Origin: Pelagomonas calceolata
Taxonomy: Eukaryota
Length of the DNA: 64,000 nt
Direction: 5' to 3'
NCBI GenBank assembly: GCA_918797485.1
Contig: CAKKNE010000006.1
Span: 558,001 to 622,000 of the forward strand
The notes beneath the pieces were generated by a model that saw only the letters and a list, made by a program, of their open reading frames with translations, did no database searches and was not told the origin of the DNA. Positions 1 through 64,000 of the stretch are shown here, in pieces. The position numbers and the translations under genes were made by a program. How positions within the stretch are numbered: the first letter of the stretch is position 1; the number at the start of each line of letters is the position of its first letter.

Positions 1-129
1 TCGACGTTCGCGGCGGCCTAGGCTACCTCTCCCCCGGCCTTAAGGCACTAGGTCACATTTATCACATAAGTAGGGGCGTGTCGCGGCGACGGCGTGGGCA
101 CACCCGAGTTGCGCGGTCAGAAAAAGCCG

Positions 130-223
130 CACCGCCACGCCGCTGAGCAGGCGTCGCGTCGATGGCGCGCAGGACATGGTTCAGACGTGGGCGGAGAAGC
201 GCCGCGGCATTTGATTTCCACAC
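130..223 (-). mobile_element. Degenerate copy of the introner-like element (partial; left end unresolved)
   Basis: GCACCGCCACGCCGCTGAGCAGGCGTCGCGTCGATGGCGCGCAGGAC aligns to the reverse complement of the 50103-50303 element. TIR-like TTGATTTCCACAC at 211-223. Confidence 0.65.
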
Positions 224-236
224 GTTGACGCCGCCG

Positions 237-1340
237 TCACTGCGCCGGCAGCAGCTCCCGCTTCGGCCTTTTGGGTTTGGACGCGTACAACAAAATCCCG
301 AAGGCGACCGACGCCACGGACGCGAATTTTACGGGAGTGAGACACGCCCTCGCATCGTCCCCACAGAACGCCAATTCGGCAATGCCCACCACAAAAAGCA
401 TCTGCACGCCCCGCGACAGCGTCAATGCGACCGCGCCGGCCCCCGCCAACAGCGCGTAGTGCGCCAGGGCGTGACATAAATCTGCGAACCACAGCGCGAC
501 ATAGACGATGAAGACCGTCGTCGGATCGCCCTGGTGCTTCAAAATGTGCTTCAGGTAGAGTTTATCCGCTCCTCGCGCTAGGAGGAGCACGACGTTATGT
601 GCTAGTAACACCGAGGCCTCGACGCCCCCGACGTATGTGGCTAACCTGAAACTCGTGAGCTCTTCGCCCGCGCTTACGGATTCGGCACAGACTAAGGACA
701 ATGAGTGGAGGGCCGTGCCGCCCAGTATGACGCCAGCGCCGAGCTCGAACCGCCCGAGAGCGCCGTGGCCTGCATCTAGAGCATCTTCTACCGATGCTAG
801 ACCATTCAGGGCCATGCCTAACGTTGCGAGCGCGACGCCGCACCACTGCCTCAGGGAGTAGCGCTTGCCATTTACTGTCGAAAATAACGCCGCGAAGGCC
901 ACTCCACTACTGAAGAGGACCGCATACACTCCAGCGCCCACAAACAGCAGTCCAATCATCACCAGCACGTTCGCGAGAAAATCTAAAAAAGCTACGAAAG
1001 CGACGCGTCTCAGTAATTTGCCCTTCAGGCGCCAGCTCTTTATATATGATACCCAAGACCACTGCTGCCTATCGATGTAGGAGCGCTTTTCACTCAACAG
1101 TAGTTCTCGTAGGGGAGCCACACAAGCAACAGCTAGGGTATTTGCGAGCATCGGTAACATTGCCACACCGGTGGCGCCGTTGGACCGGAGCCAGTCGACG
1201 AGCGTGGGCTGCAGCGCGCCCGAGGCGGCATACGCCAAGGCGCACAGCGCGACGTGAACGTGCCGGCCGCGATTGGTCTTGGCGGCTCCTTTTGGCGTGG
1301 TCGGTTCGTTGTCGTCGGGTTTTCGTAGGTTCCGCTGCAT
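237..1340 (-). CDS. Multi-pass membrane transporter, DMT/EamA (SLC35F/CRT-like) superfamily
   Basis: About 9-10 hydrophobic segments. DMT-like motifs 'DFLANVLVMIGLLFVGAGVYAVLFSSGVAFAALFS' and 'RQWCGVALATLG'. First ATG (MQRNL) at 1340. Confidence 0.7.
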   Translation of the reverse strand: MQRNLRKPDDNEPTTPKGAAKTNRGRHVHVALCALAYAASGALQPTLVDWLRSNGATGVAMLPMLANTLAVACVAPLRELLLSEKRSYIDRQQWSWVSYIKSWRLKGKLLRRVAFVAFLDFLANVLVMIGLLFVGAGVYAVLFSSGVAFAALFSTVNGKRYSLRQWCGVALATLGMALNGLASVEDALDAGHGALGRFELGAGVILGGTALHSLSLVCAESVSAGEELTSFRLATYVGGVEASVLLAHNVVLLLARGADKLYLKHILKHQGDPTTVFIVYVALWFADLCHALAHYALLAGAGAVALTLSRGVQMLFVVGIAELAFCGDDARACLTPVKFASVASVAFGILLYASKPKRPKRELLPAQ

Positions 1341-1837
1341 CGTGCCGCTCTTCGGCTGTCGGGTGTGCAGCTCTGCGTATATTGATGCGTCCTCGGTGCG
1401 CGTCCAGGCTAGGTTCGACGTTGTGCGGTTGTCGGTGCAAACTCTGGGCAACTAGAAAGAGCCGCGTCAAAAGTCAGCAATGAAAACTGCACGATGTGGC
1501 GCTCAGATATTGCTAGCAAGCAGCCACCGCAAGTGATTCATGCGATAGTATGCGACGATATACGGCTGGCAAAAATCGGCTGCTGGTCGAGACGGGTTTT
1601 TCCCAGATCGAAGCATCCGTCCGGGCCGACGCCACGGACGCATCCACACATAGAAACGAATCGCAGGCACGAGCTGGCAGGGCCCGCAGCGCCGGCCCGC
1701 ACCGTTTGGCAAGCGTTGCCGACGAAGCGAGTAAAACAGCCGCGCGGAGGCAGCCTTTCGGCCATCGCCGTCTTCGGCAGCACCGCACGGTCGCGCGCGC
1801 ACGCCGGGCCAACGCACGGGCTGCCCGCGCGTTCACC

Positions 1838-3305
1838 ATGGCCACGCGCTTCCTCGAGGTCCGCCTGAGTGGCATCGGCCCCGACGCCTTCGATGCGGCC
1901 GCCTTCTATAAATCACAGCTCCAGGCCACACGGACCGTGCAAGTCGCGCGCGTCGAGAAGGGGATGAAGGGCGGCACGAAGATTTTGCTTAGTGGCGACG
2001 CCCGCGAGTGCACGCAGCTCTTCATTAAGTATCAATCAAAGACGCGCTTCATCCACCAGGGCTCTCAGGTGCAAATGTGGGCGCCGAACGCTCCATTACA
2101 TCAAGCTCCTGTATCAAAGCAGAAAAAGCCTTCGAGACCCACGGCGTCGCAGTCGGACGCAGTGCGCAATCAATTCCGAGCTTCACGCCATCGACGCGAC
2201 GTCTTTTGCACACAGGTCGTTCTCGCGCACGCGACGCGCGTCGGCGAAGGCGCCGCGGTCCATGGTCGATATTATTGATGATTTAGGGCACGACATCTTA
2301 CCGTTGCAACGGGCTTTCGACGAGGAATGTGCCGTAGACGAGCGGACGCCTACGTTGAATACACGTAGCAGAGGCGCTCGCTCCGCAAGTGGTGTGGAAG
2401 ACGACGCGCAGGTCATCCCGCTGCAAGGCGCGTTGCGAGCTTTACGTAGAGCAGGCACGGAAGTGTCCAGTAAGCAGGCCGAGGACGCGCTGAAGGCGAT
2501 GGGCGCGGAAGATCGGAGGCTCACGCTCGGATTTGACGACTTTTTGCGGTTGCACGACATGGCCCGTGGTTCCAAGAATGCTGGGACGCGTAAAATCTTC
2601 CAGCGGTCCGTGCTGGTCGATGGGAATAGATCAAGGGCGGAGACTAATGTTGAGGCCGTGTTAGGGGAGGGGAAAATTGCCCGCGGGAGCCTGCTCGCGG
2701 CGACGCTGACGGCGTCCCTGAACTTCGAGGCGGACGCTGAGGATGACGAAAACAAAGCTGAGGAGGAGGAGGAGCCCGAGGTCATCAAGGGGACCGTCCG
2801 CGAGGAGACCATTGGGAGAAATACTGTACGCGAGGAGGCGCCGCCGACGCGACCGCGACCCAAAACGCAACGTTTGAAAGACGCCTTCGGCAAGCACGAC
2901 CTGTACGGCGACGCCGCCGCGCCGGGCGAAATCTCCTGGTCGTCGTTACCTGCCGCTTTAGCGGAAGCCTGGGGCCGCCAGGGGCCGTCGCCGCAGGAAT
3001 GCGTGAGAGCGGCCGCTTCCATAGATATCCCGCCGCACTACCCCGTGTCGCTGGCGGACTTCAAGCGGCTGTCCGAGGCCCTGAAAGGTAGGTTCGAAGC
3101 CGAACGTGTGGAAAGGAAGAAGGATTTCGACGACCAAGTGACTTCCAGGGTCGATACCCAGCGCGTGTCCTTCGGCACGACGAAGCGCGCGGCGACGATC
3201 AAGGAAGAACCGGGCGTCGCGAAGCACGACGACGCCACGGAGCCGATGATGGACCCCGAGATTCGAAGCATTCGACGGCTGGCGATGAAGCAGAGGTATG
3301 GTTAA
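1838..3305 (+). CDS. Hypothetical protein with degenerate EF-hand-like segments; 2 exons (intron 2152-2215)
   Basis: ORFs 1550..2278 and 1992..3305 join in frame on removing a 64-nt GT..CACAG intron (...TASQ|SFSRTRR). 'LGFDDFLRL' and 'VSLADFKRL' resemble EF-hand exits. Confidence 0.6.
2152..2215 (+). mobile_element. 64-nt introner-derived intron
   Basis: GTCGGACG (decayed TSD; GTCGTTCT on the other side), then CAGTGCGCAA...TTGCACACAG TIR remnants. Core ACGCCATCGACGCG at 2185-2198. Removal restores the frame. Confidence 0.75.
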
Positions 3306-5641
3306 ATTTTCTGGAAATACGCGTGCGTCTCGTAGCCCCCTCTCCCGCCAATAGCATCGATCGTCGGGTGCGGCGCCGGCAGGACGTGGAGTTCCTCGGG
3401 CTTGCCTTGCAAGAAGTCGCGGCACGCGTCGTAGGCCCCCGGAAAGATGCCGTGGCGCGGCAAGTCCGGAGAGGTCACGTCGTCGACCACACAAATAGCG
3501 CCCGGGGCCAACCTGTCGTAGATGAGCTCGAGCGCGTCCGTGATCGACGCGTAGAGGTCGCCGTCGACGTGGGCAAAGCTCAGTTGCGACGGCACCTCAC
3601 CTTGCATCGAGGCGAACCAGCCCTTATGTATTGTGGGCTCCGGTAGATCTAGCTTCCGAAAAGTGTCCCGCACATCATCAGGCGAGCAACACATCGCTCC
3701 GGCAGTCTGATACGCAGGCGGGTCCTCGGCCGTGCCTTGTGGCAGCCCCTCGAAGGAGTCGTAGACGTGCAACGGCGTCGCCGGCCGGTGCGCCCTTAAT
3801 ACACTCTGCAATAACGCCGCCGTGACACCTTTATTACAACCTGTGCACAAATCAACCAGTGAGTCGAATGCTCCGCCACACCGTCGAGCTGGCGTCGCGT
3901 CGATGGCGTGGAGGCCATTAGGACGCGCCGCGACAATTTATGCACTGGTCATAACCGAGCTCCGCAACCGCGCCCGGTACGTTACGGTCGATCGTCCGCC
4001 GCAGCAGCCAGTAGATGTTGAGGAGCTTGCCCTCGCCGGCCATGTTGCCTTCCACATCTTGTAACGCGGCGCAAAGGAGCGGGCTGCCGTCCCGTACCGC
4101 TTTTTGTACAGCTTCTGAGGACGGCACTTGCTTCGTCGTGCCTTGCTGTTGATACGCTGATAGAGCAAAGGTCAAGAATGAAGGCACATCTAGCCCGCGT
4201 TGGCGCGCGTCGAAGGCCAGTTGTTCATAGGTCGCGACTTGCTGGCGCGGTCCGCTCCCTCTCCAATCTTGTAGAGCGAGGTCCGTCCGCGCCGACCCGC
4301 CGCGGCAGCCGCTCCACAGTTGTGAAACATCCGTCTGGGTCTTGACCGGCAGCCGTCGCACGAGAGGGAGTACTGATGCCGTCGCGATTCTCAGTAGAGA
4401 TGGAGCGTAGAAGCGCAACCTCAGACCTAATGTAGCGAGCGCCGCCCGTTTTTTCTGTTTAGGGGCCGGCCGCCAGCTGATGACCAAATTCCCCGGCGCC
4501 GTCAGAGGCAGCTCGTCCGCGACAGAGACCTGTGTGTGATATATGTCGAGTCGCGATCTCGCCCCCAACGCGTTCGGCGAGTCGCGTCGATGGCGCGTCG
4601 ATGGCGTAAGGCCGCCGGAAGGCCACAGGACGCCGCGATCAGTACCTCGCGGCCGCGCCTCTCCATCAAAGACGCGAACTCCGTGCCGTTCATCGCCTCC
4701 GCGTGGACGCCGTGGTTCCAAGTGACAAAGCCGTAGGGCGTGCGCTGGGCGAGCCTTACCTGCGCGGAGCATGGCGGTCGCTCGACTCGGTCCGAACGGC
4801 CCCAAAATCGGAAAAGAAACCACCCACGACCTCCTCTCCCGGAGACGAGTCGCGTCGATGGCGTGAAGGCGCCGCAGCACCGCGGGAAGGCGTCTCTACA
4901 CGACGGGACGCCGAGTCTTACATAAGGTTTCTGGATCTTTCTAGGTAACTCGGAAAGCGCAAAGTTCGAATGGAACACATCAAATTTCTCCTGGAACAAG
5001 TCGTGGTCCCTCAGAAAGCGCTTGCCCGTCGTGAAGCGCTTCGAGCGGTCCGGTGGGAGTGCTCGTTGAATATACTTCCTGCATAATCGCTGCACTACTC
5101 TCAGATCGAGCACGCGATAGTGGGCAGCGGCTCGCTCCCCGGCCAGACAGACCTGGGCCTGGCCGCCGTAGCCGCCGCCTATTTCCACAATTTTTTTGTC
5201 TGTCAGTGGACCACAAACTTGTTCCATATCACCTCTGACGCAGACGTACCGCAGCTGCGTCGGCGAGACATTTCCCCATTCATTGTAGTCGTAAGTGGAG
5301 GGCGAGCCGAGTTTTGACGATAGCGTGACCGCTTCTCGAATGCCCTCGTCTTCGAAAAGTGACGGGTGGTCTATTTTGAGGCGGTGCTCGTAGCACCTAC
5401 CGACATCATAGGAGACGTGTTCTAGGACGTCTTGGTAGGCCGCTTGGGCTTTGAATTGTGAGAACGCTTCGTCGTCGTCGCAGGCTCGCTGGCAGACTCG
5501 TTCGTACTCGGCGTAGCGGTCGGCCAACGTATCAGCGTTGTCGTACACAAAAGGCTGCGTGCTCGCTTTTAGGGCGGTGCGGTGGCGTAGTGGTGCTAAT
5601 GCAGTGCACAGCGGCAGGAGCAGTGCGGTTATGCGACGCAT
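3302..5641 (-). CDS. Secreted/plastid-targeted tandem methyltransferase: putative sugar O-methyltransferase domain + TylF/MycF-like O-methyltransferase; 4 exons (introns 4760-4921, 4530-4645, 3841-3955)
   Basis: N-terminal signal-like MRRITALLLPLCTALAP. SAM motif IVEIGGGYGGQ and SNFALSEL. After splicing, VAELG|CNKG, YDSFEGLP, KGWF, HVDGDLY, VDD (TylF signatures). Frames of the three ORFs reconcile with intron lengths 162/116/115. Confidence 0.75.
3841..3955 (-). mobile_element. 115-nt introner-derived intron
   Basis: Minus strand GTTATGAC-CAGTGCATAAAT...CGACTCACTGGTTGATTTGTGCACAG. The 3' end nearly matches the 50103-50303 element. Core motif at 3896-3909. Removal restores AELG-CNKG. Confidence 0.85.
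4530..4645 (-). mobile_element. ~116-nt introner-derived intron (alternative GC donor at 4636 gives the same frame)
   Basis: GTACTG...CACACAG on the minus strand. Tandem core motif at 4583-4607. Removal joins RGRE|VSVADELP. Confidence 0.7.
4760..4921 (-). mobile_element. 162-nt in-frame, stop-free introner-derived intron
   Basis: Flanking direct repeat GAGCCTTAC (4751-4759) / GAGTCTTAC (4913-4921). GTAAGA donor lies in the repeat; GCGCAG acceptor. Core motif at 4851-4864. Translated duplication VRL...VRL. Confidence 0.8.
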
Positions 5642-5920
5642 GGCTGCACTAGGTGCTTGTGCTGCAGCAGTGACGGCAGCACGAGCCGTGAGCGCTCGGA
5701 ATTGATTGATGCACAGTACGGTGGTGCTGCGAGGCAGGTCAGCGCCGTGTGTAGCGCACCGCTGGCGTCGCACGCGCTCGGCCACACTCGACACTCAACC
5801 TCAGCTGCCAAGGCTTGGCTCGGCTGGCGTAGGACCCTTCCACTCGTCATCGCGGGCAGGATGAGTCGTGGGGAACCCCAAAATGCGACTGCTATTTCGA
5901 TCTTGGAAAACCCGTGCGTG

Positions 5921-5942
5921 CTAGTGTCTTACTGGACGCTAG
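5921..5942. promoter_or_regulatory. CTAG-bounded conserved upstream element (copy 1), divergent promoter
   Basis: CTAGTGTCTTACTGGACGCTAG between starts 5641(-) and 6080(+). Confidence 0.65.
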
Positions 5943-6079
5943 CGTGCTCGGGACTCGAACTGGAGTGTTATCCAGCGAATTATAAGCTGCGGGTGGCCAA
6001 TTTTCACATCAAAATCTCCCACCAGCTGTCCTATGGCACTGTGCACGTTTGCAGCCGAAACGGCCGACTAGTCGCCACG

Positions 6080-9000
6080 ATGAGTTTTGAAAAGGGCGAC
6101 GTGTCGTCGTCCCCGACCGATGACGCGGCGCCGGAGGGCGAGCCGGCGCCTGACGCCGCGCCATTGCCACCGCCCCCCGTGCCGGCGTTCCTGGAGGGCG
6201 TTTCCGCACCGACAGAGCCTCTCGCGCCGAGCACGGTCACCGCGCCTTCTACGGTCGAGGAGCTCCCGGCCGCCGCGGCGCCGCCGCCGGCCGCCGCGCC
6301 GCCGTGGGCCAGCGGGCCGCCGCCTCCAGCCGCCGCGCCGCCGCCGGCCGCCGCGCCGCCGCCGCCGGCCGCGGCCGCCAAGCCGCCGTGGGCCTGCGGC
6401 CCGCCGGCGCCGTCGAGCCCGGAGCCGCCGCCGCTCCCGGCCTCCGTTATCGCGCGCGCGTCGCCGCTCGGCGCCACGCTGCCACGAGCGTCGCCGCCGC
6501 GGGTCCCGGTCGTGACCCAGGCGTCGCCCCTGCCGGTGCCGGCGGCGCCGCAGCCCGCCGTGACCGTGCCGCGAGCATTACGCGAGCTCGCCGCGCACAA
6601 CACGCCCGCGACCACGACGGCGCTGATGGCGGCCGCCGCGCCACCGCCACCTCCACCAGTGACCGGCCTGCGCTTCAAGGGCGGCGTGTCCTCGGAAACG
6701 GCCGCGGCGCTGCAGCGCGCGGGCGCGGCGCCGCCGCCCCCGGCCGCCGCGGCGTCCGCGCGGCCGCCGTGGGCCTCAGGACCACCGGCGCCGCCGTACA
6801 GCGTCGGCGATTTGGTGGAGGTCAAGCCCGACTGGTCGCCGGGCTGCAACCGCGAGGGCGGCCCCGGCCGCGTCACCGCCGTCAACAGCGACGGCACGTA
6901 CGACGTCAAGTACTCGTTGGGGAGAGGCACGATGCAGGGCGTCCCGCTCGCAGACATGTCCATCCCGTCCAAGCAGAGCCAGGGCCCGGGCGAGGCCGCG
7001 AAACGGTCGCGGCGACGGCAGCCGACGCGGCGCTTCAGCGAGCTGGCCCAGGACGGCCAGAACTACGGCGAGCCCTCGGACGAGCCGCCGCCGCCTCCCA
7101 AACGACGGCCGAAGAAGAAGCGGGCCCTCGCGGTGGCCATGGGCACTGATCTTAGACCTGCGGCGGCGTTACAGAAGCCCGCTGCCGTTGCGCAGCCGTC
7201 CCGACCAAAAGATCCTCCGTTACCTCCGGGCTTGTGGGGCTCGTCCGAAGCACTCGTGTTCAACACTACGAACCCGAAGCGGGGCATGTCCGCCGAAAGG
7301 TATGATAGGTACAAGGCGGCGACTACTGTTGCCGAGTTCGCTCAACTAGGTGGGTCTACTTCCGACTTGAGGTTTGACTTAGCGCGAGGGTATGCTCGCG
7401 TCCTCAACCCGGCGATGCAGCCCGCGCCGTCGTCGCCGCGAGGTCGGCGGTGTGGTGTCTGTGCCGGTTGTCTCGCGCAGGACTGCCGGCAGTGCCCGTT
7501 CTGTCTAGATCAAAAACGCTACGGCGGGCCCGGCAAATTACATAGGACGTGTCAACGACGGAACTGCGAGGCGCCATTACCGTCCGCACCTCCTCCGAAT
7601 GGTGTCAAGCGCAAGGCACCCGTTGTTCAAGAGCCGAAGAAGCGAGGCCGGAAGCCCGCGGCGAAAGCACCCCCGGTAGCACCGAAGCCGGCGCCGAAAC
7701 GATCCCCCCAGAAGGTGCCGGATAGAGCAGGCTTGGAAGCGAGGATGACCGCCGACGGCTGGACGCGCGAGGAGAAGCCTCGCGAGGGCTCGACGCACGT
7801 CGACAAGTACTTCGTGCCTCCGAACGGTGGGAAGAAGCTACGCTCCATCCTGGAGGTGGCCCGCGCCCACTACCCGTCGTTCATTGTCCAACAGAAGGTG
7901 GCACCGCCTCGACCGCTGACGGGGACCTCCGCTCCTGGTCATGTGTGGAACCAGAACGAGCCGGAGGTCGACGAATTAACTGGTGTCGCCTACCAGCCGT
8001 GTGGGGTGTGCAAAGGTAAAAAAGGTGGCGAGTTATTGATGTGCGACGGGAAGGATGGGACTTGTGATAGGACGGCGCATACGGGCTGCTTAAATAAAGA
8101 ATTTCCGCCCGAGGGCGACTGGTTCTGCGCCCAGTGCCGCGCGGCGGCGCAGATCGCGTCGGCGCCGCCCTTCAAGAAGCCCACGAAGAAACGTAAAAGT
8201 GCTGCGAAGAAGGCTGCCGATCTACAACGGTTGGGTCCCGAGCCCCGCGTGCGGTTTAACGATAGCGTGACGGTGATCCAGTGGAAGGCGGCGCCCCGGG
8301 CGGCACCGCGGAAGCGCGGCGAGCCCGTGCTGGAGGACGACGCTACTCGAAGGGCCATTGCGGCCTCTCTGGCTCAGTATAATGATGATGATGGTAGCGA
8401 GTACTCTGATGACTCCGAGGAGCCCGACGACGACGACGGCGGCGAGTGGTCGCCTGACGTTCCAGCGCCTGTTGTTCAGAAGAAGAAGCCTGTGGTGAAG
8501 AAGTCGCCGCCGCCGCCGCCGCCGGCCGTGCTCGAACCGTTACGAGTGCCATCACAACGCTTCGCCGTCGGCGCTAGAGTAGAAGCGCGCTGGGAGGGCG
8601 AGTGGTGGCCGGCCATCGTCGACCAGGTCTGCGAGGACGCCTACGAGGTCGAGTGGGTCGAGGAGCCCGAGGTTTTTAATCGGCTGGATCTGGAGGACGT
8701 GCGGGCCGCTCGAGCGTCGCCCCACTTCGTGGCCGCGCCGCCGACCGTGCCGCCGGCCTGGACTAATGCAGCAGCCGCGCTCGCTACGAGTTCTCCGCCG
8801 TCGAAGGGCGGTACAATACGGCAGCCGTCGCCGCTCGCGGCCTCTCCCACGCGCGTGGTCTCGCGGTCGCCTCCACCTGTTGTACAAGCGCCGCCCTCGC
8901 CGACTGCTGTTCCCGCCGCGACGGGCCGCTGGGCTCCTGCCGCGCCGCCCGCGCCTTCCGCTCCGGCGACGTGGCCGCCGCGCGCGCCGCCGGCGCCATT

Positions 9001-9205
9001 ATTACCGATGGCCGTCGCGCCGCCGCCGTCCGTGCCGCCGCTCTGGCCGGCCGGGGCCGCGCCGCCTCCAATTGATGAGCCGAACGGGACGCCGCGGCGA
9101 CCACCTCCGCCGGACGTGGAGATGACGCCGCGCGCCGAGCACGACGCGTCGCCCGGCGCGACGCCCTCCTTCGCACAGCCACGCGCGCTCGATGATGATG
9201 TCTAA
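6080..9205 (+). CDS. Proline-rich multi-domain chromatin reader: Tudor/Agenet-like, CXXC zinc finger, MBD-like, PHD finger, Tudor
   Basis: CGVCAGC..DCRQCPFCLD..RYGGPG..C..RNC (CXXC). GWTREEKPRE..HVDKYFVPPNGGKKLRS (MBD-like). CGVC..GELLMCDG..CDRTAHTGC..PEGDWFCAQC (PHD). FAVGARVEARWEGEWWPAIV (Tudor). Confidence 0.8.
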   Translation: MSFEKGDVSSSPTDDAAPEGEPAPDAAPLPPPPVPAFLEGVSAPTEPLAPSTVTAPSTVEELPAAAAPPPAAAPPWASGPPPPAAAPPPAAAPPPPAAAAKPPWACGPPAPSSPEPPPLPASVIARASPLGATLPRASPPRVPVVTQASPLPVPAAPQPAVTVPRALRELAAHNTPATTTALMAAAAPPPPPPVTGLRFKGGVSSETAAALQRAGAAPPPPAAAASARPPWASGPPAPPYSVGDLVEVKPDWSPGCNREGGPGRVTAVNSDGTYDVKYSLGRGTMQGVPLADMSIPSKQSQGPGEAAKRSRRRQPTRRFSELAQDGQNYGEPSDEPPPPPKRRPKKKRALAVAMGTDLRPAAALQKPAAVAQPSRPKDPPLPPGLWGSSEALVFNTTNPKRGMSAERYDRYKAATTVAEFAQLGGSTSDLRFDLARGYARVLNPAMQPAPSSPRGRRCGVCAGCLAQDCRQCPFCLDQKRYGGPGKLHRTCQRRNCEAPLPSAPPPNGVKRKAPVVQEPKKRGRKPAAKAPPVAPKPAPKRSPQKVPDRAGLEARMTADGWTREEKPREGSTHVDKYFVPPNGGKKLRSILEVARAHYPSFIVQQKVAPPRPLTGTSAPGHVWNQNEPEVDELTGVAYQPCGVCKGKKGGELLMCDGKDGTCDRTAHTGCLNKEFPPEGDWFCAQCRAAAQIASAPPFKKPTKKRKSAAKKAADLQRLGPEPRVRFNDSVTVIQWKAAPRAAPRKRGEPVLEDDATRRAIAASLAQYNDDDGSEYSDDSEEPDDDDGGEWSPDVPAPVVQKKKPVVKKSPPPPPPAVLEPLRVPSQRFAVGARVEARWEGEWWPAIVDQVCEDAYEVEWVEEPEVFNRLDLEDVRAARASPHFVAAPPTVPPAWTNAAAALATSSPPSKGGTIRQPSPLAASPTRVVSRSPPPVVQAPPSPTAVPAATGRWAPAAPPAPSAPATWPPRAPPAPLLPMAVAPPPSVPPLWPAGAAPPPIDEPNGTPRRPPPPDVEMTPRAEHDASPGATPSFAQPRALDDDV

Positions 9206-9232
9206 CCAACCGATCGTTTTATTACTACTCAT

Positions 9233-9613
9233 CTAGGCCATGAAGACGAAGTAGCCCCCGACCGCCGCGACCAGCGCCCCGGCGACGGCCACAAGCAGGA
9301 AGGAGTCGCCGTTCCCGGTATGCGCCGGCGCCCGCAGCGCCTGGAGCTCCTCCTCCGTCGCGTCGAGCGTGCCGACCAAGAACTCCTTGAGCTGCTGCCG
9401 CGCGTTCATCGAGTGGCCGATGTCCTCGAACATGTCGTCGGCGTATTTGCCGGCCAGTTCCAGTAACACGGCGTCGCCGCCCGGATGCTCGTCAAGGTAC
9501 TTCGTCACATCATACACCTTGGCGCCGCCCGTCCTTTCATTCCCGATGATCAAATAGCAGTCCTCTTCTCGGTCGTGGGCCGCGACCTCCGCTAATGTTA
9601 GAGTTTTGCTCAT
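9233..9613 (-). CDS. CYB5: Cytochrome b5, tail-anchored
   Basis: KVYDVTKYLDEHPGG and FEDIGHS heme-binding motifs; C-terminal TM helix. Confidence 0.95.
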   Translation of the reverse strand: MSKTLTLAEVAAHDREEDCYLIIGNERTGGAKVYDVTKYLDEHPGGDAVLLELAGKYADDMFEDIGHSMNARQQLKEFLVGTLDATEEELQALRAPAHTGNGDSFLLVAVAGALVAAVGGYFVFMA

Positions 9614-10076
9614 TTTTCAGTGCTTTGTGGCGCCGACGCGCTTGCAGCGGGTGCGACGACTCTTGCTGCACCGTAGGCGGCCAGGCTTGTTGCCCTCGCA
9701 GCCTGATTTTGTGTAGTTTGATGTTGTGCCACTGTGCCCACACAGCTGCTGCAATGACCACAGTTGTTGATGAACTCACTTCCGCAGCAAAGTATGAGTA
9801 TGTAGCGCTGCTCGAATGCGTCAGCGGTGCTTCTCGCTGCCCTACTGAGGCGGCTGCAGCGGTGTTGGCATAAGACTTGACACCAACTTTTGTCAAATTT
9901 GGGCGGAGGCGTCTTGGGTCTGCGGTATCCCTGAGGAAGCCCTTTGACCAATAGAGGACGAGATAGGCGCCGAAAAAAGCCAAAAAATGGAAACGCGGGC
10001 CGCGCCCCGCGCGTCCACCAACTCAAGCGAGACAACCCCCCAAACGCCATCGACGTGAGTCAACAACACACACTAG

Positions 10077-11780
10077 TTAACCCACATGCTGCGAACGCGC
10101 CCGCAGCGGCCCGAGCACCTCGGCCGGCAAAGCGGCCAACACCGCGTCCATGTGACGCCGCGCGTAGTTGCCCGGAGGTACACTTCCGGTCCCCGACAGG
10201 GCCCGACGCGTCTCCGACGCCGCGTCGCGCCGCTGGTGTTTCCTAGCTTCGGTCAGCTTCCGAGCTAGAGTGACGTTTTGCTTCGCCAAAAAAAATTCCG
10301 AGCTCAGTTGCGAGTAGAAGTCGACGGCCTCGGAATGTAATTTTCGCGCAAATAAGTAGCACGGTGAGGCTCGCTCTGACTTCTTGTCCGTGACGAGGCC
10401 GCACCGCAGCTTCTCCGGTCGGTACGCGCCTCGGAAGATCCGCGCGGGTCGTGACGCGGCCACTTCTTCGTCGTCATCCGCAGGCCCCGTCGCGCCGACG
10501 TCGAACGCACACAATTCGTGGAGTTTCTCCAAAGTCTCCATGGACAAGGCCCCGAACTGCACGGCGTGCCACTCGCTGCTTTCGAGGCGGAACGGCCTTT
10601 CCCCGCCGTCGCCCCAGACCGTCACGTGGTCCTTGATCCCGAAGCGCGCGAAGGTCAGCGACACCGGTAATACACTCCTTTCTTCGTTGGCCATCGCGAG
10701 CGACGTCTGGACGTAGTGCTCGTCGGCGAAGGGTGGCTTCTGGATCGTATGCGATATTCTCCCCCAGTCGCCGAGCTGGTCCCGCAGCTTCCGTCGTCGT
10801 AATTGTTTTCTAGCGAACGCGACGTACCACTTGCGGATGCCGTTCTGGTTGGCGAGCTTCTGAGCATGTGATCTGGTAAGCGCAAACCACTGCGAGCCCT
10901 TCCTCCAATCTTGTACGTGCGGTCGCGTCGTGTTTCTGAACTCGTAGAGCGTCGAAAAGCGCATGTCAGACTTCTTCGTTTCCAGGAAACTGAGCTCAGA
11001 CGCAAACAACACGGAATAAGTGCACTCGAAGGGCCAGAGCGGCACGTCCGTCTCACTGAGGAGGACGAAGCGTTCGTTCGCCGGATCTCGCAGCGCGTAG
11101 GACAACAAAACTAACTCGGCATGGACCATCTGCAAGGACGCCCACTTCACTTCATAGCGATGCTCCTGCTTGATCACATGGTCCTCGAAGAAGTGGCCTG
11201 CCGGGAAGGCGAAGCCGCGCGGCGGATGTACATATATAGAAGAGCGTTTCTTCGCTTCATCGCTCGCGAAAAAACTCCGCCAGATGGGCTCCGTCGCGAC
11301 GTTGGAACCGACCAAGAAGAGGAACGCTACTTTCTTCTCCTGTACTGGTAACAAAGCCTTCGGTCGGTACTGCCAGGCATTCAGGACTGTGTCATACAAT
11401 GCCGAGGCGAAGCCAGGAACCACTCTAGGCGGCCAGGCCTTGCACAGCTCCTCCGTGATCTTGGCGACCAACGCGTCGCTAAAAGCTTCCTTGGACATGT
11501 CCTTCGTGAGCTGCGGTAGATCGCGCTTATCTAGAATCCAGGCGCCGTGCTTGACATTTAACAGTCGTCTCGCATCAGGTAAAGGCACCCAGGGCCCCTG
11601 CTTCTCGAACTCGCTGTAGGTTACCGGTTTCGGCGCTTTGTAGGACTTCGTCGTGTGCTTCGGCCGTCTCAGGAGGACCCATGCGGTGGTCGACGCGGCG
11701 GTGGCGACGATGGTGCCGAGGACGCAGGCGATTCTCCGTGCTCTTCTCCGGCGGTGTTTCAGCGGTTCGCGCGCCGCCAT
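10077..11780 (-). CDS. Core-2/I-branching (GT14-like/DUF266) glycosyltransferase, type II membrane
   Basis: KVAFLFL, SIYVH, VKWASLQMVHAELVLLSYALRDPANERFVLLSETDVPL, WRKGSQWFALTRSHA, DEHY motifs. Confidence 0.85.
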   Translation of the reverse strand: MAAREPLKHRRRRARRIACVLGTIVATAASTTAWVLLRRPKHTTKSYKAPKPVTYSEFEKQGPWVPLPDARRLLNVKHGAWILDKRDLPQLTKDMSKEAFSDALVAKITEELCKAWPPRVVPGFASALYDTVLNAWQYRPKALLPVQEKKVAFLFLVGSNVATEPIWRSFFASDEAKKRSSIYVHPPRGFAFPAGHFFEDHVIKQEHRYEVKWASLQMVHAELVLLSYALRDPANERFVLLSETDVPLWPFECTYSVLFASELSFLETKKSDMRFSTLYEFRNTTRPHVQDWRKGSQWFALTRSHAQKLANQNGIRKWYVAFARKQLRRRKLRDQLGDWGRISHTIQKPPFADEHYVQTSLAMANEERSVLPVSLTFARFGIKDHVTVWGDGGERPFRLESSEWHAVQFGALSMETLEKLHELCAFDVGATGPADDDEEVAASRPARIFRGAYRPEKLRCGLVTDKKSERASPCYLFARKLHSEAVDFYSQLSSEFFLAKQNVTLARKLTEARKHQRRDAASETRRALSGTGSVPPGNYARRHMDAVLAALPAEVLGPLRARSQHVG

Positions 11781-12046
11781 CGCGTTGCGTCGACGGCGTT
11801 CAGCAGCGCTGCTCCAGAGGTGTTGCAGAGCAGCGCGCGCCGCGAAGCGATGGTCCAGTCGATCAGTGCGGATGCTGCGACGGCGTAATGATGCCGCTAG
11901 CTCATCTATGCTGTCGCGAGCTGCGAGCAATTTTTTTTTTGCAGCTAAAAACCCGTGTAGACGGGTTTTCTCTCTACGTGTGTTGCCGTGGGTATTGGGC
12001 GAGCCATTATTTCCAGAGGATCGCTATGTTGTAACCATTACACACT

Positions 12047-12410
12047 CTACGGCGGCGGTGGCGACGGCGGCGTCTCGCGGGCGCGGAGCGCGGCTCGCGA
12101 CCTTTGCAGTTCCCGCTCAAGCGTCTTTGTGAACGGGTGCGCGCCGCCGAGGACGCGCCGCGCGATCCGTTCCGACTCCTCGAGCGTCGCCACGGCCTCG
12201 CGGAGATCGTCGAGTGTGGCGGTGGAGTCATGGTAGAGCGCCCGCGCGTAAACCCATCCCATCCTAAGCGTGAGATCATTGCCCTCCCCGAGAGCGCGTC
12301 GCGCCACGGGTATCGCTTTGCGAAACAGCGACTTGGCTTCTTCGAAGCGCTGTAAACTACAAAGGGTTGTTGCGAGGTTATTGACAGATATGAGGGTATC
12401 CCTATGTCCG
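12047..12410 (-). pseudogene. 5'-truncated fragment of a kinesin-light-chain-type TPR gene
   Basis: TLISVNNLATTL..RFEEAKSLFRKAIPVARRALG..ATLDDLREAVATLEESERIARRVLGGAHP. No start codon; abuts an oppositely oriented paralogous fragment. Confidence 0.6.
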
Positions 12411-12412
12411 GT

Positions 12413-12580
12413 GCCACCCTCGACGATCTCCGCGAGGCCGTGACGACGCTCGAAGACTCGCAACGGATCGCAAGGCGCGTGTTTGGCGGCGCGCACCCGC
12501 TCACGATGGGGATTGAGGGCAGCTTGCAAGACGCGCGAGCCGCGCTCCGCGCCCGCGAAACGCCGCCGAAGAGGGCGTAA
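12413..12580 (+). pseudogene. Second 5'-truncated TPR C-terminal fragment (inverted paralog)
   Basis: Translates ATLDDLREAVTTLEDSQRIARRVFGGAHPLTMGIEGSLQDARAALRARETPPKRA*. Inverted homolog of 12066-12220. Confidence 0.65.
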
Positions 12581-12597
12581 AAACAAAACACAATTAC

Positions 12598-13959
12598 TCA
12601 CTTCAAGACCCCCGGGCACGCCGCCTCCACCAGCAGCCGCGCGACGGCCGCCGTCGTCGCGGACCCAAAGTGCCGCATGTCGCCGGCCTCGAGGGGGTCG
12701 TCGAAGGCCAAGGCAGACGGCGCGAAGACGTCGACGACCGCTATACCAAGCTTCGCCGCCGCGCGCGCCGCCGCCGCGTTCGCTTCCACCACTCTTGGTG
12801 AAGTCATCGCGCGCTTGGCCCGCGCCGCACTTAAGGGCACGTCGACGGCGCGGTGCGCCCCCTGCAGTTTTATGGAAGAACCCGCGCGCGGGCACGCCGA
12901 CCGGCCCAGAAAATGCTCCGGAAATACGTCTGTTGTCGCCGCTAAAACGACTCGATGGAACTTCTGCGACGCAAACCGCAGGACCTGCTCCACGGCGGCC
13001 TCATAGGAAGCCGAGCGGCCGTAGGCGACCTGCCACAGGCCCGCGACGTTAATCACCAAAACCTTGGAAGAAGGAGCCTTCCGTAATTGCTCAAGATGCG
13101 CCGAGACATTCACGGCGGTGCCCCGCAGCGGCGTGTAGGACACGTGGTGCTTCCTCCCCAATTCACATTGCAGGAAGAACGAGACATGTCTCATTATGCT
13201 GTCGCCCGCAAAAACGACGTCACGAACACATTTCCCGAGGTTCGTCATCGTCAGCGTTTTTGGTGGTTTGCAATTTTGAGCGTACGCGCGCGTGATGGGC
13301 TCCATCTTGCGGTAGGGCGCGAAGAAGCTCTCGTAGCCGCACGCCGGTCTCCTATCTTTTCTACCGAAGATAGCTCTATCTGAAGCGACCCAGCGCGGCG
13401 CGTCGCAGGCATCATCTTTGATGTTTTTGAGGGCCTTCTGCGCTTGTATCGCTAATGAATGTGTCCCTCTTGTTGTCTTCTCTTTCGCGGTCGAGGGCCT
13501 CCGCGAAGGAAGCTTGAGCGTGACGTCCGCTAGATTCACACCGAGGAACGGGAGCGGTTCGTTGTCATCTATTCTTTTGGGGTCTCTTAAAGCTGCTTGT
13601 TCGGAAGTATAGTCGGCAAACAGCTGTACATGTATCGAGGTCGCACCGGCATGGCCTTTCGCGACGGCTAGAACGCATGCTTCGCTACCGCAGGGTATCC
13701 TTCGTGTTTCCACCGCGGATCGAGAAAGGAACTTTCCAGAAGCGTCCAGGGACGTGGCTCGAGCGCTTGTGACGACGTCTCGCGGCACCGCGGCGATGAC
13801 CGCGACGTTGCCCTTCACCGCGGCGGCGCCCCAATTGGTGGAGAGGCAGTCCTTTTGAGTTGTGTCCTTTTGGGCTTTGCTGTTGTAGGTGAGGCCGACT
13901 GCTGCGGCGGCGGCTGCCACTACGGCCAGGCAGCTCAGGGCTCGGCGCAGGCCGGCCAT
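12598..13959 (-). CDS. Signal-anchored SGNH/PC-esterase-like protein
   Basis: N-terminal hydrophobic segment; VFAGDSIMRH (GDS) and C-terminal GDMRHF (DxxH). Confidence 0.65.
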   Translation of the reverse strand: MAGLRRALSCLAVVAAAAAAVGLTYNSKAQKDTTQKDCLSTNWGAAAVKGNVAVIAAVPRDVVTSARATSLDASGKFLSRSAVETRRIPCGSEACVLAVAKGHAGATSIHVQLFADYTSEQAALRDPKRIDDNEPLPFLGVNLADVTLKLPSRRPSTAKEKTTRGTHSLAIQAQKALKNIKDDACDAPRWVASDRAIFGRKDRRPACGYESFFAPYRKMEPITRAYAQNCKPPKTLTMTNLGKCVRDVVFAGDSIMRHVSFFLQCELGRKHHVSYTPLRGTAVNVSAHLEQLRKAPSSKVLVINVAGLWQVAYGRSASYEAAVEQVLRFASQKFHRVVLAATTDVFPEHFLGRSACPRAGSSIKLQGAHRAVDVPLSAARAKRAMTSPRVVEANAAAARAAAKLGIAVVDVFAPSALAFDDPLEAGDMRHFGSATTAAVARLLVEAACPGVLK

Positions 13960-14061
13960 GGCTGACTGGCTTCAATGGATCAATTCGTAACTCTTGGGCA
14001 ATGCCTGAGCATGCCTGCGCTGTTCGCACGCGGCAATATTAAATTTTCGCATGGATGCTAA

Positions 14062-14082
14062 CTAGCGTCGTAAAGACACTAG
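14062..14082. promoter_or_regulatory. CTAG-bounded conserved upstream element (copy 2), divergent promoter
   Basis: CTAGCGTCGTAAAGACACTAG between 13959(-) and 14253(+). Confidence 0.65.
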
Positions 14083-14252
14083 CCCGCATCGATTGTCCGC
14101 CCGCCTTAGCCGTGCACACTGATCGCCAGCGCCTCGTCGTAGTCGCATCGATGCAACCTCCAGCGCTGCGCAGAGATCGGCAGTCGTGCGACTCGCCACT
14201 GCTGTGAAAATGGGCACATTGTGAGAGCACCACTTTTTACGCCATCGAAGCG

Positions 14253-15266
14253 ATGGCTGCACGCTGTCGCGGCTACCTCGCCGGCTTGCAAAGCTGGGTC
14301 TCGCCTCGAACTCGTCAAACATTGCTCGGCGGCGAACCTTTTGGTAGCTTCGAGCATTCGTACGACGCGCTCGGCGGCGTCGACAACGCGGACCTACTCG
14401 CCTTCGAGGCCGACCTAAAATCAACACGCGGCTGGGAGTTCAAATACGGGTCGCGGAACTGGAGCGTCGTCGAAGCCGGCGGCGTGCGCGCTCTGCTCAA
14501 CAACGAGGCGCCGGCGGCCGTTCAGAGCAGCATTCGCGTCGACGGCGGCCCGCCGCCCCTCTCCGGCCCGCTCGGGTCCGCTGTGGGCGGCCTCGGCCTC
14601 GCTGCACCCCTGTACAAGTCGGCGGGTTTCGGTGGGTGGGGGAAAAAGCCGGCTGTGCTGCTCCTGGGCGGCGGCGGCTGCGCGTTACCACCCGTCCTTC
14701 GCGACGCGCTAGGAGCGACCGTGACAGCGGTGGAGCCGGACGATGAAGTTCGGAGCATCGCGCGCGAGTATTTTGGGGCGCCCGCGGAGTTGACCGGCGA
14801 CGACGCGGCCGAGGGCGCGCCCGCGGTGCCAACGCCTGGAAGTTGGGGCCACCTCGTCGGCGGCTGCGGCGCCACGGCGGTGACGGAGGCGCGCGATGGC
14901 AGTTTTGACATTGTTGTTGTCGACGCCGCGGACGGTGGGAATGCGCCGCCTGACGCGTTGGCGTCGCCTGCGTTCTTCGCGGATGTAGGTCGAGTTCTCG
15001 CTCCGAGGACGGCGGTCCTGGCCGTCAATCTGGTCGCCCGGGACGCCGAGACCCTGACGCGTGTACGCGACGCGGCGGCCGGCGTCGGCGGCGAGCTGTT
15101 TGAATGTGAGCTGCCGGCGCCGCTCGTTGCGGAAGGATCTCCCGATTTCGCGCGGCTCCTGTTCGCGGTCCGCGGCTATGATACGTCACCGTTGTGGGGG
15201 CATCCGCTCCTCGCGCACGTTGATGAGTCGGAGTTGTGGATGACAGGGTTCCGGGGTCTTGTGTAA
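14253..15266 (+). CDS. Class I SAM-dependent methyltransferase (spermidine-synthase-like/METTL13 C-terminal-like)
   Basis: VLLLGGGGCALP, VTAVEPD..V..IAREYFG, FDIVVVDA, LAVNL motifs. Confidence 0.7.
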   Translation: MAARCRGYLAGLQSWVSPRTRQTLLGGEPFGSFEHSYDALGGVDNADLLAFEADLKSTRGWEFKYGSRNWSVVEAGGVRALLNNEAPAAVQSSIRVDGGPPPLSGPLGSAVGGLGLAAPLYKSAGFGGWGKKPAVLLLGGGGCALPPVLRDALGATVTAVEPDDEVRSIAREYFGAPAELTGDDAAEGAPAVPTPGSWGHLVGGCGATAVTEARDGSFDIVVVDAADGGNAPPDALASPAFFADVGRVLAPRTAVLAVNLVARDAETLTRVRDAAAGVGGELFECELPAPLVAEGSPDFARLLFAVRGYDTSPLWGHPLLAHVDESELWMTGFRGLV

Positions 15267-15312
15267 CGTTGTTTTGTTGACTCGTGCGACTGCGACGACG
15301 GCTTTGAACTTG

Positions 15313-15333
15313 CTAGTGTCTTCATGCCGCTAG
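15313..15333. promoter_or_regulatory. CTAG-bounded conserved element (copy 3)
   Basis: CTAGTGTCTTCATGCCGCTAG immediately upstream of the small ORF at 15340. Confidence 0.6.
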
Positions 15334-15339
15334 CATTAT

Positions 15340-15669
15340 GTGGGGCACGCGCACATCGAAGCATTGACACGCACCATCGAGCACCAACGCGCCGGGGAAG
15401 AGCTGAGGTTCAACAGAGACTCAGACACGCCCTGCGGGCCGGGGCCCAACGCGGCGCCGGCGGAGGGTGGCGGCGGCGGTTCCAAGAAAAAGAAGAAGTC
15501 GTCGAACGACTCGCTGGCGCTCGGGCTCGGCCTCGGGTTGGGTTTGGGCGGCTTGCTGTTGATCGGGCTCGTCGCCATGCTCTGTATGTCCAAAAAGAAG
15601 TCTCCGACGTCGACGCGCGACGCGGACGTCGAGAACGAGATGGTCAAGACGGGCGCAGCCATGTCCTGA
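15340..15669 (+). CDS. Small single-TM ORF or gene fragment (no ATG start)
   Basis: KKKKK-SSNDS-LALGLGLGLGLGGLLLIGLVAMLC-MSKKK resembles the C-terminal TM tail of a larger surface protein. Coding-like codon usage. Confidence 0.35.
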   Translation: MGHAHIEALTRTIEHQRAGEELRFNRDSDTPCGPGPNAAPAEGGGGGSKKKKKSSNDSLALGLGLGLGLGGLLLIGLVAMLCMSKKKSPTSTRDADVENEMVKTGAAMS

Positions 15670-15853
15670 GCGCGTCTCCATTTGCCCATGTTCCCCCCTA
15701 CCTCCTCCTCTGAGTAACGACTGTCCTCTCGGAGTGTACTTCGGAGTTCTACTCCGAGTGAGTCCGGCGAGCCAGTCCTGGGAGCCATCTTCCTTGCCAG
15801 AGTGTCCACTACGCGGCGACGTCCGGAGGCGAAGATAGATACAATAAGTTACT

Positions 15854-16339
15854 CTACTGGGGACGAGGAGCCCCCTCCGGCACCGGCGCGACCTCCGTGC
15901 GCACGCCGTAAAGGCGCTTGTGCTGCGCGTCGGGATCCTGGACGAAGGAGCCGTGCGCCACGTGGAGCACGCCCGTCAGCGTCGCAAATCCAACAGTCAG
16001 CGCCATCATGTGGCCGAACGTCTTCTGGCGCAGTCCAACAGCTAGACCCGCGGACGCGCCGCCGCAGATGGCCGGCACGACGTCGTCGCGGCCCGTTGCC
16101 GCCTTGGCGGCGGCCTCGCCAATGGAGAAAGCTGCCGCGACGCCGGCAAAGATCAAGGCCTGGCCGCCGACGTGCTTCCACATCGTGCGCAAGCTCGGCA
16201 GCGCGTCCTGCCTTATTTCAATACCATCAAGCTTGTTGGTCGGCGGCGCGGTCCAGGCGGAGACGACGGAGCCGTACATGCCGCCGACGCCGGCACCGAC
16301 CATCGTGTTCATGATCAAGCCCGGTTTGTCGGCGCCCAT
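15854..16339 (-). CDS. Tim17/Tim22/Tim23 family mitochondrial membrane protein
   Basis: Glycine-zipper TM helices; FAGVAAAFSIGE...GRDDVVPAICGGASAG family signature. Confidence 0.8.
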   Translation of the reverse strand: MGADKPGLIMNTMVGAGVGGMYGSVVSAWTAPPTNKLDGIEIRQDALPSLRTMWKHVGGQALIFAGVAAAFSIGEAAAKAATGRDDVVPAICGGASAGLAVGLRQKTFGHMMALTVGFATLTGVLHVAHGSFVQDPDAQHKRLYGVRTEVAPVPEGAPRPQ

Positions 16340-16766
16340 GGTGGTGCTTGTGGCTGCTTGCCCGCGAGGCTGTGTCTAGGCCGCTACGGTAGCCGCTGCG
16401 GCGGCGCCGTACCGGTGCGGTGCGCGCGCCGACGGCGTGGGGTGGCTGGGAGCGCTGCACCCTGTAACTTTGCCGCTGCGTGTCGCGGCGCGCTCTGGTC
16501 TTTTGCGGCCGACTGAAAACTTCAGCGAGGGCTGCAAACCGAGCGAAAACCAGCCGCAGCGTCGTCCACGGGCTCGAAAAGCTCCTGTCCTCAAAACTAG
16601 CATCAGGTTGTACGGGTTTTCTGCGATTTTGGGATTTGCTCCCATGGGGCGCGGCTACCCTTCCCCTCCTCCGTTTGGATGGTTCGGACGGTTTGTGTGC
16701 AGTTCTACACCGTGCAGACAGCCCGGGGGCTGCCAGGCTCTCAGTCTTGTTTTGTTTTGAAATGCC

Positions 16767-18404
16767 ATGGCTGCCCAGACATCACGCATGGAAAGCGTGG
16801 CTCTCTCGCGTGTGTCCGAAGCTCCTGCAACGACGCTTAAGAAAGCAATGGAGATCCTCGTGGATTGCGGCCAAGGCGAGGCAGTCATTGCTGCCCTGGA
16901 CGAGGCACAGCAATCGCAGCAGGCGGATGACAACCTCGCGCGGCTTTGCCAGCAGACGCTTGACCACATCGCGCGCGAGAAGGTCGACCGCGCGGCCGTC
17001 GGCGAGCAGCTGCTGCGCAAGGCGCCCGCGGACCTCGTCGGCGAGATCCAAGGTTTCGCGGCGCCGGCGCCGACGGAGCCGCGCCGCGTGCGCCAGAAGC
17101 GCGAACGCGATGCCGCGGAAGCGAACGAGCGCCGGAACGAGCGCCGGAGCGTGGCGGCGCGACCCCTGCTGGAGCTGCTGCGCCGCAGGCGTCATGAGGG
17201 CCACGTGAACATCAAATCTGTCGAAGCAGTGCTCCTGGACGCGGCCGAGGACGAGCCGCTCGACGCTGACGCGATCGATTCACGGAGGCTGCTCAGCTGT
17301 GCCCCGTCCGATCCCGTCGGGGCGTGGCTGGACGCAGTCACGATCCCGCGGCCGCCAGCTGCAGGGGAAAAACGGTGGGTCGACGACTTTGGCTACGGTA
17401 TGGAGCATGAGGCGATTTCGCTGCTCTACGCGGCATGCTCGTTAGGCGACCTCGAGACGGTCAAACTCTTCCTGAGGCACGGGGCCTGCGTCCACGCGGG
17501 CTCCCGCCATAATGATTGCGGGCGAGCCAACAAAGGCCATCCGCTCGAGGGCGCGCTCGGTCCCCCTGGCCGCTCGCCCGCGTGCGCCCTTGCGATCTTG
17601 GACGCCTGGATGGTAGACGATGACACCGGGCTCAGCGGCTACCCGGACAGCGACGGTAGCGAGCCATACCTTGACGACGACAGCACGCTCCGGCGGAATC
17701 CGTTGCATGACGCGTGCCGTCTGGACGACGACGCGGACGCCCTCACGGTCGCGAAAAAGCTCGTAGAGCTCGGGGCCCGCGTCGACGCCACCACTGGCGA
17801 CAGTCTACGTCCGCTCCACATCGCCTGCGAGCGCGGCCACGCGAAGCTCGTGGCGTTCCTGCTGCGCGAGGGCGCCGACCCGGCGGCTCCCGGCGAGCAA
17901 TTCGAGTTCGACGACGAGACGGGCATCGACTTCATGCTGCAACTCAACGCATGCGGGACACCGCTGGAGATTTGCGAGGCATATGGATACGAGGACTGCG
18001 CGGGTATGATTCGGAAGGCCCTCGGCAAGGCTGCGCCGACCGAGCCGACGACCCCGGACGCCTACCGCCGGGACCTCGAGACCGTCCGTGCGTGCGTCGG
18101 CCGCGATTTCTGGCGGTACTACGGTCTGAAGGGCAAGGGGATCGGACACCACAGGAGGATAGCGAGCGATGACGCCTTCCCCAAGACGACACCAAGTGAC
18201 GTCGACTCGGCGTTCAGACGGCTCAAAGACCAGGTTTTTGAATTGAGGGAGTATCAGGCGCGGCGGCGCGAGCCCGAGCTCTACGCGAAGTGGGAGGCCT
18301 GGGAGAAGTCGGAGGCGGGCCTCGCGTGGCGGCGTGGGGGGGATTATGAGAGCGACTCTGATTCGGATCCGTTCGCCGGTCCGTTCGGCACGCCCGACTA
18401 TTAA
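16767..18404 (+). CDS. Ankyrin-repeat protein
   Basis: LLYAACSLGDLETVKLFLRHGA, NPLHDAC, RPLHIACERGHAKLVAFLLREGADP, TPLEIC. Confidence 0.85.
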   Translation: MAAQTSRMESVALSRVSEAPATTLKKAMEILVDCGQGEAVIAALDEAQQSQQADDNLARLCQQTLDHIAREKVDRAAVGEQLLRKAPADLVGEIQGFAAPAPTEPRRVRQKRERDAAEANERRNERRSVAARPLLELLRRRRHEGHVNIKSVEAVLLDAAEDEPLDADAIDSRRLLSCAPSDPVGAWLDAVTIPRPPAAGEKRWVDDFGYGMEHEAISLLYAACSLGDLETVKLFLRHGACVHAGSRHNDCGRANKGHPLEGALGPPGRSPACALAILDAWMVDDDTGLSGYPDSDGSEPYLDDDSTLRRNPLHDACRLDDDADALTVAKKLVELGARVDATTGDSLRPLHIACERGHAKLVAFLLREGADPAAPGEQFEFDDETGIDFMLQLNACGTPLEICEAYGYEDCAGMIRKALGKAAPTEPTTPDAYRRDLETVRACVGRDFWRYYGLKGKGIGHHRRIASDDAFPKTTPSDVDSAFRRLKDQVFELREYQARRREPELYAKWEAWEKSEAGLAWRRGGDYESDSDSDPFAGPFGTPDY

Positions 18405-18469
18405 CTGATTTTTTGTAAGTTCACTCGGTCCGCGCGGATGACGAGTTTCTGAGACTGGATTATTTTTAC

Positions 18470-18486
18470 GGTGCTAGGACTAGTGG
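18470..18486 (+). promoter_or_regulatory. Second upstream motif GGTGCTAGGACTAGTGG (copy A)
   Basis: 17/17 identical to 38151-38167; about 210 bp upstream of ATG 18698. Confidence 0.45.
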
Positions 18487-18697
18487 GCGTGACGCGCGGA
18501 GCAGCCTAGCGACAGAGGTACTAGAAGTGGAGGTGCTTCTCGCGCGCGCACAAATTGGGCAGCAATTGGGTAGCACGAGTGCAGCAAACGGCTCGTGGAG
18601 CCGCGCCGTAGCCTCCTCAAAAAAACGCACGACCACAGTTCGAGGCAGTAGACGCTGACACAAAATAAAAGACAGGAGCCTCTTGGGCAGCCCCACC

Positions 18698-20867
18698 ATG
18701 CAACGGCGCCCCCCCAGCTCGCCGATAACGACACCGCCTCCCGGATACTTCGATCCACCACCGCCGCCGCCGCGTCCGCCGCCGGGCGCGCCGTTGCCGC
18801 CCAGACCACCTGGTCCACCGCCGTATCAACCACCGCCTGGCGCGTTCCTGGCCTTTCCGCCGCCGCCACCACCACCACCTATGACGTCGCCCTTCGCCGC
18901 GGCCCTCGCCGAGTTCCCACCGCCGCCGCCGCCCCTCGACGCCCCGGGAGCACCGCCGCTCGAGTCGTCGCGCATTTTGCAGTCGCCGCTCGAGCCTCGG
19001 CCCGTGCCGCCGCCGCCGCGCACGCCGCCACCCGGCAGCAACCCCTGGGACCGGCCGCCCGGGAGCCCGCAGACGCTGCTCTTCCGGACGCCGCCGCCGG
19101 GACCTCCACCGGGCCCGCCTCCCTTATCAGCTTTCAGGACGCCGGGCGGGCCCGGTATCCCGGGCCCGCCGCCCGGACCGCCGCCGCTCAGCGCCCTCCC
19201 GGGCCCTCCGCCGTTGCCCGGGCCGCCACCGTCGCAACCGCCTCCAATACCGGAGCCGCGCGTGCTGCCGCCCTCGCCGTCGCTCGCCACGACGCCGTCG
19301 AGGCCGGTCGACGAGGACGCCGCCGTCCACGAAGCGCGAACAGCATTAGATGAATACGACGCAAAGGTAGCCAAGGAGGCTTCCAGTAGAGACAACGCGT
19401 CCATCTCGTTACTCATAAGAGCCCTCCTCGACGCGTCGGAACGACGCGCGCGGGACGACGCCTGGGCCGAAGCTATTATAAGGGACGCCGTGGCCTGCTA
19501 CGCGGGCGAGGACGGGAAGTGGGGTTTGAGGGAGTGGCGGTGCTTCTGCCGCGATGCGCGCCTCGAGGAGCCGACGCCGGCGCCCGAGCTCATCTGGCTC
19601 ACGTTGTACGATCGGGCGGCGACGTCGGGCGGCGGGTGTGCGCTGACGCGCGTCGTGCGCGCGGGCATTGCCGACGAGCGCGCCGACGAGATGCAAGTCG
19701 TGGAGCTCGTCGAAGCGCTGAGCGCGGCGCATCTTGCCGCTCGTTCCATGACCGAGGATATTGATCAATTCACGTGGCGCTTGTTGGCGCCGTGTGCCGC
19801 GCGCCATCGGAACGGAGGCGGGCCCGGCGACGCGCGGAAGCTCGGCGCGTGCGACGGCCGGACGCTCGACGTCATTCTGGAATCACTACCGGCGTTGTGG
19901 GTGCTCTTCGGGGCCTACGCGCGCGACGGGCATAATAAGAGGGCGCCGCAGGACTTTCTGGACGCGTTCCCGCTGAGCGTGCGTTTTGCCGCGTCCTATT
20001 TCCGTCGTTTCCCTACCGCTTCGTGCCTATCGACGCGACGCATCTTGCGACCTCCGCGTCGATGGCGTCTCTATCCCCTCCACACGTCGCCGACGCGACC
20101 GCTTCCCGTCCGCCGTCTGTCTTTCCCTATCGCTTCGTACATATCGACGCGACTCGTCTTGCGAGCTCCGCGGCGATGGCGTCGAACCCACACAGGCCAA
20201 GGTCGCGGAGAAGGCCGCCTCGGGCGCGGGCGACGGCGACGCCGCCTTCGAGCGGGAATTACGACGGGACGGCGTCGCGCCCGCCGACTACGCACTTTCA
20301 TTGACGCCGCAGCGCTTCGTACTGCTGTGCGACGACGTCGGGCTCTCGGACGTCTGCGCGCCCGGCCAAGCGCTGGCCTGCGCGAAGCGCGCGAGAGTGG
20401 CGCGTGCAGCGAGCTCGCCCAAGCAAGCGCCGCAGCGCGCCGCCTTCCAGTCTCCCCTCCTGAAAACAACCGCGGCACAGCGGCTCCGGGAGCGGGCCGT
20501 CGCGAAGCGGCGCCAGGAGCGGACGAGGGAGACGGACACGAACCTCGCCTTCACGTGTTCTTCGTATCGAGCCGCGCCGCGGCCGCGACCTCCCACCGCG
20601 ACGACGCCGCGCCTCGCGAAGGTGAAAGGACTGTCGTTCTGCGAGTTCGTCGAGGCTTTGGTAAGCCTCGGTGACGCCGCCCTCGCGGCCGACGCGCACC
20701 TGCGGAGCCTCTACCCGTCGCCGCCCGAGCGCTGCCGCGCCATCTTCGACGTCTGGTGCCTCGCGGACGTCTGCGACGAGGTCGCCGCTCAAGCTGTCGC
20801 GAGCGCGCCTCGGCCGCGGTGGCGGAGTTCTTTTGCCGCGCGGCCGACGCGCGTTTCTCGCAGCTAG
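18698..20867 (+). CDS. Proline-rich hypothetical protein with EF-hand/p25-like helical segments; 2 exons (intron 19979-20195)
   Basis: A 217-nt GTGCGT..CACACAG intron joins ORF 18683 to ORF 19986 in frame (FPLS|AKVAEK). 'LSFCEFVEAL' motif. Confidence 0.7.
19979..20195 (+). mobile_element. 217-nt introner-related intron with internal ~62-nt direct duplication
   Basis: Core-motif variants. 20008-20068 is repeated at 20122-20183. Ends in CACACAG like the family TIR. Confidence 0.7.
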
Positions 20868-20948
20868 CGTAAAGACGCTTAGCATCAAAATACGCGCTGT
20901 GGCGCAAAAGATAACCGCACAAACAACAAAACACACACTTAGCCTACC

Positions 20949-21767
20949 TCACGTCATGTACCGGATCTTCGCCGTCGCCCAGGCCGGCGGCGTCGTGCCG
21001 GGCGGGCACTCGTAGACGACGTCCGTGCGGACGAGGTGCTTGGCGCCCTCTTCCAGGAAAGCGCCGCCGTGCATGAGGCCGTGGTCGAAGACGAGCGCGC
21101 GCCCGGGCAGTGGGGCTATTTTTGCCCGGCCGACGCCCGGCAGCGGGAAATAGGACTCCCCACCTTTCTCAGGCGCGTCGAGGTACAGTAATAATGATTG
21201 GAACGACGTGACCCGGCCGTGCCTCTCATCAGAAACCTCGGGCACGAAGTGCGAGTCGCGGTGCGGCCGGAAGTAGTCGCCCGGCCCGTAGCGGAGGAAC
21301 CGAAACACGGAGTTCAGGCCGACGGGCGTCCAGCCCGGGTTGGATTGTTTCAGAAGCGCCTTCACCGGCTGCATCGAGGCAGATACGGCGAGGCGCGCCC
21401 AGAGCCGGTCCGCGAATCTTTGGGAGTCAATGACGCACCGCCCCGAGATGTTGATGACGCTCGTGTCGTTCCTGCGGCCCTTTCTTCCAGAATGCTGGAT
21501 CGTCTCCTCGGTCGACTCGTAGCCCCGCGCCGTCGCGAGGTCGATGAGTTTTGAACACTCGGCCTCCGTCAGGAAGTCGTCGACGACGCCGCAGACGGGT
21601 TGTCCGGTCGCTCTCCCCTGGTCGAAGGCGTACTGCAACGGATCAAACGTTAATGGCTTTTTTGTGAGGTCGGGCCGCGGGCCGAGGCAGGTTGCTGGGT
21701 CCAGCTTGCTGCCAAACGCTCGGCTGCCGGTGCGAGCGGCGCGGCGCAGCACGAGTCGATAGGCCAT
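20949..21767 (-). CDS. 2OG-Fe(II) oxygenase (prolyl 4-hydroxylase-like), probable N-terminal transit peptide
   Basis: DFLTEAEC, FRFLRYGPGDYFRPHRD, LLLYL, GRALVFDHGLMHGG, KHLVRTD. Confidence 0.85.
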   Translation of the reverse strand: MAYRLVLRRAARTGSRAFGSKLDPATCLGPRPDLTKKPLTFDPLQYAFDQGRATGQPVCGVVDDFLTEAECSKLIDLATARGYESTEETIQHSGRKGRRNDTSVINISGRCVIDSQRFADRLWARLAVSASMQPVKALLKQSNPGWTPVGLNSVFRFLRYGPGDYFRPHRDSHFVPEVSDERHGRVTSFQSLLLYLDAPEKGGESYFPLPGVGRAKIAPLPGRALVFDHGLMHGGAFLEEGAKHLVRTDVVYECPPGTTPPAWATAKIRYMT

Positions 21768-22096
21768 CAGGGCAGCATCGTGGGGGCTGAGGCAGCGCAG
21801 CGATGGACAGACGTGACGAGTCGATTGTTTGGGACCAGTACGCGCCGTCTGTTGCCACGCACAGCAGCTTTTTAGCCCCGCAGCCAGACCCAGCTTTCAG
21901 AAGCTTCGGCGCGCGAGTCCGGACGGCTCCTCGGGAGCCCTCGGCGGCAATTCCCAGGGCTCCCCAGGCGCCGTTCCAGACCAATGCAGGACCAGAATTT
22001 TGAACGCTAGTGTGCCTAGCTAGTGTTCACATCTTTGAGAGCTCTTGTCAGCAGAGTCGTGTTCGGCAGCCAGCTGCGAGCACGAGCCAAGCAAGG

Positions 22097-23611
22097 ATGC
22101 AGAGGGTTGTGTTAGCAATTTGTTTGGCCGGCGCGGCCGGCCTCCTTGCACCGCAATGCGCCGTGCGTGCGCCGCGGGCCGTCCTGCGCGCCGAGGCCGC
22201 CGAGGCTCCGGCCGAGGCGACCCCTGCGCCGACGTTCAAGGTGATTGACATTCCGTCGGACAAGTGCGCAGCAGCGTAGAAACAAGAGAAACCGCCCTTG
22301 AGACGGCCGCGCCGCCCGGGTTCGAGTTCGCCACCCGGGGCGCCAAGACAACAAATGACGCCGCCGCCGGCCGCATACGCCGGCGACGCGACAGTACATC
22401 GACGCCGAAACGCCACCCCGACGTCGTCGACGCCCGCGACGCCCGCGACGCCCGCGACGACCGGACCGCCACCCCCCCGCAGGCCCAAAGAAGAAAAAGA
22501 AGAAGAAGTAGTGGACCCCAAGGCCGAGGAGGAAGAATTAACGAAGAACATCAAGGGCAAGCCCATCATGGGCGTCTCCGGCTTCTTCAACGATGCCACG
22601 CGCAGCGACCAGCGCGTCCTGGACGTGCTCCACGCGCAGAACGTCTGGGGCGCCATCGTCGCGTTCTCCGACGACATGGTGGCCAACAAGAAAAGACTTA
22701 TGAGTCGTTCCGCGCGCTACTCGGGATTACTTGGAGTGTTGCGCTTCGGCGAGCTCAACTCCGGAGATGTGGCGACGTCCCTGGAAAACGCGGAGGTCCA
22801 GGCCTGGCTGGCCTTCGACGTGGCTCCCACGGAAGTCGGGGCTACTTTACAAGCTGCTATTAAAGCTAAAACTGTGGAGCGCGTCGTCGTCGCGTCGACG
22901 GGACCGGTCCCGGACGACCAATTGAAGGTCGTCGAGGGTGAAGATATTGACTGGTCCGTGGTTTCGTTCGACGTCGCGGCGTTGGCTGATGATTTACCGG
23001 AGGGCGGTCCTCTAGCTGTTGATCGTGATAGCCAGGACCTGGCCTCGGCCATTTCTCGGGATGATGCTTGTAGGGTCGTCGCGGAAGCGTTCGTCCTGGA
23101 ACCGGCCACGAAGAAGCGCTTCGTCGTCAGCAATGGTGGGGAGATGTCCGCACTTTATTTGAGATCTTTGAGGGAGCAGGGCTTCTCGCGCCGAGCGGAA
23201 CTCGGCAAGCTCATCCAGGGCGACATGGCCGCCTTTGAAGAGGCCCAGAAGCCCAAGGAAGAGGTCGTCGAAGAAAAGACCGAGGAAGAAAAGAAGGCCG
23301 AGGCCATCGACCGCGCGAAGGAGTACGAGGAGCTCTTCGCCGAGTCGCGCAAGCAGGCTGCCGAACAAAGAGAACGGGCCATCAGTGCCAAAGCTCGGGA
23401 GTGGCTCAGTGGCCGCTGGGAGGCGAAAAAGTACTCGACCGCCGCGGGCATCGACGTCGAGGCGTACATCGAGGAGAACTGGGCCGAGGGCGTCAAGGAG
23501 GCGTCGGCGATCCTCGGGTATACGAAGAAGAACGCCCAGGGCATGAACGTGGACGATGACGACGATGATGATGATGATGACGACGACGACGACGACGACG
23601 ACGACGAGTAG
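22097..23611 (+). CDS. Plastid-targeted NAD(P)-binding Rossmann-like protein with acidic tail; 2 exons (intron 22264-22482)
   Basis: Bipartite-like leader MQRVVLAICLAGAAGLLAP. A 219-nt GTGCGC..CCGCAG intron removes the stop (PSDK|PKEE). 'AISRDDACRVVAEA' is SDR/NmrA-like. Confidence 0.7.
22264..22482 (+). other. 219-nt spliceosomal intron with 9-bp tandem repeat (CGACGCCCG)n
   Basis: GT..AG ends, frame-preserving; repeat at 22428-22463. No clear TSD/TIR. Confidence 0.7.
23552..23605 (+). repeat. (GAY)n trinucleotide repeat encoding poly-Asp
   Basis: GAC/GAT run just before the final Glu codon and stop. Confidence 0.9.
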
Positions 23612-23794
23612 GCGTCCTTCCCGGCTAACTATTGTATACTTATAGCCTTCTCTCGCGGCGATGGCGTATCATCGGTGTTTGCTCGTGCTGCTACGGTAAC
23701 TGTCTCTTGTGCTTCGTGGGACGTGTAGACGTGTCGCGTCGATGGCGTGCGAGTGGTCGGACTCGATGTGGTACCGTAATACATATATCGCTTG

Positions 23795-23815
23795 CTAGTG
23801 CCTTACTGGCGCTAG
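23795..23815. promoter_or_regulatory. CTAG-bounded conserved upstream element (copy 4)
   Basis: CTAGTGCCTTACTGGCGCTAG, about 180 bp upstream of ATG 23996. Confidence 0.65.
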
Positions 23816-23995
23816 CTGTGCCAGCTTGGGCAAAAAAAAATCGGCTGCAGCGCACGGCAGTGCAACGAACGATATACGAGGAAAGACAGATTCTCTATAG
23901 ATCGCTAATCGCAGCGCCAATTTAAACGAGCAGTTCTACCTGCTCTCAAAGCACAGCACCAGACCTGCAGAGGCCGACGGCAGCGAGCTGCAAAA

Positions 23996-25531
23996 ATGAA
24001 CAACGTCAAAGCCATCCTCCTGGCCCTGCTGGGTGCATGGTTATTAATAGGCACGCGCTTCGCCCAGCACCACCACTTGACCGCGGAGGAGTTGGAAAGA
24101 GACGCCGAAAAAGCACTCGAATTCGAGCGGCGCGAGTGGATTGCTGGCGAGAAGTTCGTCGAGCACGAGTGGTCCATTGTGGAGGGCGCGGTGGAGCGGG
24201 AAGCCAGACTGGGCGCCGAGGCGGCGAAGCGCGTCCTCGAGCGCTTCGAGGCGCCGGAAGCCAAGCGTCTGCAGGAGCGCTTCGAGGCGCCGCCGCCGCC
24301 AGTCCCGACCGAACTGACCCACGACCGCTGGCGTAGGGTAGGAAGGCCACCGATCAAACTGCCCGACGGCCCCTTCGTGAAAGAAAATGACGCCTTACAT
24401 GGAGACGTGACGACGCACTGGCGGGAGAACCCGGATTTTCGGGCACGGGTTGAGCGGTCCCGCGACAAAACCGTTTCTGAGCCGGGCTGCGACTGGCGCC
24501 AGTGCTTCGACGACCGGAAGAAGGCCAAGTGCCTGCATTTCTGTCGGGAGGATGCGAGACATGGTGACGAGGCGCCCTCTACCTATGTACCGGACCCCGC
24601 TGCTATCAGAAAGCGGTGGCTCGCGGAACGCCAAACGACGTGGCCTGCATTACCGAAGGAGCTCTGCGAACCATACACGGTGCAGGGCGCCAAAGGACCG
24701 GATACCAATAAACGATTGCTCGACGAAGCTCCAATCAAAGCATCACCGTTTGTGGAAAGAAAAGGCCCGCGACTCCTCTGCGTCATGTACACGACAGCAG
24801 AATCACATGCGACGCACGTCCGAGCCGCGGTCGAGACGTGGGCGCCCGGGTGCGACGGGTTCGTCGCGTTCAGTACCGAACATGACCCGTCACTCAACGC
24901 CGTCAAGATCGACCATGCGGGAGAAGAGGCCTACATGAACATGTGGCAGAAGCTGCGGAGCATCTGGGCTTATGTACATGAACATTACTCAACAGATTAC
25001 GACTTTTACTTCGCCGGCGGCGAAGATCTCTATGTCCTGCCACAGAATTTGAGGGATTTCCTGACGGGAAGGGATCCGTCTTCGCCTCAATTACTGGGGA
25101 GGAGGTTTCGAGATTATGGAAGGAATCTGTTCAATTCCGGTGGCGCTGGGTACGTGTTGTCGAGGGGCGCTTTGTCCGCATATGCGAAACACAAGGACGA
25201 TGCCGTGTGCATGCCTTCCCTGAAGACGCCGACCGAAGATGTTCAGATCGCGAAATGTTTGAAGAACACCGTTGGTATCGAGCCTGAGGATACGCGGGAT
25301 AGTGAGGGCAGGGAACGGTTCCACCCCTTCGCCCCTGGGCACATGTTGACGATCAAGCCCCCAGCACAAGGCCAGCCGCGCGACTGGTTTTATGATTACA
25401 CGAAGGAGTGGCCGCCGCTACCGGGCGCCGAGTGCTGCTCCTCCGGCAGCGTCTCTTTTCATTATTTAAAGAAGCCGGCGATGGTGCGGCACGTGCACGC
25501 GGTCCTCTATGACTGTCCTAGTAAATTGTGA
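23996..25531 (+). CDS. GT31 core-1 beta-1,3-galactosyltransferase-like (C1GALT1-like)
   Basis: RLLCVMYT, ETWAPGCD, LGRRF, NSGGAGYVLSRGAL, EDVQIAKCL, DTRDSEGRERFHPF, CCS..VSFHY. Confidence 0.9.
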   Translation: MNNVKAILLALLGAWLLIGTRFAQHHHLTAEELERDAEKALEFERREWIAGEKFVEHEWSIVEGAVEREARLGAEAAKRVLERFEAPEAKRLQERFEAPPPPVPTELTHDRWRRVGRPPIKLPDGPFVKENDALHGDVTTHWRENPDFRARVERSRDKTVSEPGCDWRQCFDDRKKAKCLHFCREDARHGDEAPSTYVPDPAAIRKRWLAERQTTWPALPKELCEPYTVQGAKGPDTNKRLLDEAPIKASPFVERKGPRLLCVMYTTAESHATHVRAAVETWAPGCDGFVAFSTEHDPSLNAVKIDHAGEEAYMNMWQKLRSIWAYVHEHYSTDYDFYFAGGEDLYVLPQNLRDFLTGRDPSSPQLLGRRFRDYGRNLFNSGGAGYVLSRGALSAYAKHKDDAVCMPSLKTPTEDVQIAKCLKNTVGIEPEDTRDSEGRERFHPFAPGHMLTIKPPAQGQPRDWFYDYTKEWPPLPGAECCSSGSVSFHYLKKPAMVRHVHAVLYDCPSKL

Positions 25532-25600
25532 GTTTTATAAATACAGAACGACTACGACTTGATTCGATAAATAGATATGTGCGGCACGCCGTCGCCGCGA

Positions 25601-26344
25601 TCAGTCCTCGGCGAGCGCCGCGACGACGTCGTGGAAGTCCTCGACGAACCAGTCCGCCTTCGCCACGACGGCGTCCCGCGCCACGACGCCCCCAAAACCA
25701 ATGAACGCGTCGGCCGGCGGCTTCGCCTGGGCGTCCGTCGCGCCGTCGCCAACCATGACGATCGTCTGGGCGCCTTCTTTTTTAAGTTTCGCGATCACTG
25801 CGGGCTTGCCCCCGTCCCGCGAGGTCGGTTCGGAAGCGTCAAAACCGCTGTACTCGCCGTTGGCATCCCACAGGATGGTGTTCGCGAATATGCGCTCCTT
25901 CGGGACGCCGAAGGCCTCCAGAGCCGTCGCCTCGATCATGGCCCGAAACCCGCCAGACACCACATAGACGGCAGTGCCGCGCTCCGCCAGCGCCGCGCAG
26001 AGCTCCGCCGCGCCGGGCGTGACCGGCGGCGGATGCCTCCTTAAACATTCGGCGACGTCGTCCTTCGACGGCTTGATGAGGTCCAATCGAGCTGCGATCG
26101 CGTCCTCGAACTTTACACCACCGTCCATCGCCTTCGTCGTCCAGGCCGCGACGGCCGGGCCGGCGCCGCAGTGCTCCGCCAGGACGTCGATGCCTTCTTC
26201 TCCAATGAGCGTGCTGTCGAAGTCAAAACAAACAGCATCCGCCGTCCTCAAACAATGCTTGGCGTGCGCGATCGTCGAGGCTGTGCTCATGCGTCGCATG
26301 GCGAGCGTGAGGCGCGGCGCGGCTAGGGTGAGGGCGCGGCGCAT
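25601..26344 (-). CDS. serB: Phosphoserine phosphatase (HAD), organelle-targeted
   Basis: AVCFDFDST, EEGIDVLA, VSGGF, GGK, MVGDGATD, FIGFGG. Confidence 0.92.
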   Translation of the reverse strand: MRRALTLAAPRLTLAMRRMSTASTIAHAKHCLRTADAVCFDFDSTLIGEEGIDVLAEHCGAGPAVAAWTTKAMDGGVKFEDAIAARLDLIKPSKDDVAECLRRHPPPVTPGAAELCAALAERGTAVYVVSGGFRAMIEATALEAFGVPKERIFANTILWDANGEYSGFDASEPTSRDGGKPAVIAKLKKEGAQTIVMVGDGATDAQAKPPADAFIGFGGVVARDAVVAKADWFVEDFHDVVAALAED

Positions 26345-26482
26345 GCTTACTTGCCTGACTGCGGCGCGGCGACCGTTTGCTGGCTGCGACAGTTGCGCAC
26401 GGCAGCGAATCGATGCGCAACGTATAATTGATGCAGCCGCGCTCGACTATCTAAGCGAGCGACTCGTTTGCGCCAAGCTGAG

Positions 26483-26504
26483 CTAGCGGCCTGTAAGACA
26501 CTAG
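26483..26504. promoter_or_regulatory. CTAG-bounded conserved upstream element (copy 5), divergent promoter
   Basis: CTAGCGGCCTGTAAGACACTAG, identical to 40320-40341. Confidence 0.7.
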
Positions 26505-26625
26505 CAATGCAGCACACTCGAGCTGAGCTGTGTAGAGATCGATTCACGCGGCGAGACGGCCTGCGGGTGACGCGTACTTATCGCCAACGAAGCCTCGTCT
26601 CGCCCTGAGACGCGTACACTTACAA

Positions 26626-26826
26626 ATGAAACCCCCACTATGGCTCCTCCTGCACGCCGCCGCCTCGGCGTCGACGGAACAACTCTTCCTGCTGGTCACG
26701 GAGCCGCGGTCTGGGAGCGATTGGCTCGTGGACCTGCTCGACGCCCACCCGAATGTCTGCGTCCCCGCGGGCCGTTGGGCCGAGAAAGGCAGTGGCGACA
26801 AACACCGCCGGCGGCCTCGTACGTGA
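26626..26826 (+). pseudogene. Signal peptide + sulfotransferase (Stf0-like) 5'-PSB loop; truncated, or first exon of an unresolved gene
   Basis: FLLVTEPRSGSDWLVDLLDAHPNVC. Homology ends at GT 26761 and no convincing downstream exon was found. Confidence 0.45.
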
Positions 26827-27386
26827 CGCCCGCGTCCACTATCTTCTTCCACGACCCTTGGACGAGCTCCACCGTTTTCGTGAGATCTGCGCGCGGCGGC
26901 GCGGGTGTCAGATTGTTACCCAGCATCCTCTCTCGAGGTCCCCGTGACTCTTCGAACGAGACGCTGGCAGCGCCGCGCCGGCGCCGGCGGCCGCGCCGGG
27001 GTCGCATGGCCGGTTTCATGCCGTTTTGCAACGGAGAACGGTACTGTGCGTACTCGCGTGGACAGCAAGCCAATTTTTGCCACGGTTTGAGCTCCGCGCG
27101 CCGCGGCAATTATGATGATGTCACAATTGCTGCTCTCACAGCTCGCAGAGCGCGGCGGTTTCAGCGGTTTGCGGATTCTTTGCAAAGGGTTCGGACTTTG
27201 AATGATGCTACTCACCTCCAGAGCTCATCTTGTCTCGCTTTCTAACTCGAACTTTGACAGCAACTCGACGCCAACACAAGAAGGGAGTGTCGTGGCACTC
27301 TCGGGAGCGCGACGACTCGAGAGCAACTAAAAGGGACAGGTCTTCTTAATTCGCCCCAAGGAAGGATCACATAGTAGGAAAGAGCT

Positions 27387-30074
27387 CTAGGCCTGGACGA
27401 CCGCGTACGACCAAGACGACGCGCGGCAGAGCTGCTCCAGTTCTTGGTTTTCACCGGCAATTACGACGCCGGCCACACCAACGGACTTCGCCCGGACCAA
27501 CGTATCTTCGTCCACGGGCAGCCCCAAGACCAGTTGACACGAAGGCTTGGCCGCGTCCACAAGTTTCCCGCACCACGCGCCATCGAGAACACCTTTTTGT
27601 GTTATCGGACAAGCTACAACCTCCGCCACACCCAACGACCGAGCGGCTTCGACGTCCGCCTCGAGCGCCACGCGGTCCCAGGCGTCGCAGCTAGCCCATC
27701 TTTTGGTCGTCCAGGACGGCCGGAGATGAAGCACCGTCTTCGACCGGGGATTCGCTTGTCTGGCAGCAGCCGCCGCGACCGCCGCAAAGCCCGGGCCCCG
27801 CTCGCCATCCACGTCGGCGCGACCGGTCTCCAGCGCCGAGTGCCGCGCGTCCTCGACGTAAACGGCAATTCTTCCCACTTCCGTGTGGATAGGGGCCGGC
27901 GCCGGTGCCGGTGATTCGTCCTGGGACTCGTCTTCTGTCTCCGTGAGGTTCGACTCTACCGAACGTCTCTTGGCGGCGGCGGCTTCCCGAGCTTTCGAGG
28001 CATCTCTTCTAGTACGCATTCTCCTCTGGGCATAGGTTCTAGGGATGGCGGCGGCCCGCACCCCATCTGGAGTCAGGTGCCACTCGCCGGCCAAGACGAC
28101 CTTGTGCGGGCGGCCCGTGAGGACGGCGTGGCCCCCTCTAGGTAGGATCAACATCGTTTCTCCAGGCCCGAACTCGTCGTACTGCAGTAGACCTCTATTC
28201 AAGCATCCTAACAAAGCGTCGGCCTCGAACTGGAGCAGTCTCGCATCGGCCTCGCCGCCAAGCTTCATATACACAAGTGCTTCTCTTGAAGCGTGTAAGC
28301 ACGCCGCGACGGGCCTCGGCACGCCCAGCACGCGATTCTTGCCCGCTAGCGTGTGGTAGAAGACGGCTTGCACGCCGAAGTCGCAGTGCGTCGGCGTCAG
28401 TCCTCCCGGCCAACCAGCAATTAAGTAGTGGCGCCGGTCCTCGTCGCCCGCAAGCGTCTGGCCCCGAGGGCCGAAGCGCCACCCATCAGAGGACGGACAG
28501 ACCTTCTCGACGCAAGCGGTAGCAGCTAATCTATTACAGTAGTCGTCCAGTTCACTTCCTACGCGTACTCGTGTATCGAGCGCGACGCATCGCGTCTGAG
28601 AAGCTAGTTCCTTGCCACCTTGCGCCAACCCATCGATGCCCTCGAAGGACGCCGTGCCAAAACCACCAGCGATGGTGTTGACGTGATACGCTCCTGGATT
28701 CGTCGGCTCCAAATCACCTCTTGCTTCGGGGGCATGATCCGGCTTCTGGAGCGAGCGCCTCAGTCGTCCTTGTGGAGGCGGTGTGAGCGCCGTCGCGCCC
28801 TTGCCGTCGCCGCAGTCTAACCTCACGATCTGGGGCAAGGCACCTTCGGCCTCCGCTTGTTCCAAAGCTTGCGTCAGGCGATTCTCCACGGCCAGCCAAA
28901 ACTCCGTCAGGTGGCCCTTCTCGAAGGCGTCCTGGAAGTCTCTTAAACATCTTTCGTAGTCGATCTCGGACAGCAACGTCGTCGCCGCGGTCGCGCCGTC
29001 GAAGCACCCAAAGGGTCGTAGCTTGCCACTTCGAGGCCTCTGGGGCTGGGGGCTCTGGAGCCGTTCTCTTGTACTTTGAGGTACGGGCGACGGTTCCAGG
29101 AGTTCTTTGATGTCTCTGGCTGCTTCTTCTATACTTCTACTAGGTGCTTTCAACACAGGTACTCGTTGGTTCTTCTGGGCCGCGGCGACGGCCTCGAAGA
29201 CCTCCGCTAGCGGTCGGCCCACATCTAAGCCTCGCCTCGCGTCGACCTGGCCCCGTCTCGTCGACGGCGTCCTCGCTGAACGCACTTCATTATTACCTTC
29301 AGGGTCATATCTAGGCTCCTTGCCGCCGTACTTCTCGAGCTTCCGTCGTTTGGTAGGTTGCCGCGCGCGTTGGGAAGGTTCGCGCTTCGGCGCCGGCGCG
29401 GCCCGCCGTCGCGGTCGTGCCGTCTGCTTCGGAGCATAGATCCTTACTAAGACACAATCCGTACCATCCTCTAGACAAGAGCCGCTCATCTCGAAGTGGC
29501 CGAACCTATTGTCGCCGACGCACTTGATGGTTCTTCGACCATCGACGACGTCCGCAATAGATAAAGAAAGGGCCTCGTCGACGCGCAGATTGCCCGTGAG
29601 CTGCTTCAGGTCGAAGCCGCCGTCGTACACATCTCCTCCTGGTGTGCGCGCCTCATATTTAAACGCGCTCGTCTCGACCGCGTCGCGCCCAAAGCCCCAC
29701 CGGCCCTCGAAAGTGCCGCCTCGCAACGTGCCCCGCAATACGGCCTGGCCGGCGTCCTTTTGGATCGGCTTCTGCTTGCCGTTTAGAGGTGGGGTGGTTG
29801 CGCCCGGCGTCGTCGAGGGCGCGGGTTGTGGCGCGGGGGTCACTTCGGCGGTCGCCGCGGGCGTGGGCGCGGGCGCGGGTGCGGTCTCCGCGGCTACCTT
29901 CAGCGGCGGCGTCGTAGCGGGCGCTTCCGCCGGCAGCGCGCTCTTGGCTGGGGCGGCGGGCGCCGCATTATTTGGCGTTTCAGGCGGCGTGCTCTCACTG
30001 TCTATGCTCGAGCCACAGAGCGGCTGGGGCTCAGCCAGCGCCACGGGTGCAAGAGGCCCGGGCCCCTCAACCAT
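27387..30074 (-). CDS. Multi-domain protein: JmjC/cupin-like domain + C-terminal CutC-like TIM-barrel
   Basis: TPTHCDFG...GPGETMLILPRGGHAVLT (HxD..H). C-terminal LHLRP...LEADVEAARSLGVAEVVACPITQKGVLD resembles CutC. Confidence 0.6.
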   Translation of the reverse strand: MVEGPGPLAPVALAEPQPLCGSSIDSESTPPETPNNAAPAAPAKSALPAEAPATTPPLKVAAETAPAPAPTPAATAEVTPAPQPAPSTTPGATTPPLNGKQKPIQKDAGQAVLRGTLRGGTFEGRWGFGRDAVETSAFKYEARTPGGDVYDGGFDLKQLTGNLRVDEALSLSIADVVDGRRTIKCVGDNRFGHFEMSGSCLEDGTDCVLVRIYAPKQTARPRRRAAPAPKREPSQRARQPTKRRKLEKYGGKEPRYDPEGNNEVRSARTPSTRRGQVDARRGLDVGRPLAEVFEAVAAAQKNQRVPVLKAPSRSIEEAARDIKELLEPSPVPQSTRERLQSPQPQRPRSGKLRPFGCFDGATAATTLLSEIDYERCLRDFQDAFEKGHLTEFWLAVENRLTQALEQAEAEGALPQIVRLDCGDGKGATALTPPPQGRLRRSLQKPDHAPEARGDLEPTNPGAYHVNTIAGGFGTASFEGIDGLAQGGKELASQTRCVALDTRVRVGSELDDYCNRLAATACVEKVCPSSDGWRFGPRGQTLAGDEDRRHYLIAGWPGGLTPTHCDFGVQAVFYHTLAGKNRVLGVPRPVAACLHASREALVYMKLGGEADARLLQFEADALLGCLNRGLLQYDEFGPGETMLILPRGGHAVLTGRPHKVVLAGEWHLTPDGVRAAAIPRTYAQRRMRTRRDASKAREAAAAKRRSVESNLTETEDESQDESPAPAPAPIHTEVGRIAVYVEDARHSALETGRADVDGERGPGFAAVAAAAARQANPRSKTVLHLRPSWTTKRWASCDAWDRVALEADVEAARSLGVAEVVACPITQKGVLDGAWCGKLVDAAKPSCQLVLGLPVDEDTLVRAKSVGVAGVVIAGENQELEQLCRASSWSYAVVQA

Positions 30075-30529
30075 TTGCGGCCGTCAGCTCTGTCAGCGCT
30101 AGCCTATAAGTTGCAAACAAGAGGGCAAAGCGCGCGTCGGTCGCCTCTGCCCCCAAGCTTGTGCCTTAAAGCAAAGGCGCGAAGACGCGTCCCAACCCTC
30201 GCCGAGGAGACCTTTGAGGAGAGTTCGGGGCCGACGCGCTTCGTTTGGCGCTTGTCGGCTTTCAGCGTGTCGGGTTTTTTCAATATTTTTTGGCGTCGGC
30301 AAAACTTAGAGTTTGAAGGCGCTTACGCTTCACGTCAGCCTCGCTGGACACGGTGCAGCAGTGCCACGTGGTCCAGTGCATCGCGGACGCACGAAACCGG
30401 TGCACGCAGAGACCCATAAGGCTGCAAACTGCAGCCGTCGGCAAGGCCAGCCAACCGCCGACAGCTTACGCCGTCGACGCACACATCGCATTGGCAGCCA
30501 GGGAACGCCGCACCACCACCAGCGCAACC

Positions 30530-32145
30530 ATGGCCTTCTTCCAAAGCGGAGACAAAGAAATAGTTGTGGACGACGACACCGTCGAACCCTACGAGAGCCC
30601 GCTCGCCCATCAAAAGTCGTACGACGACTTCAGTGCAGTACAAGAACCCAAGGCGAGGCAAGGCCGCGTCTATCGCCTCCAGCCCGCCGTGAAGCAGTAC
30701 GCCTGGGGGATCAGAGGAGGTGATAGTCGCGTAGCCCGCTATGGCTTAGAAACGGGCGCGTTAAAAACGATCGATCAAAGTGCTCCTTATGCGGAGATCT
30801 GGCTCGGCACGCACCCCTCTGGGCCTTCATTATTAGATGATGGGACTGAGTTATCCAAAGTAGTCAAGGGCGGCAACCTACCTTGGTTGCTGAAAGTCCT
30901 CAGTGCCGGGAAAGCCTTGTCCATCCAGGCGCACCCGGACAAGTCCCTCGCGGAGAAGCTCCACAAGGACAAGCCCGACTTGTACAAAGACGCAAACCAC
31001 AAGCCCGAGATGGCCATCGCGCTGACGCCCTTCGAGGCCATGTGCGGGTTCCGGCGGCTGTCGGAGATTGCGGTCCACTTGCGCAAGCATCCGGAGTTCG
31101 CCGCTTGTATTTCGACCGAGGCGCAGCTCGCCGTCTTCACGGCGGGGCCCCGCGATTCGAAAGCGCAGAAACTGGCGTTGCATAAAGTGTTCGAGTCGTT
31201 TATGGTCTGCAGCGGTGTCTCTCAGAAATTTCAACATGCGGCGCTCTGCTCGATGGCGTCACGTGGATTCTACCCCACCGCCACGCCATCGCCGCGACGT
31301 CGACGCGACGGCTCACCGGTCACGCAACGCAGGCCTGCGAGCCCGACGTCTCGTCCGCCCAGCTCAAGCTCTTGGTCCAACGCCTAAGGAGGGAGCAGCG
31401 CGCCCAGTTCCGGCCGAGCGGCGCGCAGCACATCAACCCCGCGGCGCCCGTCCTCTCGCCCGGCTCCGCGGCCAAAGATGATGAGGTCCCCGAGAGCGCC
31501 TGGGAGCGGAAGGCCGCGCGAGCTATTTTGAGATTGGAAGAGCAGTTCCCGGGCGACGTCGGGGCCATGGCTCCGTTGTTTCTCAACTACTTATTGATCG
31601 CGCCCGGAGAAAGCTTCTTCATGGCTGCGAACGAACCGCACGCCTACGTCGCCGGAGAAATCCTGGAGTGCATGGCGTGTTCCGATAATGTGGTGCGGGC
31701 CGGACTGACGCCGAAGATGAAAGATGTTGATAATCTCGTGGACATGCTGACCTATAGCATGGGTGGCCCTGACATCGAGTTTGGTCGATTAGTCCACCAG
31801 GGGCCTGGTACTCGTACCTTATGTTATACTCCCCCAGTCCCCGAGTTCGAAGTACTCATTACGACGGTCGAGACCGGTGCTACTTATGATATCGCTCCTT
31901 GTGAGGTTCCTTCTATATTAATCTGTGTGGAAGGTATCGGGCATACTCAAAGTGCTCCTGGGCCTGATGGGGTGGAGCCCCAAAGAAAACATAGATATGA
32001 ATTGTGCCCGGGCAAATCGCTCTATATCACGGCGGGCACCGTGGCGCTGACGCTCGTCAACGACATGACCACGAAAGGACCGCTGCGGGTCGCGCGGGCG
32101 CGCCAGAACCTGAGCCTGGCGGGGCGCGCGGAGGACTCCCAGTGA
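30530..32145 (+). CDS. MPI: Mannose-6-phosphate isomerase, type I; 2 exons (intron 31205-31332)
   Basis: QYAWG, PYAEIWLGTHP, LLKVLS..KALSIQAHPDK, DANHKPEM, NEPHAY, ECMACSDNVVRAGLTPK. A 128-nt intron joins the frames (ESFM|ACEPD). Confidence 0.93.
31205..31332 (+). mobile_element. 128-nt introner-derived intron
   Basis: GTCTGCAG vs downstream GCCTGCGA (decayed TSD). Core ACGCCATCGCCGCG at 31283-31296; CTCAC branch-like motif; CGCAG acceptor. Confidence 0.8.
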
Positions 32146-32391
32146 TTTCGCGGCGACGGCGTACAGCTTGCGTAGACGCGAAGGATGCCGCGGCGATGGC
32201 GTGGGGCGGCGGCTAGCTCTGCCTCTTGTAACACAACAAATATTCGTCGGTCATAGATATGGCGGCTTGGTGGCTAGGCGGCCTAGCTCTAAGCAAAGCA
32301 GATATAATTCGAATTAGAAATGGGACCGGCGGGTATTGTACGCGCCGCGAGGTCCGCATTTGTGCTCGAGCGGAGCGGAGCGAGCGATAGA

Positions 32392-33216
32392 CTACTTGGC
32401 GACGGACGCGCTCATCTCGTCGGCGCGCGCCTTCGCCGCCGTCACGGCCGAGATGGCCGCGTGGCGGAAGCCGTTTTCCTCGAGAGCGGCCACGCCGGCG
32501 ATCGTGGTCCCTCCAGGAGAACAGACCTGATCCTTGAGCTGGCCGGGGTGCGTCCCCGTGGCGAGCTGCATGGCGGCCGCTCCTTTTACCGTTTGAGCTG
32601 CTAGCTTGAGAGCGGTGGCGCGCGGTAAGCCCGCCTTCACGCCCCCGTCCGCGAGGGCCTCGATGAGCAAGAAGATGTAGGCCGGTCCGGAACCACTCAC
32701 AGCTGTAACAGCGTTGAGCTGCTTCTCGGGGACCTCGACGACCACACCTCTGAATAGTGCCATGGCCGTCGCGACATCAGCATCAGTAGCTGTCGTGCCC
32801 CTTGCTACTCCCACCGCCGCTTCACCAACTAAGCAAGGAGTATTGGGCATGGTCCGGACGCATCTCGCGCCGTTGCCGGCCGCGATTTCTATGGCCATGA
32901 GCGGCACGCCAGCTGCGATCGACACGACCAATTTGCCGCGCAGTTCCAAGGGCGCTAACGCTGAGGCGACGACGTCCGGCTTGACGGCGACCACTATTAT
33001 TTCGGACACGATGGCGACCTCCGCATTACCAGTCACGTTCAAGCCTAGAGCTTTGGCCTTGGCGCGCGCCGGCTCCCAGGGATCACTGGCGCTGATGCGT
33101 CCTGGCGAGATGCCGCTTGCGAGCAGTCCTTTGATAATGGCGCTCGCCATGGCGCCCGCTCCAATAAAACCAATGTTACGGTTGTGTAGAGGTGAGGCGG
33201 CGGACATGGCGCTCAT
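32392..33216 (-). CDS. proC: Pyrroline-5-carboxylate reductase
   Basis: IGFIGAGAMA, VAVKP, SIAAG, RTMPNTP, SGSGPAY, VCSPGGTTIAG. Confidence 0.96.
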   Translation of the reverse strand: MSAMSAASPLHNRNIGFIGAGAMASAIIKGLLASGISPGRISASDPWEPARAKAKALGLNVTGNAEVAIVSEIIVVAVKPDVVASALAPLELRGKLVVSIAAGVPLMAIEIAAGNGARCVRTMPNTPCLVGEAAVGVARGTTATDADVATAMALFRGVVVEVPEKQLNAVTAVSGSGPAYIFLLIEALADGGVKAGLPRATALKLAAQTVKGAAAMQLATGTHPGQLKDQVCSPGGTTIAGVAALEENGFRHAAISAVTAAKARADEMSASVAK

Positions 33217-33933
33217 CTTTGCGCAGCGATGCTGGCTTGCAGTTTGTGGCTATCCGAGGGGGCTTCCGCGGCACCAGTTCGCTGCGCCGAGCCTTTGCGA
33301 ATTATGTCGCGCGCGCTTGCCGGGTGTCGACTAATGCAGCAGGCTTCAACTCGTTTGCTCTTTAGCCTAGCCTCTGCTTAACCGACGGGTTTTTGCGCGC
33401 GGTCTTGCGGGACCCCTCCCCGCCCCAGGGGACTCGTCGCAGAGGTCGTGCAGCGATGTGCGGGGAAAAAAAAGGGGAACCGCCACCACACAACCTTGGG
33501 TCTGCTGAACGCGGACGCGGAGGCGCTTTGCTTGAGACCCGACCCAGAGCTAGTCAGGGTATTCGGGATCCCGCCGTGCCGCCGCTCCGTGGAGTCGTGC
33601 CCGAGTGCCGCCGCCAAGGAGGCCCCCGTAGCCTAGTGATCCTCGCCGCCGCGCGCACGAGGACCCGACGGGGAGTCGCGAAAAACACACCCGCCAGGTG
33701 CCCCGCACGACACGACGACGGGCCCGGGCGGATCTGTCCAAGGAAGCAGCTTGAATTGCTGGGGTGAGTCAACATCGCCAATGAAGGCCCGTCGACCCGT
33801 TGAATTGCGAGGAAGCCGAGGATGAATCGCCTACTTGCCCAACATGTCACGCCACGCCGAACGCCGCCATGACGCGTTCGCGAGGCCCTCGCGCACGCCC
33901 GGCTGGACTTAGAGATCAGAAATCGCGTGGAGA

Positions 33934-35202
33934 TCAGGTGTCGTCGTCCTCCTCCCCATCAGAACTAGATTCATACCCAGCCCGCGCCATCTCTGATTTT
34001 CGACGAAGCGGCGCCGAGGCTCGAACGAGCGGCCTTTCAGGCCCACGGACGACCACTCCCGCCCTTGCGACGCCCTCCTTCGCGCGCGCGGCCTCCCGAC
34101 CGCGTGCGGCCGTCACCGCCCCCGCGACGGCCGCCCGAGCTCGATCTGCGTCTCGCGCGCGTAGGTACTCGTCCCTGAGGCCCGCGGCAGCCTTCCCCAG
34201 GGCGGTGGCCCGCTCCCACTCGCCCTTCATGCGAGCCGAGGCCGCCGCGACTCTACCCGCCAAAACTTCCTCGAGACTCTCGACCTCCATGTGGTCGACG
34301 CCTTCAGCCACGAGCCCCTGCATCGTAGCCACGGTCTTCCTCACTTCTGCGATGGTTTGCTCGGCGGCCCCGAGCGCGCCTTCAAAACCGCCTCCCACAC
34401 TCGCTACCGGCGGCGCTTGCAAGCCCGACCCCGCCACGTTCTCGGCGTCCTCCAGAGGCGGTAAGTCTTCGTCCGGGCCGCCCGCCTCAGTCAGCGAATT
34501 CTCGACACCCAGCGAGATGTTGCGGGCATACTCCACAACTAAAGCCGCCTCGCTCAGAGCAACCGCGTCCTGCAACTGGGCGTCAGCCTCTTCCTCCTCC
34601 TTCTTCTTCTGTTCCTTCACGACGGCGGCGGCCTTGGCCACCTCGGCCCACGCGCGGTCGCAGACCACGGCCGCGCGGCGCATGACGGCGTCCCGCTCTT
34701 TTTCCTCCTCCGCGACTCCCAGCGCTTGGGAGAGACCCTTCGCCCCCTCGACGATGGACTGGCCCACCGCGGCCTTGATCGGGGCCTTAACCGACGCCCC
34801 CTTCCTGCCCGGCCCCGGCGCAGCGCCCTGGCCCACAACCAGACCGCGCCGCTCCTGCGCCTTCGTCACCAGATCCTCCCACTGGACGCCTCGCGTCAAT
34901 TCCGATTGCTCGCGCCGCTCAGCGCGGATCTCGAACCGCACCCGCTTCTTACTTCCCACCCCACCGCGGGAGTGAGCCTTGGGTTTGCTCTTCTGCAGCA
35001 ACTTCTGCGCGTCTTCCACGCTCGAGGCCTTGGCACTGCCGCCAAGGACCACCTTCTTGCCGCGCGACGGCAACCCGCCGCGCACAGGGCCCGTTCCGGC
35101 CCCGGCGTTAGATCCTATAGCACGCGCTGTGCGGAGCGCCGCGCCGTGCAGGGGCAGCTTTGACGCGTCATCAGAAGCTCGGATGCAGTCTTTTAAGCCC
35201 AT
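33934..35202 (-). CDS. Hypothetical Ala/Glu-rich coiled-coil protein
   Basis: 422-aa ATG ORF preceded by the conserved upstream element; no recognisable domain. Confidence 0.5.
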   Translation of the reverse strand: MGLKDCIRASDDASKLPLHGAALRTARAIGSNAGAGTGPVRGGLPSRGKKVVLGGSAKASSVEDAQKLLQKSKPKAHSRGGVGSKKRVRFEIRAERREQSELTRGVQWEDLVTKAQERRGLVVGQGAAPGPGRKGASVKAPIKAAVGQSIVEGAKGLSQALGVAEEEKERDAVMRRAAVVCDRAWAEVAKAAAVVKEQKKKEEEEADAQLQDAVALSEAALVVEYARNISLGVENSLTEAGGPDEDLPPLEDAENVAGSGLQAPPVASVGGGFEGALGAAEQTIAEVRKTVATMQGLVAEGVDHMEVESLEEVLAGRVAAASARMKGEWERATALGKAAAGLRDEYLRARDADRARAAVAGAVTAARGREAARAKEGVARAGVVVRGPERPLVRASAPLRRKSEMARAGYESSSDGEEDDDT

Positions 35203-35280
35203 GCTCTCTGTTCAGAGTGTGTTGCAGTTGTAGTTGCAGCAGAAACAGTCGGCGCGCTACAGCTCTTCAGCTGAGGCTTG

Positions 35281-35302
35281 CTAGTGTGTTACAGGCCGCT
35301 AG
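35281..35302. promoter_or_regulatory. CTAG-bounded conserved upstream element (copy 6)
   Basis: CTAGTGTGTTACAGGCCGCTAG, 79 bp upstream of ATG 35202(-). Confidence 0.65.
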
Positions 35303-35344
35303 CGAGTTATGCGCAGACATCTTTCTTACACAAGCTTCACTCCC

Positions 35345-36271
35345 CTACGCTGTGTCGCCAAAGAAGAACTCGAGGACGCGGCCAGTGACCGCACCGCCCG
35401 CGGTGGCGTAACCATGCGCCCGCGGCGGCGTGACCAGCGCGGCGGCGGCGGCGGACTCAGCGTCCCGGGCCCGCGCCACAGCCTCGGCCGCCGCGTTGGC
35501 GGATGCGGCCCTCGCTGCCGCCTGTGCCGCGGCCGCCCCGCCGAAGGGCTTGAGAAAGGCAGCATAGGTTAAAGTTGTTTCGCAGCGCCATTGATTATGG
35601 CTGAGGTACCAGCCGGCCGCCTCCATCGCCCTGAGCGACGGCGGATGCAGCTCGCCGATCACGTCGAAAAAATCGCAGTGGCTATTCGAAGCAAGGTGTC
35701 TGTCCGGTTCAGGCCACTCTGGGTCTTGGTTCGCCTCCGAAGCCGCGGCGTGCTCGCGCCAGAGGCCCGTCGCGCGGACGAGCTCGGGGACGAGGCGCGC
35801 GTACCCGCGTTTGCACTCCTCGCTCCGCTCCGGATGAGCTCGGGGCCAAGGATCACAGAGACAAGATCCCAACACAGCTTCTTCTACGTCGCAGCTTGGA
35901 ATGTCGTTGTCGCTGAAGAATTCCAGATTGCAGTCGTGATCACCACTGATTCTCCGCCGACAGCTCCAGCACACCATGGCGGGGAGGTTCGCCTTGAAAG
36001 AGATCTCTCCGTACTCGAACGTGTGGCTCAGGACCAGCCCGTTCTCTAGGAAGTCCAGGACCACCGAGCGGATGTCGACATCGCCGCCGCCGCACCGGTC
36101 GATCACGAGCGCGGCGCCGAGCGCCTCCGATCTCGGCCAGCTCGAGTACTTTCCCCCGCGCATAGCACTTAAAGTTGTTCCAGCGCTCGCTGGCGCCGGC
36201 GCGGGCGCTGTGGGCACGAGGGTGGCCTCCGCCTCCCCATCCGATAGCGACGATACGTCATCATCATCCAT
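35345..36271 (-). CDS. Hypothetical Cys-containing protein
   Basis: ATG (MDDDDV) ORF with coding-like codon usage; CWSC and CLC motifs. Confidence 0.55.
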   Translation of the reverse strand: MDDDDVSSLSDGEAEATLVPTAPAPAPASAGTTLSAMRGGKYSSWPRSEALGAALVIDRCGGGDVDIRSVVLDFLENGLVLSHTFEYGEISFKANLPAMVCWSCRRRISGDHDCNLEFFSDNDIPSCDVEEAVLGSCLCDPWPRAHPERSEECKRGYARLVPELVRATGLWREHAAASEANQDPEWPEPDRHLASNSHCDFFDVIGELHPPSLRAMEAAGWYLSHNQWRCETTLTYAAFLKPFGGAAAAQAAARAASANAAAEAVARARDAESAAAAALVTPPRAHGYATAGGAVTGRVLEFFFGDTA

Positions 36272-36665
36272 GAGGTCCGAGATGCTCTCCGGGTCAGAGA
36301 TGCTCTCCGGGCTGTACGGCTTCCAGGTCGACGCGTGGTCAGTGCCGCGGGCTTCGCGCAGCAGTAGTAAGTCCAAAAGAGCTCTAGCGCAGGTTGCAGG
36401 CGCCAGGGAGACGAATGCGCAAGGCGCTTCAAGGCTGATCGAGGTGGTAGCGTAGCGAGGCACTAGCCTGCTGGCAGAAATCCGGCGCTGCTCTGCCGCT
36501 TTTCGAGGCCCGTGAGTGCCCCACGCATCTGTAAAGGGTCTCCGGAGTAGCTACTCCTGCCCCCTCGCCGCAGGCCTGCGAAAGAGCGCCGCTCGCGCAG
36601 TACCATCGTCGGCCGGCTGCCGAAGCCGGAGAGCGCCGCTCAGCAGGAACGCCGTCGCCGCGACC

Positions 36666-38048
36666 ATGGCCGAGAACATCCCCCTGTTGAACGAGTCCAT
36701 GAACGGCGCTAGACTAGCGGGCGTCGTCGACTACCTAAGACATCAAAAAAGAGACGTCTACTATGGATTTGTCGGCCCCGCGAGAGAGGAGGGCCAGCCC
36801 ACGAACAAGGCGAACCAGGCCTACTTCACGCAGCGCGACTGGTTAGGTGGAGAAACTTTACAACGGGGCGCGGAGGTCGCCTTCACCCTAAGCTACAAAG
36901 ACGGCAAGCCCCAAGCGAATGATATTACGCCCGTCGAGCAGGACCCCGCTCTACTACAAAAGAAGAAGCCGCAGAACAAGAAGCCTCTACAACGCAAGGA
37001 CACCAAGTCGACGAAGTTGACGCTCGAAACGCTCTCGACGCGCGTGCTGGAGCTCGTCGACGCGGAAGATGGTGAGTTGTTATCGGCCAACCTCAACCGG
37101 AGATACAGGCGCAAGTACGGTTGTGACTTAGATTTCCGAAGCTTGGGCTTCGAGCGGCTTAACCAATGTTTGAGGGAGGTACCTGGCGTGTCTGTAGGAA
37201 TAGGAGCAAGGGCGGTCGTCGACCGGACCGAGGGCGAGAAGAAGCCTACTACTTCCAAAAAAGCTACGGTGACGTGCTGCTACTTTTTGAGAGATGCCTG
37301 CGACAAGGGCGACGCGTGCCGCTACGTTCACCAGAAGCCACTGCCCGCTGGTGAGAAATGCTCGTGGGGCGCGCGGTGCCGCTTCGGCTGCGCGCCTCAG
37401 GTCGAGAAGGAGGCTCCCGCGGTGACGGGTGATTTGGATGCGTTATGTGATCAAGTGCTCAAGCTGTGCGATCAGCATGGGAGCATCCTACTAGCAAATC
37501 TCCCGAAGACTTATAGCACGGCCTACAAGACGAAGATCAACCCTAGGGACTACGGTCATGAAAAACTAGCTCATGTCCTACAAGGTTTACAAGGTTTACA
37601 TGTCGAGACGGGGCCCCGAGGGTTTGTTGCTAGAGAAGGCGACGACGTCCAGCCGCCGCCCCAGACCTCCACGGAGAAAAAGCCCGTTAGAGTCGTGTCG
37701 GAGAAGGCGTCCCCGGATACGCTCGAGGCGCTTTCGACCGAAATCCTGCAGGTTATTGACGCGAACGAGGGCGAGGTCCTAGCTGCCCATTTACCGAAGC
37801 GCTACCATAGGACCTTCGGCAAGAAATTGGTCCCGCAGGACTACGGCTGCGAGAAGCTGCTTGAGTTACTCAGAGCGACTCCTAGGGTCGGGTGTGGTTC
37901 CGGGCCGCGGGCGACCGTGACGAGAAGCGCGCCGCGCGCGCCGGCGGCCGCGGAGGACGACACCGACTTGGCGAACCCCACGATCGACACGATCGAGGTG
38001 TGCGATCTCGGCGCGCACGCGCCGACGTTCACGCCGTCGGCGCAGTAG
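36666..38048 (+). CDS. RNA-binding protein: cold-shock-like domain, three LOTUS/OST-HTH domains, CCCH zinc finger
   Basis: YGFVGP...VAFTLSYKDGKPQANDI (CSD). Three repeats of L..Y...Y/FG..L....YG/LG.EKL..L (LOTUS). CCYFLRDACDKGDACRYVH (CCCH). Confidence 0.8.
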   Translation: MAENIPLLNESMNGARLAGVVDYLRHQKRDVYYGFVGPAREEGQPTNKANQAYFTQRDWLGGETLQRGAEVAFTLSYKDGKPQANDITPVEQDPALLQKKKPQNKKPLQRKDTKSTKLTLETLSTRVLELVDAEDGELLSANLNRRYRRKYGCDLDFRSLGFERLNQCLREVPGVSVGIGARAVVDRTEGEKKPTTSKKATVTCCYFLRDACDKGDACRYVHQKPLPAGEKCSWGARCRFGCAPQVEKEAPAVTGDLDALCDQVLKLCDQHGSILLANLPKTYSTAYKTKINPRDYGHEKLAHVLQGLQGLHVETGPRGFVAREGDDVQPPPQTSTEKKPVRVVSEKASPDTLEALSTEILQVIDANEGEVLAAHLPKRYHRTFGKKLVPQDYGCEKLLELLRATPRVGCGSGPRATVTRSAPRAPAAAEDDTDLANPTIDTIEVCDLGAHAPTFTPSAQ

Positions 38049-38150
38049 ATACCCCTTCCCCCCTTCACCCGTTTGGAAATCCAACGGGTCACGACTCTCT
38101 GCCCTAACTTGGAGGTGCACACATCTTTTCCTTGCTATCTTTTCTGTTGT

Positions 38151-38167
38151 GGTGCTAGGACTAGTGG
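38151..38167 (+). promoter_or_regulatory. Second upstream motif GGTGCTAGGACTAGTGG (copy B)
   Basis: Identical to 18470-18486. Confidence 0.45.
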
Positions 38168-38257
38168 CTGGGACGGAGCAGACAGTCATACACACACTGC
38201 ACGGGTTTTCCTCCGATTTGCGCGCTTGAGCGACCATCACGCGCGCCGGCGCCGAAG

Positions 38258-38506
38258 GTGATTGTCGACGCCCCTGACGAGCGGTTTCCCTGTCATAAAA
38301 GGCGGGCCCGGCTAAAGCAGGCGACGCCCATCGTTCGAAAGAAGACCGAGGGAGCATACCAGAACTCAAGCGGCAAGTGGTCCAACTACAACATGTTCCC
38401 CGGCCGCGAGTTCGACGACCTCGACGAGTACCGCGCGGCGAAGAAGCAGCGCGCGGAGCGCCGCGCCGCGTATTTGGCTCAGACATCCTCAAAGTACAAG
38501 AAATAA
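38258..38506 (+). pseudogene. Short ORF or gene fragment without ATG start
   Basis: 3' half has strong coding-like codon usage (GKWSNYNMFPGREFDDLDEYRAAKKQR); 5' end unclear. Confidence 0.3.
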
Positions 38507-38530
38507 GAAAGATTTGTACACTATACTTAC

Positions 38531-40048
38531 TCACCGCGCCGCCGCCACGGGCTCCTCCGTCCGCGACAGCACCGTCGCGTTCAGCCCGGGCGGCTCCAAC
38601 ACCCCATCCGACGACAGCGGCACGGCCTTCATCCGCAATACTCTCCTTTCGTCGGCCTCCAGGACCACGAAATCATGATCATGGACAATCACGTGGTCGT
38701 CCACCGCAGGTATTTCCCCGGCGTGAAAACACAGAAAACCAGCAGCGGTAGTAACGTCCATAATATCACTAGGCTTGTTGCCCTCGCTATCCCTGAGAGC
38801 GAGCGCCGCGACCAAGTCATCCACGTTCGCGTTGCCCAGGATGTCGTAACTCCCATCATCATTCAAAATGACGTCGTCGCCCAACTCTATTTCCGCCTCG
38901 TCGTCTTCATCATAAATCTCGCCGACCACCGTCTCCAAGATATCTTCGAGCGTCACGACGCCCGCCGTGCCGCCGTGCTCGTCCACCACAATCGCCATAT
39001 GTAAGCGCCGTCTCCGCATCTCCTCCAGCACTTTCCAGGCGGCCATCGTCTCGGGAACGAAATAGGTCGGTTCTATAAATTGTGACAGTACGATTCGATC
39101 CAAATCTTCCGGCGTCGACGACTGTTCGAGGAACCGGAAGAGTTGCTTCGCGTTCACGACGCCGACCACGCGGTCAATTTCATCGTCGTATACTGGTATT
39201 CTACTGTGCCCGGTCTCATCGACCAAATGCAATAACTCCCTCGAAGTACAATTCTTTTCCAGAGCATTGACATCGACCCGAGGCCGCATGATCTCGGAGA
39301 CGCGCCGCTGCTGGAGGTCCAAGACGCCACCAATCATCGCACCCTGTTCACTCTCGGTGCCGGACTGCACTACTAATCGCAGTTCCTCCTCGCTCACTTC
39401 TTCGGCGCTGTCTTCATCATCAATCAGTTTGCAGGTCCTCAACACCCACTTTGATAATTGCGCAAATTTGAGGCCGACGGGGCCTACCACTCTCGTTAAG
39501 AGTCCGACCGGAGGGCACAGCAATCGCGCCGTCATCTCCGCATTATTAACACCAATCGTTTTTGGGATCAATTCACCGAAGAATAGAGTGGCTGCGGTTA
39601 ATCCTGATGTTGCGAGCGAGATGAAGCGTAGGGAGCCCCTTGATCTTCTCGCAACCACTTCCGTGAATATGGCCGTCGACAGGATGTTGCAGATCGTCGT
39701 CGCGATCAACACGGTCGACAACACGCGCGTGATGTCCCGGTCGAGCATCGTGAAGATGCCCTTGCCCCGCTCCTCTTCGGCAAATTCTTTGACCTTCCAC
39801 GGATACAGAGTTGTTATTGATACTTCTGCAGCATGTAATAATGCGGAGGACAGGAAGAGCGCGCCGAAGGTCATGGCCTTCCGGACATCACCAGAAACTG
39901 TGGAGACGGCCAGGGCCGCCGCAGGGTCGACGGGGCCGGCGAGGCCCATGGCCCGCGGTTTCGTGTGTGCTATTCGTTTCGGCGGCGGCGCCAGTAAGGC
40001 CGTCGCGGCGGCGGCGCAGCAGAGCGCGAGTTTCAGCGCGCGCGCCAT
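38531..40048 (-). CDS. CNNM/DUF21-CBS-CorC (HlyC) Mg2+/Co2+ transport protein, probably plastid-targeted
   Basis: AAEVSIT, LFFGELIPK, VSEEELR, EIMRPRVD, GHSRIPVY, HMAIVVDEHGGTAGVVTLEDILETVVGEIYDEDD. Confidence 0.92.
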   Translation of the reverse strand: MARALKLALCCAAAATALLAPPPKRIAHTKPRAMGLAGPVDPAAALAVSTVSGDVRKAMTFGALFLSSALLHAAEVSITTLYPWKVKEFAEEERGKGIFTMLDRDITRVLSTVLIATTICNILSTAIFTEVVARRSRGSLRFISLATSGLTAATLFFGELIPKTIGVNNAEMTARLLCPPVGLLTRVVGPVGLKFAQLSKWVLRTCKLIDDEDSAEEVSEEELRLVVQSGTESEQGAMIGGVLDLQQRRVSEIMRPRVDVNALEKNCTSRELLHLVDETGHSRIPVYDDEIDRVVGVVNAKQLFRFLEQSSTPEDLDRIVLSQFIEPTYFVPETMAAWKVLEEMRRRRLHMAIVVDEHGGTAGVVTLEDILETVVGEIYDEDDEAEIELGDDVILNDDGSYDILGNANVDDLVAALALRDSEGNKPSDIMDVTTAAGFLCFHAGEIPAVDDHVIVHDHDFVVLEADERRVLRMKAVPLSSDGVLEPPGLNATVLSRTEEPVAAAR

Positions 40049-40319
40049 GCTGGTGTGATGCTGACTGCGCCTTGCTGCTTGAACACTATGCGCTGCCCTG
40101 TGCTAAACTGAGGCCCGCGGCGAGCCTGGGATGCGGCGCGCTGCTGTAGCGCTTTGAATGCTCTTTGCTTGTGTGTTCACCGCAAGGGCGCGGCGGCCCG
40201 TTCTACGTATACTGGCCAAACAAGCAGTCACTGGGCTGCACCGTGGCTCGTGTTCGATTATCTACGGGCGTTTTTGGTGGAGAACTGGGCCAAATTCAAT
40301 GCCCGCCGGCCGGAGCTAG

Positions 40320-40341
40320 CTAGCGGCCTGTAAGACACTAG
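40320..40341. promoter_or_regulatory. CTAG-bounded conserved upstream element (copy 7), divergent promoter
   Basis: CTAGCGGCCTGTAAGACACTAG between 40048(-) and 40525(+). Confidence 0.7.
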
Positions 40342-40524
40342 CAATTCCAGCCCCAAGCTCCAACGCCTGGTTTTGGCAAGCACGGCTGCTCTACGCCCGT
40401 GCTAGGAGCCTTTTCGACGACTACTTTTGCTGCGCGCACTGGCAGGACACAGTTTCGCCGCGTGAAAAGCATTGGCAAGCCAAGCAGAGGACAAGCTCGC
40501 CGTACAGTGCTGCGTCGTGCGACA

Positions 40525-41994
40525 ATGGACCCGAGCGAGGAGGCGACAGGCTCGCTCGACGACGACGCGTCGTCGTCAGACGGCGCATCATCGGTAGACT
40601 ACATCTCCGAAGTGTCGGACGCGGAGTCGACGGCGTCCGAGGCCGTCGCCGCCGCGCTGGAAGACGTAATTGATGCCGTCGAACGCCGCGTCGACCGGCA
40701 GCGGCGGCGCGCGGCACTGCGGCGGTTCGTGAGACGAGTTCTACGGACGACCGTGCGCGCGGCGCTCTTTTCTATACTCTGCCTCGCGGCCGCCGCGGCC
40801 GCCGCGGCTCTCGAAAGGGAGCGGGGCCGCTGGTTAACACGGTGTCCCCTTCACGCGCCGTGTGGCGACGAAACGTTTCCCTGCGTCGGCGCCATCACAG
40901 AACCCTTCGCGATACCCCGCGGAAGGGTAGGAGACGGCGTCGCGGATTGTTGTGGTGGCTCCGACGAACCTCATGGAGATGTTAGTGTATGTATGAGAGA
41001 CGCCCAGCAACAACTCGAAGAGGCACGACGAGAGATGACGAGCATGGAATTGTCGATGGCGGCGCGCCGCGTGCTCGCGGAGGAGGCCCCCTTCGCGGCG
41101 GCAAGAGCTGCTGTGGAAGATGCGCAGTTACGGAGTGACGAGCTGCGCTTCAGCGAGTTGCAACCTAGAAGTTATCACGAAGCGGCGCAACTGCAAGCGG
41201 TAAGACAGAAGATCCAGCGGTTAAGGGTCCAGGCTGCGGGCGCGTACCATCAAGATCCGGACATTTACGGGGACGACGGCGCCTGGCTCGGGCTTCGCGG
41301 TTCGTGCTTCGACTCTCCACCATTAACGGAGAAGAGCGTGCTGGGGGGCACGTCGAACGTCGTCGCGCGCGCCTACGTGTTTCGGGTGTGTCCATTCAAA
41401 AACGTGACGCAGCGCGAGGCGGACTACCTCGAGTGGAAGCGGGCGACGGCCCACGCCGAGGGCAAGAAGATGAAACGCTCTGCTCCACCGGAGCCCGTCG
41501 TCCTGGGGGAATTTCAAGTATGGGCTGATAGCGGCGATGACCGCCACCCTTTATATTATGCGCAAAAGCAGCTCGTCGTGGCCGAGGCGTCCGCTAAGGG
41601 CGCGCGCCAGATCTATGCGGGTGGGGAGCCCTGCGCTGGGGATAGACAAAGAGTCGCGATCGTGCGGCCCGTCTGCGCCGCGGAGACGAAGCTCGTCCGC
41701 GTCGACGAGGACGGCGTCTGCAATTACCTGATGGACCTCGAGACGCCGGCGGCGTGTCTGGGTGTGTCGTCGGCGCGATTGCGCGATCTAGAGCGGCGGC
41801 TGGCGTATCCGGTCGCTTATGCTACGAGGCGAATGATGGCGTCGGTCGGGCGGCGGCTCTGGCGCGAGAACATGCTGCTGCTGTTGCGCGCGACGGGGCG
41901 GCGGCCGGTCGGCGAGTGGGTCCCGCGCGTCGAAGCGGTCCTCGCTCATTGCCGGGCGCGGGCGGAGGCTTGGGTCGTTCGGATGGTTAGTTAA
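40525..41994 (+). CDS. Glucosidase II beta subunit-like (PRKCSH/MRH domain) protein
   Basis: RVGDGVADCCGGSDE, YVFRVCPFKNVTQ, YAGGEPC, VDEDGVCNYLMDLETPAAC. Confidence 0.8.
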   Translation: MDPSEEATGSLDDDASSSDGASSVDYISEVSDAESTASEAVAAALEDVIDAVERRVDRQRRRAALRRFVRRVLRTTVRAALFSILCLAAAAAAAALERERGRWLTRCPLHAPCGDETFPCVGAITEPFAIPRGRVGDGVADCCGGSDEPHGDVSVCMRDAQQQLEEARREMTSMELSMAARRVLAEEAPFAAARAAVEDAQLRSDELRFSELQPRSYHEAAQLQAVRQKIQRLRVQAAGAYHQDPDIYGDDGAWLGLRGSCFDSPPLTEKSVLGGTSNVVARAYVFRVCPFKNVTQREADYLEWKRATAHAEGKKMKRSAPPEPVVLGEFQVWADSGDDRHPLYYAQKQLVVAEASAKGARQIYAGGEPCAGDRQRVAIVRPVCAAETKLVRVDEDGVCNYLMDLETPAACLGVSSARLRDLERRLAYPVAYATRRMMASVGRRLWRENMLLLLRATGRRPVGEWVPRVEAVLAHCRARAEAWVVRMVS

Positions 41995-42077
41995 TTTATT
42001 ATTTGTGTTCTGACTTAGCGACGTGTGTCCGGCAAAGGACGCAGACAGACAAAGTCGCACACAATCTTAGAACAAGC

Positions 42078-43811
42078 TCAGTAGTCCCCCTCGTCGTCCC
42101 GCCCACGACCGAAGCCCTGGGCGCGAGGGCTCTGGCGGAAGGCCGCGCGTCCCGGACGCGTCGGCGCCGGCGCCGCGTCCTTGTTCCCCCAGGGCCGGAA
42201 GAACCGGAGCATCTTCTCCGCGCCGCCGCTGCGGGCCTTCCGCCGCCGGTACTCCGCCTCGGCGGCGGCATCCACATTCCTAAACAGCTGCGGGTTCGTG
42301 CCGAGCTGTTCCACGGAGTCGTCCGAGTCGACGGCGGCGGGCGTTCGCGCGCGGTTCGAGCTCCGCCGGCGCTCGGCGCTCCGCGTCTGCTCGGACGGAC
42401 GCGGCGCCGGCTTGGACTGCCAGGGCCAGCGATGCTTCTTCGGCGCCTTGCCGCTGCTGCCGCGCCGCGCCCGGGCCGGGTCCATGTCGTACTCGCCGTC
42501 CGAGTCGGGTTCGATTGGTGAAGAAGGCGCCGCGCCGCCGCCGCGACGAGGCGCCGAGGACGCGCTCCCGATCGTCACTTGCGAGTAGTCCCGCTGGGCA
42601 TAGCGCCGCGTCCTATCATCCTCCGCCGCGTGGCGGCCGAGCGGCGCCGACTGGCGGCCGAGCGGAGCAGATTGGCGGCCGAGGGGCACCGCCTGGCGCC
42701 CCGGTTGTACGCGGCCCACGGGCTCGTCGTCCGAGTCCGAACCCCACTGAGGCTCGGGCGGCGCCGGCGGCCGCGTCGCTCGGTAGTCGCGCACGTGCGA
42801 CGCGCGCTCGGCGGGCATGTCGTCGTCGCGCGGGCGGTACGACGGCTCCATGTCGTCGCGGCGCAGCGGCGGCGCCTTGCTCCGGCCGAAGAGCCCTGAT
42901 TTTTTCGCGGGCGGCGGCGGCGTCGCGTCGGAGTCGTCCTCGTAGTCCTCGTCCGACGACTGCGGCCGCTTCTCCTCGGCGGGAGGCTTCGCAGCCGGCC
43001 GCCGGAAGAGGTTCAGAGGGCCGCCCTTGCGCCGCGCTTTTGACCTTTGCTCGCGCGCGTCCTCGGCCGCGTCGACCGATTGCAACCGCTGCTGCTCCGC
43101 GCGGCGGTCCCGGACGTGCGACGCGCGCTCGACGGGAAAGTCGTCGGTCTGCGGTCGATAGGCGGGCTCCTCGCCTCGCCGCCGCGGCTTCTCCTCGCGG
43201 CGGCGCCGCGGCGGCCGCTCCGGCTCGTCCCAGTAGCTGTCGACCTTGGCCATGGCGTTGACCGATGCCACGGGCGGCGCGACGCGCTCGGGCGACGGGC
43301 TCCGCGGCCGCGGCGCGCGGCTCCGGAGCTGCGTGAGGCGCCGCTGCGCCGCCGCGGAGCGCTTGTGGAGGGCGTCGACCTCGCCCGGGACGACCGTCTT
43401 CGGCGCGTTCACGCTCCGCAGCCGCGCGCGGTCGGCCTCGAGCGCGCTGCGGGCCGCGGCCATCTTGGACGAGTCCGGCGCCTTCGGTCGCGCGGCGCGC
43501 GCCTCGAACCAGTTTCGCCGCGCGGTCTGGACGTCCTCGCCCCTCGACGCCGCCGTCGCGATGGCGCGGCCGAGCTGCGCGAGCTCGGCGTCCGTCAAAT
43601 CATCCGTGTCGTAGGACCCCGCGCGCTGCACGGGTCTTGGTGCTAATCTAGCTTCGTCGTAAACGTCGATGTCCACCGCGGGCGCGGCGGGCGCGGCAGA
43701 ATTTTCCGTGGGCGTGTCTCCCCAGTAGGAGAAGACTTTTTCCTCCTCGGCGGGCGCCGGCGCGGGCGCCGGGCCCGGCCAGAGCGAGGCTAAGAGGCTG
43801 TCCATGGCCAT
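42078..43811 (-). CDS. Hypothetical low-complexity, disordered protein with internal repeats
   Basis: 577-aa ATG ORF; duplicated EPxYRPxxDDxPxERASHVRD and tandem PLGRQSA repeats. Confidence 0.65.
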   Translation of the reverse strand: MAMDSLLASLWPGPAPAPAPAEEEKVFSYWGDTPTENSAAPAAPAVDIDVYDEARLAPRPVQRAGSYDTDDLTDAELAQLGRAIATAASRGEDVQTARRNWFEARAARPKAPDSSKMAAARSALEADRARLRSVNAPKTVVPGEVDALHKRSAAAQRRLTQLRSRAPRPRSPSPERVAPPVASVNAMAKVDSYWDEPERPPRRRREEKPRRRGEEPAYRPQTDDFPVERASHVRDRRAEQQRLQSVDAAEDAREQRSKARRKGGPLNLFRRPAAKPPAEEKRPQSSDEDYEDDSDATPPPPAKKSGLFGRSKAPPLRRDDMEPSYRPRDDDMPAERASHVRDYRATRPPAPPEPQWGSDSDDEPVGRVQPGRQAVPLGRQSAPLGRQSAPLGRHAAEDDRTRRYAQRDYSQVTIGSASSAPRRGGGAAPSSPIEPDSDGEYDMDPARARRGSSGKAPKKHRWPWQSKPAPRPSEQTRSAERRRSSNRARTPAAVDSDDSVEQLGTNPQLFRNVDAAAEAEYRRRKARSGGAEKMLRFFRPWGNKDAAPAPTRPGRAAFRQSPRAQGFGRGRDDEGDY

Positions 43812-44042
43812 AAACGTCGGCTTAAGACGCTGTCGAGCTAGAGTATAACAAGGACTGAGGCTCGATTGGCTGTGTCAGCCACAAACGCTCTCTGTGCCAA
43901 CCAAAGTCTGTGAGGGCTCAGGAAGCGACAGCACTATCCGAGCGTGGTCCCAGGCGATCAATGGCAGCCCAGAGCAATTCAGTAAGTCAGCAAAGAAGTT
44001 GCCAGCGGCACAGCGCTCGGAGCCGAGCTGGGGGAAATTGAG

Positions 44043-44065
44043 CTAGCGGTCTGTAAAGACACTAG
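44043..44065. promoter_or_regulatory. CTAG-bounded conserved upstream element (copy 8), divergent promoter
   Basis: CTAGCGGTCTGTAAAGACACTAG between 43811(-) and 44375(+). Confidence 0.65.
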
Positions 44066-44374
44066 CAAGCAAACACGGAACGCGAATGCAGCCGTTTGTG
44101 TATCGTTCGGTTCGCTAATGGTTCAAAGAGATCAATGGGACACGTACTGGGGGCCGAAAAAATATTTTTTTTAATTCGCGGGCGACGATGGCGCCATGGC
44201 CCATGGCGGCGCGCCGGCTGAATCCTGTCAATCCCGGCCATTGCAGTTTTTGCTTATGGAGAATCAGACTCAAAGTTCCGGCGTGCCCGCGTTGAACAGA
44301 AGACTGAACTGCGGGACGATGCAATTAAACCGAAAGGTGACGAGCTTTTCTCATTCGCCCAGCTCTATCACTTC

Positions 44375-44881
44375 ATGTACGACAACTACGAGCCGCAGTA
44401 CTGGTGGTTCGAGTGCTTCGACTACCTGCGTCGGCTGGCGCTCACCGGCTTGATGGTCATCGTTCTCCCGGGCTCTGCGCTCCAGGGCTTCATCGGCGTG
44501 CTCATAGCTCTCGGCGGGCTGCTGTCGTACAACACGTTCCAGCCCTTCGTCGAGGACGCGTCGGATCACCTGGCGATGGCTGCGCAGCTCTCGACCTTCT
44601 TTGTCTTTCTGTCGGCGCTGATGATCCAGGTCAACGCCGTTTATCATCGCAAGGGGTTTGGGGCGTTGCTCACGGTCGTCACGTTCGTGCCACCTTTTAT
44701 ATCTCTCTGCGGTGCGTTTTACTCGTTCTACGGCGCGATGAAAGATGCACCGGAGCCCGATTCCTCGAAGGCGGCGAAGGAAAGCGCGGCGGATCCCGAG
44801 TCGTCACCTACATCTCCTCTTGCGCGGGGCGCGCCGCCGCAGGAAGATGAGGAGGCGCCCGCGGCGCCCGCCAAGGACTGA
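44375..44881 (+). CDS. C-terminal multi-TM module (TRP-like, 'Y.P.YWWFE..D.LRR') typical of large surface proteins; likely truncated
   Basis: YDNYEPQYWWFECFDYLRRLALTG, QPFVED, 4 TM helices. Confidence 0.55.
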   Translation: MYDNYEPQYWWFECFDYLRRLALTGLMVIVLPGSALQGFIGVLIALGGLLSYNTFQPFVEDASDHLAMAAQLSTFFVFLSALMIQVNAVYHRKGFGALLTVVTFVPPFISLCGAFYSFYGAMKDAPEPDSSKAAKESAADPESSPTSPLARGAPPQEDEEAPAAPAKD

Positions 44882-45103
44882 TCTGCTTAGGGCCGCGGAC
44901 CTCACGCTCGCGTGCCCACGACGCCGCGCCTCTCAGGCGGGCGGCGTCTCTGTACACAACTCCATCGACGAACGCCGCGGACGAATGGCATCGCCCCCGG
45001 GCAATCGACGACGAGCCCGGCTTCCCCGATGAGTAATATACCTCTCATCTTCTAGCGTCGAATCTCAGGGTACGCCATCGCCGCGACTTATTAAAACATA
45101 ATA

Positions 45104-46036
45104 TTAATCAGCCTTCCCGGCAAGCACCTTCGTCGTCGAAAAGACGGCCCCGTCGAGCAAAGACGCCAGCGCGACGCACCCCCCGACGACCGCGCACAGC
45201 GACACCAAAAACTCCAGTATGGACGTCCGCTCCTTCTTGACCTGCACCATGACGGGGAAGAAGTCGTAGAAGAAGACGATGCCCGGGACCGCTGTACTGT
45301 CTGTCTGTAACTGTTTTGCAGAAACATAAGACTCGGCGAGCGAGTACTGGTTCGCGACTTGCGGGAACCAGCCGTCGTCGAGGACCGTCGGGATGACCTT
45401 CAGCGCGTAGCGCGCCTGGCCGTCGAGGTCGGGCGAGACTAACCCATCTAAGGGCGCGTTTTTTGTTACTGATGATCGGCTCCCGAACCTGAAGACATGC
45501 ACTTTATGCGTCATGTTCTTTGATGGTCCGGCATTCGTCGCTTGCCGCAGAAAGGACTGGACCATGATCACGTTCGGCTTGGCCGGGGCCGCCGCCGCTG
45601 TGAGCCCAACGGAGAAGTGGGCGCTCACTTTCCCCACCCGTAGCTTGCCGTCCAAGGTGCAGCCTTCACTGGTGGAAGCGTCGCTCCACCCATACAGCTC
45701 CTTCGCATGCGGTTCCCGGAAGTTTATTCGATCGACCGCGTCCCGCAGACCTCGGGCGGCCTCTATGGATAATTCGAGGTCGTCGCACTTCACGTGCGCG
45801 AACGTTGCAGATAATTCAATGGGGAGTCGGTCGGGGACATGAAAAGGACGGCTGCCGATGGACGCGTCGCCGTCGTCCACTCCGAGGTGATGTATTGAAT
45901 TTGGGTAGAAGTACGACGACAGCTCACCGGTTAATAGTGATAATATAAGTAATACGCAGCCGCCCGTAATCAGAGCGCCGGAGACCGTGCGCTCCTGGAC
46001 GCCCTCGACCGCCCGCGCGAGGGGGTGGCTGGACAT
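45104..46036 (-). CDS. ERGIC/Erv41-Erv46 COPII vesicle protein
   Basis: RTVSGALIT, EGCTLDGKLRVGKVSAHF, NMTHKVHVFRFG, PGIVFFYDFFP, FLVSLCAVVGG, C-terminal GKAD. Confidence 0.88.
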   Translation of the reverse strand: MSSHPLARAVEGVQERTVSGALITGGCVLLILSLLTGELSSYFYPNSIHHLGVDDGDASIGSRPFHVPDRLPIELSATFAHVKCDDLELSIEAARGLRDAVDRINFREPHAKELYGWSDASTSEGCTLDGKLRVGKVSAHFSVGLTAAAAPAKPNVIMVQSFLRQATNAGPSKNMTHKVHVFRFGSRSSVTKNAPLDGLVSPDLDGQARYALKVIPTVLDDGWFPQVANQYSLAESYVSAKQLQTDSTAVPGIVFFYDFFPVMVQVKKERTSILEFLVSLCAVVGGCVALASLLDGAVFSTTKVLAGKAD

Positions 46037-46170
46037 GACTGCCTAGCCTGTGGCAGGCAGGGATTGTCACGGCTCGCAGCGGCGTCGTGTGCGGCTCTCA
46101 ATACGTGCAAAACCGTTGCACAAAGCTGCCACAGTGCCTGATTTCGAGCTGCGCCGGCGCCTGCGGATGC

Positions 46171-46191
46171 CTAGTGTCTTACAAGCGCTAG
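46171..46191. promoter_or_regulatory. CTAG-bounded conserved upstream element (copy 9), divergent promoter
   Basis: CTAGTGTCTTACAAGCGCTAG between 46036(-) and 46393(+). Confidence 0.65.
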
Positions 46192-46392
46192 GTTAATGAT
46201 CCAGGAGCTTTTTTTGCGCGCAGCCCTCGGCTCGGGAGCTATCTGCTATCTCCCGTTTAATCTACACGAGTACGTACTTCGTTCATTCCGCCCTGCAATC
46301 GGCACGAGCGCTTCACGCCCGCGTTCCACACAACTTTTGACCTTGTAAAGTTACTCAGGGTCCGAGTCAGGGAGTTACAACAAAATAACCTG

Positions 46393-46728
46393 ATGTCGGC
46401 GCACGTCTGCGGCGGCTTCACGGAGGAGCGGCCACTCGACGAGGAGGCCGCGGGCGTCCTGGAGTCGTGCCGCGCCGAGATCGAGGAGAAGGTCGGCGCC
46501 GGTTACGTCGCGGACATCGTGAAGACGCAGGTCGTCGCCGGGATGAATTTCTCGTACCGCGGCAAGCTCGCGAACGGCAAGCACGCGAGCGTCAAGATCT
46601 TCCGCCCGCTCCCCCACACGAACCAGCCGCCGCGCGTCACCAACGTCCTCGTCGCGTCCGTCGAGGGCGACACGATGACGGTCGAGAAGATGTGGGACGA
46701 GGCCGTCCAGGGCGCCGCCGCGGAGTGA
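46393..46728 (+). CDS. Type 1 cystatin (stefin-like) cysteine protease inhibitor
   Basis: N-terminal CGG, TQVVAGMNF, KIFRPLPH; no signal peptide. Confidence 0.85.
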   Translation: MSAHVCGGFTEERPLDEEAAGVLESCRAEIEEKVGAGYVADIVKTQVVAGMNFSYRGKLANGKHASVKIFRPLPHTNQPPRVTNVLVASVEGDTMTVEKMWDEAVQGAAAE

Positions 46729-46747
46729 GTAACACAAACGATACACA

Positions 46748-47779
46748 TTACAACTCGAGGTCCACCCCGATCAACGCCCGCCGCCGCCGCAACTCCTCCA
46801 CGAGCGGCTCGAGCGACTTGACCGTCGCTTCGACAACTCGCGCGTGGCCCGCGAGCATGGCGTCCTCGCCGTCGCTCCGCATGTCGCGGATGCTGCTGCG
46901 GTAGTCGTCGTCGTAGACACTGCGCGACAGGGCACGCTGTACCGGCGAGTTCATAAAAAATTCCGCGGCCTCGTCCCAGCCACTAAAGCGGAGGCGGTCG
47001 CGCGTCAGCACCAGGTCCTCAGGGGCGTTCACGGGGCCCTCGAACCAGAACGAGACGCAGAGTCTTGGAGAGGCGCCGCGCCACCTCTCTACCGAATGGA
47101 GGACGCGGTCCGACTTGAAGAGGACAAGGCGGTTCATGAGCGGCCGGAACCGCGCGCGGCGCCGCAGAAAAGGCGCCAGGCACAACGCGCCGCCGTCTTG
47201 ATCCGAGACCGCCGCACCGTCAGCCCGGCCCAGATACAGCACGGCGGTCACGCTCCGCTTCGACGGCGGCCCGGCGTTGTCGTAGTGGCAGGCAAACGCG
47301 CCGCTAGTGTTGCGCTGAATCTTGATGGCCGCGTCGCCGTCGAAGACTCCGCAAGAAACAGCGAGGGCCGGCACCAGCGCCTCGGCGACGCCGCGCAGGT
47401 CATTCGCAAGAGAGGTCGCACACGTGCCTTCGGCGAGGTCGACCTCCGCGACGCCGGGCTTCGCATACGTCTGGCCATCGTACACAAAGGTATGCTGCTT
47501 AAACGTCTCTTGGGCCGCGGCGTCGCGGATGCGCGCCGCTACACTAGGTAGGAGCGCGTCGTCTAGGACGGCCCAGCCCTTGGCGCCCGATACGGAGGCG
47601 CCGGCGCCGCGCGCGCGTCGACCGAACGCGTCGTCGACGAGCGCATCGGCGTCATCATCATCAGACGCGTCGGCGACGTCTGCGAGAGCGCCTCCCAAGC
47701 CTAATAGGTCGTCGAGCGCTCCTGCTTCGGAGTCGTCGTCGGCGGCGTCGACCAGTGCCGTTTCGCAGAGAGTAGCCAT
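46748..47779 (-). CDS. 2OG-Fe(II) oxygenase (EGLN/SM-20-like)
   Basis: FACHYDN, VTAVLYL, DGGALCL, NRLVLFKSDRVLHSV, RLCVSFWF. Confidence 0.85.
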   Translation of the reverse strand: MATLCETALVDAADDDSEAGALDDLLGLGGALADVADASDDDDADALVDDAFGRRARGAGASVSGAKGWAVLDDALLPSVAARIRDAAAQETFKQHTFVYDGQTYAKPGVAEVDLAEGTCATSLANDLRGVAEALVPALAVSCGVFDGDAAIKIQRNTSGAFACHYDNAGPPSKRSVTAVLYLGRADGAAVSDQDGGALCLAPFLRRRARFRPLMNRLVLFKSDRVLHSVERWRGASPRLCVSFWFEGPVNAPEDLVLTRDRLRFSGWDEAAEFFMNSPVQRALSRSVYDDDYRSSIRDMRSDGEDAMLAGHARVVEATVKSLEPLVEELRRRRALIGVDLEL

Positions 47780-47971
47780 GTATGCCTTGCGATCGCTGCT
47801 GCAGTTTGCAGCCCTGAGAGCAGGCAATACAAGTTTTGCTGCTCGCTTTCGAGGTTGCGTTTGGTGTAAGCAGGAGCCGCAGAGATCAAAAGTATTGCAG
47901 AAAGTGGTGTGTGTGGCCCGTATGCAGCGTATTTCGAGCTGTACGGCTCGTCAGCCGAGCTTGCTTGCTTG

Positions 47972-47993
47972 CTAGTGTCTTACATGCCGCTAG
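47972..47993. promoter_or_regulatory. CTAG-bounded conserved upstream element (copy 10)
   Basis: CTAGTGTCTTACATGCCGCTAG, about 190 bp upstream of ATG 47779(-). Confidence 0.65.
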
Positions 47994-48029
47994 TAATTAC
48001 CTGGGGGCATAAGTGACTCTCTCTCTCTA

Positions 48030-49322
48030 TTACCCAACCCCTAGCCTCCCATACGTCTCGAGCCCGATGATCGCCGTCGCGAAACCAGCGATCGCGCCGA
48101 GACTCGCGCGCCCACCGGGGACCGCCTCCGGCACCGCCTCGTCGGCGTCAAGCGCCGCGGCGCCGTAGCGCGAGCCCCACGCCATCAGCGCCGGGACGAC
48201 TCCAAACAACACAAGGATACCGTACACGCCGGCGAGGTCGACGGCGGCGAAAAAGAGCGACGGGTTGCCGAAAACAGCAGCTATCGCCGCGGGCGGTGCC
48301 AACGCGGCGGCCCAGAGGTACGGTGGGCGGTTGTCACCTTCTAGCCCTTCCAGATCACCGAAAAAATCCACCAACCCTGTGGCGAAGCCCAGCAAAGACG
48401 TTCCGACAGCAAGAAGGCTAAAGTACAAAATGGCGGTGCCGAAGTCGTCGCCCGACGCCCGCGCGAGGGCCATCGGATCAATCGACTCGCCGGCCACATA
48501 CGGCGTCGAACCGAGGACCACCACCGACCACGCCAGGAACATGCATAGTGGAATCGTCAATCCCACGAGAACGGCCCGCCGCACCGCTCCCAGGTCGCAC
48601 TGGAGGCGATAGCATAGTGTCGGCACGACCGTCTGGTACACATAAACAACGGGAATCACAGGGAGAGCTGGAGCGATGGCGGACCAGTCCGCGCGCGTAA
48701 GCAACTCGGGATCGACGCGTGAGATGCCACCGGCGACGATGTAGCAGAACGAGGCGACGACGCCCGCGGTAAGCACCGTGTTGAGGCGTTCCACCGTCGC
48801 CGGCGGGAGCAATGCGGCAGGCGCGCCTATCGAGGCGGCGAACGCGGGCGCCGCCGCCAGCGTATCCGTACCACCAAGTGCCTCGCCGAGGAGTTGACCC
48901 CCTTGCACGACATATGCCGTGAGCAGGCAGTAGTGCAGAAACAAAAACACGGCCGACGCCGCCGTCGCGCCCGCGTCACCCAACGTCTCCTCGGCCATCG
49001 AATTAATGGACACCGCGTCCCGATCGAGCACACACGCAGTGTTCAGATCAACCTCCGCGATGAGCAAGCCGGTGGCAGCCATAAATAACCAGCCGCCGAT
49101 CAACAGAGTCGCGGTCGGAGCCAGGCCCGCGGCCAGCGTCTTCGCCGGTAAGGCGAGGATGCCCGCGCCAACAGTCGTGCCGGCCACGAGGGCGGCGCTG
49201 CCGAGCACTGTTCCGGGTGCTTCGTCTGGCACGGCCCGGAGCCTCGACCGCGAGAGCTGTCGCGGCGGCGGCCTGAAGAGCTGTGATGGCTGCAGCAGCA
49301 GCGCGAGCAAAATGAGCCTCAT
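48030..49322 (-). CDS. tyrP: Aromatic amino acid permease (TyrP/HAAAP family), probably plastid-targeted
   Basis: GSAALVAGTTVGAGILALP, TGLLIAEV, LHYCLLTAY; signal + transit-like leader. Confidence 0.85.
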   Translation of the reverse strand: MRLILLALLLQPSQLFRPPPRQLSRSRLRAVPDEAPGTVLGSAALVAGTTVGAGILALPAKTLAAGLAPTATLLIGGWLFMAATGLLIAEVDLNTACVLDRDAVSINSMAEETLGDAGATAASAVFLFLHYCLLTAYVVQGGQLLGEALGGTDTLAAAPAFAASIGAPAALLPPATVERLNTVLTAGVVASFCYIVAGGISRVDPELLTRADWSAIAPALPVIPVVYVYQTVVPTLCYRLQCDLGAVRRAVLVGLTIPLCMFLAWSVVVLGSTPYVAGESIDPMALARASGDDFGTAILYFSLLAVGTSLLGFATGLVDFFGDLEGLEGDNRPPYLWAAALAPPAAIAAVFGNPSLFFAAVDLAGVYGILVLFGVVPALMAWGSRYGAAALDADEAVPEAVPGGRASLGAIAGFATAIIGLETYGRLGVG

Positions 49323-49546
49323 CCTTCGGTGCTACGGCAACATGTGGTCAGAAATGTATCGCAGGAACGCCGTACCGCTCGACAGGCGCACTAGGTGGGC
49401 GCACCGAGCTGCCAGATTGACATGCTCTCTTTTGGCAAAAACAGCTCTCTGTGGTTATTGATTGCAAGCGCTCTCGGGGCCAAGCGGTCAACGGGGCTAT
49501 CAAGCAGTCTCATTGATCTATCTTCGACCGCCCCGCAGCAAAGAGC

Positions 49547-50853
49547 ATGCGCGCGATGGGTCATCAATTGCTGCTGGCAAGCTGTCTCCTCTCCATCACC
49601 ACGCACGCGCTCCAGTCTCCCGCGCGGACGTGGCACGACATCAAGTGGACGCCCACGAGCATGCGCTACTACGCCACGCGCCCGCCCAAGGACCTGCCCG
49701 CCAATAATCAGACGACCTTCGTCGCATGCGTCCGACACTTCCTCGTCAAGCGCCGGCGCGCGCTCCTCTACGTGGCGTATTTCGCCCTGGGCGTCGCGCC
49801 GGCGAAGGCCGTGCACCACGACAAGTGGACGGCGCTGCGCCAAAAGCCGGCTGACCTCGGCGGCATTCGGACGAGACGGCGGCGCGCCCAGGCGATCTCG
49901 CAATTCGCCGGAATTGGCTACTCGCCGCGCGTCGTGGCGCTCGCGGGCTTAATGCTCCGGGCGCTGGTCAAGTGTTTTAGGGCACCTCTCGAGCCGTCGA
50001 TCGGCTTCGGGGTGGGCACGAAGCTCGCGGCTCGGTACGCCCATCGGGAATGGCTGCCGTGCCTCGTGCTTGGGTGGTATGCGGGCGGGCCCCTGTGGGA
50101 CGCTGTGCGGAAATCAAAATTTTACGGCGCGTTCGTGCTGAATCGCCGCGTCGTCCTCCACGCCATCGACGCGACGCCTGCTCGATGGCGTGGCGATGCC
50201 GGTTCCTCGCCGCTCGACCGAGCCAGGACGGCCGCGTCATCGCCTAGAAATGACTTCGTGATGAATTGTCGGGTGCCCGACTCACTGGTTGATTTCCACA
50301 CAGGTGGGACGTCCTGGACGTGAAGCCGCCGGCCTGGAACAAGGGCGTCCCCATCGTCGTGAATCGCGTGCGTCCCGGCTGGAAGTGGCCAACAAGGGGC
50401 GGTGCCCTGATACAGCCCGGCGTCTGGGAGCAAGGCGCGCCGCGCGAGTCGAACGCGAAGCTGCTCTTGGATCTGCGGGCGGAGATGCCGGGCGAGAGGG
50501 CGGCGGAACAGCGGCTGCTGACTTTGTTCTATGCCACACGAAGAATAGTCGATGCGGCCGGCCGCGCATTGCCGCAGGGGCAGGCCGTCGACGCGTGTCT
50601 ATACAACGAACCGTTTGACCGCGGCGACGCCATCGGCGCGGGAGTACCTTGCCTCCTCGAAGCGGATGGCGCGCTCGTCGTCGCCAAGGATCGAACGCCG
50701 TGGGAGTTGAGCACGTTCGAGCCCGCGACTGATTTCGAGACGCTCGAGAAGGCCCTGGCGTCGGCGGAGGCGGTAGCCATCCCGCCAGACGCACGGCTCT
50801 GGGCATTCGCGCTGACCGGCGCGACGAGTGACGAAGAGAACGATTCCTTCTAA
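49547..50853 (+). CDS. Hypothetical signal-peptide-bearing membrane protein; 2 exons (intron 50095-50303)
   Basis: A 209-nt intron joins ORF 49547 to ORF 50320 in frame (GGPL|WDVLDVKPPAW). Confidence 0.75.
50095..50311 (+). mobile_element. Intact introner element: 8-bp TSD + 201-bp non-autonomous TIR element
   Basis: TSD GTGGGACG at 50095-50102 and 50304-50311. TIR CTGTGCGGAAATCAA (50103-50117) / TTGATTTCCACACAG (50289-50303), 14/15 match. Confidence 0.93.
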
Positions 50854-50895
50854 GTCTAGTATGTATCAACTTAATGGGGAACGGGCGGAACTCTA

Positions 50896-53800
50896 CTACG
50901 CCTCCATCGACGCCGGCGACTCCACGGCCTTCATGCGCTTGGCGTCGGCGTCTTCAGTAGTCGGCGCGGAGCGCTTGCGCGACCGCGACTTCTTCGGTTT
51001 CTCTGAGGCAGTCACGCTCGCTCTAGGAGAAGACTTGGGCCGCGAGCGGCCGTCGAGGTCGCTGTTCTCCTTCTCGACGAGCTTGATCAGCAAATCGGCG
51101 CGCCGTCCGAGCTCCGACGCGTTTCTCGACTTGAAAAACCAGTCGAAGTTGAACTGCCACGCGTTGCGGATCTCGACCCTAATTCTCTCCCAGTTCCCGT
51201 ACCCGTAGGTGTGCATCATATTGAGCAAAAATGCGTCTTCCTCCTCGGTCCAGACCTTGCCTCTGGAGGCGCCGTAGTTCAGCGGCAGGCACTCGTGGGG
51301 TTTCGGCGACCGGGCAATCTTCTCAGCCAAAGCTTCCCTAATCTCCTTCGACCGCTGCAGGCGCTTCTCGCCCTTCTCGATCTTATCTATGACGCGCTCC
51401 CAGTCGGCGAGCTCCTTGTGCCGCTCCCAGAAGACTTTGTGATAGCGCCGCACCTCCTCTTCAGTCTTCCCCGTCTCGTTCGACGTCTCGCGCGCGATGA
51501 CGTCGACCTCGTCGCGCCCGCGCCGCTCCATGGCGTTCAGGAACGACCGGAAGTCCTTCCTAGTCCTGTGTGGAACGGACGCCGTCGCGAAACGGCCGCG
51601 GCTCCCTCGCGCGACCCGTAGACTCTCATGCGGCCGCGTCGACGGCGTCGAGGCGACGCGGCATCGCATCGATGCCGTCGCGACGACCACGTCACGTTGA
51701 AAGTCAACATATATATATATATACATCTCCACGCCGAGTCGCGGACCAGTCGACAAAGCCCTCCCGCAGCAGCTGCTCCTTCTTCTCGAGCTTCGCGCCC
51801 GTCAATTCATATGAAGAGCCCTTCTCGAGCTCCTTGGCGACCTCGCGCGACTGCTGGAGGTGGGCCTCAGCCTCAGCGCACGGACTCGGTTCTTGGCCCG
51901 CAGCTTTCGCTTTGGCATTGGCCTCGTCTTGCGCCTTCTTGCCCTTCTGCTTGAGCTCGCGCGCCAGCGACTGCGCGTCCTTGCGGCGCTGCTCGAGGCG
52001 CTCCTCCTCCTGGACCAGTTCTCCGAGCTCTTCTCTGTTAAAGAACTGGAAATCATGCATCGCCGGTCCTTTGCGCTTCTTCTCCCGCGGCTCCTTGCGC
52101 TTCTTCGAGCCGTCGTTGAGCGTGTCGCGGAAGTACTCGTCCACATCATAGTTGCGCTTGCGCTCGCGCGTCGGCAGGTTGATGAGTAACCCGGCGCCCT
52201 TGGCTCCCCGATAATTGGCGCCCTCGAACTCGAACAAGGAACCAGGAGCCGCGTCTTGCGTCGTGAGCGAGAAGTTCGCCAGGTTGTGCTGCGCGTCCGT
52301 CTCGATCTTCTTGTTCTGCTCCGCGGTCCGTTCCTCGCCGCGCTTGAGTAACACGTCAATGTCCTCGTCCGTGAGCTGCTTGGACTTGGACGCGAAGATC
52401 TCGTCGGCGCCGAAGCGCACCATGGCCATGAGGTCCTGTTTATTGACACTAGTGTTCTGCTCGGCCAACCGCCCCTGCTGGATGACGGCCGCGTCTAGGA
52501 ACAGCTTCCTATCAGCTCTTTCTACAATCTTCTCCTCGACCGTGCCCTCCGTCACGAACCGAAAGACCGTCACGGGCTTCGTCTGGCCGATGCGGTGCGC
52601 GCGGTCCATCGCCTGGAGATCGACCTGCGGGTTCCAGTCCGAGTCGTACAAGACGACGATGTCCGCCGTCGCTAAGTTAATACCGAGGCCGCCCGCTCGC
52701 GTCGACAACAAGAACGCAAATTTGGGCGAGTTCGGCGCGTTGAACGTGTCCATCTGCAGGTCGCGGTCGTCGCCCGACGTCGACCCATCGATTCTACAGT
52801 ACGCGTAGCGCTTCAGCCGCATGAAATCCTCCAATATATCGAGCATGCGCGTCATCTGCGAGAAGATCAATACGCGCGACTGCTGCGCCTGGAGCTTCGG
52901 CAGCAACTTCGACAGTAGCACTAATTTGCCCGTGTTCTCCCAGAGATGAGGCCCGTCCAAAAACGGCGGCCCCGGCTCGGCGCCCTCAAACAGGTAGGGG
53001 TGGTTGCAGACCTTCCTCAGTTGCATGAGGATGTTCAGCAACCGCACGCGGTCCGGCCCGCCGAGCGCGTTTAACGTGTGCGCGTCCTTGCTCAGGATCT
53101 TCGTGTACCAGAGCCGCTGCATCTCCGTGAGGCCGATGTATAATTTAATTTCTCGTTTCGGCGGTAGGTCGGCTTCCACGTCGCGCTTGATGCGCCGCAA
53201 CATGAACGGTCTCAAAACAGTGTGTAACTTCTTAACGACGTTGTCCTTCGCGCCGCTGTCTCCACCTAAACTGAACCAGGTCTCGAAGTCCGCTTCTGAC
53301 GAAAAGATGTCTGGCAGCAAGAAGTTCAGCAGAGCCCACAACTCGTTCAGGTTGTTCTGGAGCGGCGTGCCCGTGATCAACAGTCGGAACTGCGTCGGGA
53401 TCGTCCTAACGATACGAGATAACGACGAGTTCGGGTTCTTGATGCGGTGCGCCTCGTCAATGAGCAAATAGCTCCAGTTGATCTTACATAAAGCTCCCTT
53501 CTCCTTAAGGACGCCCTCGTACGACGTCACGCACACGTCGAAGCTCTCGGGGTCCCGCAAGTCTTCCCGGATGCACCGCGCGCGCTCGTGCTTGTCCCCT
53601 AATAATTTAACAGGCCTCATGGTAGGGCACCACTTGCGCATCTCGCGCATCCAGTTGTTGACCACACTTTTCGGCACGATGCAGATGTGGGGGCCGTGGA
53701 TGTTTTTTGTTTCCGCGAGGTAGGCTAGTAAGGAGATGGACTGGAGGGTCTTGCCGAGGCCCATCTCGTCCGCCAAGATGCCGTTGATGCCGTTATCATG

Positions 53801-54379
53801 CAACTTGACCAACCAATTCAAACCTTCAACCTGGTAGGGCCGCATGGTCGCCGTGATCGTCGAGGGCTGCCGCGTCACGCGGTGCACCTGGAGCTGCGAC
53901 TGGGCATCTTTCATCAAGCGCGCATCTTCCGCCGCCTCGGTCATGCGCGTGCGGCCCGTCTTGCTCTTCTTCTTGCCCAGGTTCAGGTCCGAATTCTCCT
54001 CCATGAAGTGGGAGAAGACCTCGGACTGGGCCATGAGGTAGTTGAGGCGCTTTTCGCGCTGGTCGCCGGAGCCGCCGTCGACGGAGCCAAACTCCTTGAG
54101 CTTGGCCAGTCTTTCCTTCTGCGTGCGTCTAGCTTCGGCGATCTCGGGCTCGACGTGCGAGGGGACGCGTCTTATGACCGGCGCGACCGGCGCCTTCGTC
54201 GCCTCATTTCGGGTGGCCATGCCGGTCGTCTCGGGCACGAACTCCTCGTCGTCATCAGCAGCCTGCTCCTCGTTCGGGTCGTACTCGACGCCGTCCATTT
54301 CCACATCCGAATCGTCGGACTGGCGGCCGGTCGGCTCGGGCGGCGGCGGCGCCTCCTGCGGCGGCGGCGGCGCTTCCAT
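50896..54379 (-). CDS. ISWI: ISWI/SMARCA5 chromatin-remodelling ATPase; 2 exons (intron 51566-51746)
   Basis: ILADEMGLGKT, DEAHRIKN, TGTPLQNNL, QAMDRAHRIGQ. HAND-SANT-SLIDE with spliced GFVDW|TRKDF, WTEEEDAFL, FDWFFKSR. Confidence 0.95.
51566..51746 (-). mobile_element. 181-nt introner-derived intron in the ISWI SANT domain, containing a (TA)n microsatellite
   Basis: Acceptor end TTCCACACAG equals the family TIR end; core variant at 51635-51648; removal restores DWTRKDF. Confidence 0.85.
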
Positions 54380-54901
54380 GGTGCTTGCTGTCTTTTCTGC
54401 TGTCCGCACGCTTGCGCGCTGGCGTTTCACGGCACCACACACAGAGTGCTTTGCCTCACACTCAGCGAGAGAGTTGCTAGGTAGCTCGAGAACTTCGGTG
54501 TCGCGGCGCGAGGCTGCTGTCTGCTTTCTCGTCAGTCCGCGGCGTGATTCGGGCGGCAGCAAATGAGCACGCGGCAAAGCGATGCAGTGAGACGGCCGCG
54601 CAAAAACAGGGAGGCGGAGCGCACAGGAGACGTACGCGCAGCCGTCTTGTGCCGCACAGGAGTGCTACAGGACGGCTCCTTTCGTAGCCGGTATTTTTTT
54701 CGGGTAGAGCTAGCTACATACTTACTAGAGCTAGCTCGGCGGCCGCAAAGACTGCTGTAAGGCCGCACAAGCGCGCTCATTGCTGCTCGTGGGCTATCGC
54801 ACAAATCTGTGCGCTGCTGCGGAACTGCTGTCGCAATCGCTGCACGCTCCAGCCTCTGTAAACTAGCCTGCAGCCGTGCCACAGCCTGCAGCAAAAAAGG
54901 C

Positions 54902-55657
54902 ATGGCGCGCAGCAAGAAACGCCGCCGCCCGGACGCCGCGACGCCGCAGATCGACGCCGCCCGCGCCCAGCGCATCTACGCCGCCTTCGCGGACGCGTCC
55001 GACGCGTTCTTCGCGGGCGACGCAACGGCGAAAGCGCAAGCGGACGCCATGGAGCTCGACGGGCCCATGGCCGATTTAAGGGGCTGCCTCGCGCTGCTGG
55101 CGGCGCGCGCGAAGCCGAGCTGCCTGATCGCCTTTGGCATGGAGCCGGCGTACGCCAAAAGGTTGGTGGAGGGCCTCTGGGCGCCTTTTTGTCGGGAGCA
55201 CCTGCCCGAGATCCAGATACGGATGATCGACGGCGAATGCGAGCCCCTGCCGGACTGCTCCCTCCGACATCAGTACGTCGCGTTTCCGGAAACGTCGCGA
55301 GACGTTATACAAAGGGCCTACTTCTCTGGTTTGGCGGGCGAGCCCTTGTTCGAGGCGATCGGCGGCGCCCTGGGCTACCCGAACGCCCACGGGCTGGCGA
55401 CGGATTGTAGGGTGGAGTATCGCATCGGCGAGGACTTCGTCCTCGAGTTCCTGGCGTCCTCGGACGGCTTCGGCGCCGTCGCCGCGCACTTCGCGCGGTG
55501 CGCGGAGGCCCTCGCGGGCGTGGGCCCGCTTCTGATTAGTGTGGACGGCGTCGACCTCGACGCGGCCGCGGTGGCCGCGGGCGACGAGGGCGCGCTGCGC
55601 GCGGCGGGCTGGGCGCCGGGGCTCAACGCCGTCGAGGCGGACATCGATTTTAGCTGA
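54902..55657 (+). CDS. Hypothetical protein
   Basis: ATG ORF of about 251 aa with 'IGGALGYP' motif and coding-like codon usage. Confidence 0.6.
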   Translation: MARSKKRRRPDAATPQIDAARAQRIYAAFADASDAFFAGDATAKAQADAMELDGPMADLRGCLALLAARAKPSCLIAFGMEPAYAKRLVEGLWAPFCREHLPEIQIRMIDGECEPLPDCSLRHQYVAFPETSRDVIQRAYFSGLAGEPLFEAIGGALGYPNAHGLATDCRVEYRIGEDFVLEFLASSDGFGAVAAHFARCAEALAGVGPLLISVDGVDLDAAAVAAGDEGALRAAGWAPGLNAVEADIDFS

Positions 55658-55869
55658 GTGTAAGGAAGGTGATCCTGTAGTCTCGTACGGCTCGTATGGC
55701 GGCATACTAGCATGCGTCTCTGCAGCGCGAGGGGCGCTGCGCGCTGCAGCAGGGTGTTGTGCCAGCGCGTCCGCTGTAGGTCGAAGACCTGATGTGTTGC
55801 AGAAGCGCGCAAGCGTAACCGGAGGCGGCAGCCATGCTGCGGGCAGCGAAAGCGTAGATGCAGGCAGCC

Positions 55870-58800
55870 ATGCTGCGGGCAGCACTCTTGGGCTGCCTCG
55901 CCGCGGCGGCCACAGCCCCAGCACCCCCCATCGCGCGCGCTGGTAACGCTACGCGTGCGCGTCGACGGCTGTCCGTCGACTACCAGGAGGTCGCGAAGCT
56001 CGTGGCCAGCGACGCCGCGGCGGGCGACAACTTCTGCTCTGTGGCCATCGACGGCAACACTATCGTGGTTGGGGCTTACCAAGACGACAGCGGTGGCTCG
56101 GGCTCGGCCTATGTCCTCCGCACGAGCGACGGCGGCGCCACGTACGTCGAGGTGGCCAAGCTGACGGCCGCCGACGCCGCGGCGGAGGACTTCTTCGGCT
56201 TCTCCGTGGCCATCGACGGCAACACCGTCGTGGTCGGAGCCCGCTACGACGACGACGCGGGCTCCATGTCGGGCTCGGCCTACGTCTTCCGAACGAGCGA
56301 CGGCGGCGCTACCTACGATCAGGTGGCCAAGCTGACGGCCGCCGACGCCGCGGCGGAAGACCAGTTCGGCGTCTCCGTGGCGATCGACGGCGACACCATC
56401 GTGATTGGGGCCTACAAAGACAACTCTGGTCGTGGCTCGGTCTACGTCTTCCGCACGACTGACGGCGGCGCCACGTACGGCCAGGTGGCCAAGCTGACGG
56501 CCAGCGATGCCGCGGAGGACGACTGGTTCGGCGCCTCCGTAGCGATCGACGGTGACACCATCGTGATTGGAGCCTACTGGGACGACAATCTCTCGGGCTC
56601 TGCCTACGTGTTCCGCACGACCGACGGCGGCGCTACCTACGATCAGGTTGCCAAGCTGACGGCCGCCGACGGCGCGGCGGAAGACCGCTTCGGCGTCTCC
56701 GTGGCGATCGACGGCAACACCATCGTGGCCGGGGCCTACGGCAAGGACAGCTACACGGGGTCGGCCTATGTCTTCCGTACGACTGACGGCGGCGCCACGT
56801 ACGGCCAGGTGGCCAAGCTGACGGCCGCTGATGCCGCGGAGGGCGACGGCTTCGGTCTCTCCGTGGCGATTTACGGCGACACCGTCGTGATCGGTGCCGT
56901 CGGCAAGGACAGCTACACGGGGTCGACCTACGTCTTCCGCACGACTGACGGCGGCGCCACGTACGGCCAGGTGGCCAAGCTGACGGCCTCCGACGCCGCA
57001 GTGGACGACGGCTTCGGCTTATTCGTGGCCATCGACGGCGGCACTATTGTGGCCGGGGCGTACGGAGACGACGACGGCGGCGACGGCTCGGGCTCGGTCT
57101 ACGTCCTCCTGGACGCCCCCACGGGACCGACGCCACGCCCGACGCCCGCGCCGACGGCGGCCTGCACCGACGTCGTCGACATCGAGGGCACGATGCACAC
57201 GTGCGACGAGGCGAGCGCCAGCTGGGGCCTCGACTGCGTCTGGCTCGAGGTCGCGCGCGGGCTGAACTGCCGGGGCTGCGACTGCGCCGTCGACGGCGTC
57301 CAGAGCGGCAACATGTGGAGCATGGAGATCTACGACGCGACGTGCACCACCGCCCGGCCGCTCTGGGGCGCCGGCGACGTCCTGGTGGCGGAGGACATCG
57401 GCGGCGCCATCTTCCAGGACGGCCAGCCGGCGGTCTTCGCGAACGACGTCTGCAGCGACCTCTTCGACTGGAACGGGCGGCAGGTCTCGGTGCGCGGGCG
57501 CTGCTCGAACGGCGAGGTCTGGGCGCAGTGGTTCGACGGGGCGGGCTGCGACGCGGACGCGTTCTACGACGCGGAGGCCAACGACCGGCACTGGCTCGGC
57601 GGCGCGTCGTCGTGGAACGACGGGGAGTGCGTCGTCGTGGAGCTGCGGCGGCCGTCCACGCCGACGCTGAGCGAGGCCCTGCGTTTCGCGTGCGTCGCGA
57701 CGCCGGCGCCGACCGTGTCGCCGACCCCCTCTCCTTCAAAGCCGCCGACGTCCCTGCCCACGCTCACGCCGACCTACTCGCCACGCCCTACGGTCCCGCC
57801 GACGTCGTCACCTTCCTCGCCGCCGTCGTCTCAGCCGTCGCCCCGGCCGACGCGCGTGCCGACCGCGGCGCCCAGCGCCGCACCGACGCCCTATCCGACG
57901 ACGTCGCTGCCATCGTTGCTGCCAACATCTCGGCCCACCGCCGTGCCCTCTCGGTTGCCGACCGCCGTGCCGACGGCGCCGCCGACGCCCGCTCCGTCCG
58001 GACTGCCGACGACGGCCGTACCGACTGGACTTCCAACGACACCGCCCCCGACGCCGCCGCCCTCAAGCGTACCGTCGCGCGTGCCTAGTTCCCTGCCGAG
58101 CGCCGTCCCGACGAAGCCGCCCTCGAGCGTGCCGACCGTTCCGCCGTCGCGCGCGCCGAGCCCCGGCCCCACGGTCACGTTCATGCCCTCGATACTACCG
58201 ACACCACTACCATCGCCCTCTCCTACGACGGCCGCGCCCACGATGCTGCCGACGCCATTGCCGTCGCCCGCTCCGACGACAGCCTCGCCGACGCCAGCGC
58301 CGTCTCCACTACCTTCGCCGGCGCCGACCATTTCCCCCGGCCCGACGCCGGAACCCTCGACCTCGGCGCCGTCGCGCTTCCCCAGCGCGGCGCCGTCGGC
58401 CTCGCCGACCGTGCCGCGGCCGCGGCGCGAGGAGGTGCGCGCCGCGGCGTGGCGACCGCCGCTTTGGAGTTTTATTGTGCTGGCGGTCCTCGTGGGTGCC
58501 GCGCTGATGGGCCCCGGTGCGTGGTTCGCGCTGAAAAAGTACAAAGCGCGGCTGACCGACCGCATCCGGAGCGACGTCGAGTCCAAGATGCTGTCGCCTC
58601 CGGAACGGCCGCCGCGGGCCACGCCGCGCCGCGACTACGACTACGAAACCACTCGAAATTTGCCGCTGCCGCTCGCGCCGACCGCACCGTCGACGTGGCA
58701 CCCGCCGATGCGGCCTCCGGGCTTCGACGCGTACAGCCGCGCGACGCGGTCTGCGGGCCCCTACGTCTACAGCCGTGCGCCGCCCGCCACGCCGCATTCG

Positions 58801-59310
58801 TCCCGGTCCCGGCGCAGTCCCCTCGTGGCGCCCTACACGCCACCGTCGCGGCGCTCGGCAAAGGTCGCGCCGACGCCGACGTCCCCGCTCGAGGCCGAGC
58901 TCTCCGAGCTGCGGTCGCGCCTCGAGGCCGTCGAGGCGCCGATCGTCGCCGAGGTCGCGGAGTTGCGTGCCCGCCTCGACTTCGTCGAGCGGTCGTCGCC
59001 GCACCACTCCCCCGACGCCGCCGATCGAGTGCACCGCGCGGACGCGAGCGCCTACTCGTCGGCGTCGCGGACGCGCGCCTCGGGCGTGAACGCAGACCAC
59101 GCCGGCGAGCGGGCCTGGCCGATGATCCCGCGGCGGCTCTTTGCCGACGAACCCGCGCCGGCGCGGCGAGATCCGCTCGCGGCATCGCCCGGTTCACGAG
59201 AGTCCTACGGCCCCGGGCGCCACCCGTCGCGGAGGCGGTCGATGAACGACGAGGCCGCCGCCCCCTCGACGCCGCCCGCCGGCGACGATATGCGAGTGGA
59301 AGACTTGTGA
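55870..59310 (+). CDS. Type I membrane protein: FG-GAP repeat beta-propeller, Cys-rich domain, Pro/Thr mucin-like stalk, TM, cytoplasmic tail
   Basis: Signal peptide; 7 repeats of KLTAADAA.D.FG.SVAIDG.TIV.GA; PT-rich stalk; TM LWSFIVLAVLVGAALMG. Confidence 0.85.
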   Translation: MLRAALLGCLAAAATAPAPPIARAGNATRARRRLSVDYQEVAKLVASDAAAGDNFCSVAIDGNTIVVGAYQDDSGGSGSAYVLRTSDGGATYVEVAKLTAADAAAEDFFGFSVAIDGNTVVVGARYDDDAGSMSGSAYVFRTSDGGATYDQVAKLTAADAAAEDQFGVSVAIDGDTIVIGAYKDNSGRGSVYVFRTTDGGATYGQVAKLTASDAAEDDWFGASVAIDGDTIVIGAYWDDNLSGSAYVFRTTDGGATYDQVAKLTAADGAAEDRFGVSVAIDGNTIVAGAYGKDSYTGSAYVFRTTDGGATYGQVAKLTAADAAEGDGFGLSVAIYGDTVVIGAVGKDSYTGSTYVFRTTDGGATYGQVAKLTASDAAVDDGFGLFVAIDGGTIVAGAYGDDDGGDGSGSVYVLLDAPTGPTPRPTPAPTAACTDVVDIEGTMHTCDEASASWGLDCVWLEVARGLNCRGCDCAVDGVQSGNMWSMEIYDATCTTARPLWGAGDVLVAEDIGGAIFQDGQPAVFANDVCSDLFDWNGRQVSVRGRCSNGEVWAQWFDGAGCDADAFYDAEANDRHWLGGASSWNDGECVVVELRRPSTPTLSEALRFACVATPAPTVSPTPSPSKPPTSLPTLTPTYSPRPTVPPTSSPSSPPSSQPSPRPTRVPTAAPSAAPTPYPTTSLPSLLPTSRPTAVPSRLPTAVPTAPPTPAPSGLPTTAVPTGLPTTPPPTPPPSSVPSRVPSSLPSAVPTKPPSSVPTVPPSRAPSPGPTVTFMPSILPTPLPSPSPTTAAPTMLPTPLPSPAPTTASPTPAPSPLPSPAPTISPGPTPEPSTSAPSRFPSAAPSASPTVPRPRREEVRAAAWRPPLWSFIVLAVLVGAALMGPGAWFALKKYKARLTDRIRSDVESKMLSPPERPPRATPRRDYDYETTRNLPLPLAPTAPSTWHPPMRPPGFDAYSRATRSAGPYVYSRAPPATPHSSRSRRSPLVAPYTPPSRRSAKVAPTPTSPLEAELSELRSRLEAVEAPIVAEVAELRARLDFVERSSPHHSPDAADRVHRADASAYSSASRTRASGVNADHAGERAWPMIPRRLFADEPAPARRDPLAASPGSRESYGPGRHPSRRRSMNDEAAAPSTPPAGDDMRVEDL
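55990..57108 (+). repeat. Seven tandem ~160-170-bp FG-GAP coding repeats
   Basis: Recurrent GTGGCCAAGCTGACGGCC...GACGGCGGCGCCACGTAC units. Confidence 0.9.
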
Positions 59311-60800
59311 CTGTTAAATATATAAATAAATTAATTAAGGGAGATTAGTAGATAATACTACTGCGTAGAACTACTTGCGGACGCCGCGGCCGATCGTGGC
59401 TCCGACAGTGGCACCGACGACCGCACGCCCGCCCCGCCCCCGGCCCATTAGTAATTGGGATTAAATCTAATCAACGTCCTCCCGGCCCATGCCCTTCTCC
59501 CCGTGCAGGTAACGCTCGATGGCGGGGAGGACTTGATCGGCTCGGCACGCGATCAACGCCGCGACGATCTCCTTGGAGCGACGGCGCGTCCGCGTCTAAA
59601 TTGTCGTTCCGCAGCGCCAAGGTGATGCGTTGCGTCGGGCCGCTTGTTATTTCGAAGGCGCGGGGTCCGGAGTCCTGGTTCGCGCCGCCGGGGCCCTTCA
59701 CATATGCATATCGCAGCAGGTTGGTTTCAATGTTGTTTTCGCCGGCTTTCACCGATACGAGGAGGCGTGTTCTGACCAATGTGTTTAATAACCGCGTGCC
59801 GGCCTCGCCCTCGTCACCCTCATTCGCGTCGCGGCGGCCGGACATTTTTGTTGTCAAGGTCGGCTAAACATATTGAGCTAGTTATGACCCACTAGATTTT
59901 CACGCTCGACGCCGCTTTTTGAGCCGTGGTTGGGCCGTATTGTTGTGCATCACCCGCAGTTGTGCTCATCACTCAGTGGCGCGCTGCGCCTCAATCGGTG
60001 CGGCTGCGCGGGCGACGCGGTGCGCCGTGCTGAGCCTCACAAAAATCGGAGACTCCTGGCGCCTGGCGGCCCGCGCGCGGCGCGACGCGTGCAAAGCGCC
60101 GCCCCCCGGGCCCGCGCTCGGCCTCGGCCGCATGCTGAACGACTCGGCGCGCTCGCCGCAGCGGTACACGTCTCGCCGCTGCGCGCCGCCGCGGCCGTCG
60201 CGGCCGCGACCGCATCGATGGCGTCGGGCGGCTCGCGGGTCGCGCCCGAGCTGACGCCGGACGTCGCCGTTGACTTCTGATAGCGGGCCGCGCGGCTCGA
60301 AGCGGTGCGTCGATTCTTCGTGGGATGCGGCACACTACCGAAGTCTTGGAAGAGGCCAACTCGGATTTGATCCGGCCGAGACGCATACCTAGCTTTTTCG
60401 ACATCATGTCGGAGGCGCTACCTTTCAGTGTGTAGTCTATCTCGTCGTCTATGCACTACTACGACGACATCTGACCTCGAGACGATCTATCGTGGGCTCA
60501 GAGCACACCGTCGTCGAGGGCAATCAAACACGTCGGTGTCCTGGCATCTCGTGGCGCGCTACTAACGTTCCGAGGGTGCCGTTCTCGGGGGCTACGACAA
60601 TCACCAGCCCCGTCGCGCTTGCAAAAGAAGCGTCAGCCACGTCGTCGCTCGGGGTTTCTAATATAGCTGCTCCTATGCTGTAGACATGCTAGGACCGGTG
60701 GTGGTGCGGCGCACACGGCCACACACGGGCCGCCGGGCCTGGGAGAGGCTCTCCGCATGTTGGTATTGTTGCTCTCCGCACGCGGCTCCCCGGTGCCAAA

Positions 60801-62861
60801 ATGAGCCGGAGAGGCTGCGCGTGCGATGGTCCAGTAGAGAAAACGCCATTTGGAGCAGACGTCCAGCTGTTCGCAGACCTGCGAGTAACACTGCCGCCCC
60901 CACTGCCGCCGAGCGATGCCGCGCACGACTCGTGTTACTGGCCGTACGGCGCGCGAAACGAAGAAGAGTACGACGCGAAAGTAGCGCGCAACGAGCTCCT
61001 GCAGATGGGGCCGTACGAGCGCGCGGCGCTGCGGGAATGCATGCCGAGGATCCGCAGCCTGGACGGCCGCCAGTTTCAGCTGGCCCTGAAGCAGTACGCG
61101 AAGACCGAGCGGTTTAGATACGCGGCCGCAAGGATGCCGGCCTGGTTCGCCGAAGGGTGCCGGACGGGCGCTTTCGCGCCGTACGTCGCCGGCGAGGAGG
61201 CCGCGCGCGCCGCCGCCGCGCCGCCGTCGGCGCCTGCGAGAAGGGCGCCCGCCGCGGCGCCGCCGCGGAGACGACTTCTGCGCGGCGGCGCGCGGCGGCG
61301 GCCGCCGCCGCCGGTCCCGGCGGCCGTCGAGCCCGACGAGCCCGACGTCGAGGAGAAGATCGACGTGAGAAGGCTGACGGCGGCGGACTACAACAAGCCG
61401 GGCGCCTCCATGGCCGAGAAGGACGAGACCCTAATAGCTTTATTGGATGCGTGTCGAAAGGGCGTGTTCGGCGAGGAGCTCCGGGACTGCGACGTGCCGA
61501 AGAGCTGCGTGGTGGCGGAGGACTACCCGCTCGGCGTGCACGTGGATAGACGACGCGGCACCTTCGGCCGCAACGGCGGCGACGCCGCCGACGCGGAACT
61601 GCTGGCCGCGGGCTTCGTGCCGGTTAGTGGTCGAAGCAACGTGGCGAGGGTGGACGAGGCGCTCGAGCGGTACAGGCCGGTGCTGCGGGCCGCGGCGAAG
61701 CAAGGGCTAATGTCGACGTCGTCGAAGGAGATTGCGGACGGCGTCGCCATGTTGGCACGGTGGGTACGGAGGGCGCGCCCGTCGGACGCCGTCGGGAGGG
61801 CCTACCTCGATCTCGCCGTGGAGCTGAGCGCTGATGCGGAGCCGAAGAACATTCCGTCTTACAACGGCAAACAGTACTGGGCGTACCGCATCGGGGCCGA
61901 GGCGAGCGCCGTGCTGGCGCGTGCGAACGCGGAGGAGGACGACGACGACGAGGACGATGAGGACGCGCCGCTGCCCGCGAAGCGGCCGAGAAAGAAGGTC
62001 ACCTACGCAAGCGACGACGAGGACCAGGACGAAGGGGTGGCCTTCGTTGCTCAGGAGGACGACGGCTGCGACTCGGCTGACGAGGACGTATTTGACGACG
62101 AGGAGGACGACAACGACGCGCCCGCGGCTCAGCAAGGGACTGACGGGCCCGACGAGTCCGACGACAAGAAGATCGACGTGAGAAGGCTGACGGCGGCGGA
62201 CTACAACAAGCCGGGCGCCTCCATGGCCGAGAAGGACGAGACCCTAATAGCTTTATTGGATGCGTGTCGAAAGGGCGTGTTCGGCGAGGAGCTCAAGGAC
62301 TGCGACGTGCCGCAGAGCTGCGTAGTGGCGGAGGGCTACCCGCTCGGCGTGCACATGAATAGACGACGTGACACCTTCGGCCGCGGCGACAACGACGCAG
62401 CCGACGCGAAACTGCTGGCAGCGGGCTTCGTGCCGGTTAGCGCGAGAAGCACTGTGGCGAGGGTGGACGAGACGTTCCTGCGGGTCGCGCCGGTGCTGCG
62501 GAACGCGGCGAAGTGCGAGCTCGGGACGACGTCATCGGCGGAGATTCAGAACGCCGTCGCCACGTTGACAACGTGGGTACGGAAGGCGCGCACGTCGGAC
62601 GCCGTCGGGAAGGCCTACCTCAAGCTCGCAGTGGAGCTGGGCGGCCTGGCGCCGAAGAATGCGAGGGGCGGCCCGTGGGGCACCGGCGTTTACTGGGCGC
62701 ACCGCCTCGCGAAGCAGGCGCGCGCCGTGCTCGCGGGCGACGCGCCGCCGCCGCGGACGAAGAAGAAGGCTGCTGCTCCCAAGAAGCGGGCTTCGTCGCC
62801 GCCGCGCCTGCCGCCCAAGAAGCGCGCGAAGCCGGTCAAGAAGCGGTCGGGGCGGCGCTAG
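60801..62861 (+). CDS. Hypothetical nuclear protein with two copies of a ~185-aa module containing a helicase-associated (HA)-like motif
   Basis: DCDVP.SCVVAE.YPLGVH..RRR twice; acidic linker; basic NLS-like tail. Confidence 0.65.
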   Translation: MSRRGCACDGPVEKTPFGADVQLFADLRVTLPPPLPPSDAAHDSCYWPYGARNEEEYDAKVARNELLQMGPYERAALRECMPRIRSLDGRQFQLALKQYAKTERFRYAAARMPAWFAEGCRTGAFAPYVAGEEAARAAAAPPSAPARRAPAAAPPRRRLLRGGARRRPPPPVPAAVEPDEPDVEEKIDVRRLTAADYNKPGASMAEKDETLIALLDACRKGVFGEELRDCDVPKSCVVAEDYPLGVHVDRRRGTFGRNGGDAADAELLAAGFVPVSGRSNVARVDEALERYRPVLRAAAKQGLMSTSSKEIADGVAMLARWVRRARPSDAVGRAYLDLAVELSADAEPKNIPSYNGKQYWAYRIGAEASAVLARANAEEDDDDEDDEDAPLPAKRPRKKVTYASDDEDQDEGVAFVAQEDDGCDSADEDVFDDEEDDNDAPAAQQGTDGPDESDDKKIDVRRLTAADYNKPGASMAEKDETLIALLDACRKGVFGEELKDCDVPQSCVVAEGYPLGVHMNRRRDTFGRGDNDAADAKLLAAGFVPVSARSTVARVDETFLRVAPVLRNAAKCELGTTSSAEIQNAVATLTTWVRKARTSDAVGKAYLKLAVELGGLAPKNARGGPWGTGVYWAHRLAKQARAVLAGDAPPPRTKKKAAAPKKRASSPPRLPPKKRAKPVKKRSGRR
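61354..62294 (+). repeat. Intragenic duplication with a 128-bp identical block (61354-61481 = 62167-62294)
   Basis: Direct comparison; offset 813 bp, in frame. Confidence 0.9.
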
Positions 62862-62910
62862 GGCGCCTGTATACTGTCTATAGAATTTAAACCAAAACGC
62901 TTTAATACTA

Positions 62911-64000
62911 CTACTGCGGCGCGATCTCGTACGCCAGGATCGCGTCGAGCGACGTCTCGCCGTTCGAGATCTTGGCGAGGTCGACGACGAGCGCCTTGAA
63001 GCGCGGCTTTTGCGCGACCAAGGCGCACAGCGCCGCGTGGACGCGCCGCCGCTCGCCGACGGGGAGCTTCGCGTCGAACAACGCGTCGTCGCCGAGCGCG
63101 TCGCCGAGCCAGGCCACGGCGTTCGACGACGGCGCCGCCGCGGCGACGGCGTGGAGGCACTCGCTCAGCGCCGGCCTCAGCTGCGACGGCGCGGGCCCGG
63201 CGAGGACCCGGATTGCCTCGCGGCAGGCCGCGGCGCCGTGCGCCCCGAGCTGATGTCGGTGGGCCTCGTCCTGCGTCGCCCGCTTCGCGAGGGCGCCCAG
63301 CAGGTTCGCCGCGGCGCGGCCCGCGGACCCGCCGGCGTCGGCGGCGCCCAGGCATCGTATGCAAAACGCCCAGAGCGCGCCGCAAAACTCCGAGGGCGCT
63401 GACAACGTCGACGGAGCCAGCGCGCAGAGCCGCACGAGCAGGGAAAACATTTCTGATGAAGGTGTGTTGTGTCGCGCCGCGGCCGCGACGACGCGCTGCG
63501 CGACGGTCGAGAGCAAGGCGGCGCCGTCGGCGCGCGAGGCGCACGCGTCGACGACCTTCGCCAGAGCTTCCAATGAGGACGCCCAGGCGTGCGCCTCCCA
63601 ATACACTAAGGCGACATTTGCGAGTTGTTGTGCGTCCTCCACCGAAGGGTCCTCCTTCAGCGCGGCGCTCGCGTGGCACCTTAATGCAGAACCGACGACG
63701 ACCTCGTCCAGGGCCAACGGAGGCGCGTGGCACGCGCTCAGCAGCGGCATGAGTCGTACGGCGAGCTGCTGCCGTAGTTGTGGCGGCGCGAAGCTTGCAC
63801 ATGTGTCACATAATTGCAACGCGTGGACGACGCGCTTGAAGGCCCGCACCTTCGCGTCGACGTCCACGGCATTTATGGCCGCCTCGACGCAGACCTTGAG
63901 GGCGTCGACGAGTGGAGCGCACGTTTTTGAGGCGACGTCGACAGAAACATGGGACGCCGCGCGCGCGACGCCCTCCACCACCGAACAGGCCGACTCGTCT
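62911..64000 (-). CDS. HEAT/ARM-repeat protein (importin-13/transportin-3-like C-terminus), 5' end outside window
   Basis: Alpha-helical Ala/Leu-rich ORF that appears to continue to the window edge; C-terminal 'RFKALVVDLAKISNG'. Confidence 0.5.
   Translation of the reverse strand, partial: DESACSVVEGVARAASHVSVDVASKTCAPLVDALKVCVEAAINAVDVDAKVRAFKRVVHALQLCDTCASFAPPQLRQQLAVRLMPLLSACHAPPLALDEVVVGSALRCHASAALKEDPSVEDAQQLANVALVYWEAHAWASSLEALAKVVDACASRADGAALLSTVAQRVVAAAARHNTPSSEMFSLLVRLCALAPSTLSAPSEFCGALWAFCIRCLGAADAGGSAGRAAANLLGALAKRATQDEAHRHQLGAHGAAACREAIRVLAGPAPSQLRPALSECLHAVAAAAPSSNAVAWLGDALGDDALFDAKLPVGERRRVHAALCALVAQKPRFKALVVDLAKISNGETSLDAILAYEIAPQ

Follow-up and report, generated by a model that had tools for sequence, protein, structure and literature searches.

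Introners are usually recognised only when young, and the fraction of ordinary introns that derives from them is an open question. This question is raised by a 64,000-nt stretch of Pelagomonas calceolata DNA (contig CAKKNE010000006.1, positions 558,001 to 622,000; hereafter the window), in which the introns share a 14-nt core with an intact element: are these introns former transposons, and what has kept the core in them? A motif that outlives the terminal inverted repeats (TIRs) would serve as a fossil tag, permitting introner-derived introns to be counted by a single genome scan in an alga that ranks among the most abundant of the ocean.

Introns of the window and the intact introner

All eight introns listed in a preliminary description of this DNA proved to be real, with exact coordinates (Table 1). 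They are GT..AG introns on the strand of their own gene (introns 3841, 4530, 4760 and 51566, named here by their first position, on the minus strand), they end in C[A/G]CAG as had been claimed, and the frame across each junction is open again once the intron is excised. Seven of seven junctions examined were joined by RNA reads or RNA contigs, with read support in two runs of 25+19, 9+2, 6+0, 4+0 and 12+7 for introns 2152, 3841, 4530, 4760 and 19979 as a group and of 31+20 and 6+2 for introns 31205 and 50095 as a group. For intron 51566, which lies outside both stretches examined for reads, a 60-aa spliced junction peptide exactly matches transcript protein P0001. A ninth intron, overlooked in the preliminary description, was pointed to by an ab initio intron scan (25 candidates with imprecise ends, too noisy for counting); it was assessed with homologous proteins rather than reads, and these continue straight through the junction.

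Table 1. Introns, parts of the reference element and cores outside introns in the window
Position	Strand	Feature	Evidence
81..223	-	Element remnant outside introns, behind stop codon, with left TIR, core and arm 2	
2152..2215	+	Intron, 64 nt; remnants of both TIRs, perfect core, TSD 5/8	RNA
3841..3955	-	Intron, 115 nt; deletion derivative, family group of 50095; perfect core, TSD 5/8	RNA, alignment
4530..4645	-	Intron, 116 nt; core doubled in tandem, TSD 3/8, partnerless outside core	RNA
4760..4921	-	Intron, 162 nt; separate family (~80% like copy in L017 flank), perfect core, TSD 7/8	RNA
10044..10057	+	Bare core, antisense, 19 nt behind stop of minus-strand gene	
14239..14252	+	Bare core immediately 5' of ATG of plus-strand ORF	
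19979..20195	+	Intron, 217 nt; ~115-nt internal duplication, full cores antisense, TSD 2/8	RNA
22264..22482	+	Intron, 219 nt; contains in-frame stop, left end resembles a TIR, core at 22377 with 2 mismatches, TSD 4/8	Homologous proteins
23654..23748	-	Two bare cores, antisense, 42 and 123 nt behind stop	
31205..31332	+	Intron in phosphomannose isomerase (PMI), 128 nt; core with 1 mismatch and arm 2, TSD 5/8	RNA
32149..32202	-	Two bare cores (2 and 1 mismatches), antisense, 3 and 43 nt behind PMI stop	
45072..45085	+	Bare core, antisense, 18 nt behind stop of minus-strand gene	
50095..50303	+	Intron from intact introner, TSD 8/8	RNA junction; see text
50095..50102	+	Left TSD copy, supplies GT donor	Window TIR+TSD scan
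50103..50117	+	Left (donor-side) TIR, 14/15 complementary to right TIR	Alignment
50160..50173	+	Core 14-mer, arm 1 of internal inverted repeat	Sequence
50182..50191	+	Arm 2, reverse complement of the core's first 10 bases; predicted pairing with arm 1	Fold prediction
50279..50303	+	Right end: presumed branch-point-like CTCAC, right TIR, acceptor AG	Sequence
50304..50311	+	Right TSD copy, stays in exon	TSD scan
51566..51746	-	Intron in ISWI remodeller gene, 181 nt; third family, matching L076 flank; core with 1 mismatch, TSD 4/8	Transcript protein

Intron 50095 was the only match with a complete target-site duplication (TSD) in a scan of the window for TIRs plus TSDs. It holds an intact 201-bp element (50103-50303) whose TIRs are 15 bp and whose TSD is 8 bp long; the CTCAC of its right end we take to be branch-point-like, by consensus rather than by mapped position. 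Reads of other copies terminate at 50103 and 50305, and among 120 anchored matches, similar sequences spanning the whole intron fell at 89 separate sites. Among metagenome copies, the strands of which were called from the flanks alone, 32 of the 35 in sense orientation have a TSD beginning with GT or GC, and 13 of the 16 antisense ones have a TSD ending with AC or GC. These copies show that the acceptor AG can be provided by either inverted end and the GT/GC donor by the duplicated target; one TSD copy is excised with the intron, so that the reading frame is restored. The elements show several features of introners of the DNA-transposon type, namely repeats at unrelated sites, TIRs, which are eroded in the older introns of the window, a TSD, one co-opted splice site and clean removal. 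The reference copy also carries a small private deletion, which upset a right-end length measure. One Rfam match on 50000-52000 was discarded, its score being far under the gathering score.

Such elements have already been published for Pelagomonas calceolata. The available passages of Guerin et al. (PMC9481584; preprint 10.1101/2021.10.25.465678) report 956 putative elements with a length peak near 210 bp, a GT or GC donor, an AG acceptor and conserved TIRs; the window elements come from the same species and, matched by description rather than by sequence, are very likely identical to these. According to the same passages, 15% of introns are >90% repeat-covered, in contrast to the core in nine of nine introns here. 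The passages are silent on an internal motif, deletion in place, a change of the second base and copies outside introns; the supplement may show the motif. Literature searches by title and abstract start gave no paper on the 14-mer motif, which Huff 2016 may show, and a search for four element words gave none relevant by title among the matches listed. The abundance of the core, its outlasting of the TIRs, its slower mutation and its bare copies outside introns look new.

In the portions of PMC10368747 that were available, hAT MITEs and Hermes ends are characterised by an 8-bp TSD, 15-17-bp imperfect TIRs and short bidirectional internal repeats. The window elements share the 8-bp TSD and short TIRs of hAT MITEs, but the Hermes subterminal repeats are many and 4 bp long, whereas the core has 14 bp and persists without the ends. 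No transposase family was recognised among 36 window ORFs, and no autonomous hAT partner was found among these or in six long copies (259-445 nt), the translations of which were read by eye. The introners of Aureococcus anophagefferens, treated by Huff, Zilberman and Roy in 2016, are reportedly MITE-like DNA transposons of a pelagophyte that carry one splice site and obtain the other from the TSD; compared by description only, they resemble the window elements in pelagophyte host, MITE type and TSD-co-opted splice site.

Abundance, families and orientation of the core

With at most one mismatch, the core occurs 19 times in the window against 0.17 expected, namely ten times in introns (1,411 nt), eight times in other non-coding DNA (14,826 nt; <0.1 expected) and once in coding DNA (47,763 nt). 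The claim that the introns bear the core or close variants held for all eight and extends to the ninth; the eight non-intronic copies, seven of them without TIRs, had been overlooked. In a rank test, used in place of a letter-shuffled control that was dropped because it wrecks the CG content, the core ranked first among 15,544 non-coding 14-mers and shared first place among 14,324 non-intronic ones. Without the reference element, the window contains 18 core copies and at most one copy of any terminal 14-mer, and the corresponding counts in 68,371 nt of unselected flanks are 33 and 13. That the core outlasts other element parts, as was proposed earlier, is also seen in introns 4530, 4760 and 19979, where it is perfect and the donor-side TIR is lacking. 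Single arms are kept alone in introns 2152, 4530 and 4760. Outside introns, bare cores often lie just behind stop codons, in most cases antisense relative to the gene end closest to them; they may never have belonged to an element. A viral scan with an extended core gave seven matches, none inside an element and five in one phage-like coding motif; scans of viruses for the right end and of prokaryotes for the hairpin gave no match.

The preliminary description had assigned the introns to one element family. When the core is masked, only introns 50095 and 3841 align with each other, introns 4760 and 51566 each match another family, and no convincing partner was found for introns 2152, 4530, 19979, 22264 and 31205. 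Several families have to be assumed instead, at least three of which share the core without aligning in other parts. The same ends, often with a TSD of 7-8/8, occur in a sister family of 11 copies that has no core; the core is therefore not required for mobility in general.

As had been stated, the core usually reads in the sense of the transcript, in seven of the eight introns first described and in eight of nine with intron 22264. The bias is modest in metagenome copies (sense:antisense 35:16, p 0.011), which were chosen by a perfect right end that inflates the sense share; they are mutually non-independent and possibly from several Pelagomonas-like lineages, and their introns were predicted from reading frames, not RNA. 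The bias probably has its source in the right end with its branch-point-like signal and not in the core.

Decay after insertion

Same-site alleles differ in length (152/103, 165/113, 200/189/181, 160/127 and 119/111 nt), showing that shrinkage follows insertion. In such metagenome alleles the steps from transposon to intron can be read directly, and the view that the window captures transposons becoming ordinary introns finds support. This idea is in print for fungal introner-like elements, which, in the available passages of PMC3609843, decay, in length as well as sequence, into regular-looking introns and have a stable predicted structure. The fungal elements lack the TSDs and TIRs that the window elements have, so that the latter do not belong to this type, and the passages mention no surviving internal motif, unlike the core here.

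A transposon origin is also supported by the TSD residue across the nine introns, which was reached by 34 of 362,880 permutations (30 of 40,320 without the intact copy). The acceptor-side TIR scores higher than the donor-side TIR in seven of eight introns, in agreement with its claimed better survival; in the donor-side TIR, the second base is often changed. The joint erosion of TSD, 5' TIR and length that had been described was not found: intron 4760 has a donor-side TIR that scores 4/15 alongside a TSD of 7/8, the 64-nt intron 2152 still aligns to the element across 70% of its length, and length is uncorrelated with TSD identity (rho 0.08, n=67). A graded decay series is thus not supported, and length is not a guide to age.

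Deletions in other copies stop just upstream of the right end. The gap ends at the right-end block in 33 of 45 copies, and reads of other copies on 50103-50303 rejoin at 50275-50281 in seven of the eight same-strand joints listed; microhomology at breakpoints is barely above random (~1.2 vs 0.7 nt). Under a strict deletion null with the right-end deletion fixed, 1994 of 4000 simulations reached the observed value in subfamily A and 148 of 4000 in subfamily B, so that shielding of the core from deletion is gone in subfamily A and weak and marginal in subfamily B. A first null with random gap placement (7, 0 and 1 of 5000) was rejected as too lenient, since it ignored the right-end hotspot. In alleles L026 and L019 the core was wholly or mostly lost in place.

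Private substitutions were counted at 10 of 403 positions in the core and 3 of 338 in arm 2 compared to 87 of 1842 elsewhere (p 0.043 and 0.0003), and the value for the loop (9/259) was not significant. Arm 2 has the lowest rate, and the core mutates about half as often as the flanks. In same-site allele pairs, no significant protection was seen (2/72 vs 46/922, p 0.57).

What retains the core

The preferred reading, to which we give a probability of about 0.55, is that several related non-autonomous DNA transposon families gave rise to the introns, as spliced-out copies and likely remnants, and that the core is likely a putative DNA-protein site under selection after immobility. An origin as an internal site for a transposase, or for a host factor exploited by the elements, is suggested by the inverted pair and by its presence in families that differ elsewhere. 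A host DNA-binding or chromatin factor would now retain the core. Copies at one site differ by internal deletions, most of them running up to the branch-point-like end. The occurrence of the core in both orientations, its non-intronic copies and the lack of both core arms in 14 of 53 predicted introns point to a role in DNA rather than RNA.

It is unlikely that the core is a subterminal transposase site only, which seems to persist because many separate, fairly young families carry it and which decays neutrally once a copy is immobile. The 8-bp TSD, the short TIRs and internal words in both orientations, as described for Hermes in the portions cited above, would fit such a site, as would its sharing by otherwise non-aligning families and the allele pairs. 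Perfect cores, however, remain in introns that lack a donor-side TIR and have a TSD of 2-3/8, and reads of other copies cover these introns at the core only; most non-intronic copies lack TIRs, and the TSDs of the sister family without the core are fresh.

The splicing enhancer considered earlier, or an RNA hairpin aiding the spliceosome, is improbable. The prevailing sense orientation, the conservation of both arms but not of the loop, the pairing of the arms in the predicted fold (z -2.8) and a distance of 3-50 nt between core and acceptor in several short flank introns would speak for it. The core is nevertheless neither restricted to introns nor always sense: eight copies lie outside introns, 16 of 51 oriented elements are antisense, and intron 19979 is spliced although its full cores are antisense; it also holds partial sense copies. 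Core-less introns, lone arms and the bare copies behind genes also weaken this option. A core without any function, recopied as the commonest segment by ectopic gene conversion and local duplication and spared in the left half by the right-end deletion hotspot, is about as improbable. A swapped internal tract in same-site allele L057 and core duplications in introns 4530 and 19979 and in L036 speak for such events, and the hotspot alone accounts for retention in subfamily A. Bare 14-mers, though, would have too little flanking homology for conversion, the TIRs are almost traceless despite being present twice per element, and the copy count peaks at the exact 14-mer (10, 18 and 14 at offsets 57, 58 and 59).

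A wider form of the preferred DNA-site reading is possible but doubtful. The 14-mer would be a putative DNA signal of host chromatin or of a general regulator, spread by an introner superfamily, selected by the host after element death and flanking about one gene end in seven; most Pelagomonas introns would be transposon-born, compared to the reported 15%. Domestication would be repeatable, with mutation of the donor-side TIR at its second base and collapse of the interior toward the branch point, leaving the motif. If the motif has a host function, introners would have seeded a regulatory site of DNA throughout the genome. Only seven candidates came from a frame walk along the flanks, two of them short element-derived introns without the core.

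Element structure, splice sites and the reality of the introns

The reference element (50103-50303) has terminal inverted repeats (TIRs) of 15 bp, matching at 14 of 15 positions, and an exact target-site duplication (TSD) of 8 bp; the intron that contains it consists of the left TSD copy and the element. Scanning of metagenome contigs with its last 25 bases yielded at least 121 loci, and 120 usable matches among those listed, six of them without the left end, were grouped into 89 sites. Elements at least 300 nt long, flanks below 100 nt and five doubtful end calls were excluded, which left 70 site representatives. According to flank coding alone, 35 of these were sense, 16 antisense and 19 unclear; selection on the right end inflates this 35:16 sense share. 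The sense bias would likely be due to the CTCAC at the right end, which resembles a branch-point consensus. The TSD starts with GT or GC in 32/35 sense copies versus 6/16 antisense copies, and it ends with AC or GC in 13/16 antisense versus 8/35 sense copies. Therefore, either element end can serve as acceptor and the TSD provides the donor, which shows that insertion and splicing follow the introner route. The consulted portions of the introner literature describe the same mechanism. Such elements of Pelagomonas calceolata are already known: the preprint that describes them lists 956 putative copies with GT/GC donors, AG acceptors and TIRs (10.1101/2021.10.25.465678), and the published article assigns 15% of introns to them (PMC9481584).

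The window has a GC content of 63.8% and densely packed genes. All eight introns proposed in the preliminary description are GT..AG on the strand of their own gene, and once they are removed, the reading frame is open again across the junction. RNA mapping covered 420-20400 and 31050-51040 (40 of 64 kb) with four RNA runs per stretch. Raw reads and RNA contigs join all seven intron junctions in these stretches, and no further canonical splice joint was among the joints listed for them, a listing that extends to all but 9 and 70 weaker joints. The eighth junction, in the ISWI remodeller gene, was found spliced in the transcript-derived protein P0001, which is 100% identical to the ISWI protein of the window over 220 aa (Aureococcus homologues: 66-83%). 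The 90% cluster of P0001 includes a P. calceolata protein, and the window is taken to come from this species. Thus, the eight introns are real. A ninth, overlooked before, is predicted because homologues of its gene (22097-23611) continue unbroken over the junction. All nine contain the core, eight with at most one mismatch, and all end in C(A/G)CAG, in line with the acceptor ends first reported.

The second TIR base at the donor side is not T in 15/35 sense copies versus 0/16 copies using that end as acceptor (p = 0.002). Six of these 15 belong to a CAG-starting subfamily, in which the change may be inherited. The base varies between alleles clearly at two sites and at a third beside a neighbouring deletion, and two antisense flank copies carry the change at the opposite end. 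Pairing of the acceptor A is predicted at 0.91 with T at this position (n = 21) and at 0.16 without it (n = 18), so one reading would be that the acceptor is freed from the TIR stem; another is immobilisation of the element, because an excised copy would likely leave behind a footprint that shifts the frame. Donor-side changes were seen in the metagenome copies L007/L036 and L081/L065 and in the flanks of L047 and L098.

Decay and relationships of the copies

Internal deletions distinguish alleles of the same site (152/103, 165/113, 200/189/181, 160/127 and 119/111 nt), which have therefore been shortened after insertion. This bears out the view that transposons are turning into ordinary introns, a decay of introners known from fungi (PMC3609843). 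The graded decay series originally suggested does not hold: element length does not vary with TSD identity (rho 0.08, n = 67), and one of the copies with a perfect TSD is just 54 nt long. Deletions reaching to within 8 bases of the right-end block occur in 16/19 copies of subfamily A and 17/26 of subfamily B; the search pattern rules out only deletions past that block. In RNA reads of other copies, which are unselected by the pattern, 7/8 same-strand joints listed rejoin at 50275-50281, some of them from other subfamilies. Deletion ends are concentrated some 30 bases inward from either end of the element, at element positions 167-176 (window about 50269-50281), 16 and 31-34.

The assignment of the introns to a single family had to be abandoned. 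Once the core is masked, 50095 and 3841 are the only two window introns that align to one another; 4760 resembles a copy in the L017 flank (about 80%) and 51566 matches one in the L076 flank, and no convincing partner was found for 2152, 4530, 19979, 22264 and 31205. Intron 2152 keeps remnants of both TIRs. The anchored copies form at least three core-bearing subfamilies, and a sister family of 11 copies has the same ends and lacks the core. TSD residue in the nine introns amounts to 43/72 bases versus a permutation mean of 28.7, reached by 34 of 362,880 permutations (30 of 40,320 without 50095). Judging from this residue and the common acceptor ends, the older window introns look transposon-born.

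Long composite copies (L008, L011, L007/L036, L038, L055, L059; 324-445 nt) are nested or fused elements, and two of them, L008 and L011, include a stretch resembling intron 4760. L057 differs from its same-site alleles L094 and L027 in a 35-nt internal tract resembling copy L079, possibly by ectopic gene conversion. By eye, a word like GCGGCGTCC lies near the donors of the older introns 3841, 4530, 4760 and 19979 and of flank introns of L020, L069 and L090; it matches subfamily B at positions about 20-30.

Features of the window and copies of the core-less sister family
Feature	Position or copies	Remarks
Core (arm 1)	50160-50173	14-mer
Arm 2	50182-50191	
Intron	2152-2215	
Intron	3841-3955	
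Intron	4530-4645	
Intron	4760-4921	
Intron	19979-20195	
Intron (predicted)	22264-22482	left end TIR-like; core with 2 mismatches
Intron	31205-31332	
Intron	50095-50303	
Intron	51566-51746	
Element remnant	81-223	
Motif CTAGTGYCTTAC	5921, 23795, 26493, 40330, 46171, 47972	either strand; six intergenic regions
Intronless gene	5900-9205	zf-CXXC, MBD and PHD domains; CG-reading protein type
Inverted repeat	12065-12220/12413-12568	156 nt, 83% complementary
Short ORF	26625-26826	signal-peptide-like start, early stop
Variant-rich stretch	33375-33860	adjoins ORF 33934-35211 (no Pfam match)
Coding repeats	55939-57057, 61346-62458	seven FG-GAP units of 162 nt; 300-nt duplication at 91%
Core-less sister family	L014, L017, L027, L048, L049, L053, L060, L079, L082, L096, L098	137-200 nt, length more uniform

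Persistence and possible role of the core

The core forms the first arm (arm 1) of an inverted repeat inside the element; the second arm follows 8 bases further on, and the two are predicted to pair. Near-copies were counted for each of the 188 14-mers of the element. The core has 18 in the window apart from the reference element, against at most one for terminal words and none for the median 14-mer; in 68,371 nt of flanks unselected for the core, the numbers are 33, 13 and 3. It is the most repeated of 15,544 non-coding 14-mers and shares the top place among 14,324 non-intronic ones. Private substitutions are rarer in the core (10/403, p = 0.043) and in arm 2 (3/338, p = 0.0003) than in the rest of the interior (87/1842); the loop (9/259) and the left TIR (6/252) show no significant departure from this rate. 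Same-site allele pairs show no significant difference of this kind (2/72 versus 46/922, p = 0.57), and two alleles have lost the core in place. Retention is 0.71 versus 0.27 at the mirror position; with the right-end deletion fixed, it is as expected in subfamily A (1994 of 4000 simulations) and marginal in subfamily B (148 of 4000).

Non-coding DNA other than introns (14.8 kb) contains eight copies of the core, against fewer than 0.1 expected from Markov models; one is within the element remnant and the others are bare. An antisense core stands within 150 nt of the stop at 5/33 gene ends, four with at most one mismatch and three between convergent genes. Two gene ends have a sense core, namely that of the remnant and a copy common to a convergent pair.

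A splicing enhancer, as had been considered, is disfavoured: 8/38 sense and 6/15 antisense predicted introns have neither arm (14/53), and 19979 is spliced although its full cores are antisense, so that a requirement of the core for splicing is unlikely. A role as transposase site alone leaves the perfect cores in TIR-less introns and the bare copies unexplained. Therefore, a putative DNA-binding site maintained by host selection is favoured, possibly one with an earlier use in transposition. In the introner literature searched, with Huff 2016 and key supplements lying outside the search, no report was found of the persistence of the core or its copies outside introns, nor of the hotspot of deletions or the change at the second TIR base.

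Other repeats in the window

The second most repeated non-coding word is CTAGTGYCTTAC, which may be a promoter element or another small repeat. Reads from other loci pile up at the inverted repeat, possibly another repeat family, and numerous variant reads with small indels at 33375-33860 suggest multi-copy sequence. The short ORF, a possible pseudogene, has what is presumably a sulfotransferase-like motif.

Follow-up and report, generated by a model that had tools for sequence, protein, structure and literature searches.

What does a CTAG-bounded word of about 22 bp, recurring ten times among functionally unrelated genes, do in the genome of Pelagomonas calceolata? The question is raised by the 64,000-nucleotide stretch of one contig analyzed here (the window). 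We consider it likely that an abundant, general promoter factor, acting in either orientation, binds this element as double-stranded DNA. The element is non-coding, occurs genome-wide in Pelagomonas, and lies 6 to 50 nt outside the measured RNA 5' ends; it has no preferred orientation, its constraint is position specific, and orthologues retain it in place. We estimate 3,600 to 5,000 sites, adjoining roughly a third of genes. The element was not found in the literature searched. It would offer a direct handle on core transcription, for start-site annotation and factor isolation, and could serve as a two-way promoter of less than 50 bp for algal engineering.

The element and its copies in the window

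A sequence-only reading had placed ten copies in the window, in both orientations, and all were re-found where it had put them. Two (26483 and 40320) share the same core, as it had said, and in all ten the CTAG palindromes are 13 to 15 nt apart (17 to 19 nt start to start). Its CTAG-bounded unit of about 22 bp is present, but the true motif is longer, with the consensus GCTTG-CTAGTGTCTTACAGGCCGCTAG-CT: beyond the core, information fades over 5 bases on one side (GCTTG, partly conserved) and 2 on the other (CT). The word is near-palindromic, with two imperfect inverted arms, one stronger than the other, around a spacer of 5 to 7 nt that takes many different sequences. Among the ten window copies 14 columns are invariant, and the spacer and inner columns vary. 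Core length is 21 to 23 nt in 143 of 149 copies, these being the only lengths allowed by the search pattern; in the window it is 21 nt in four copies, 22 nt in five, and 23 nt in one. The consensus with at most 3 mismatches finds 5 window copies, against 0.00 in 100 shuffles. A two-block matrix gives the ten copies 34 to 45 bits (27 to 44 leave-one-out) and the next site 12; refined on 148 copies, it gives 32.8 to 45.0 and 11.9 bits. Two weaker sites may be decayed copies: 36447..36466 (−; 11.9 bits), in a divergent interval, and the weak 18506..18524 (−), which scores 11.4 in the loose scan and <3 bits once the matrix is refined, and which has an RNA contig 5' end (18551) 27 nt away.

The strand of a copy is the one that reads CTAGTGTCTT first. 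Nine copies lie 78 to 309 nt from a predicted ATG, in agreement with the 80 to 310 bp reported earlier; six divergent contexts had been counted, and the gene model gives five, the copy at 26483 being tandem. The downstream genes had been called functionally unrelated, and the Pfam domains of the neighbors agree. That every window copy is outside coding sequence holds by the gene model and is in doubt at 5921..5942 (+; 42.3 bits), a copy divergent by that model and upstream of a CXXC/MBD/PHD gene: the frame that contains this copy is free of stops from 5600 to 9205 and has an ATG in frame at 5861; the model prefers the ATG at 6080.

All eight measured RNA 5' ends, beside seven copies, lie outside the element, at 15, 12, 35, 20, 22, 18, 50, and 6 nt from its edge, with the corresponding ATGs 135 to 272 nt away (Fisher p = 0.0024 versus uniform placement of 5' ends between ATG and element); the sample is small, and poly(A) RNA-seq contig ends only approximate start sites. 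The RNA label of the three contig runs that give these ends is a guess; introns are spliced and depth is near zero in silent stretches. Lack of a fixed relation to transcription starts had been named as a point against a promoter role, and these ends do not refute that role. At 40320..40341 (−), flanked by divergent genes that are both expressed, the RNA contig of the − gene ends at 40305 and that of the + gene starts at 40353 (run X12 records 1 and 2, with strand from X21/X22). The element lies between these two transcript starts, which are 48 nt apart, and the untranscribed gap of 47 nt contains its 22-nt core and conserved flanks. Two divergent promoters that lack a full copy have untranscribed gaps of 162 and 182 nt. 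Beside the divergent copy at 14062..14082 (−), transcripts of the + gene begin at contig ends 14100 and 14119; the tandem copy at 23795..23815 (+) has 5' ends at 23865 and 23877 and an upstream poly(A) site at 23642-23644; and the copy at 26483..26504 (−), upstream of a HAD phosphatase gene (−), has 5' ends at 26477 and 26467. The copy at 47972..47993 (+) occupies a 67-nt gap between a transcript 3' end at 48018 and the next 5' end at 47950.

An often bidirectional mark had been suggested; starts run both ways at 40320, two copies have one silent side each, and the divergent enrichment is small (below). The 23-nt copy at 44043..44065 (−) adjoins the 5' end of a − gene at 44008, and that at 46171..46191 (+) the 5' end of an ERGIC gene (−) at 46151; in the raw runs X21 and X22 the bins within the second gene at each copy have no RNA depth, and the + gene beside 46171 is silent in X12, X21, and X22. 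One of the eight copies compared with RNA is a counterexample: 15313..15333 (+) has no expressed 5' end next to it, its neighbors being the 3' end of a gene (14253-15266) and a gene fragment that is silent. The tandem copy at 35281..35302 (+) has an ATG 78 nt away and an upstream stop 42 nt away. At other loci, a copy is sometimes crossed by reads or contigs. CpG periodicity, taken as a proxy for nucleosome phasing, was not phased to the element at 113 gene sides (p = 0.29) and was not seen in the loci at large either.

Distribution, conservation, and a proposed mechanism

A metagenome scan yielded about 140 further Pelagomonas copies, and the element occurs between genes about once per 6 to 9 kb. 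Intergenic DNA here lies, for the most part, upstream of one gene or another. Predicted coding sequence holds 0 of 150 sites (68 expected) and convergent intervals hold 2 (8.9 expected), by a gene model trained partly on these intergenic regions; the sequence-only reading had named equally frequent coding or convergent copies as a point against a promoter role, and these counts leave that role standing. With interval length counted, divergent intervals hold 35 sites versus 29.8 expected, a small enrichment, and the bias of context that remains is modest (p = 0.04). The 150 sites take in L010, a probable chance match with no algal-type gene, and a weak site at 40168; left out of the context counts were L039, L083, and L119 (alphaproteobacterial tmRNA), L019 (a duplicate of L018), and L001 and L002 (viral), L039 still being inside the 149/146-copy motif tables. 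Two viral contig matches, which have the same sequence in AT-rich DNA, were taken as chance, and three prokaryote matches (stricter pattern, one per genome) are probably algal fragments joined into bacterial contigs.

Where a gene was called, 128 of 164 sides face a 5' end, with no bias of orientation (60 sides for arm A, 68 for arm B; tandem cases 11:11). A full copy is not required for a divergent promoter, since 7 of the 12 divergent intervals in the window have none. Lone CTAG half-sites in 21 divergent intervals without a full copy (37 versus 29.6 expected) were not convincing, and flank word enrichment gave no clear partner motif, one coming from BLAST instead.

Orthologues L028 and L057, with 95 to 97% protein identity, 61 to 62% identity at four-fold sites, and flanks at 50 to 54%, keep the site in place, as do L071 and L118, both pairs in the same orientation; in L052 and L102 it is inverted at the same place. 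Each of the three pairs came to light because its two members fit the pattern, which leaves only their shared position as independent evidence. Among five MYND-family paralogues orientation is split 2 versus 3, and in inverted copies the GCTTG and CT flanks turn together with the core.

The profile of constraint, with position-specific columns and fading flanks, is that of a protein site. We infer both protein binding and a causal role in initiation. The binder would probably be a dimer or a pair of related domains, one for each GCTAG-(T/C)G arm; once bound, it would hold the site accessible and, whichever way round the element lies, position transcription starts a few tens of bases away on each side. 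It may also form a barrier at copies next to which an upstream transcript ends. The element carries 39 bits (window copies 33 to 45), a figure inflated by the search pattern, about three times the 13.6 bits needed for it to be found; the excess suggests that it was spread by copying, as a site of 35 to 39 bits is unlikely to arise thousands of times through point mutation. A mobile element is the probable agent of that original dispersal, and small duplications are a possible one. How a very long site spreads across a compact genome becomes a testable question here, given its excess information, its inversions, and the shared modules described below.

Competing readings

The alternative that survives best, though we consider it unlikely, takes the element as the surviving end of a small mobile-element family, inserted or tolerated only in untranscribed gaps and without host function. 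Besides the information excess, it is favored by 15 of the 150 copies (44043 among them), which share longer non-coding flanks with copies at unrelated loci and form three families. The family of 44043 has three copies with a rare 23-nt core and a flank in common at one arm, the other flank being unrelated; here, as in L055 and L016, a dispersed non-coding repeat (44086..44163) follows the conserved arm, and up to 44 contigs of run X14 carry variant letters of it. Longer shared flanks had been proposed as a sign against a promoter motif, and the general promoter-factor reading, supported by the coding, convergent, and RNA 5'-end results, gives way to that extent; 127 of the 150 copies, however, share no flank. 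Also against a mobile end, constraint is position specific rather than decaying uniformly, the site persists where four-fold sites are 61% identical, the copy at 40320 fills most of the gap between two start regions, and no terminal inverted repeat or target duplication was seen by eye in the shared modules. As for the related suggestion of a transposon footprint, a CTAG target duplication predicts that conservation breaks off abruptly at that word; partial conservation instead runs 5 and 2 bases beyond CTAG, a pattern that target preference could mimic. Among the matches listed there were no empty-site alleles with a single CTAG; the one DNA run compared, X14, is shallow and in long pieces equals the window letter for letter.

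Somewhat less probable still is a unit of about 30 bp that is a portable, self-sufficient two-way promoter, still copied, inverted, and joined to new flanks by its own mobilizing or recombining enzyme, which would shuffle promoters and switch on new paralogues or gene fragments.

A site-specific recombination site (dif- or loxP-like) that also marks promoters, letting them flip or swap between genes, is very unlikely. Two inverted arms around an asymmetric spacer, one arm being stronger, would fit it, as would the inversions at homologous positions, shared flanks that stop near the site, and the silent gene fragments beside 15313 and 44043. Tyrosine-recombinase sites such as dif and loxP have a spacer of fixed length whose sequence matches between partners, whereas the spacer here varies in both. 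Inversion is moreover not confined between the arms, the outer flanks turning too, and the L052 inversion may also reflect template switching in replication. PF00589 is absent among the 14,639 P. calceolata gene-table rows listed, and no joint resembling excision or inversion occurs at a copy among the matches listed.

We regard as highly improbable a site that is mainly a boundary, terminator roadblock, or replication origin, with nearby starts following from open chromatin. Transcript or coding 3' ends often abut copies (48018 versus 47993; stops 36 to 46 nt off at 15313, 35281, and 47972) and one copy has no active promoter, but the element is depleted between convergent genes, and its density is high for origins.

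Least credible is a hairpin acting in single-stranded DNA or RNA (REP-like, Helitron-end-like, or an RNA stem): the arms can pair and the copies at 5921 and 14062 fold well (z −5.9 and −3.4), yet 144 copies fold like permuted flanks (−8.13 versus −8.06 ± 0.11 kcal/mol), inner pairs number 166 versus 165.6 expected without covariation, the commonest inner opposition is T.C (76 of 149), in 4 of 10 window copies folding does not exceed that of shuffles (z −0.9 to +0.8), and the element lies outside the transcripts of the copies compared with RNA, with no Rfam match. Selection for a hairpin or cruciform was rejected after marginal and permutation tests, only those two copies having looked promising, and so was a structured non-coding RNA, the element lying outside those transcripts, with no covarying stem and no Rfam match; searches for tRNA and Rfam families gave none in the window and nothing convincing in eight flank loci. 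The Helitron 3' end has a terminal CTRR followed by T. Here CTAG is followed by C in 117 and T in 13 of 146 copies at the B arm, and by C in 113 and T in 1 of 146 on the other strand; with neither covariation nor excess folding for a GC-rich hairpin, a Helitron end was rejected.

Comparison with known systems

Regulatory sites are generally short, with information near that needed to find them, and the Abf1 site is bipartite with a tolerant middle. Like the sites of Reb1, Abf1, Rap1, and Sap1, the element is non-coding, promoter proximal, beside unrelated genes, and bipartite with a tolerant middle; traits of general regulatory factors that it displays are nearness to starts, either orientation, unrelated genes, and retention in three orthologue pairs. 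Unlike the yeast sites, it has far higher information, near-palindromic arms, and starts 6 to 50 nt off on both sides, and its 39 bits (pattern inflated) against 13.6 break the general rule. We know of no sequence likeness to Reb1 or Abf1 motifs. In vertebrates, ZNF143/THAP11 sites (at bidirectional promoters) and REST RE1 sites are long and information rich, some have two half-sites, and they were spread partly by duplication. The element is likewise long and information rich; those sites differ in being read by zinc-finger arrays and in not being near-palindromic, and to our knowledge the element has no sequence likeness to such long promoter or silencer motifs.

Sap1 of Schizosaccharomyces pombe is described as a general regulatory factor; it is reported to bind regions free of nucleosomes, to evict nucleosomes, and to direct Tf1 insertion (PMC5368702). 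The m1m2 motif pairs of Caenorhabditis elegans are conserved at hundreds of promoters, were co-opted from CERP2/CELE2 MITEs, and are bound by HIM-17, and thousands of copies that were not co-opted still lie inside recognizable MITEs in closed chromatin (PMC9757741). The element resembles m1m2 as a spaced motif pair with narrow spacing at promoters, and differs in its flanks, unique at 127 of 150 copies, and in that almost every copy faces a 5' end. THAP (PF05485) is absent among the P. calceolata gene-table rows listed.

Each arm holds GCTAG(C/T), a partial likeness to the Apicomplexan AP2 sites GCTAGC (TgAP2XI-5) and TAGCTA (AP2-O). Those motifs differ in being 6 bp long, stage specific, and from another phylum, and a match of five or six letters may be chance. 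AP2 domains can dimerize on DNA (PMC6631176), and P. calceolata has at least 17 AP2-domain genes; by this analogy AP2-domain proteins are a candidate class of binder, offered as a lead.

Sequence and distribution of the element

All ten copies of the CTAG-bounded element that the sequence-only reading had reported in the window are present (named here by start coordinate, from 5921 to 47972). With three mismatches or fewer, the consensus recovers five of them, compared to none in 100 shuffles, and a two-block matrix scores the ten at 34-45 bits (27-44 leave-one-out) and the rest of the window at no more than 12. Aligned, they share 14 invariant columns. For evidence beyond the window, the analysis drew on scans of collections and on sequencing runs. 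A metagenome scan found the motif in at least 129 stretches, and these combined with the window give 149 distinct copies; later counts leave out three bacterial tmRNA loci, a duplicate, and two loci of viral origin. The consensus of the 149 copies is GCTTG-CTAGTGTCTTACAGGCCGCTAG-CT, with a stronger arm A (TGCTAGTGTC), a weaker arm B (AGCTAGCGGC, read inwards), and a spacer of 5-7 nt. Beyond the core, conservation weakens across five bases next to arm A and two next to arm B before reaching background.

The window has 10 copies in 64 kb, and 22 loci at least 4 kb long have 16 unselected copies in 141 kb, figures that extrapolate to about 3,600-5,000 copies in a genome that we take to be 31.7 Mb. 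P. calceolata has 16,667 genes (PMC9481584). The window has the character of a GC-rich, intron-poor eukaryote, and the HAD phosphatase encoded there shares 72% identity with the Aureococcus anophagefferens protein and 93-96% with marine proteins. From motif-bearing metagenome loci, 8 of 10 proteins were matched in the collection, with Pelagomonas calceolata members in four of their clusters; on these grounds the genome is classed as Pelagomonas-type. Viral contigs essentially lack the motif (two matches, judged chance), and so, under a stricter pattern, do 185,579 prokaryote genomes (three matches, each apparently an algal fragment within a bacterial contig). Algal-looking pieces at L127:1860-4090, L128, and L129 (L numbers denote loci outside the window) are joined into contigs of bacterial metagenome-assembled genomes, probably by misassembly.

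The window also encodes a CXXC-MBD-PHD chromatin protein (6080-9205) and an ISWI-type remodeller (SNF2, HAND, SLIDE; 50896-54379). Introner-like repeats and two spliced introns (217 and 219 nt, GT..AG) occur at 124-177, 3870-3918, 31275-31323, 50103-50305, 19979-20195, and 22264-22482; this class of intron is reported from P. calceolata (PMC9481584).

Neighboring genes and RNA 5' ends

As had been claimed from sequence, the copies lie outside coding sequence: none of 150 falls in predicted coding DNA, versus 68 expected, under a codon model trained on the window whose non-coding training set took in such intergenic regions. Placement between divergent genes, also claimed, holds for 35 of the 59 sites with both neighbors called (22 are tandem and 2 convergent; 45 sites had no called neighbor), compared to 29.8, 20.3, and 8.9 expected by interval length (p=0.04). 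Because the divergent excess is small, this placement mostly reflects the compact genome; copies are scarcer than expected in convergent intervals. The median distance to the ATG is 174-196 nt, and there is no orientation bias (60 versus 68 gene-facing sides; tandem cases 11:11).

RNA reads and contigs were examined over eight of the ten window copies. They yielded eight readable 5' ends beside seven copies, each being the end of the most upstream listed contig, which is not a cap site. Measured from the element edge, these lie at 15 and 12 nt (40320), 35 nt (44043), 20 nt (46171), 22 nt (47972), 18 nt (14062), 50 nt (23795), and 6 nt (26483), and the ATGs of the same genes are 135-272 nt away; the combined p for closeness is 0.0024 versus uniform placement. 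None of the contigs giving these ends runs across its own element. At 40320, one of the divergent transcripts ends at 40305 and the other starts at 40353; the 47972 element sits inside a 67-nt gap between one 3' end and one 5' end, and no 5' end is listed on the left side of 14062. The corresponding gaps at two divergent promoters that lack a full copy measure 162 and 182 nt. Counting against a promoter role, 15313 has nothing beside it but a 3' end and a silent fragment, the second gene is silent at both 44043 and 46171, and reads from other loci do cross a copy. Silent gene fragments, C-terminal and membrane-spanning by appearance, occur directly beside element copies at 15334-15669 and 44375-44881.

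Conservation, inversion, and copying

The orthologous loci L028 and L057 have proteins 95-97% identical, four-fold sites 61-62% identical, and flanking intergenic DNA 50-54% identical by global alignment; the site keeps its position, with 19 of 22 bases alike. The site is likewise kept in place between L071 and L118, and in L052 and L102 it occupies the same position but is inverted. L052 contains a GCTTG...CAAGC bracket, as a replication template switch would leave. Among five MYND-RINGv-TPR paralogues, the element lies 59-72 nt from the aligned gene start, in two cases one way and in three the other. This family is large (L055, L065, L075, L079, L112, L047, L040, L004, L008, and window 12047-12597), and its window member, a TPR piece, has inverted arms of 156 nt (12065-12220 and 12413-12568). 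Immediately adjoining an element, a non-coding stretch of about 160 nt (L071:780-940 and L118:131-287) is 89% conserved, has no convincing Rfam match, and is possibly an undescribed small RNA.

Of 150 sites, 23 share non-coding flank: 8 belong to homologous gene pairs and the other 15 fall into three dispersed families. The sequence-only reading had raised the matter of longer shared repeat flanks; these are present at the 15 dispersed sites, including 44043, and 127 of the 150 have no shared flank. The 44043 copy matches L055 and L016, whose neighboring genes are unrelated, both in its core, of the rare 23-nt length, and over roughly 80 nt of flanking DNA on the A side, indicating that this unit was copied whole. 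An approximately 80-nt dispersed repeat at 44086-44163, with an A/T run at its end, has no Rfam match; elsewhere in the genome its copies likewise come 13-16 letters after an element, and an RNA contig includes one of them.

A second motif, approximately CTTCCAGGGCTCCCGCG, occurs in constant relative orientation no more than about 60 nt from the B arm at 7 of 150 sites (L017:1357, L028:760, L043:4133, L054:1, L056:1447 and 5467, and L097:342), and a similar word is found at window 21950-21975. It may be a site that partners the element, or the two may descend from one ancestral module. Another recurring non-coding word, CCACTAGTCCTAGCACC, has two close CTAGs and is often near full or decayed elements (window 18466-18489 and 38145-38167; L054, L055, L080, and L092).

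Proposed function and relation to known systems

Two copies fold strongly; over 144 copies, folding equals that of permuted flanks and there are 166 inner pairs versus 165.6 expected, and the hairpin is rejected, as are a Helitron end and a structured RNA. Constraint that is position-specific, the absence of a structure signal, the lack of orientation preference, and the closeness of 5' ends fit a double-stranded protein site, which would be read by two similar domains. A factor bound there may open or mark the promoter, letting initiation occur to either side. A general promoter factor, as proposed from sequence, is a probable explanation: constraint and 5' end placement favor it, whereas 15313, which has no expressed 5' end beside it, does not. 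A proxy test for CpG phasing around the element gave a negative result. The motif carries about 39 bits (a value inflated by the search pattern) versus 13.6 that would suffice, and this excess suggests dispersal by copying, multiple binders, or a combination of the two. AP2 proteins are one candidate class of binder: GCTAGC is a Toxoplasma AP2 site (PMC6631176), and 17 or more AP2 genes are present in P. calceolata.

A term search did not find the element in the main texts of PMC9481584, bioRxiv 2024.10.30.620910, PMC13284251, and PMC3597505, nor was it found in the PMC9481584 supplements searched or in the wider, largely non-subscription literature covered. Eleven letters of the motif occur in five papers on unrelated organisms. 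We conclude that the element is real, promoter-marking, genome-wide in an abundant alga, and apparently undescribed. It would act in the manner of a general regulatory factor site (PMC5368702), and it has features in common with the m1m2 promoters of C. elegans, which derive from MITEs (PMC9757741). It carries too much information for the former, shows no parent element like that of the latter in the loci examined, and has a binder that is putative; for these reasons we place it in neither class.

Follow-up and report, generated by a model that had tools for sequence, protein, structure and literature searches.

The original description of the introners of Aureococcus anophagefferens is said to be that of Huff et al. 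in 2016. These introners carry one splice site and recruit the other from the target duplication (10.1101/2020.10.14.339549, PMC7789003, PMC10228655, PMC11282704), and they occur in either orientation with direct repeats (DR) and terminal inverted repeats (TIRs) of constant length (10.1101/2020.10.14.339549, PMC7789003, PMC10228655). In Polarella glacialis, ILE classes 6, 8 and 10 show an 8-nt GHN6 duplication and form introns in either orientation (10.1101/2020.10.14.339549). Presence/absence polymorphism in the wild, hot spots and gains within a 15-bp window have been described in Micromonas (PMC4540971) and fungi (PMC4457414). For Pelagomonas calceolata, 956 putative introners are reported, which form introns of about 210 bp with a GT or GC donor, an AG acceptor and a conserved TIR (PMC9481584, Supplementary Note 3); the accessible part of PMC9860276 lists the TSD and TIR of the Pelagomonas families as '?'. 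The family studied here is not a new one: TIR-bearing P. calceolata introners that use GT or GC donors are already in print (PMC9481584).

We analysed a 64-kb stretch of P. calceolata DNA (64,000 nucleotides; hereafter the window, whose coordinates are used throughout), in which the gene of a 365-aa protein is interrupted by a spliced intron. With high confidence, we regard this intron as consisting of one member of a repeated, inverted-repeat family of P. calceolata together with one of the two copies of an 8-bp duplication; a cut-and-paste transposase encoded elsewhere most likely generated it. Its parts are arranged as follows.

49547 to 50094, plus strand: coding part of exon 1 of the host gene (365-aa protein), from the open reading frame and RNA depth on the same strand
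50095 to 50102, plus strand: the 8-bp target duplication, left copy; its initial two bases form the 5' splice site (phase 2)
50103 to 50303, plus strand: non-autonomous TIR element of 201 bp, the introner body, from the repeats, the TIRs and the run-off of family reads at both ends
50103 to 50117, plus strand: left TIR, from the repeat scan; base 50108 is a minority variant
50158 to 50193, no strand assigned: internal 12-bp perfect inverted repeat, the hairpin core common to dispersed relatives, from the repeat scan and fold
50289 to 50303, plus strand: right TIR, from the repeat scan, ending in CAG, which is the 3' splice site
50304 to 50311, plus strand: right copy of the duplication, kept as the start of exon 2, from RNA reads; present as a single copy in the empty alleles L001 and L004
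50304 to 50853, plus strand: coding part of exon 2 of the host gene, the spliced product being identical to P0044

A re-scan reproduced every repeat that the initial annotation had reported, namely exact 8-bp repeats, a 201-bp element and TIRs matching at 14 of 15 positions. Both 50095-50102 and 50304-50311 read GTGGGACG, an 8/8 direct repeat on either side of the element. No other structure within the window combines an 8-bp repeat with TIRs of at least 14/15, and none of 50 order-5 Markov copies of the window yielded one. Among the nine slides across the 8-bp repeat, a single register gives GT..AG, with the GT at 50095-50096 and the AG at 50302-50303. The left copy of the duplication provides the donor and the element provides the acceptor, because GT opens the target and CAG closes the TIR; the donor and acceptor originally proposed agree with this sole register and with the RNA reads described below. 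The CAG on the opposite strand is supplied by the left TIR. Since both TIRs end in CAG, the element would be spliced in either orientation. In the predicted fold, the TIRs pair with each other (z -3.4, none of 200 shuffles being as stable), and an Rfam search gave 0 matches. The element has the hallmarks of a MITE, being short, TIR-bounded, flanked by a duplication and of high copy number, with no transposase found among the 54 long ORFs of the window. The CTCAC motif, previously noted as branch-like, is indeed present at 50281-50285, but it is not a branch motif of the family, because 73% of the family reads in RNA run X21 have other letters at 50282, where the T of the window is in the minority.

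Removal of 209 nt creates the 365-aa ORF at 49547-50853; retention of the intron would end the frame at 50323. Translation of the spliced form gives a protein identical to P0044, an annotated P. calceolata protein, and a public gene model therefore already includes the intron. Splicing takes out the element together with one copy of the duplication and restores the uninterrupted message, scarless and in frame as first claimed. In X21, 35 reads were placed on 49826-50125. All seven partly fitting reads (7/7) leave at 50102 and resume at 50312 onward in exon 2; in this placement the depth inside the element is 0 and no junction read enters it, in line with splicing in the RNA junction check proposed at the outset. 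These reads alone would be compatible with an empty allele too, yet 34 of the 35 are 99+% alike to the window, and wild alleles differ by ~14-15%. The share of locus words present was 0.92-0.96 in DNA-type runs versus 0.69-0.86 in culture RNA-type runs, the lower share being expected if the element is spliced out. DNA run X3, which may be the source of the window DNA itself, carries the filled allele. Pieces from X1 and X4 end at 50081 and 50092, short of the junction, and one X9 contig joins 50215-50303 to exon 2, representing either retention or DNA. Alternative in-frame GT donors at 50059, 50074 and 50077 were rejected, as no loose read ends occur there in X21 at a threshold of three reads. 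Searches of the host protein gave no Pfam family and no usable Atlas match.

The bin of the element has a depth of 1207 + 759 in X21, compared with 14-44 in the flanking exon bins. Family reads run off into unlike sequence at 50103 (1439 reads) and at 50303/50305 (425 + 420), so the mobile unit is bounded by the TIRs and not by the donor. The translated element is present in 767 of 847 candidate proteins, which belong to unrelated genes, and at the protein level copies lie in both orientations. Family read depth and these proteins together confirm that the element has other genomic copies. A side effect is that gene callers read through the element, so that at least 767 database proteins (including P0085-P0203) share a spurious 'domain'. 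The duplication was examined in back-translated proteins: 119 of the 767 were among the matches listed (besides P0012), and 31 of them cover both ends, representing 30 distinct sites. Of the lengths k = 2 to 11, only k = 8 was enriched, in 8/30 sites versus 1.9 expected (binomial p 3.7e-4 on back-translation). A duplication compatible with perfection is thus found at only 8 of the 30 sites, and it is often decayed. GT or GC on one strand fits 29/30 sites (Fisher p 0.017, likewise on back-translation); insertions would be tolerated only where the target offers GT or GC on the coding strand.

Two relatives are found within the window.

51566 to 51746, minus strand: degenerate relative with the GT-N6-TIR layout and junction reads, forming a spliced intron of 181 nt in the adjacent gene for an ISWI-type remodeller
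3841 to 3955, minus strand: shorter degenerate relative, a putative 115-nt GT..AG intron with the GT-N6-TIR layout and a 5/8 duplication; its removal restores a frame, as judged from sequence only

The first of these introns has 181 and 126 junction reads and is absent from the sister-lineage locus L005. In the metagenome locus L004, two family introns lie in the ISWI-type gene at 1298-1385 and ~1472-1590 (minus strand), and the same sites are empty in the window. Both have the GT-N6-TIR layout; the 80-bp one of the two has perfect 15-bp TIRs and a duplication of only 3/8, with the donor still located 8 nt before the TIR. Dispersed fragments of the hairpin core occur in the window at 129-223, 2181-2215, 4581-4878, 14239-14273, 23733-23749 and 31238-31312, some apparently outside introns. 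Other features of the window include a 157-bp inverted repeat (12065-12220 and 12413-12568, 84% alike) that overlaps a TPR-repeat ORF and has related sequence twice in L005, a CXXC/MBD/PHD chromatin protein (5600-9205), an FG-GAP repeat protein (55858-59310) and a protein with a 610-bp internal duplication and a weak helicase-associated match (60693-62861).

A route through RNA, by reverse splicing of the excised intron, has been proposed for fungal and Micromonas introners. Such a route would suit a family whose copies are abundant in RNA, whose intron folds stably and whose duplications are often imperfect. However, the mobile unit ends at the TIRs instead of the donor, the first 8 bases of the intron are site-specific, and both orientations occur. 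Spread via RNA is largely refuted by the site-specific duplications, and we consider it very unlikely. In the transposition model that we prefer, a transposase acting in trans would insert the 201-bp element and duplicate 8 bp of the exon.

From 395 candidate stretches, six metagenome loci (L001-L006) were compared. The orthologous site is empty in five of them, namely L001, L003, L004, the sister-lineage L005 and the distant L006, in line with the empty-site alleles that the initial annotation had suggested seeking in other strains. L003 and L004 are genomic, given that both run into neighbouring genes and that L004 holds unspliced introns; L001 may derive from a transcript. The element is present at this site in L002 (a filled allele), whose exon 1 is 85.6% identical to the window over 222 nt (14% diverged), this locus being one contig that ends 28 nt into the element and is possibly chimeric. 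The empty L001 is 93.2% identical to the filled L002, and an intron at this position is absent in both outgroup loci (2/2, L005 and L006). One might suppose instead that an old intron was later invaded by the repeat, with intron loss explaining the empty alleles: precise loss via cDNA would also leave a single 8-mer, and the polarity depends on few outgroups. Yet the intron holds nothing beyond the duplication and the element, L005 and L006 are empty, and the same layout recurs at unrelated sites, which leaves this the least probable of the explanations considered and a highly improbable one. Being spliced, repeated at unrelated loci, TIR-bounded, associated with a k = 8 duplication, equipped with a co-opted donor and matched by empty sites, the element is an introner, as initially identified.

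The description of the insertion as pristine and recent was overstated. The window letter differs from the X21 family reads at 50108 (97% of reads), 50146 (74%), 50245 (97%), 50257 (94%), 50262 (97%) and 50282 (73%), and 2 additional bases follow 50275 in 408 of 1177 reads, corresponding to a 2-nt gap in the window copy. Two libraries have the 50108 letter of the window copy in 3.5% and 7% of their family reads. These X21 reads are weighted by expression, and the protein set agrees with them, the protein-level family majority being also unlike the window copy (W 66/72, L 97/110, K 104/110). Moreover, orthologous copies of the element at this site can be read in six proteins, and they differ from one another. 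Because of the divergence from the family majority, the differing orthologous copies and the filled haplotype of only 85.6% identity, the insertion is, as far as these data show, a presence/absence polymorphism of some age and not a fresh event; it would be of moderate age and recombined onto diverse haplotypes. Over 49547-50101, the window and L001-L004 share 97%-100% protein identity with a DNA difference of ~14-15%. The alleles of the host gene are mosaics, L004 being identical to the window over one part and about 80% identical over the rest, indicating high diversity with recombination. In addition, the host-gene alleles P0005, P0006 and P0009 break off elsewhere in exon 1, reflecting further insertions or assembly errors.

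Duplications of 8 bp are typical of hAT elements, the TIR consensus of which starts (C/T)A(A/G)NG. The present TIR starts CTGTG and departs from that consensus start. The 8-bp duplication agrees with hAT without being exclusive to it, as Mutator elements also leave 8-bp duplications (PMC5225508, as far as its available text goes); the earlier link to hAT had used the duplication length alone, and we assign no superfamily. The same element could nevertheless belong to a hAT family that is active at present and have inserted very recently, as first inferred and as suggested by the duplication length, by its perfection, which only 8/30 family sites share, and by presence/absence polymorphism at this locus and at the two L004 sites. 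We judge this version unlikely, in view of the minority letters and the 2-nt gap, the protein-level majority, the six dissimilar orthologous copies, the filled L002 (one contig, with chimerism possible) and the Mutator precedent. The 54 long ORFs of the window include no transposase family, as initially stated, and neither do 4 further proteins that were checked. Among viral contigs, no match was found except for one contig with a 22-nt match, so a virus vector receives no support. This 22-nt core lies at L008:1969-2020 in an AT-rich 39-kb virus-classified contig (4% complete), with no TIRs or duplication seen; the same segment also has ~30 nt similar to a loose end seen in RNA run X9. Prokaryote genomes gave one match, L007:2646-2675, a bacterial MAG contig that ends in the 3' end of the element and probably reflects contamination or mis-assembly.

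Wild alleles point to another insertion site 7 nt downstream.

50311 to 50318, plus strand: second site, empty in the window, a putative 8-bp target starting GT, from wild alleles at the protein level

Among the matches listed, 84 proteins represent the host gene: 32 are uninterrupted, 6 enter the element at the first site, 12 enter it at the second site, and 34 do not cover the junction; with up to 15 members listed per cluster, these tallies are not frequencies, and some of the 32 may be transcript-derived. At the protein level, the second-site entries comprise 6 forward and 6 reverse orientations. A second-site insertion predicts exon-2 proteins that begin within the element and continue into VLDVKPP, and 4 were found among the 27 that start near the junction. 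The left end of the forward form shows 1 conflict in 12 codons with the right end of the reverse form, whereas the element of the window gives 14. Two of the reverse forms have a left end that conflicts with the forward form's right end at 0 of 13 codons; in the remaining four the number is 2-4. Two uncommon variants are shared by the second-site forms: a left end shorter by 2 nt, which a search biased to one frame found in 0 of the 119 listed family proteins, and a Tyr variant, found in 11 of 101. The simplest reading of these protein data is that the second-site forms would be one element in two orientations; two insertions of one subfamily, or an assembly artefact, are possible instead. A local hop from the first site to the second, suggested by a shared minority base at TIR position 6, was dropped, because this variant comes and goes at another locus (the P0093 cluster) and because the second-site element differs from that of the window at both ends (14 and 9 conflicts).

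We scanned variability along 15 uninterrupted near-identical alleles, leaving out the sister-lineage, distant and frameshifted rows. Of the 336 windows scanned along the protein, the one of residues 185-188, the four codons at the two insertion sites, varies most, with 8 extra states (mean 0.19 per column). Relaxed constraint instead of footprints is a real rival explanation, because the pattern was noticed before the test and the outgroups vary there too. Tentatively, we put forward a hot spot, in which the second-site intron would invert in place between its TIRs and stay valid either way, while footprints of repeated entry and exit would make these four codons the most variable. If this flip-and-footprint reading is true, introners would be scarless going in and mutagenic going out. 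A literature search, with most subscription papers outside its reach, found no report of an introner inverting in place or of this locus.

On its own, the element is ordinary: given a published mechanism and a host species already known for such introns, it is a clean confirmation of that mechanism. The value lies in the population view, in which empty, first-site and second-site alleles (the last at the protein level) apparently coexist among near-identical versions of one gene, a picture that DNA-level data would have to prove. The host is an abundant ocean alga, and this coexistence allows a direct test of intron gain, inversion and loss on marine reads that already exist. Should DNA data bear out both the flip and the footprint signal, introners would act locally as a source of protein variation and would be more than neutral passengers.

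In comparison with known systems, the element resembles the published P. calceolata introners in species (by protein identity), intron size, donor and acceptor, and TIR; in contrast to our analysis, the available account (PMC9481584) makes no mention of duplication, donor co-option or polymorphism. It is like the Aureococcus introners, as far as their accessible descriptions go, in splice-site recruitment, orientation and DR/TIR, a likeness of layout and not of sequence. It shares the 8-nt duplication and either orientation with Polarella ILE classes 6, 8 and 10, as available text describes them, whereas the Polarella elements reside in a dinoflagellate and use GA donors; the likeness is again one of layout, and homology is not implied. 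The near-parallel gains in Micromonas and fungi, according to the accessible parts of PMC4540971 and PMC4457414, lie mostly between clades or species. The Pelagomonas locus instead presents two sites 7 nt apart among near-identical alleles, one of them apparently occupied in both orientations.
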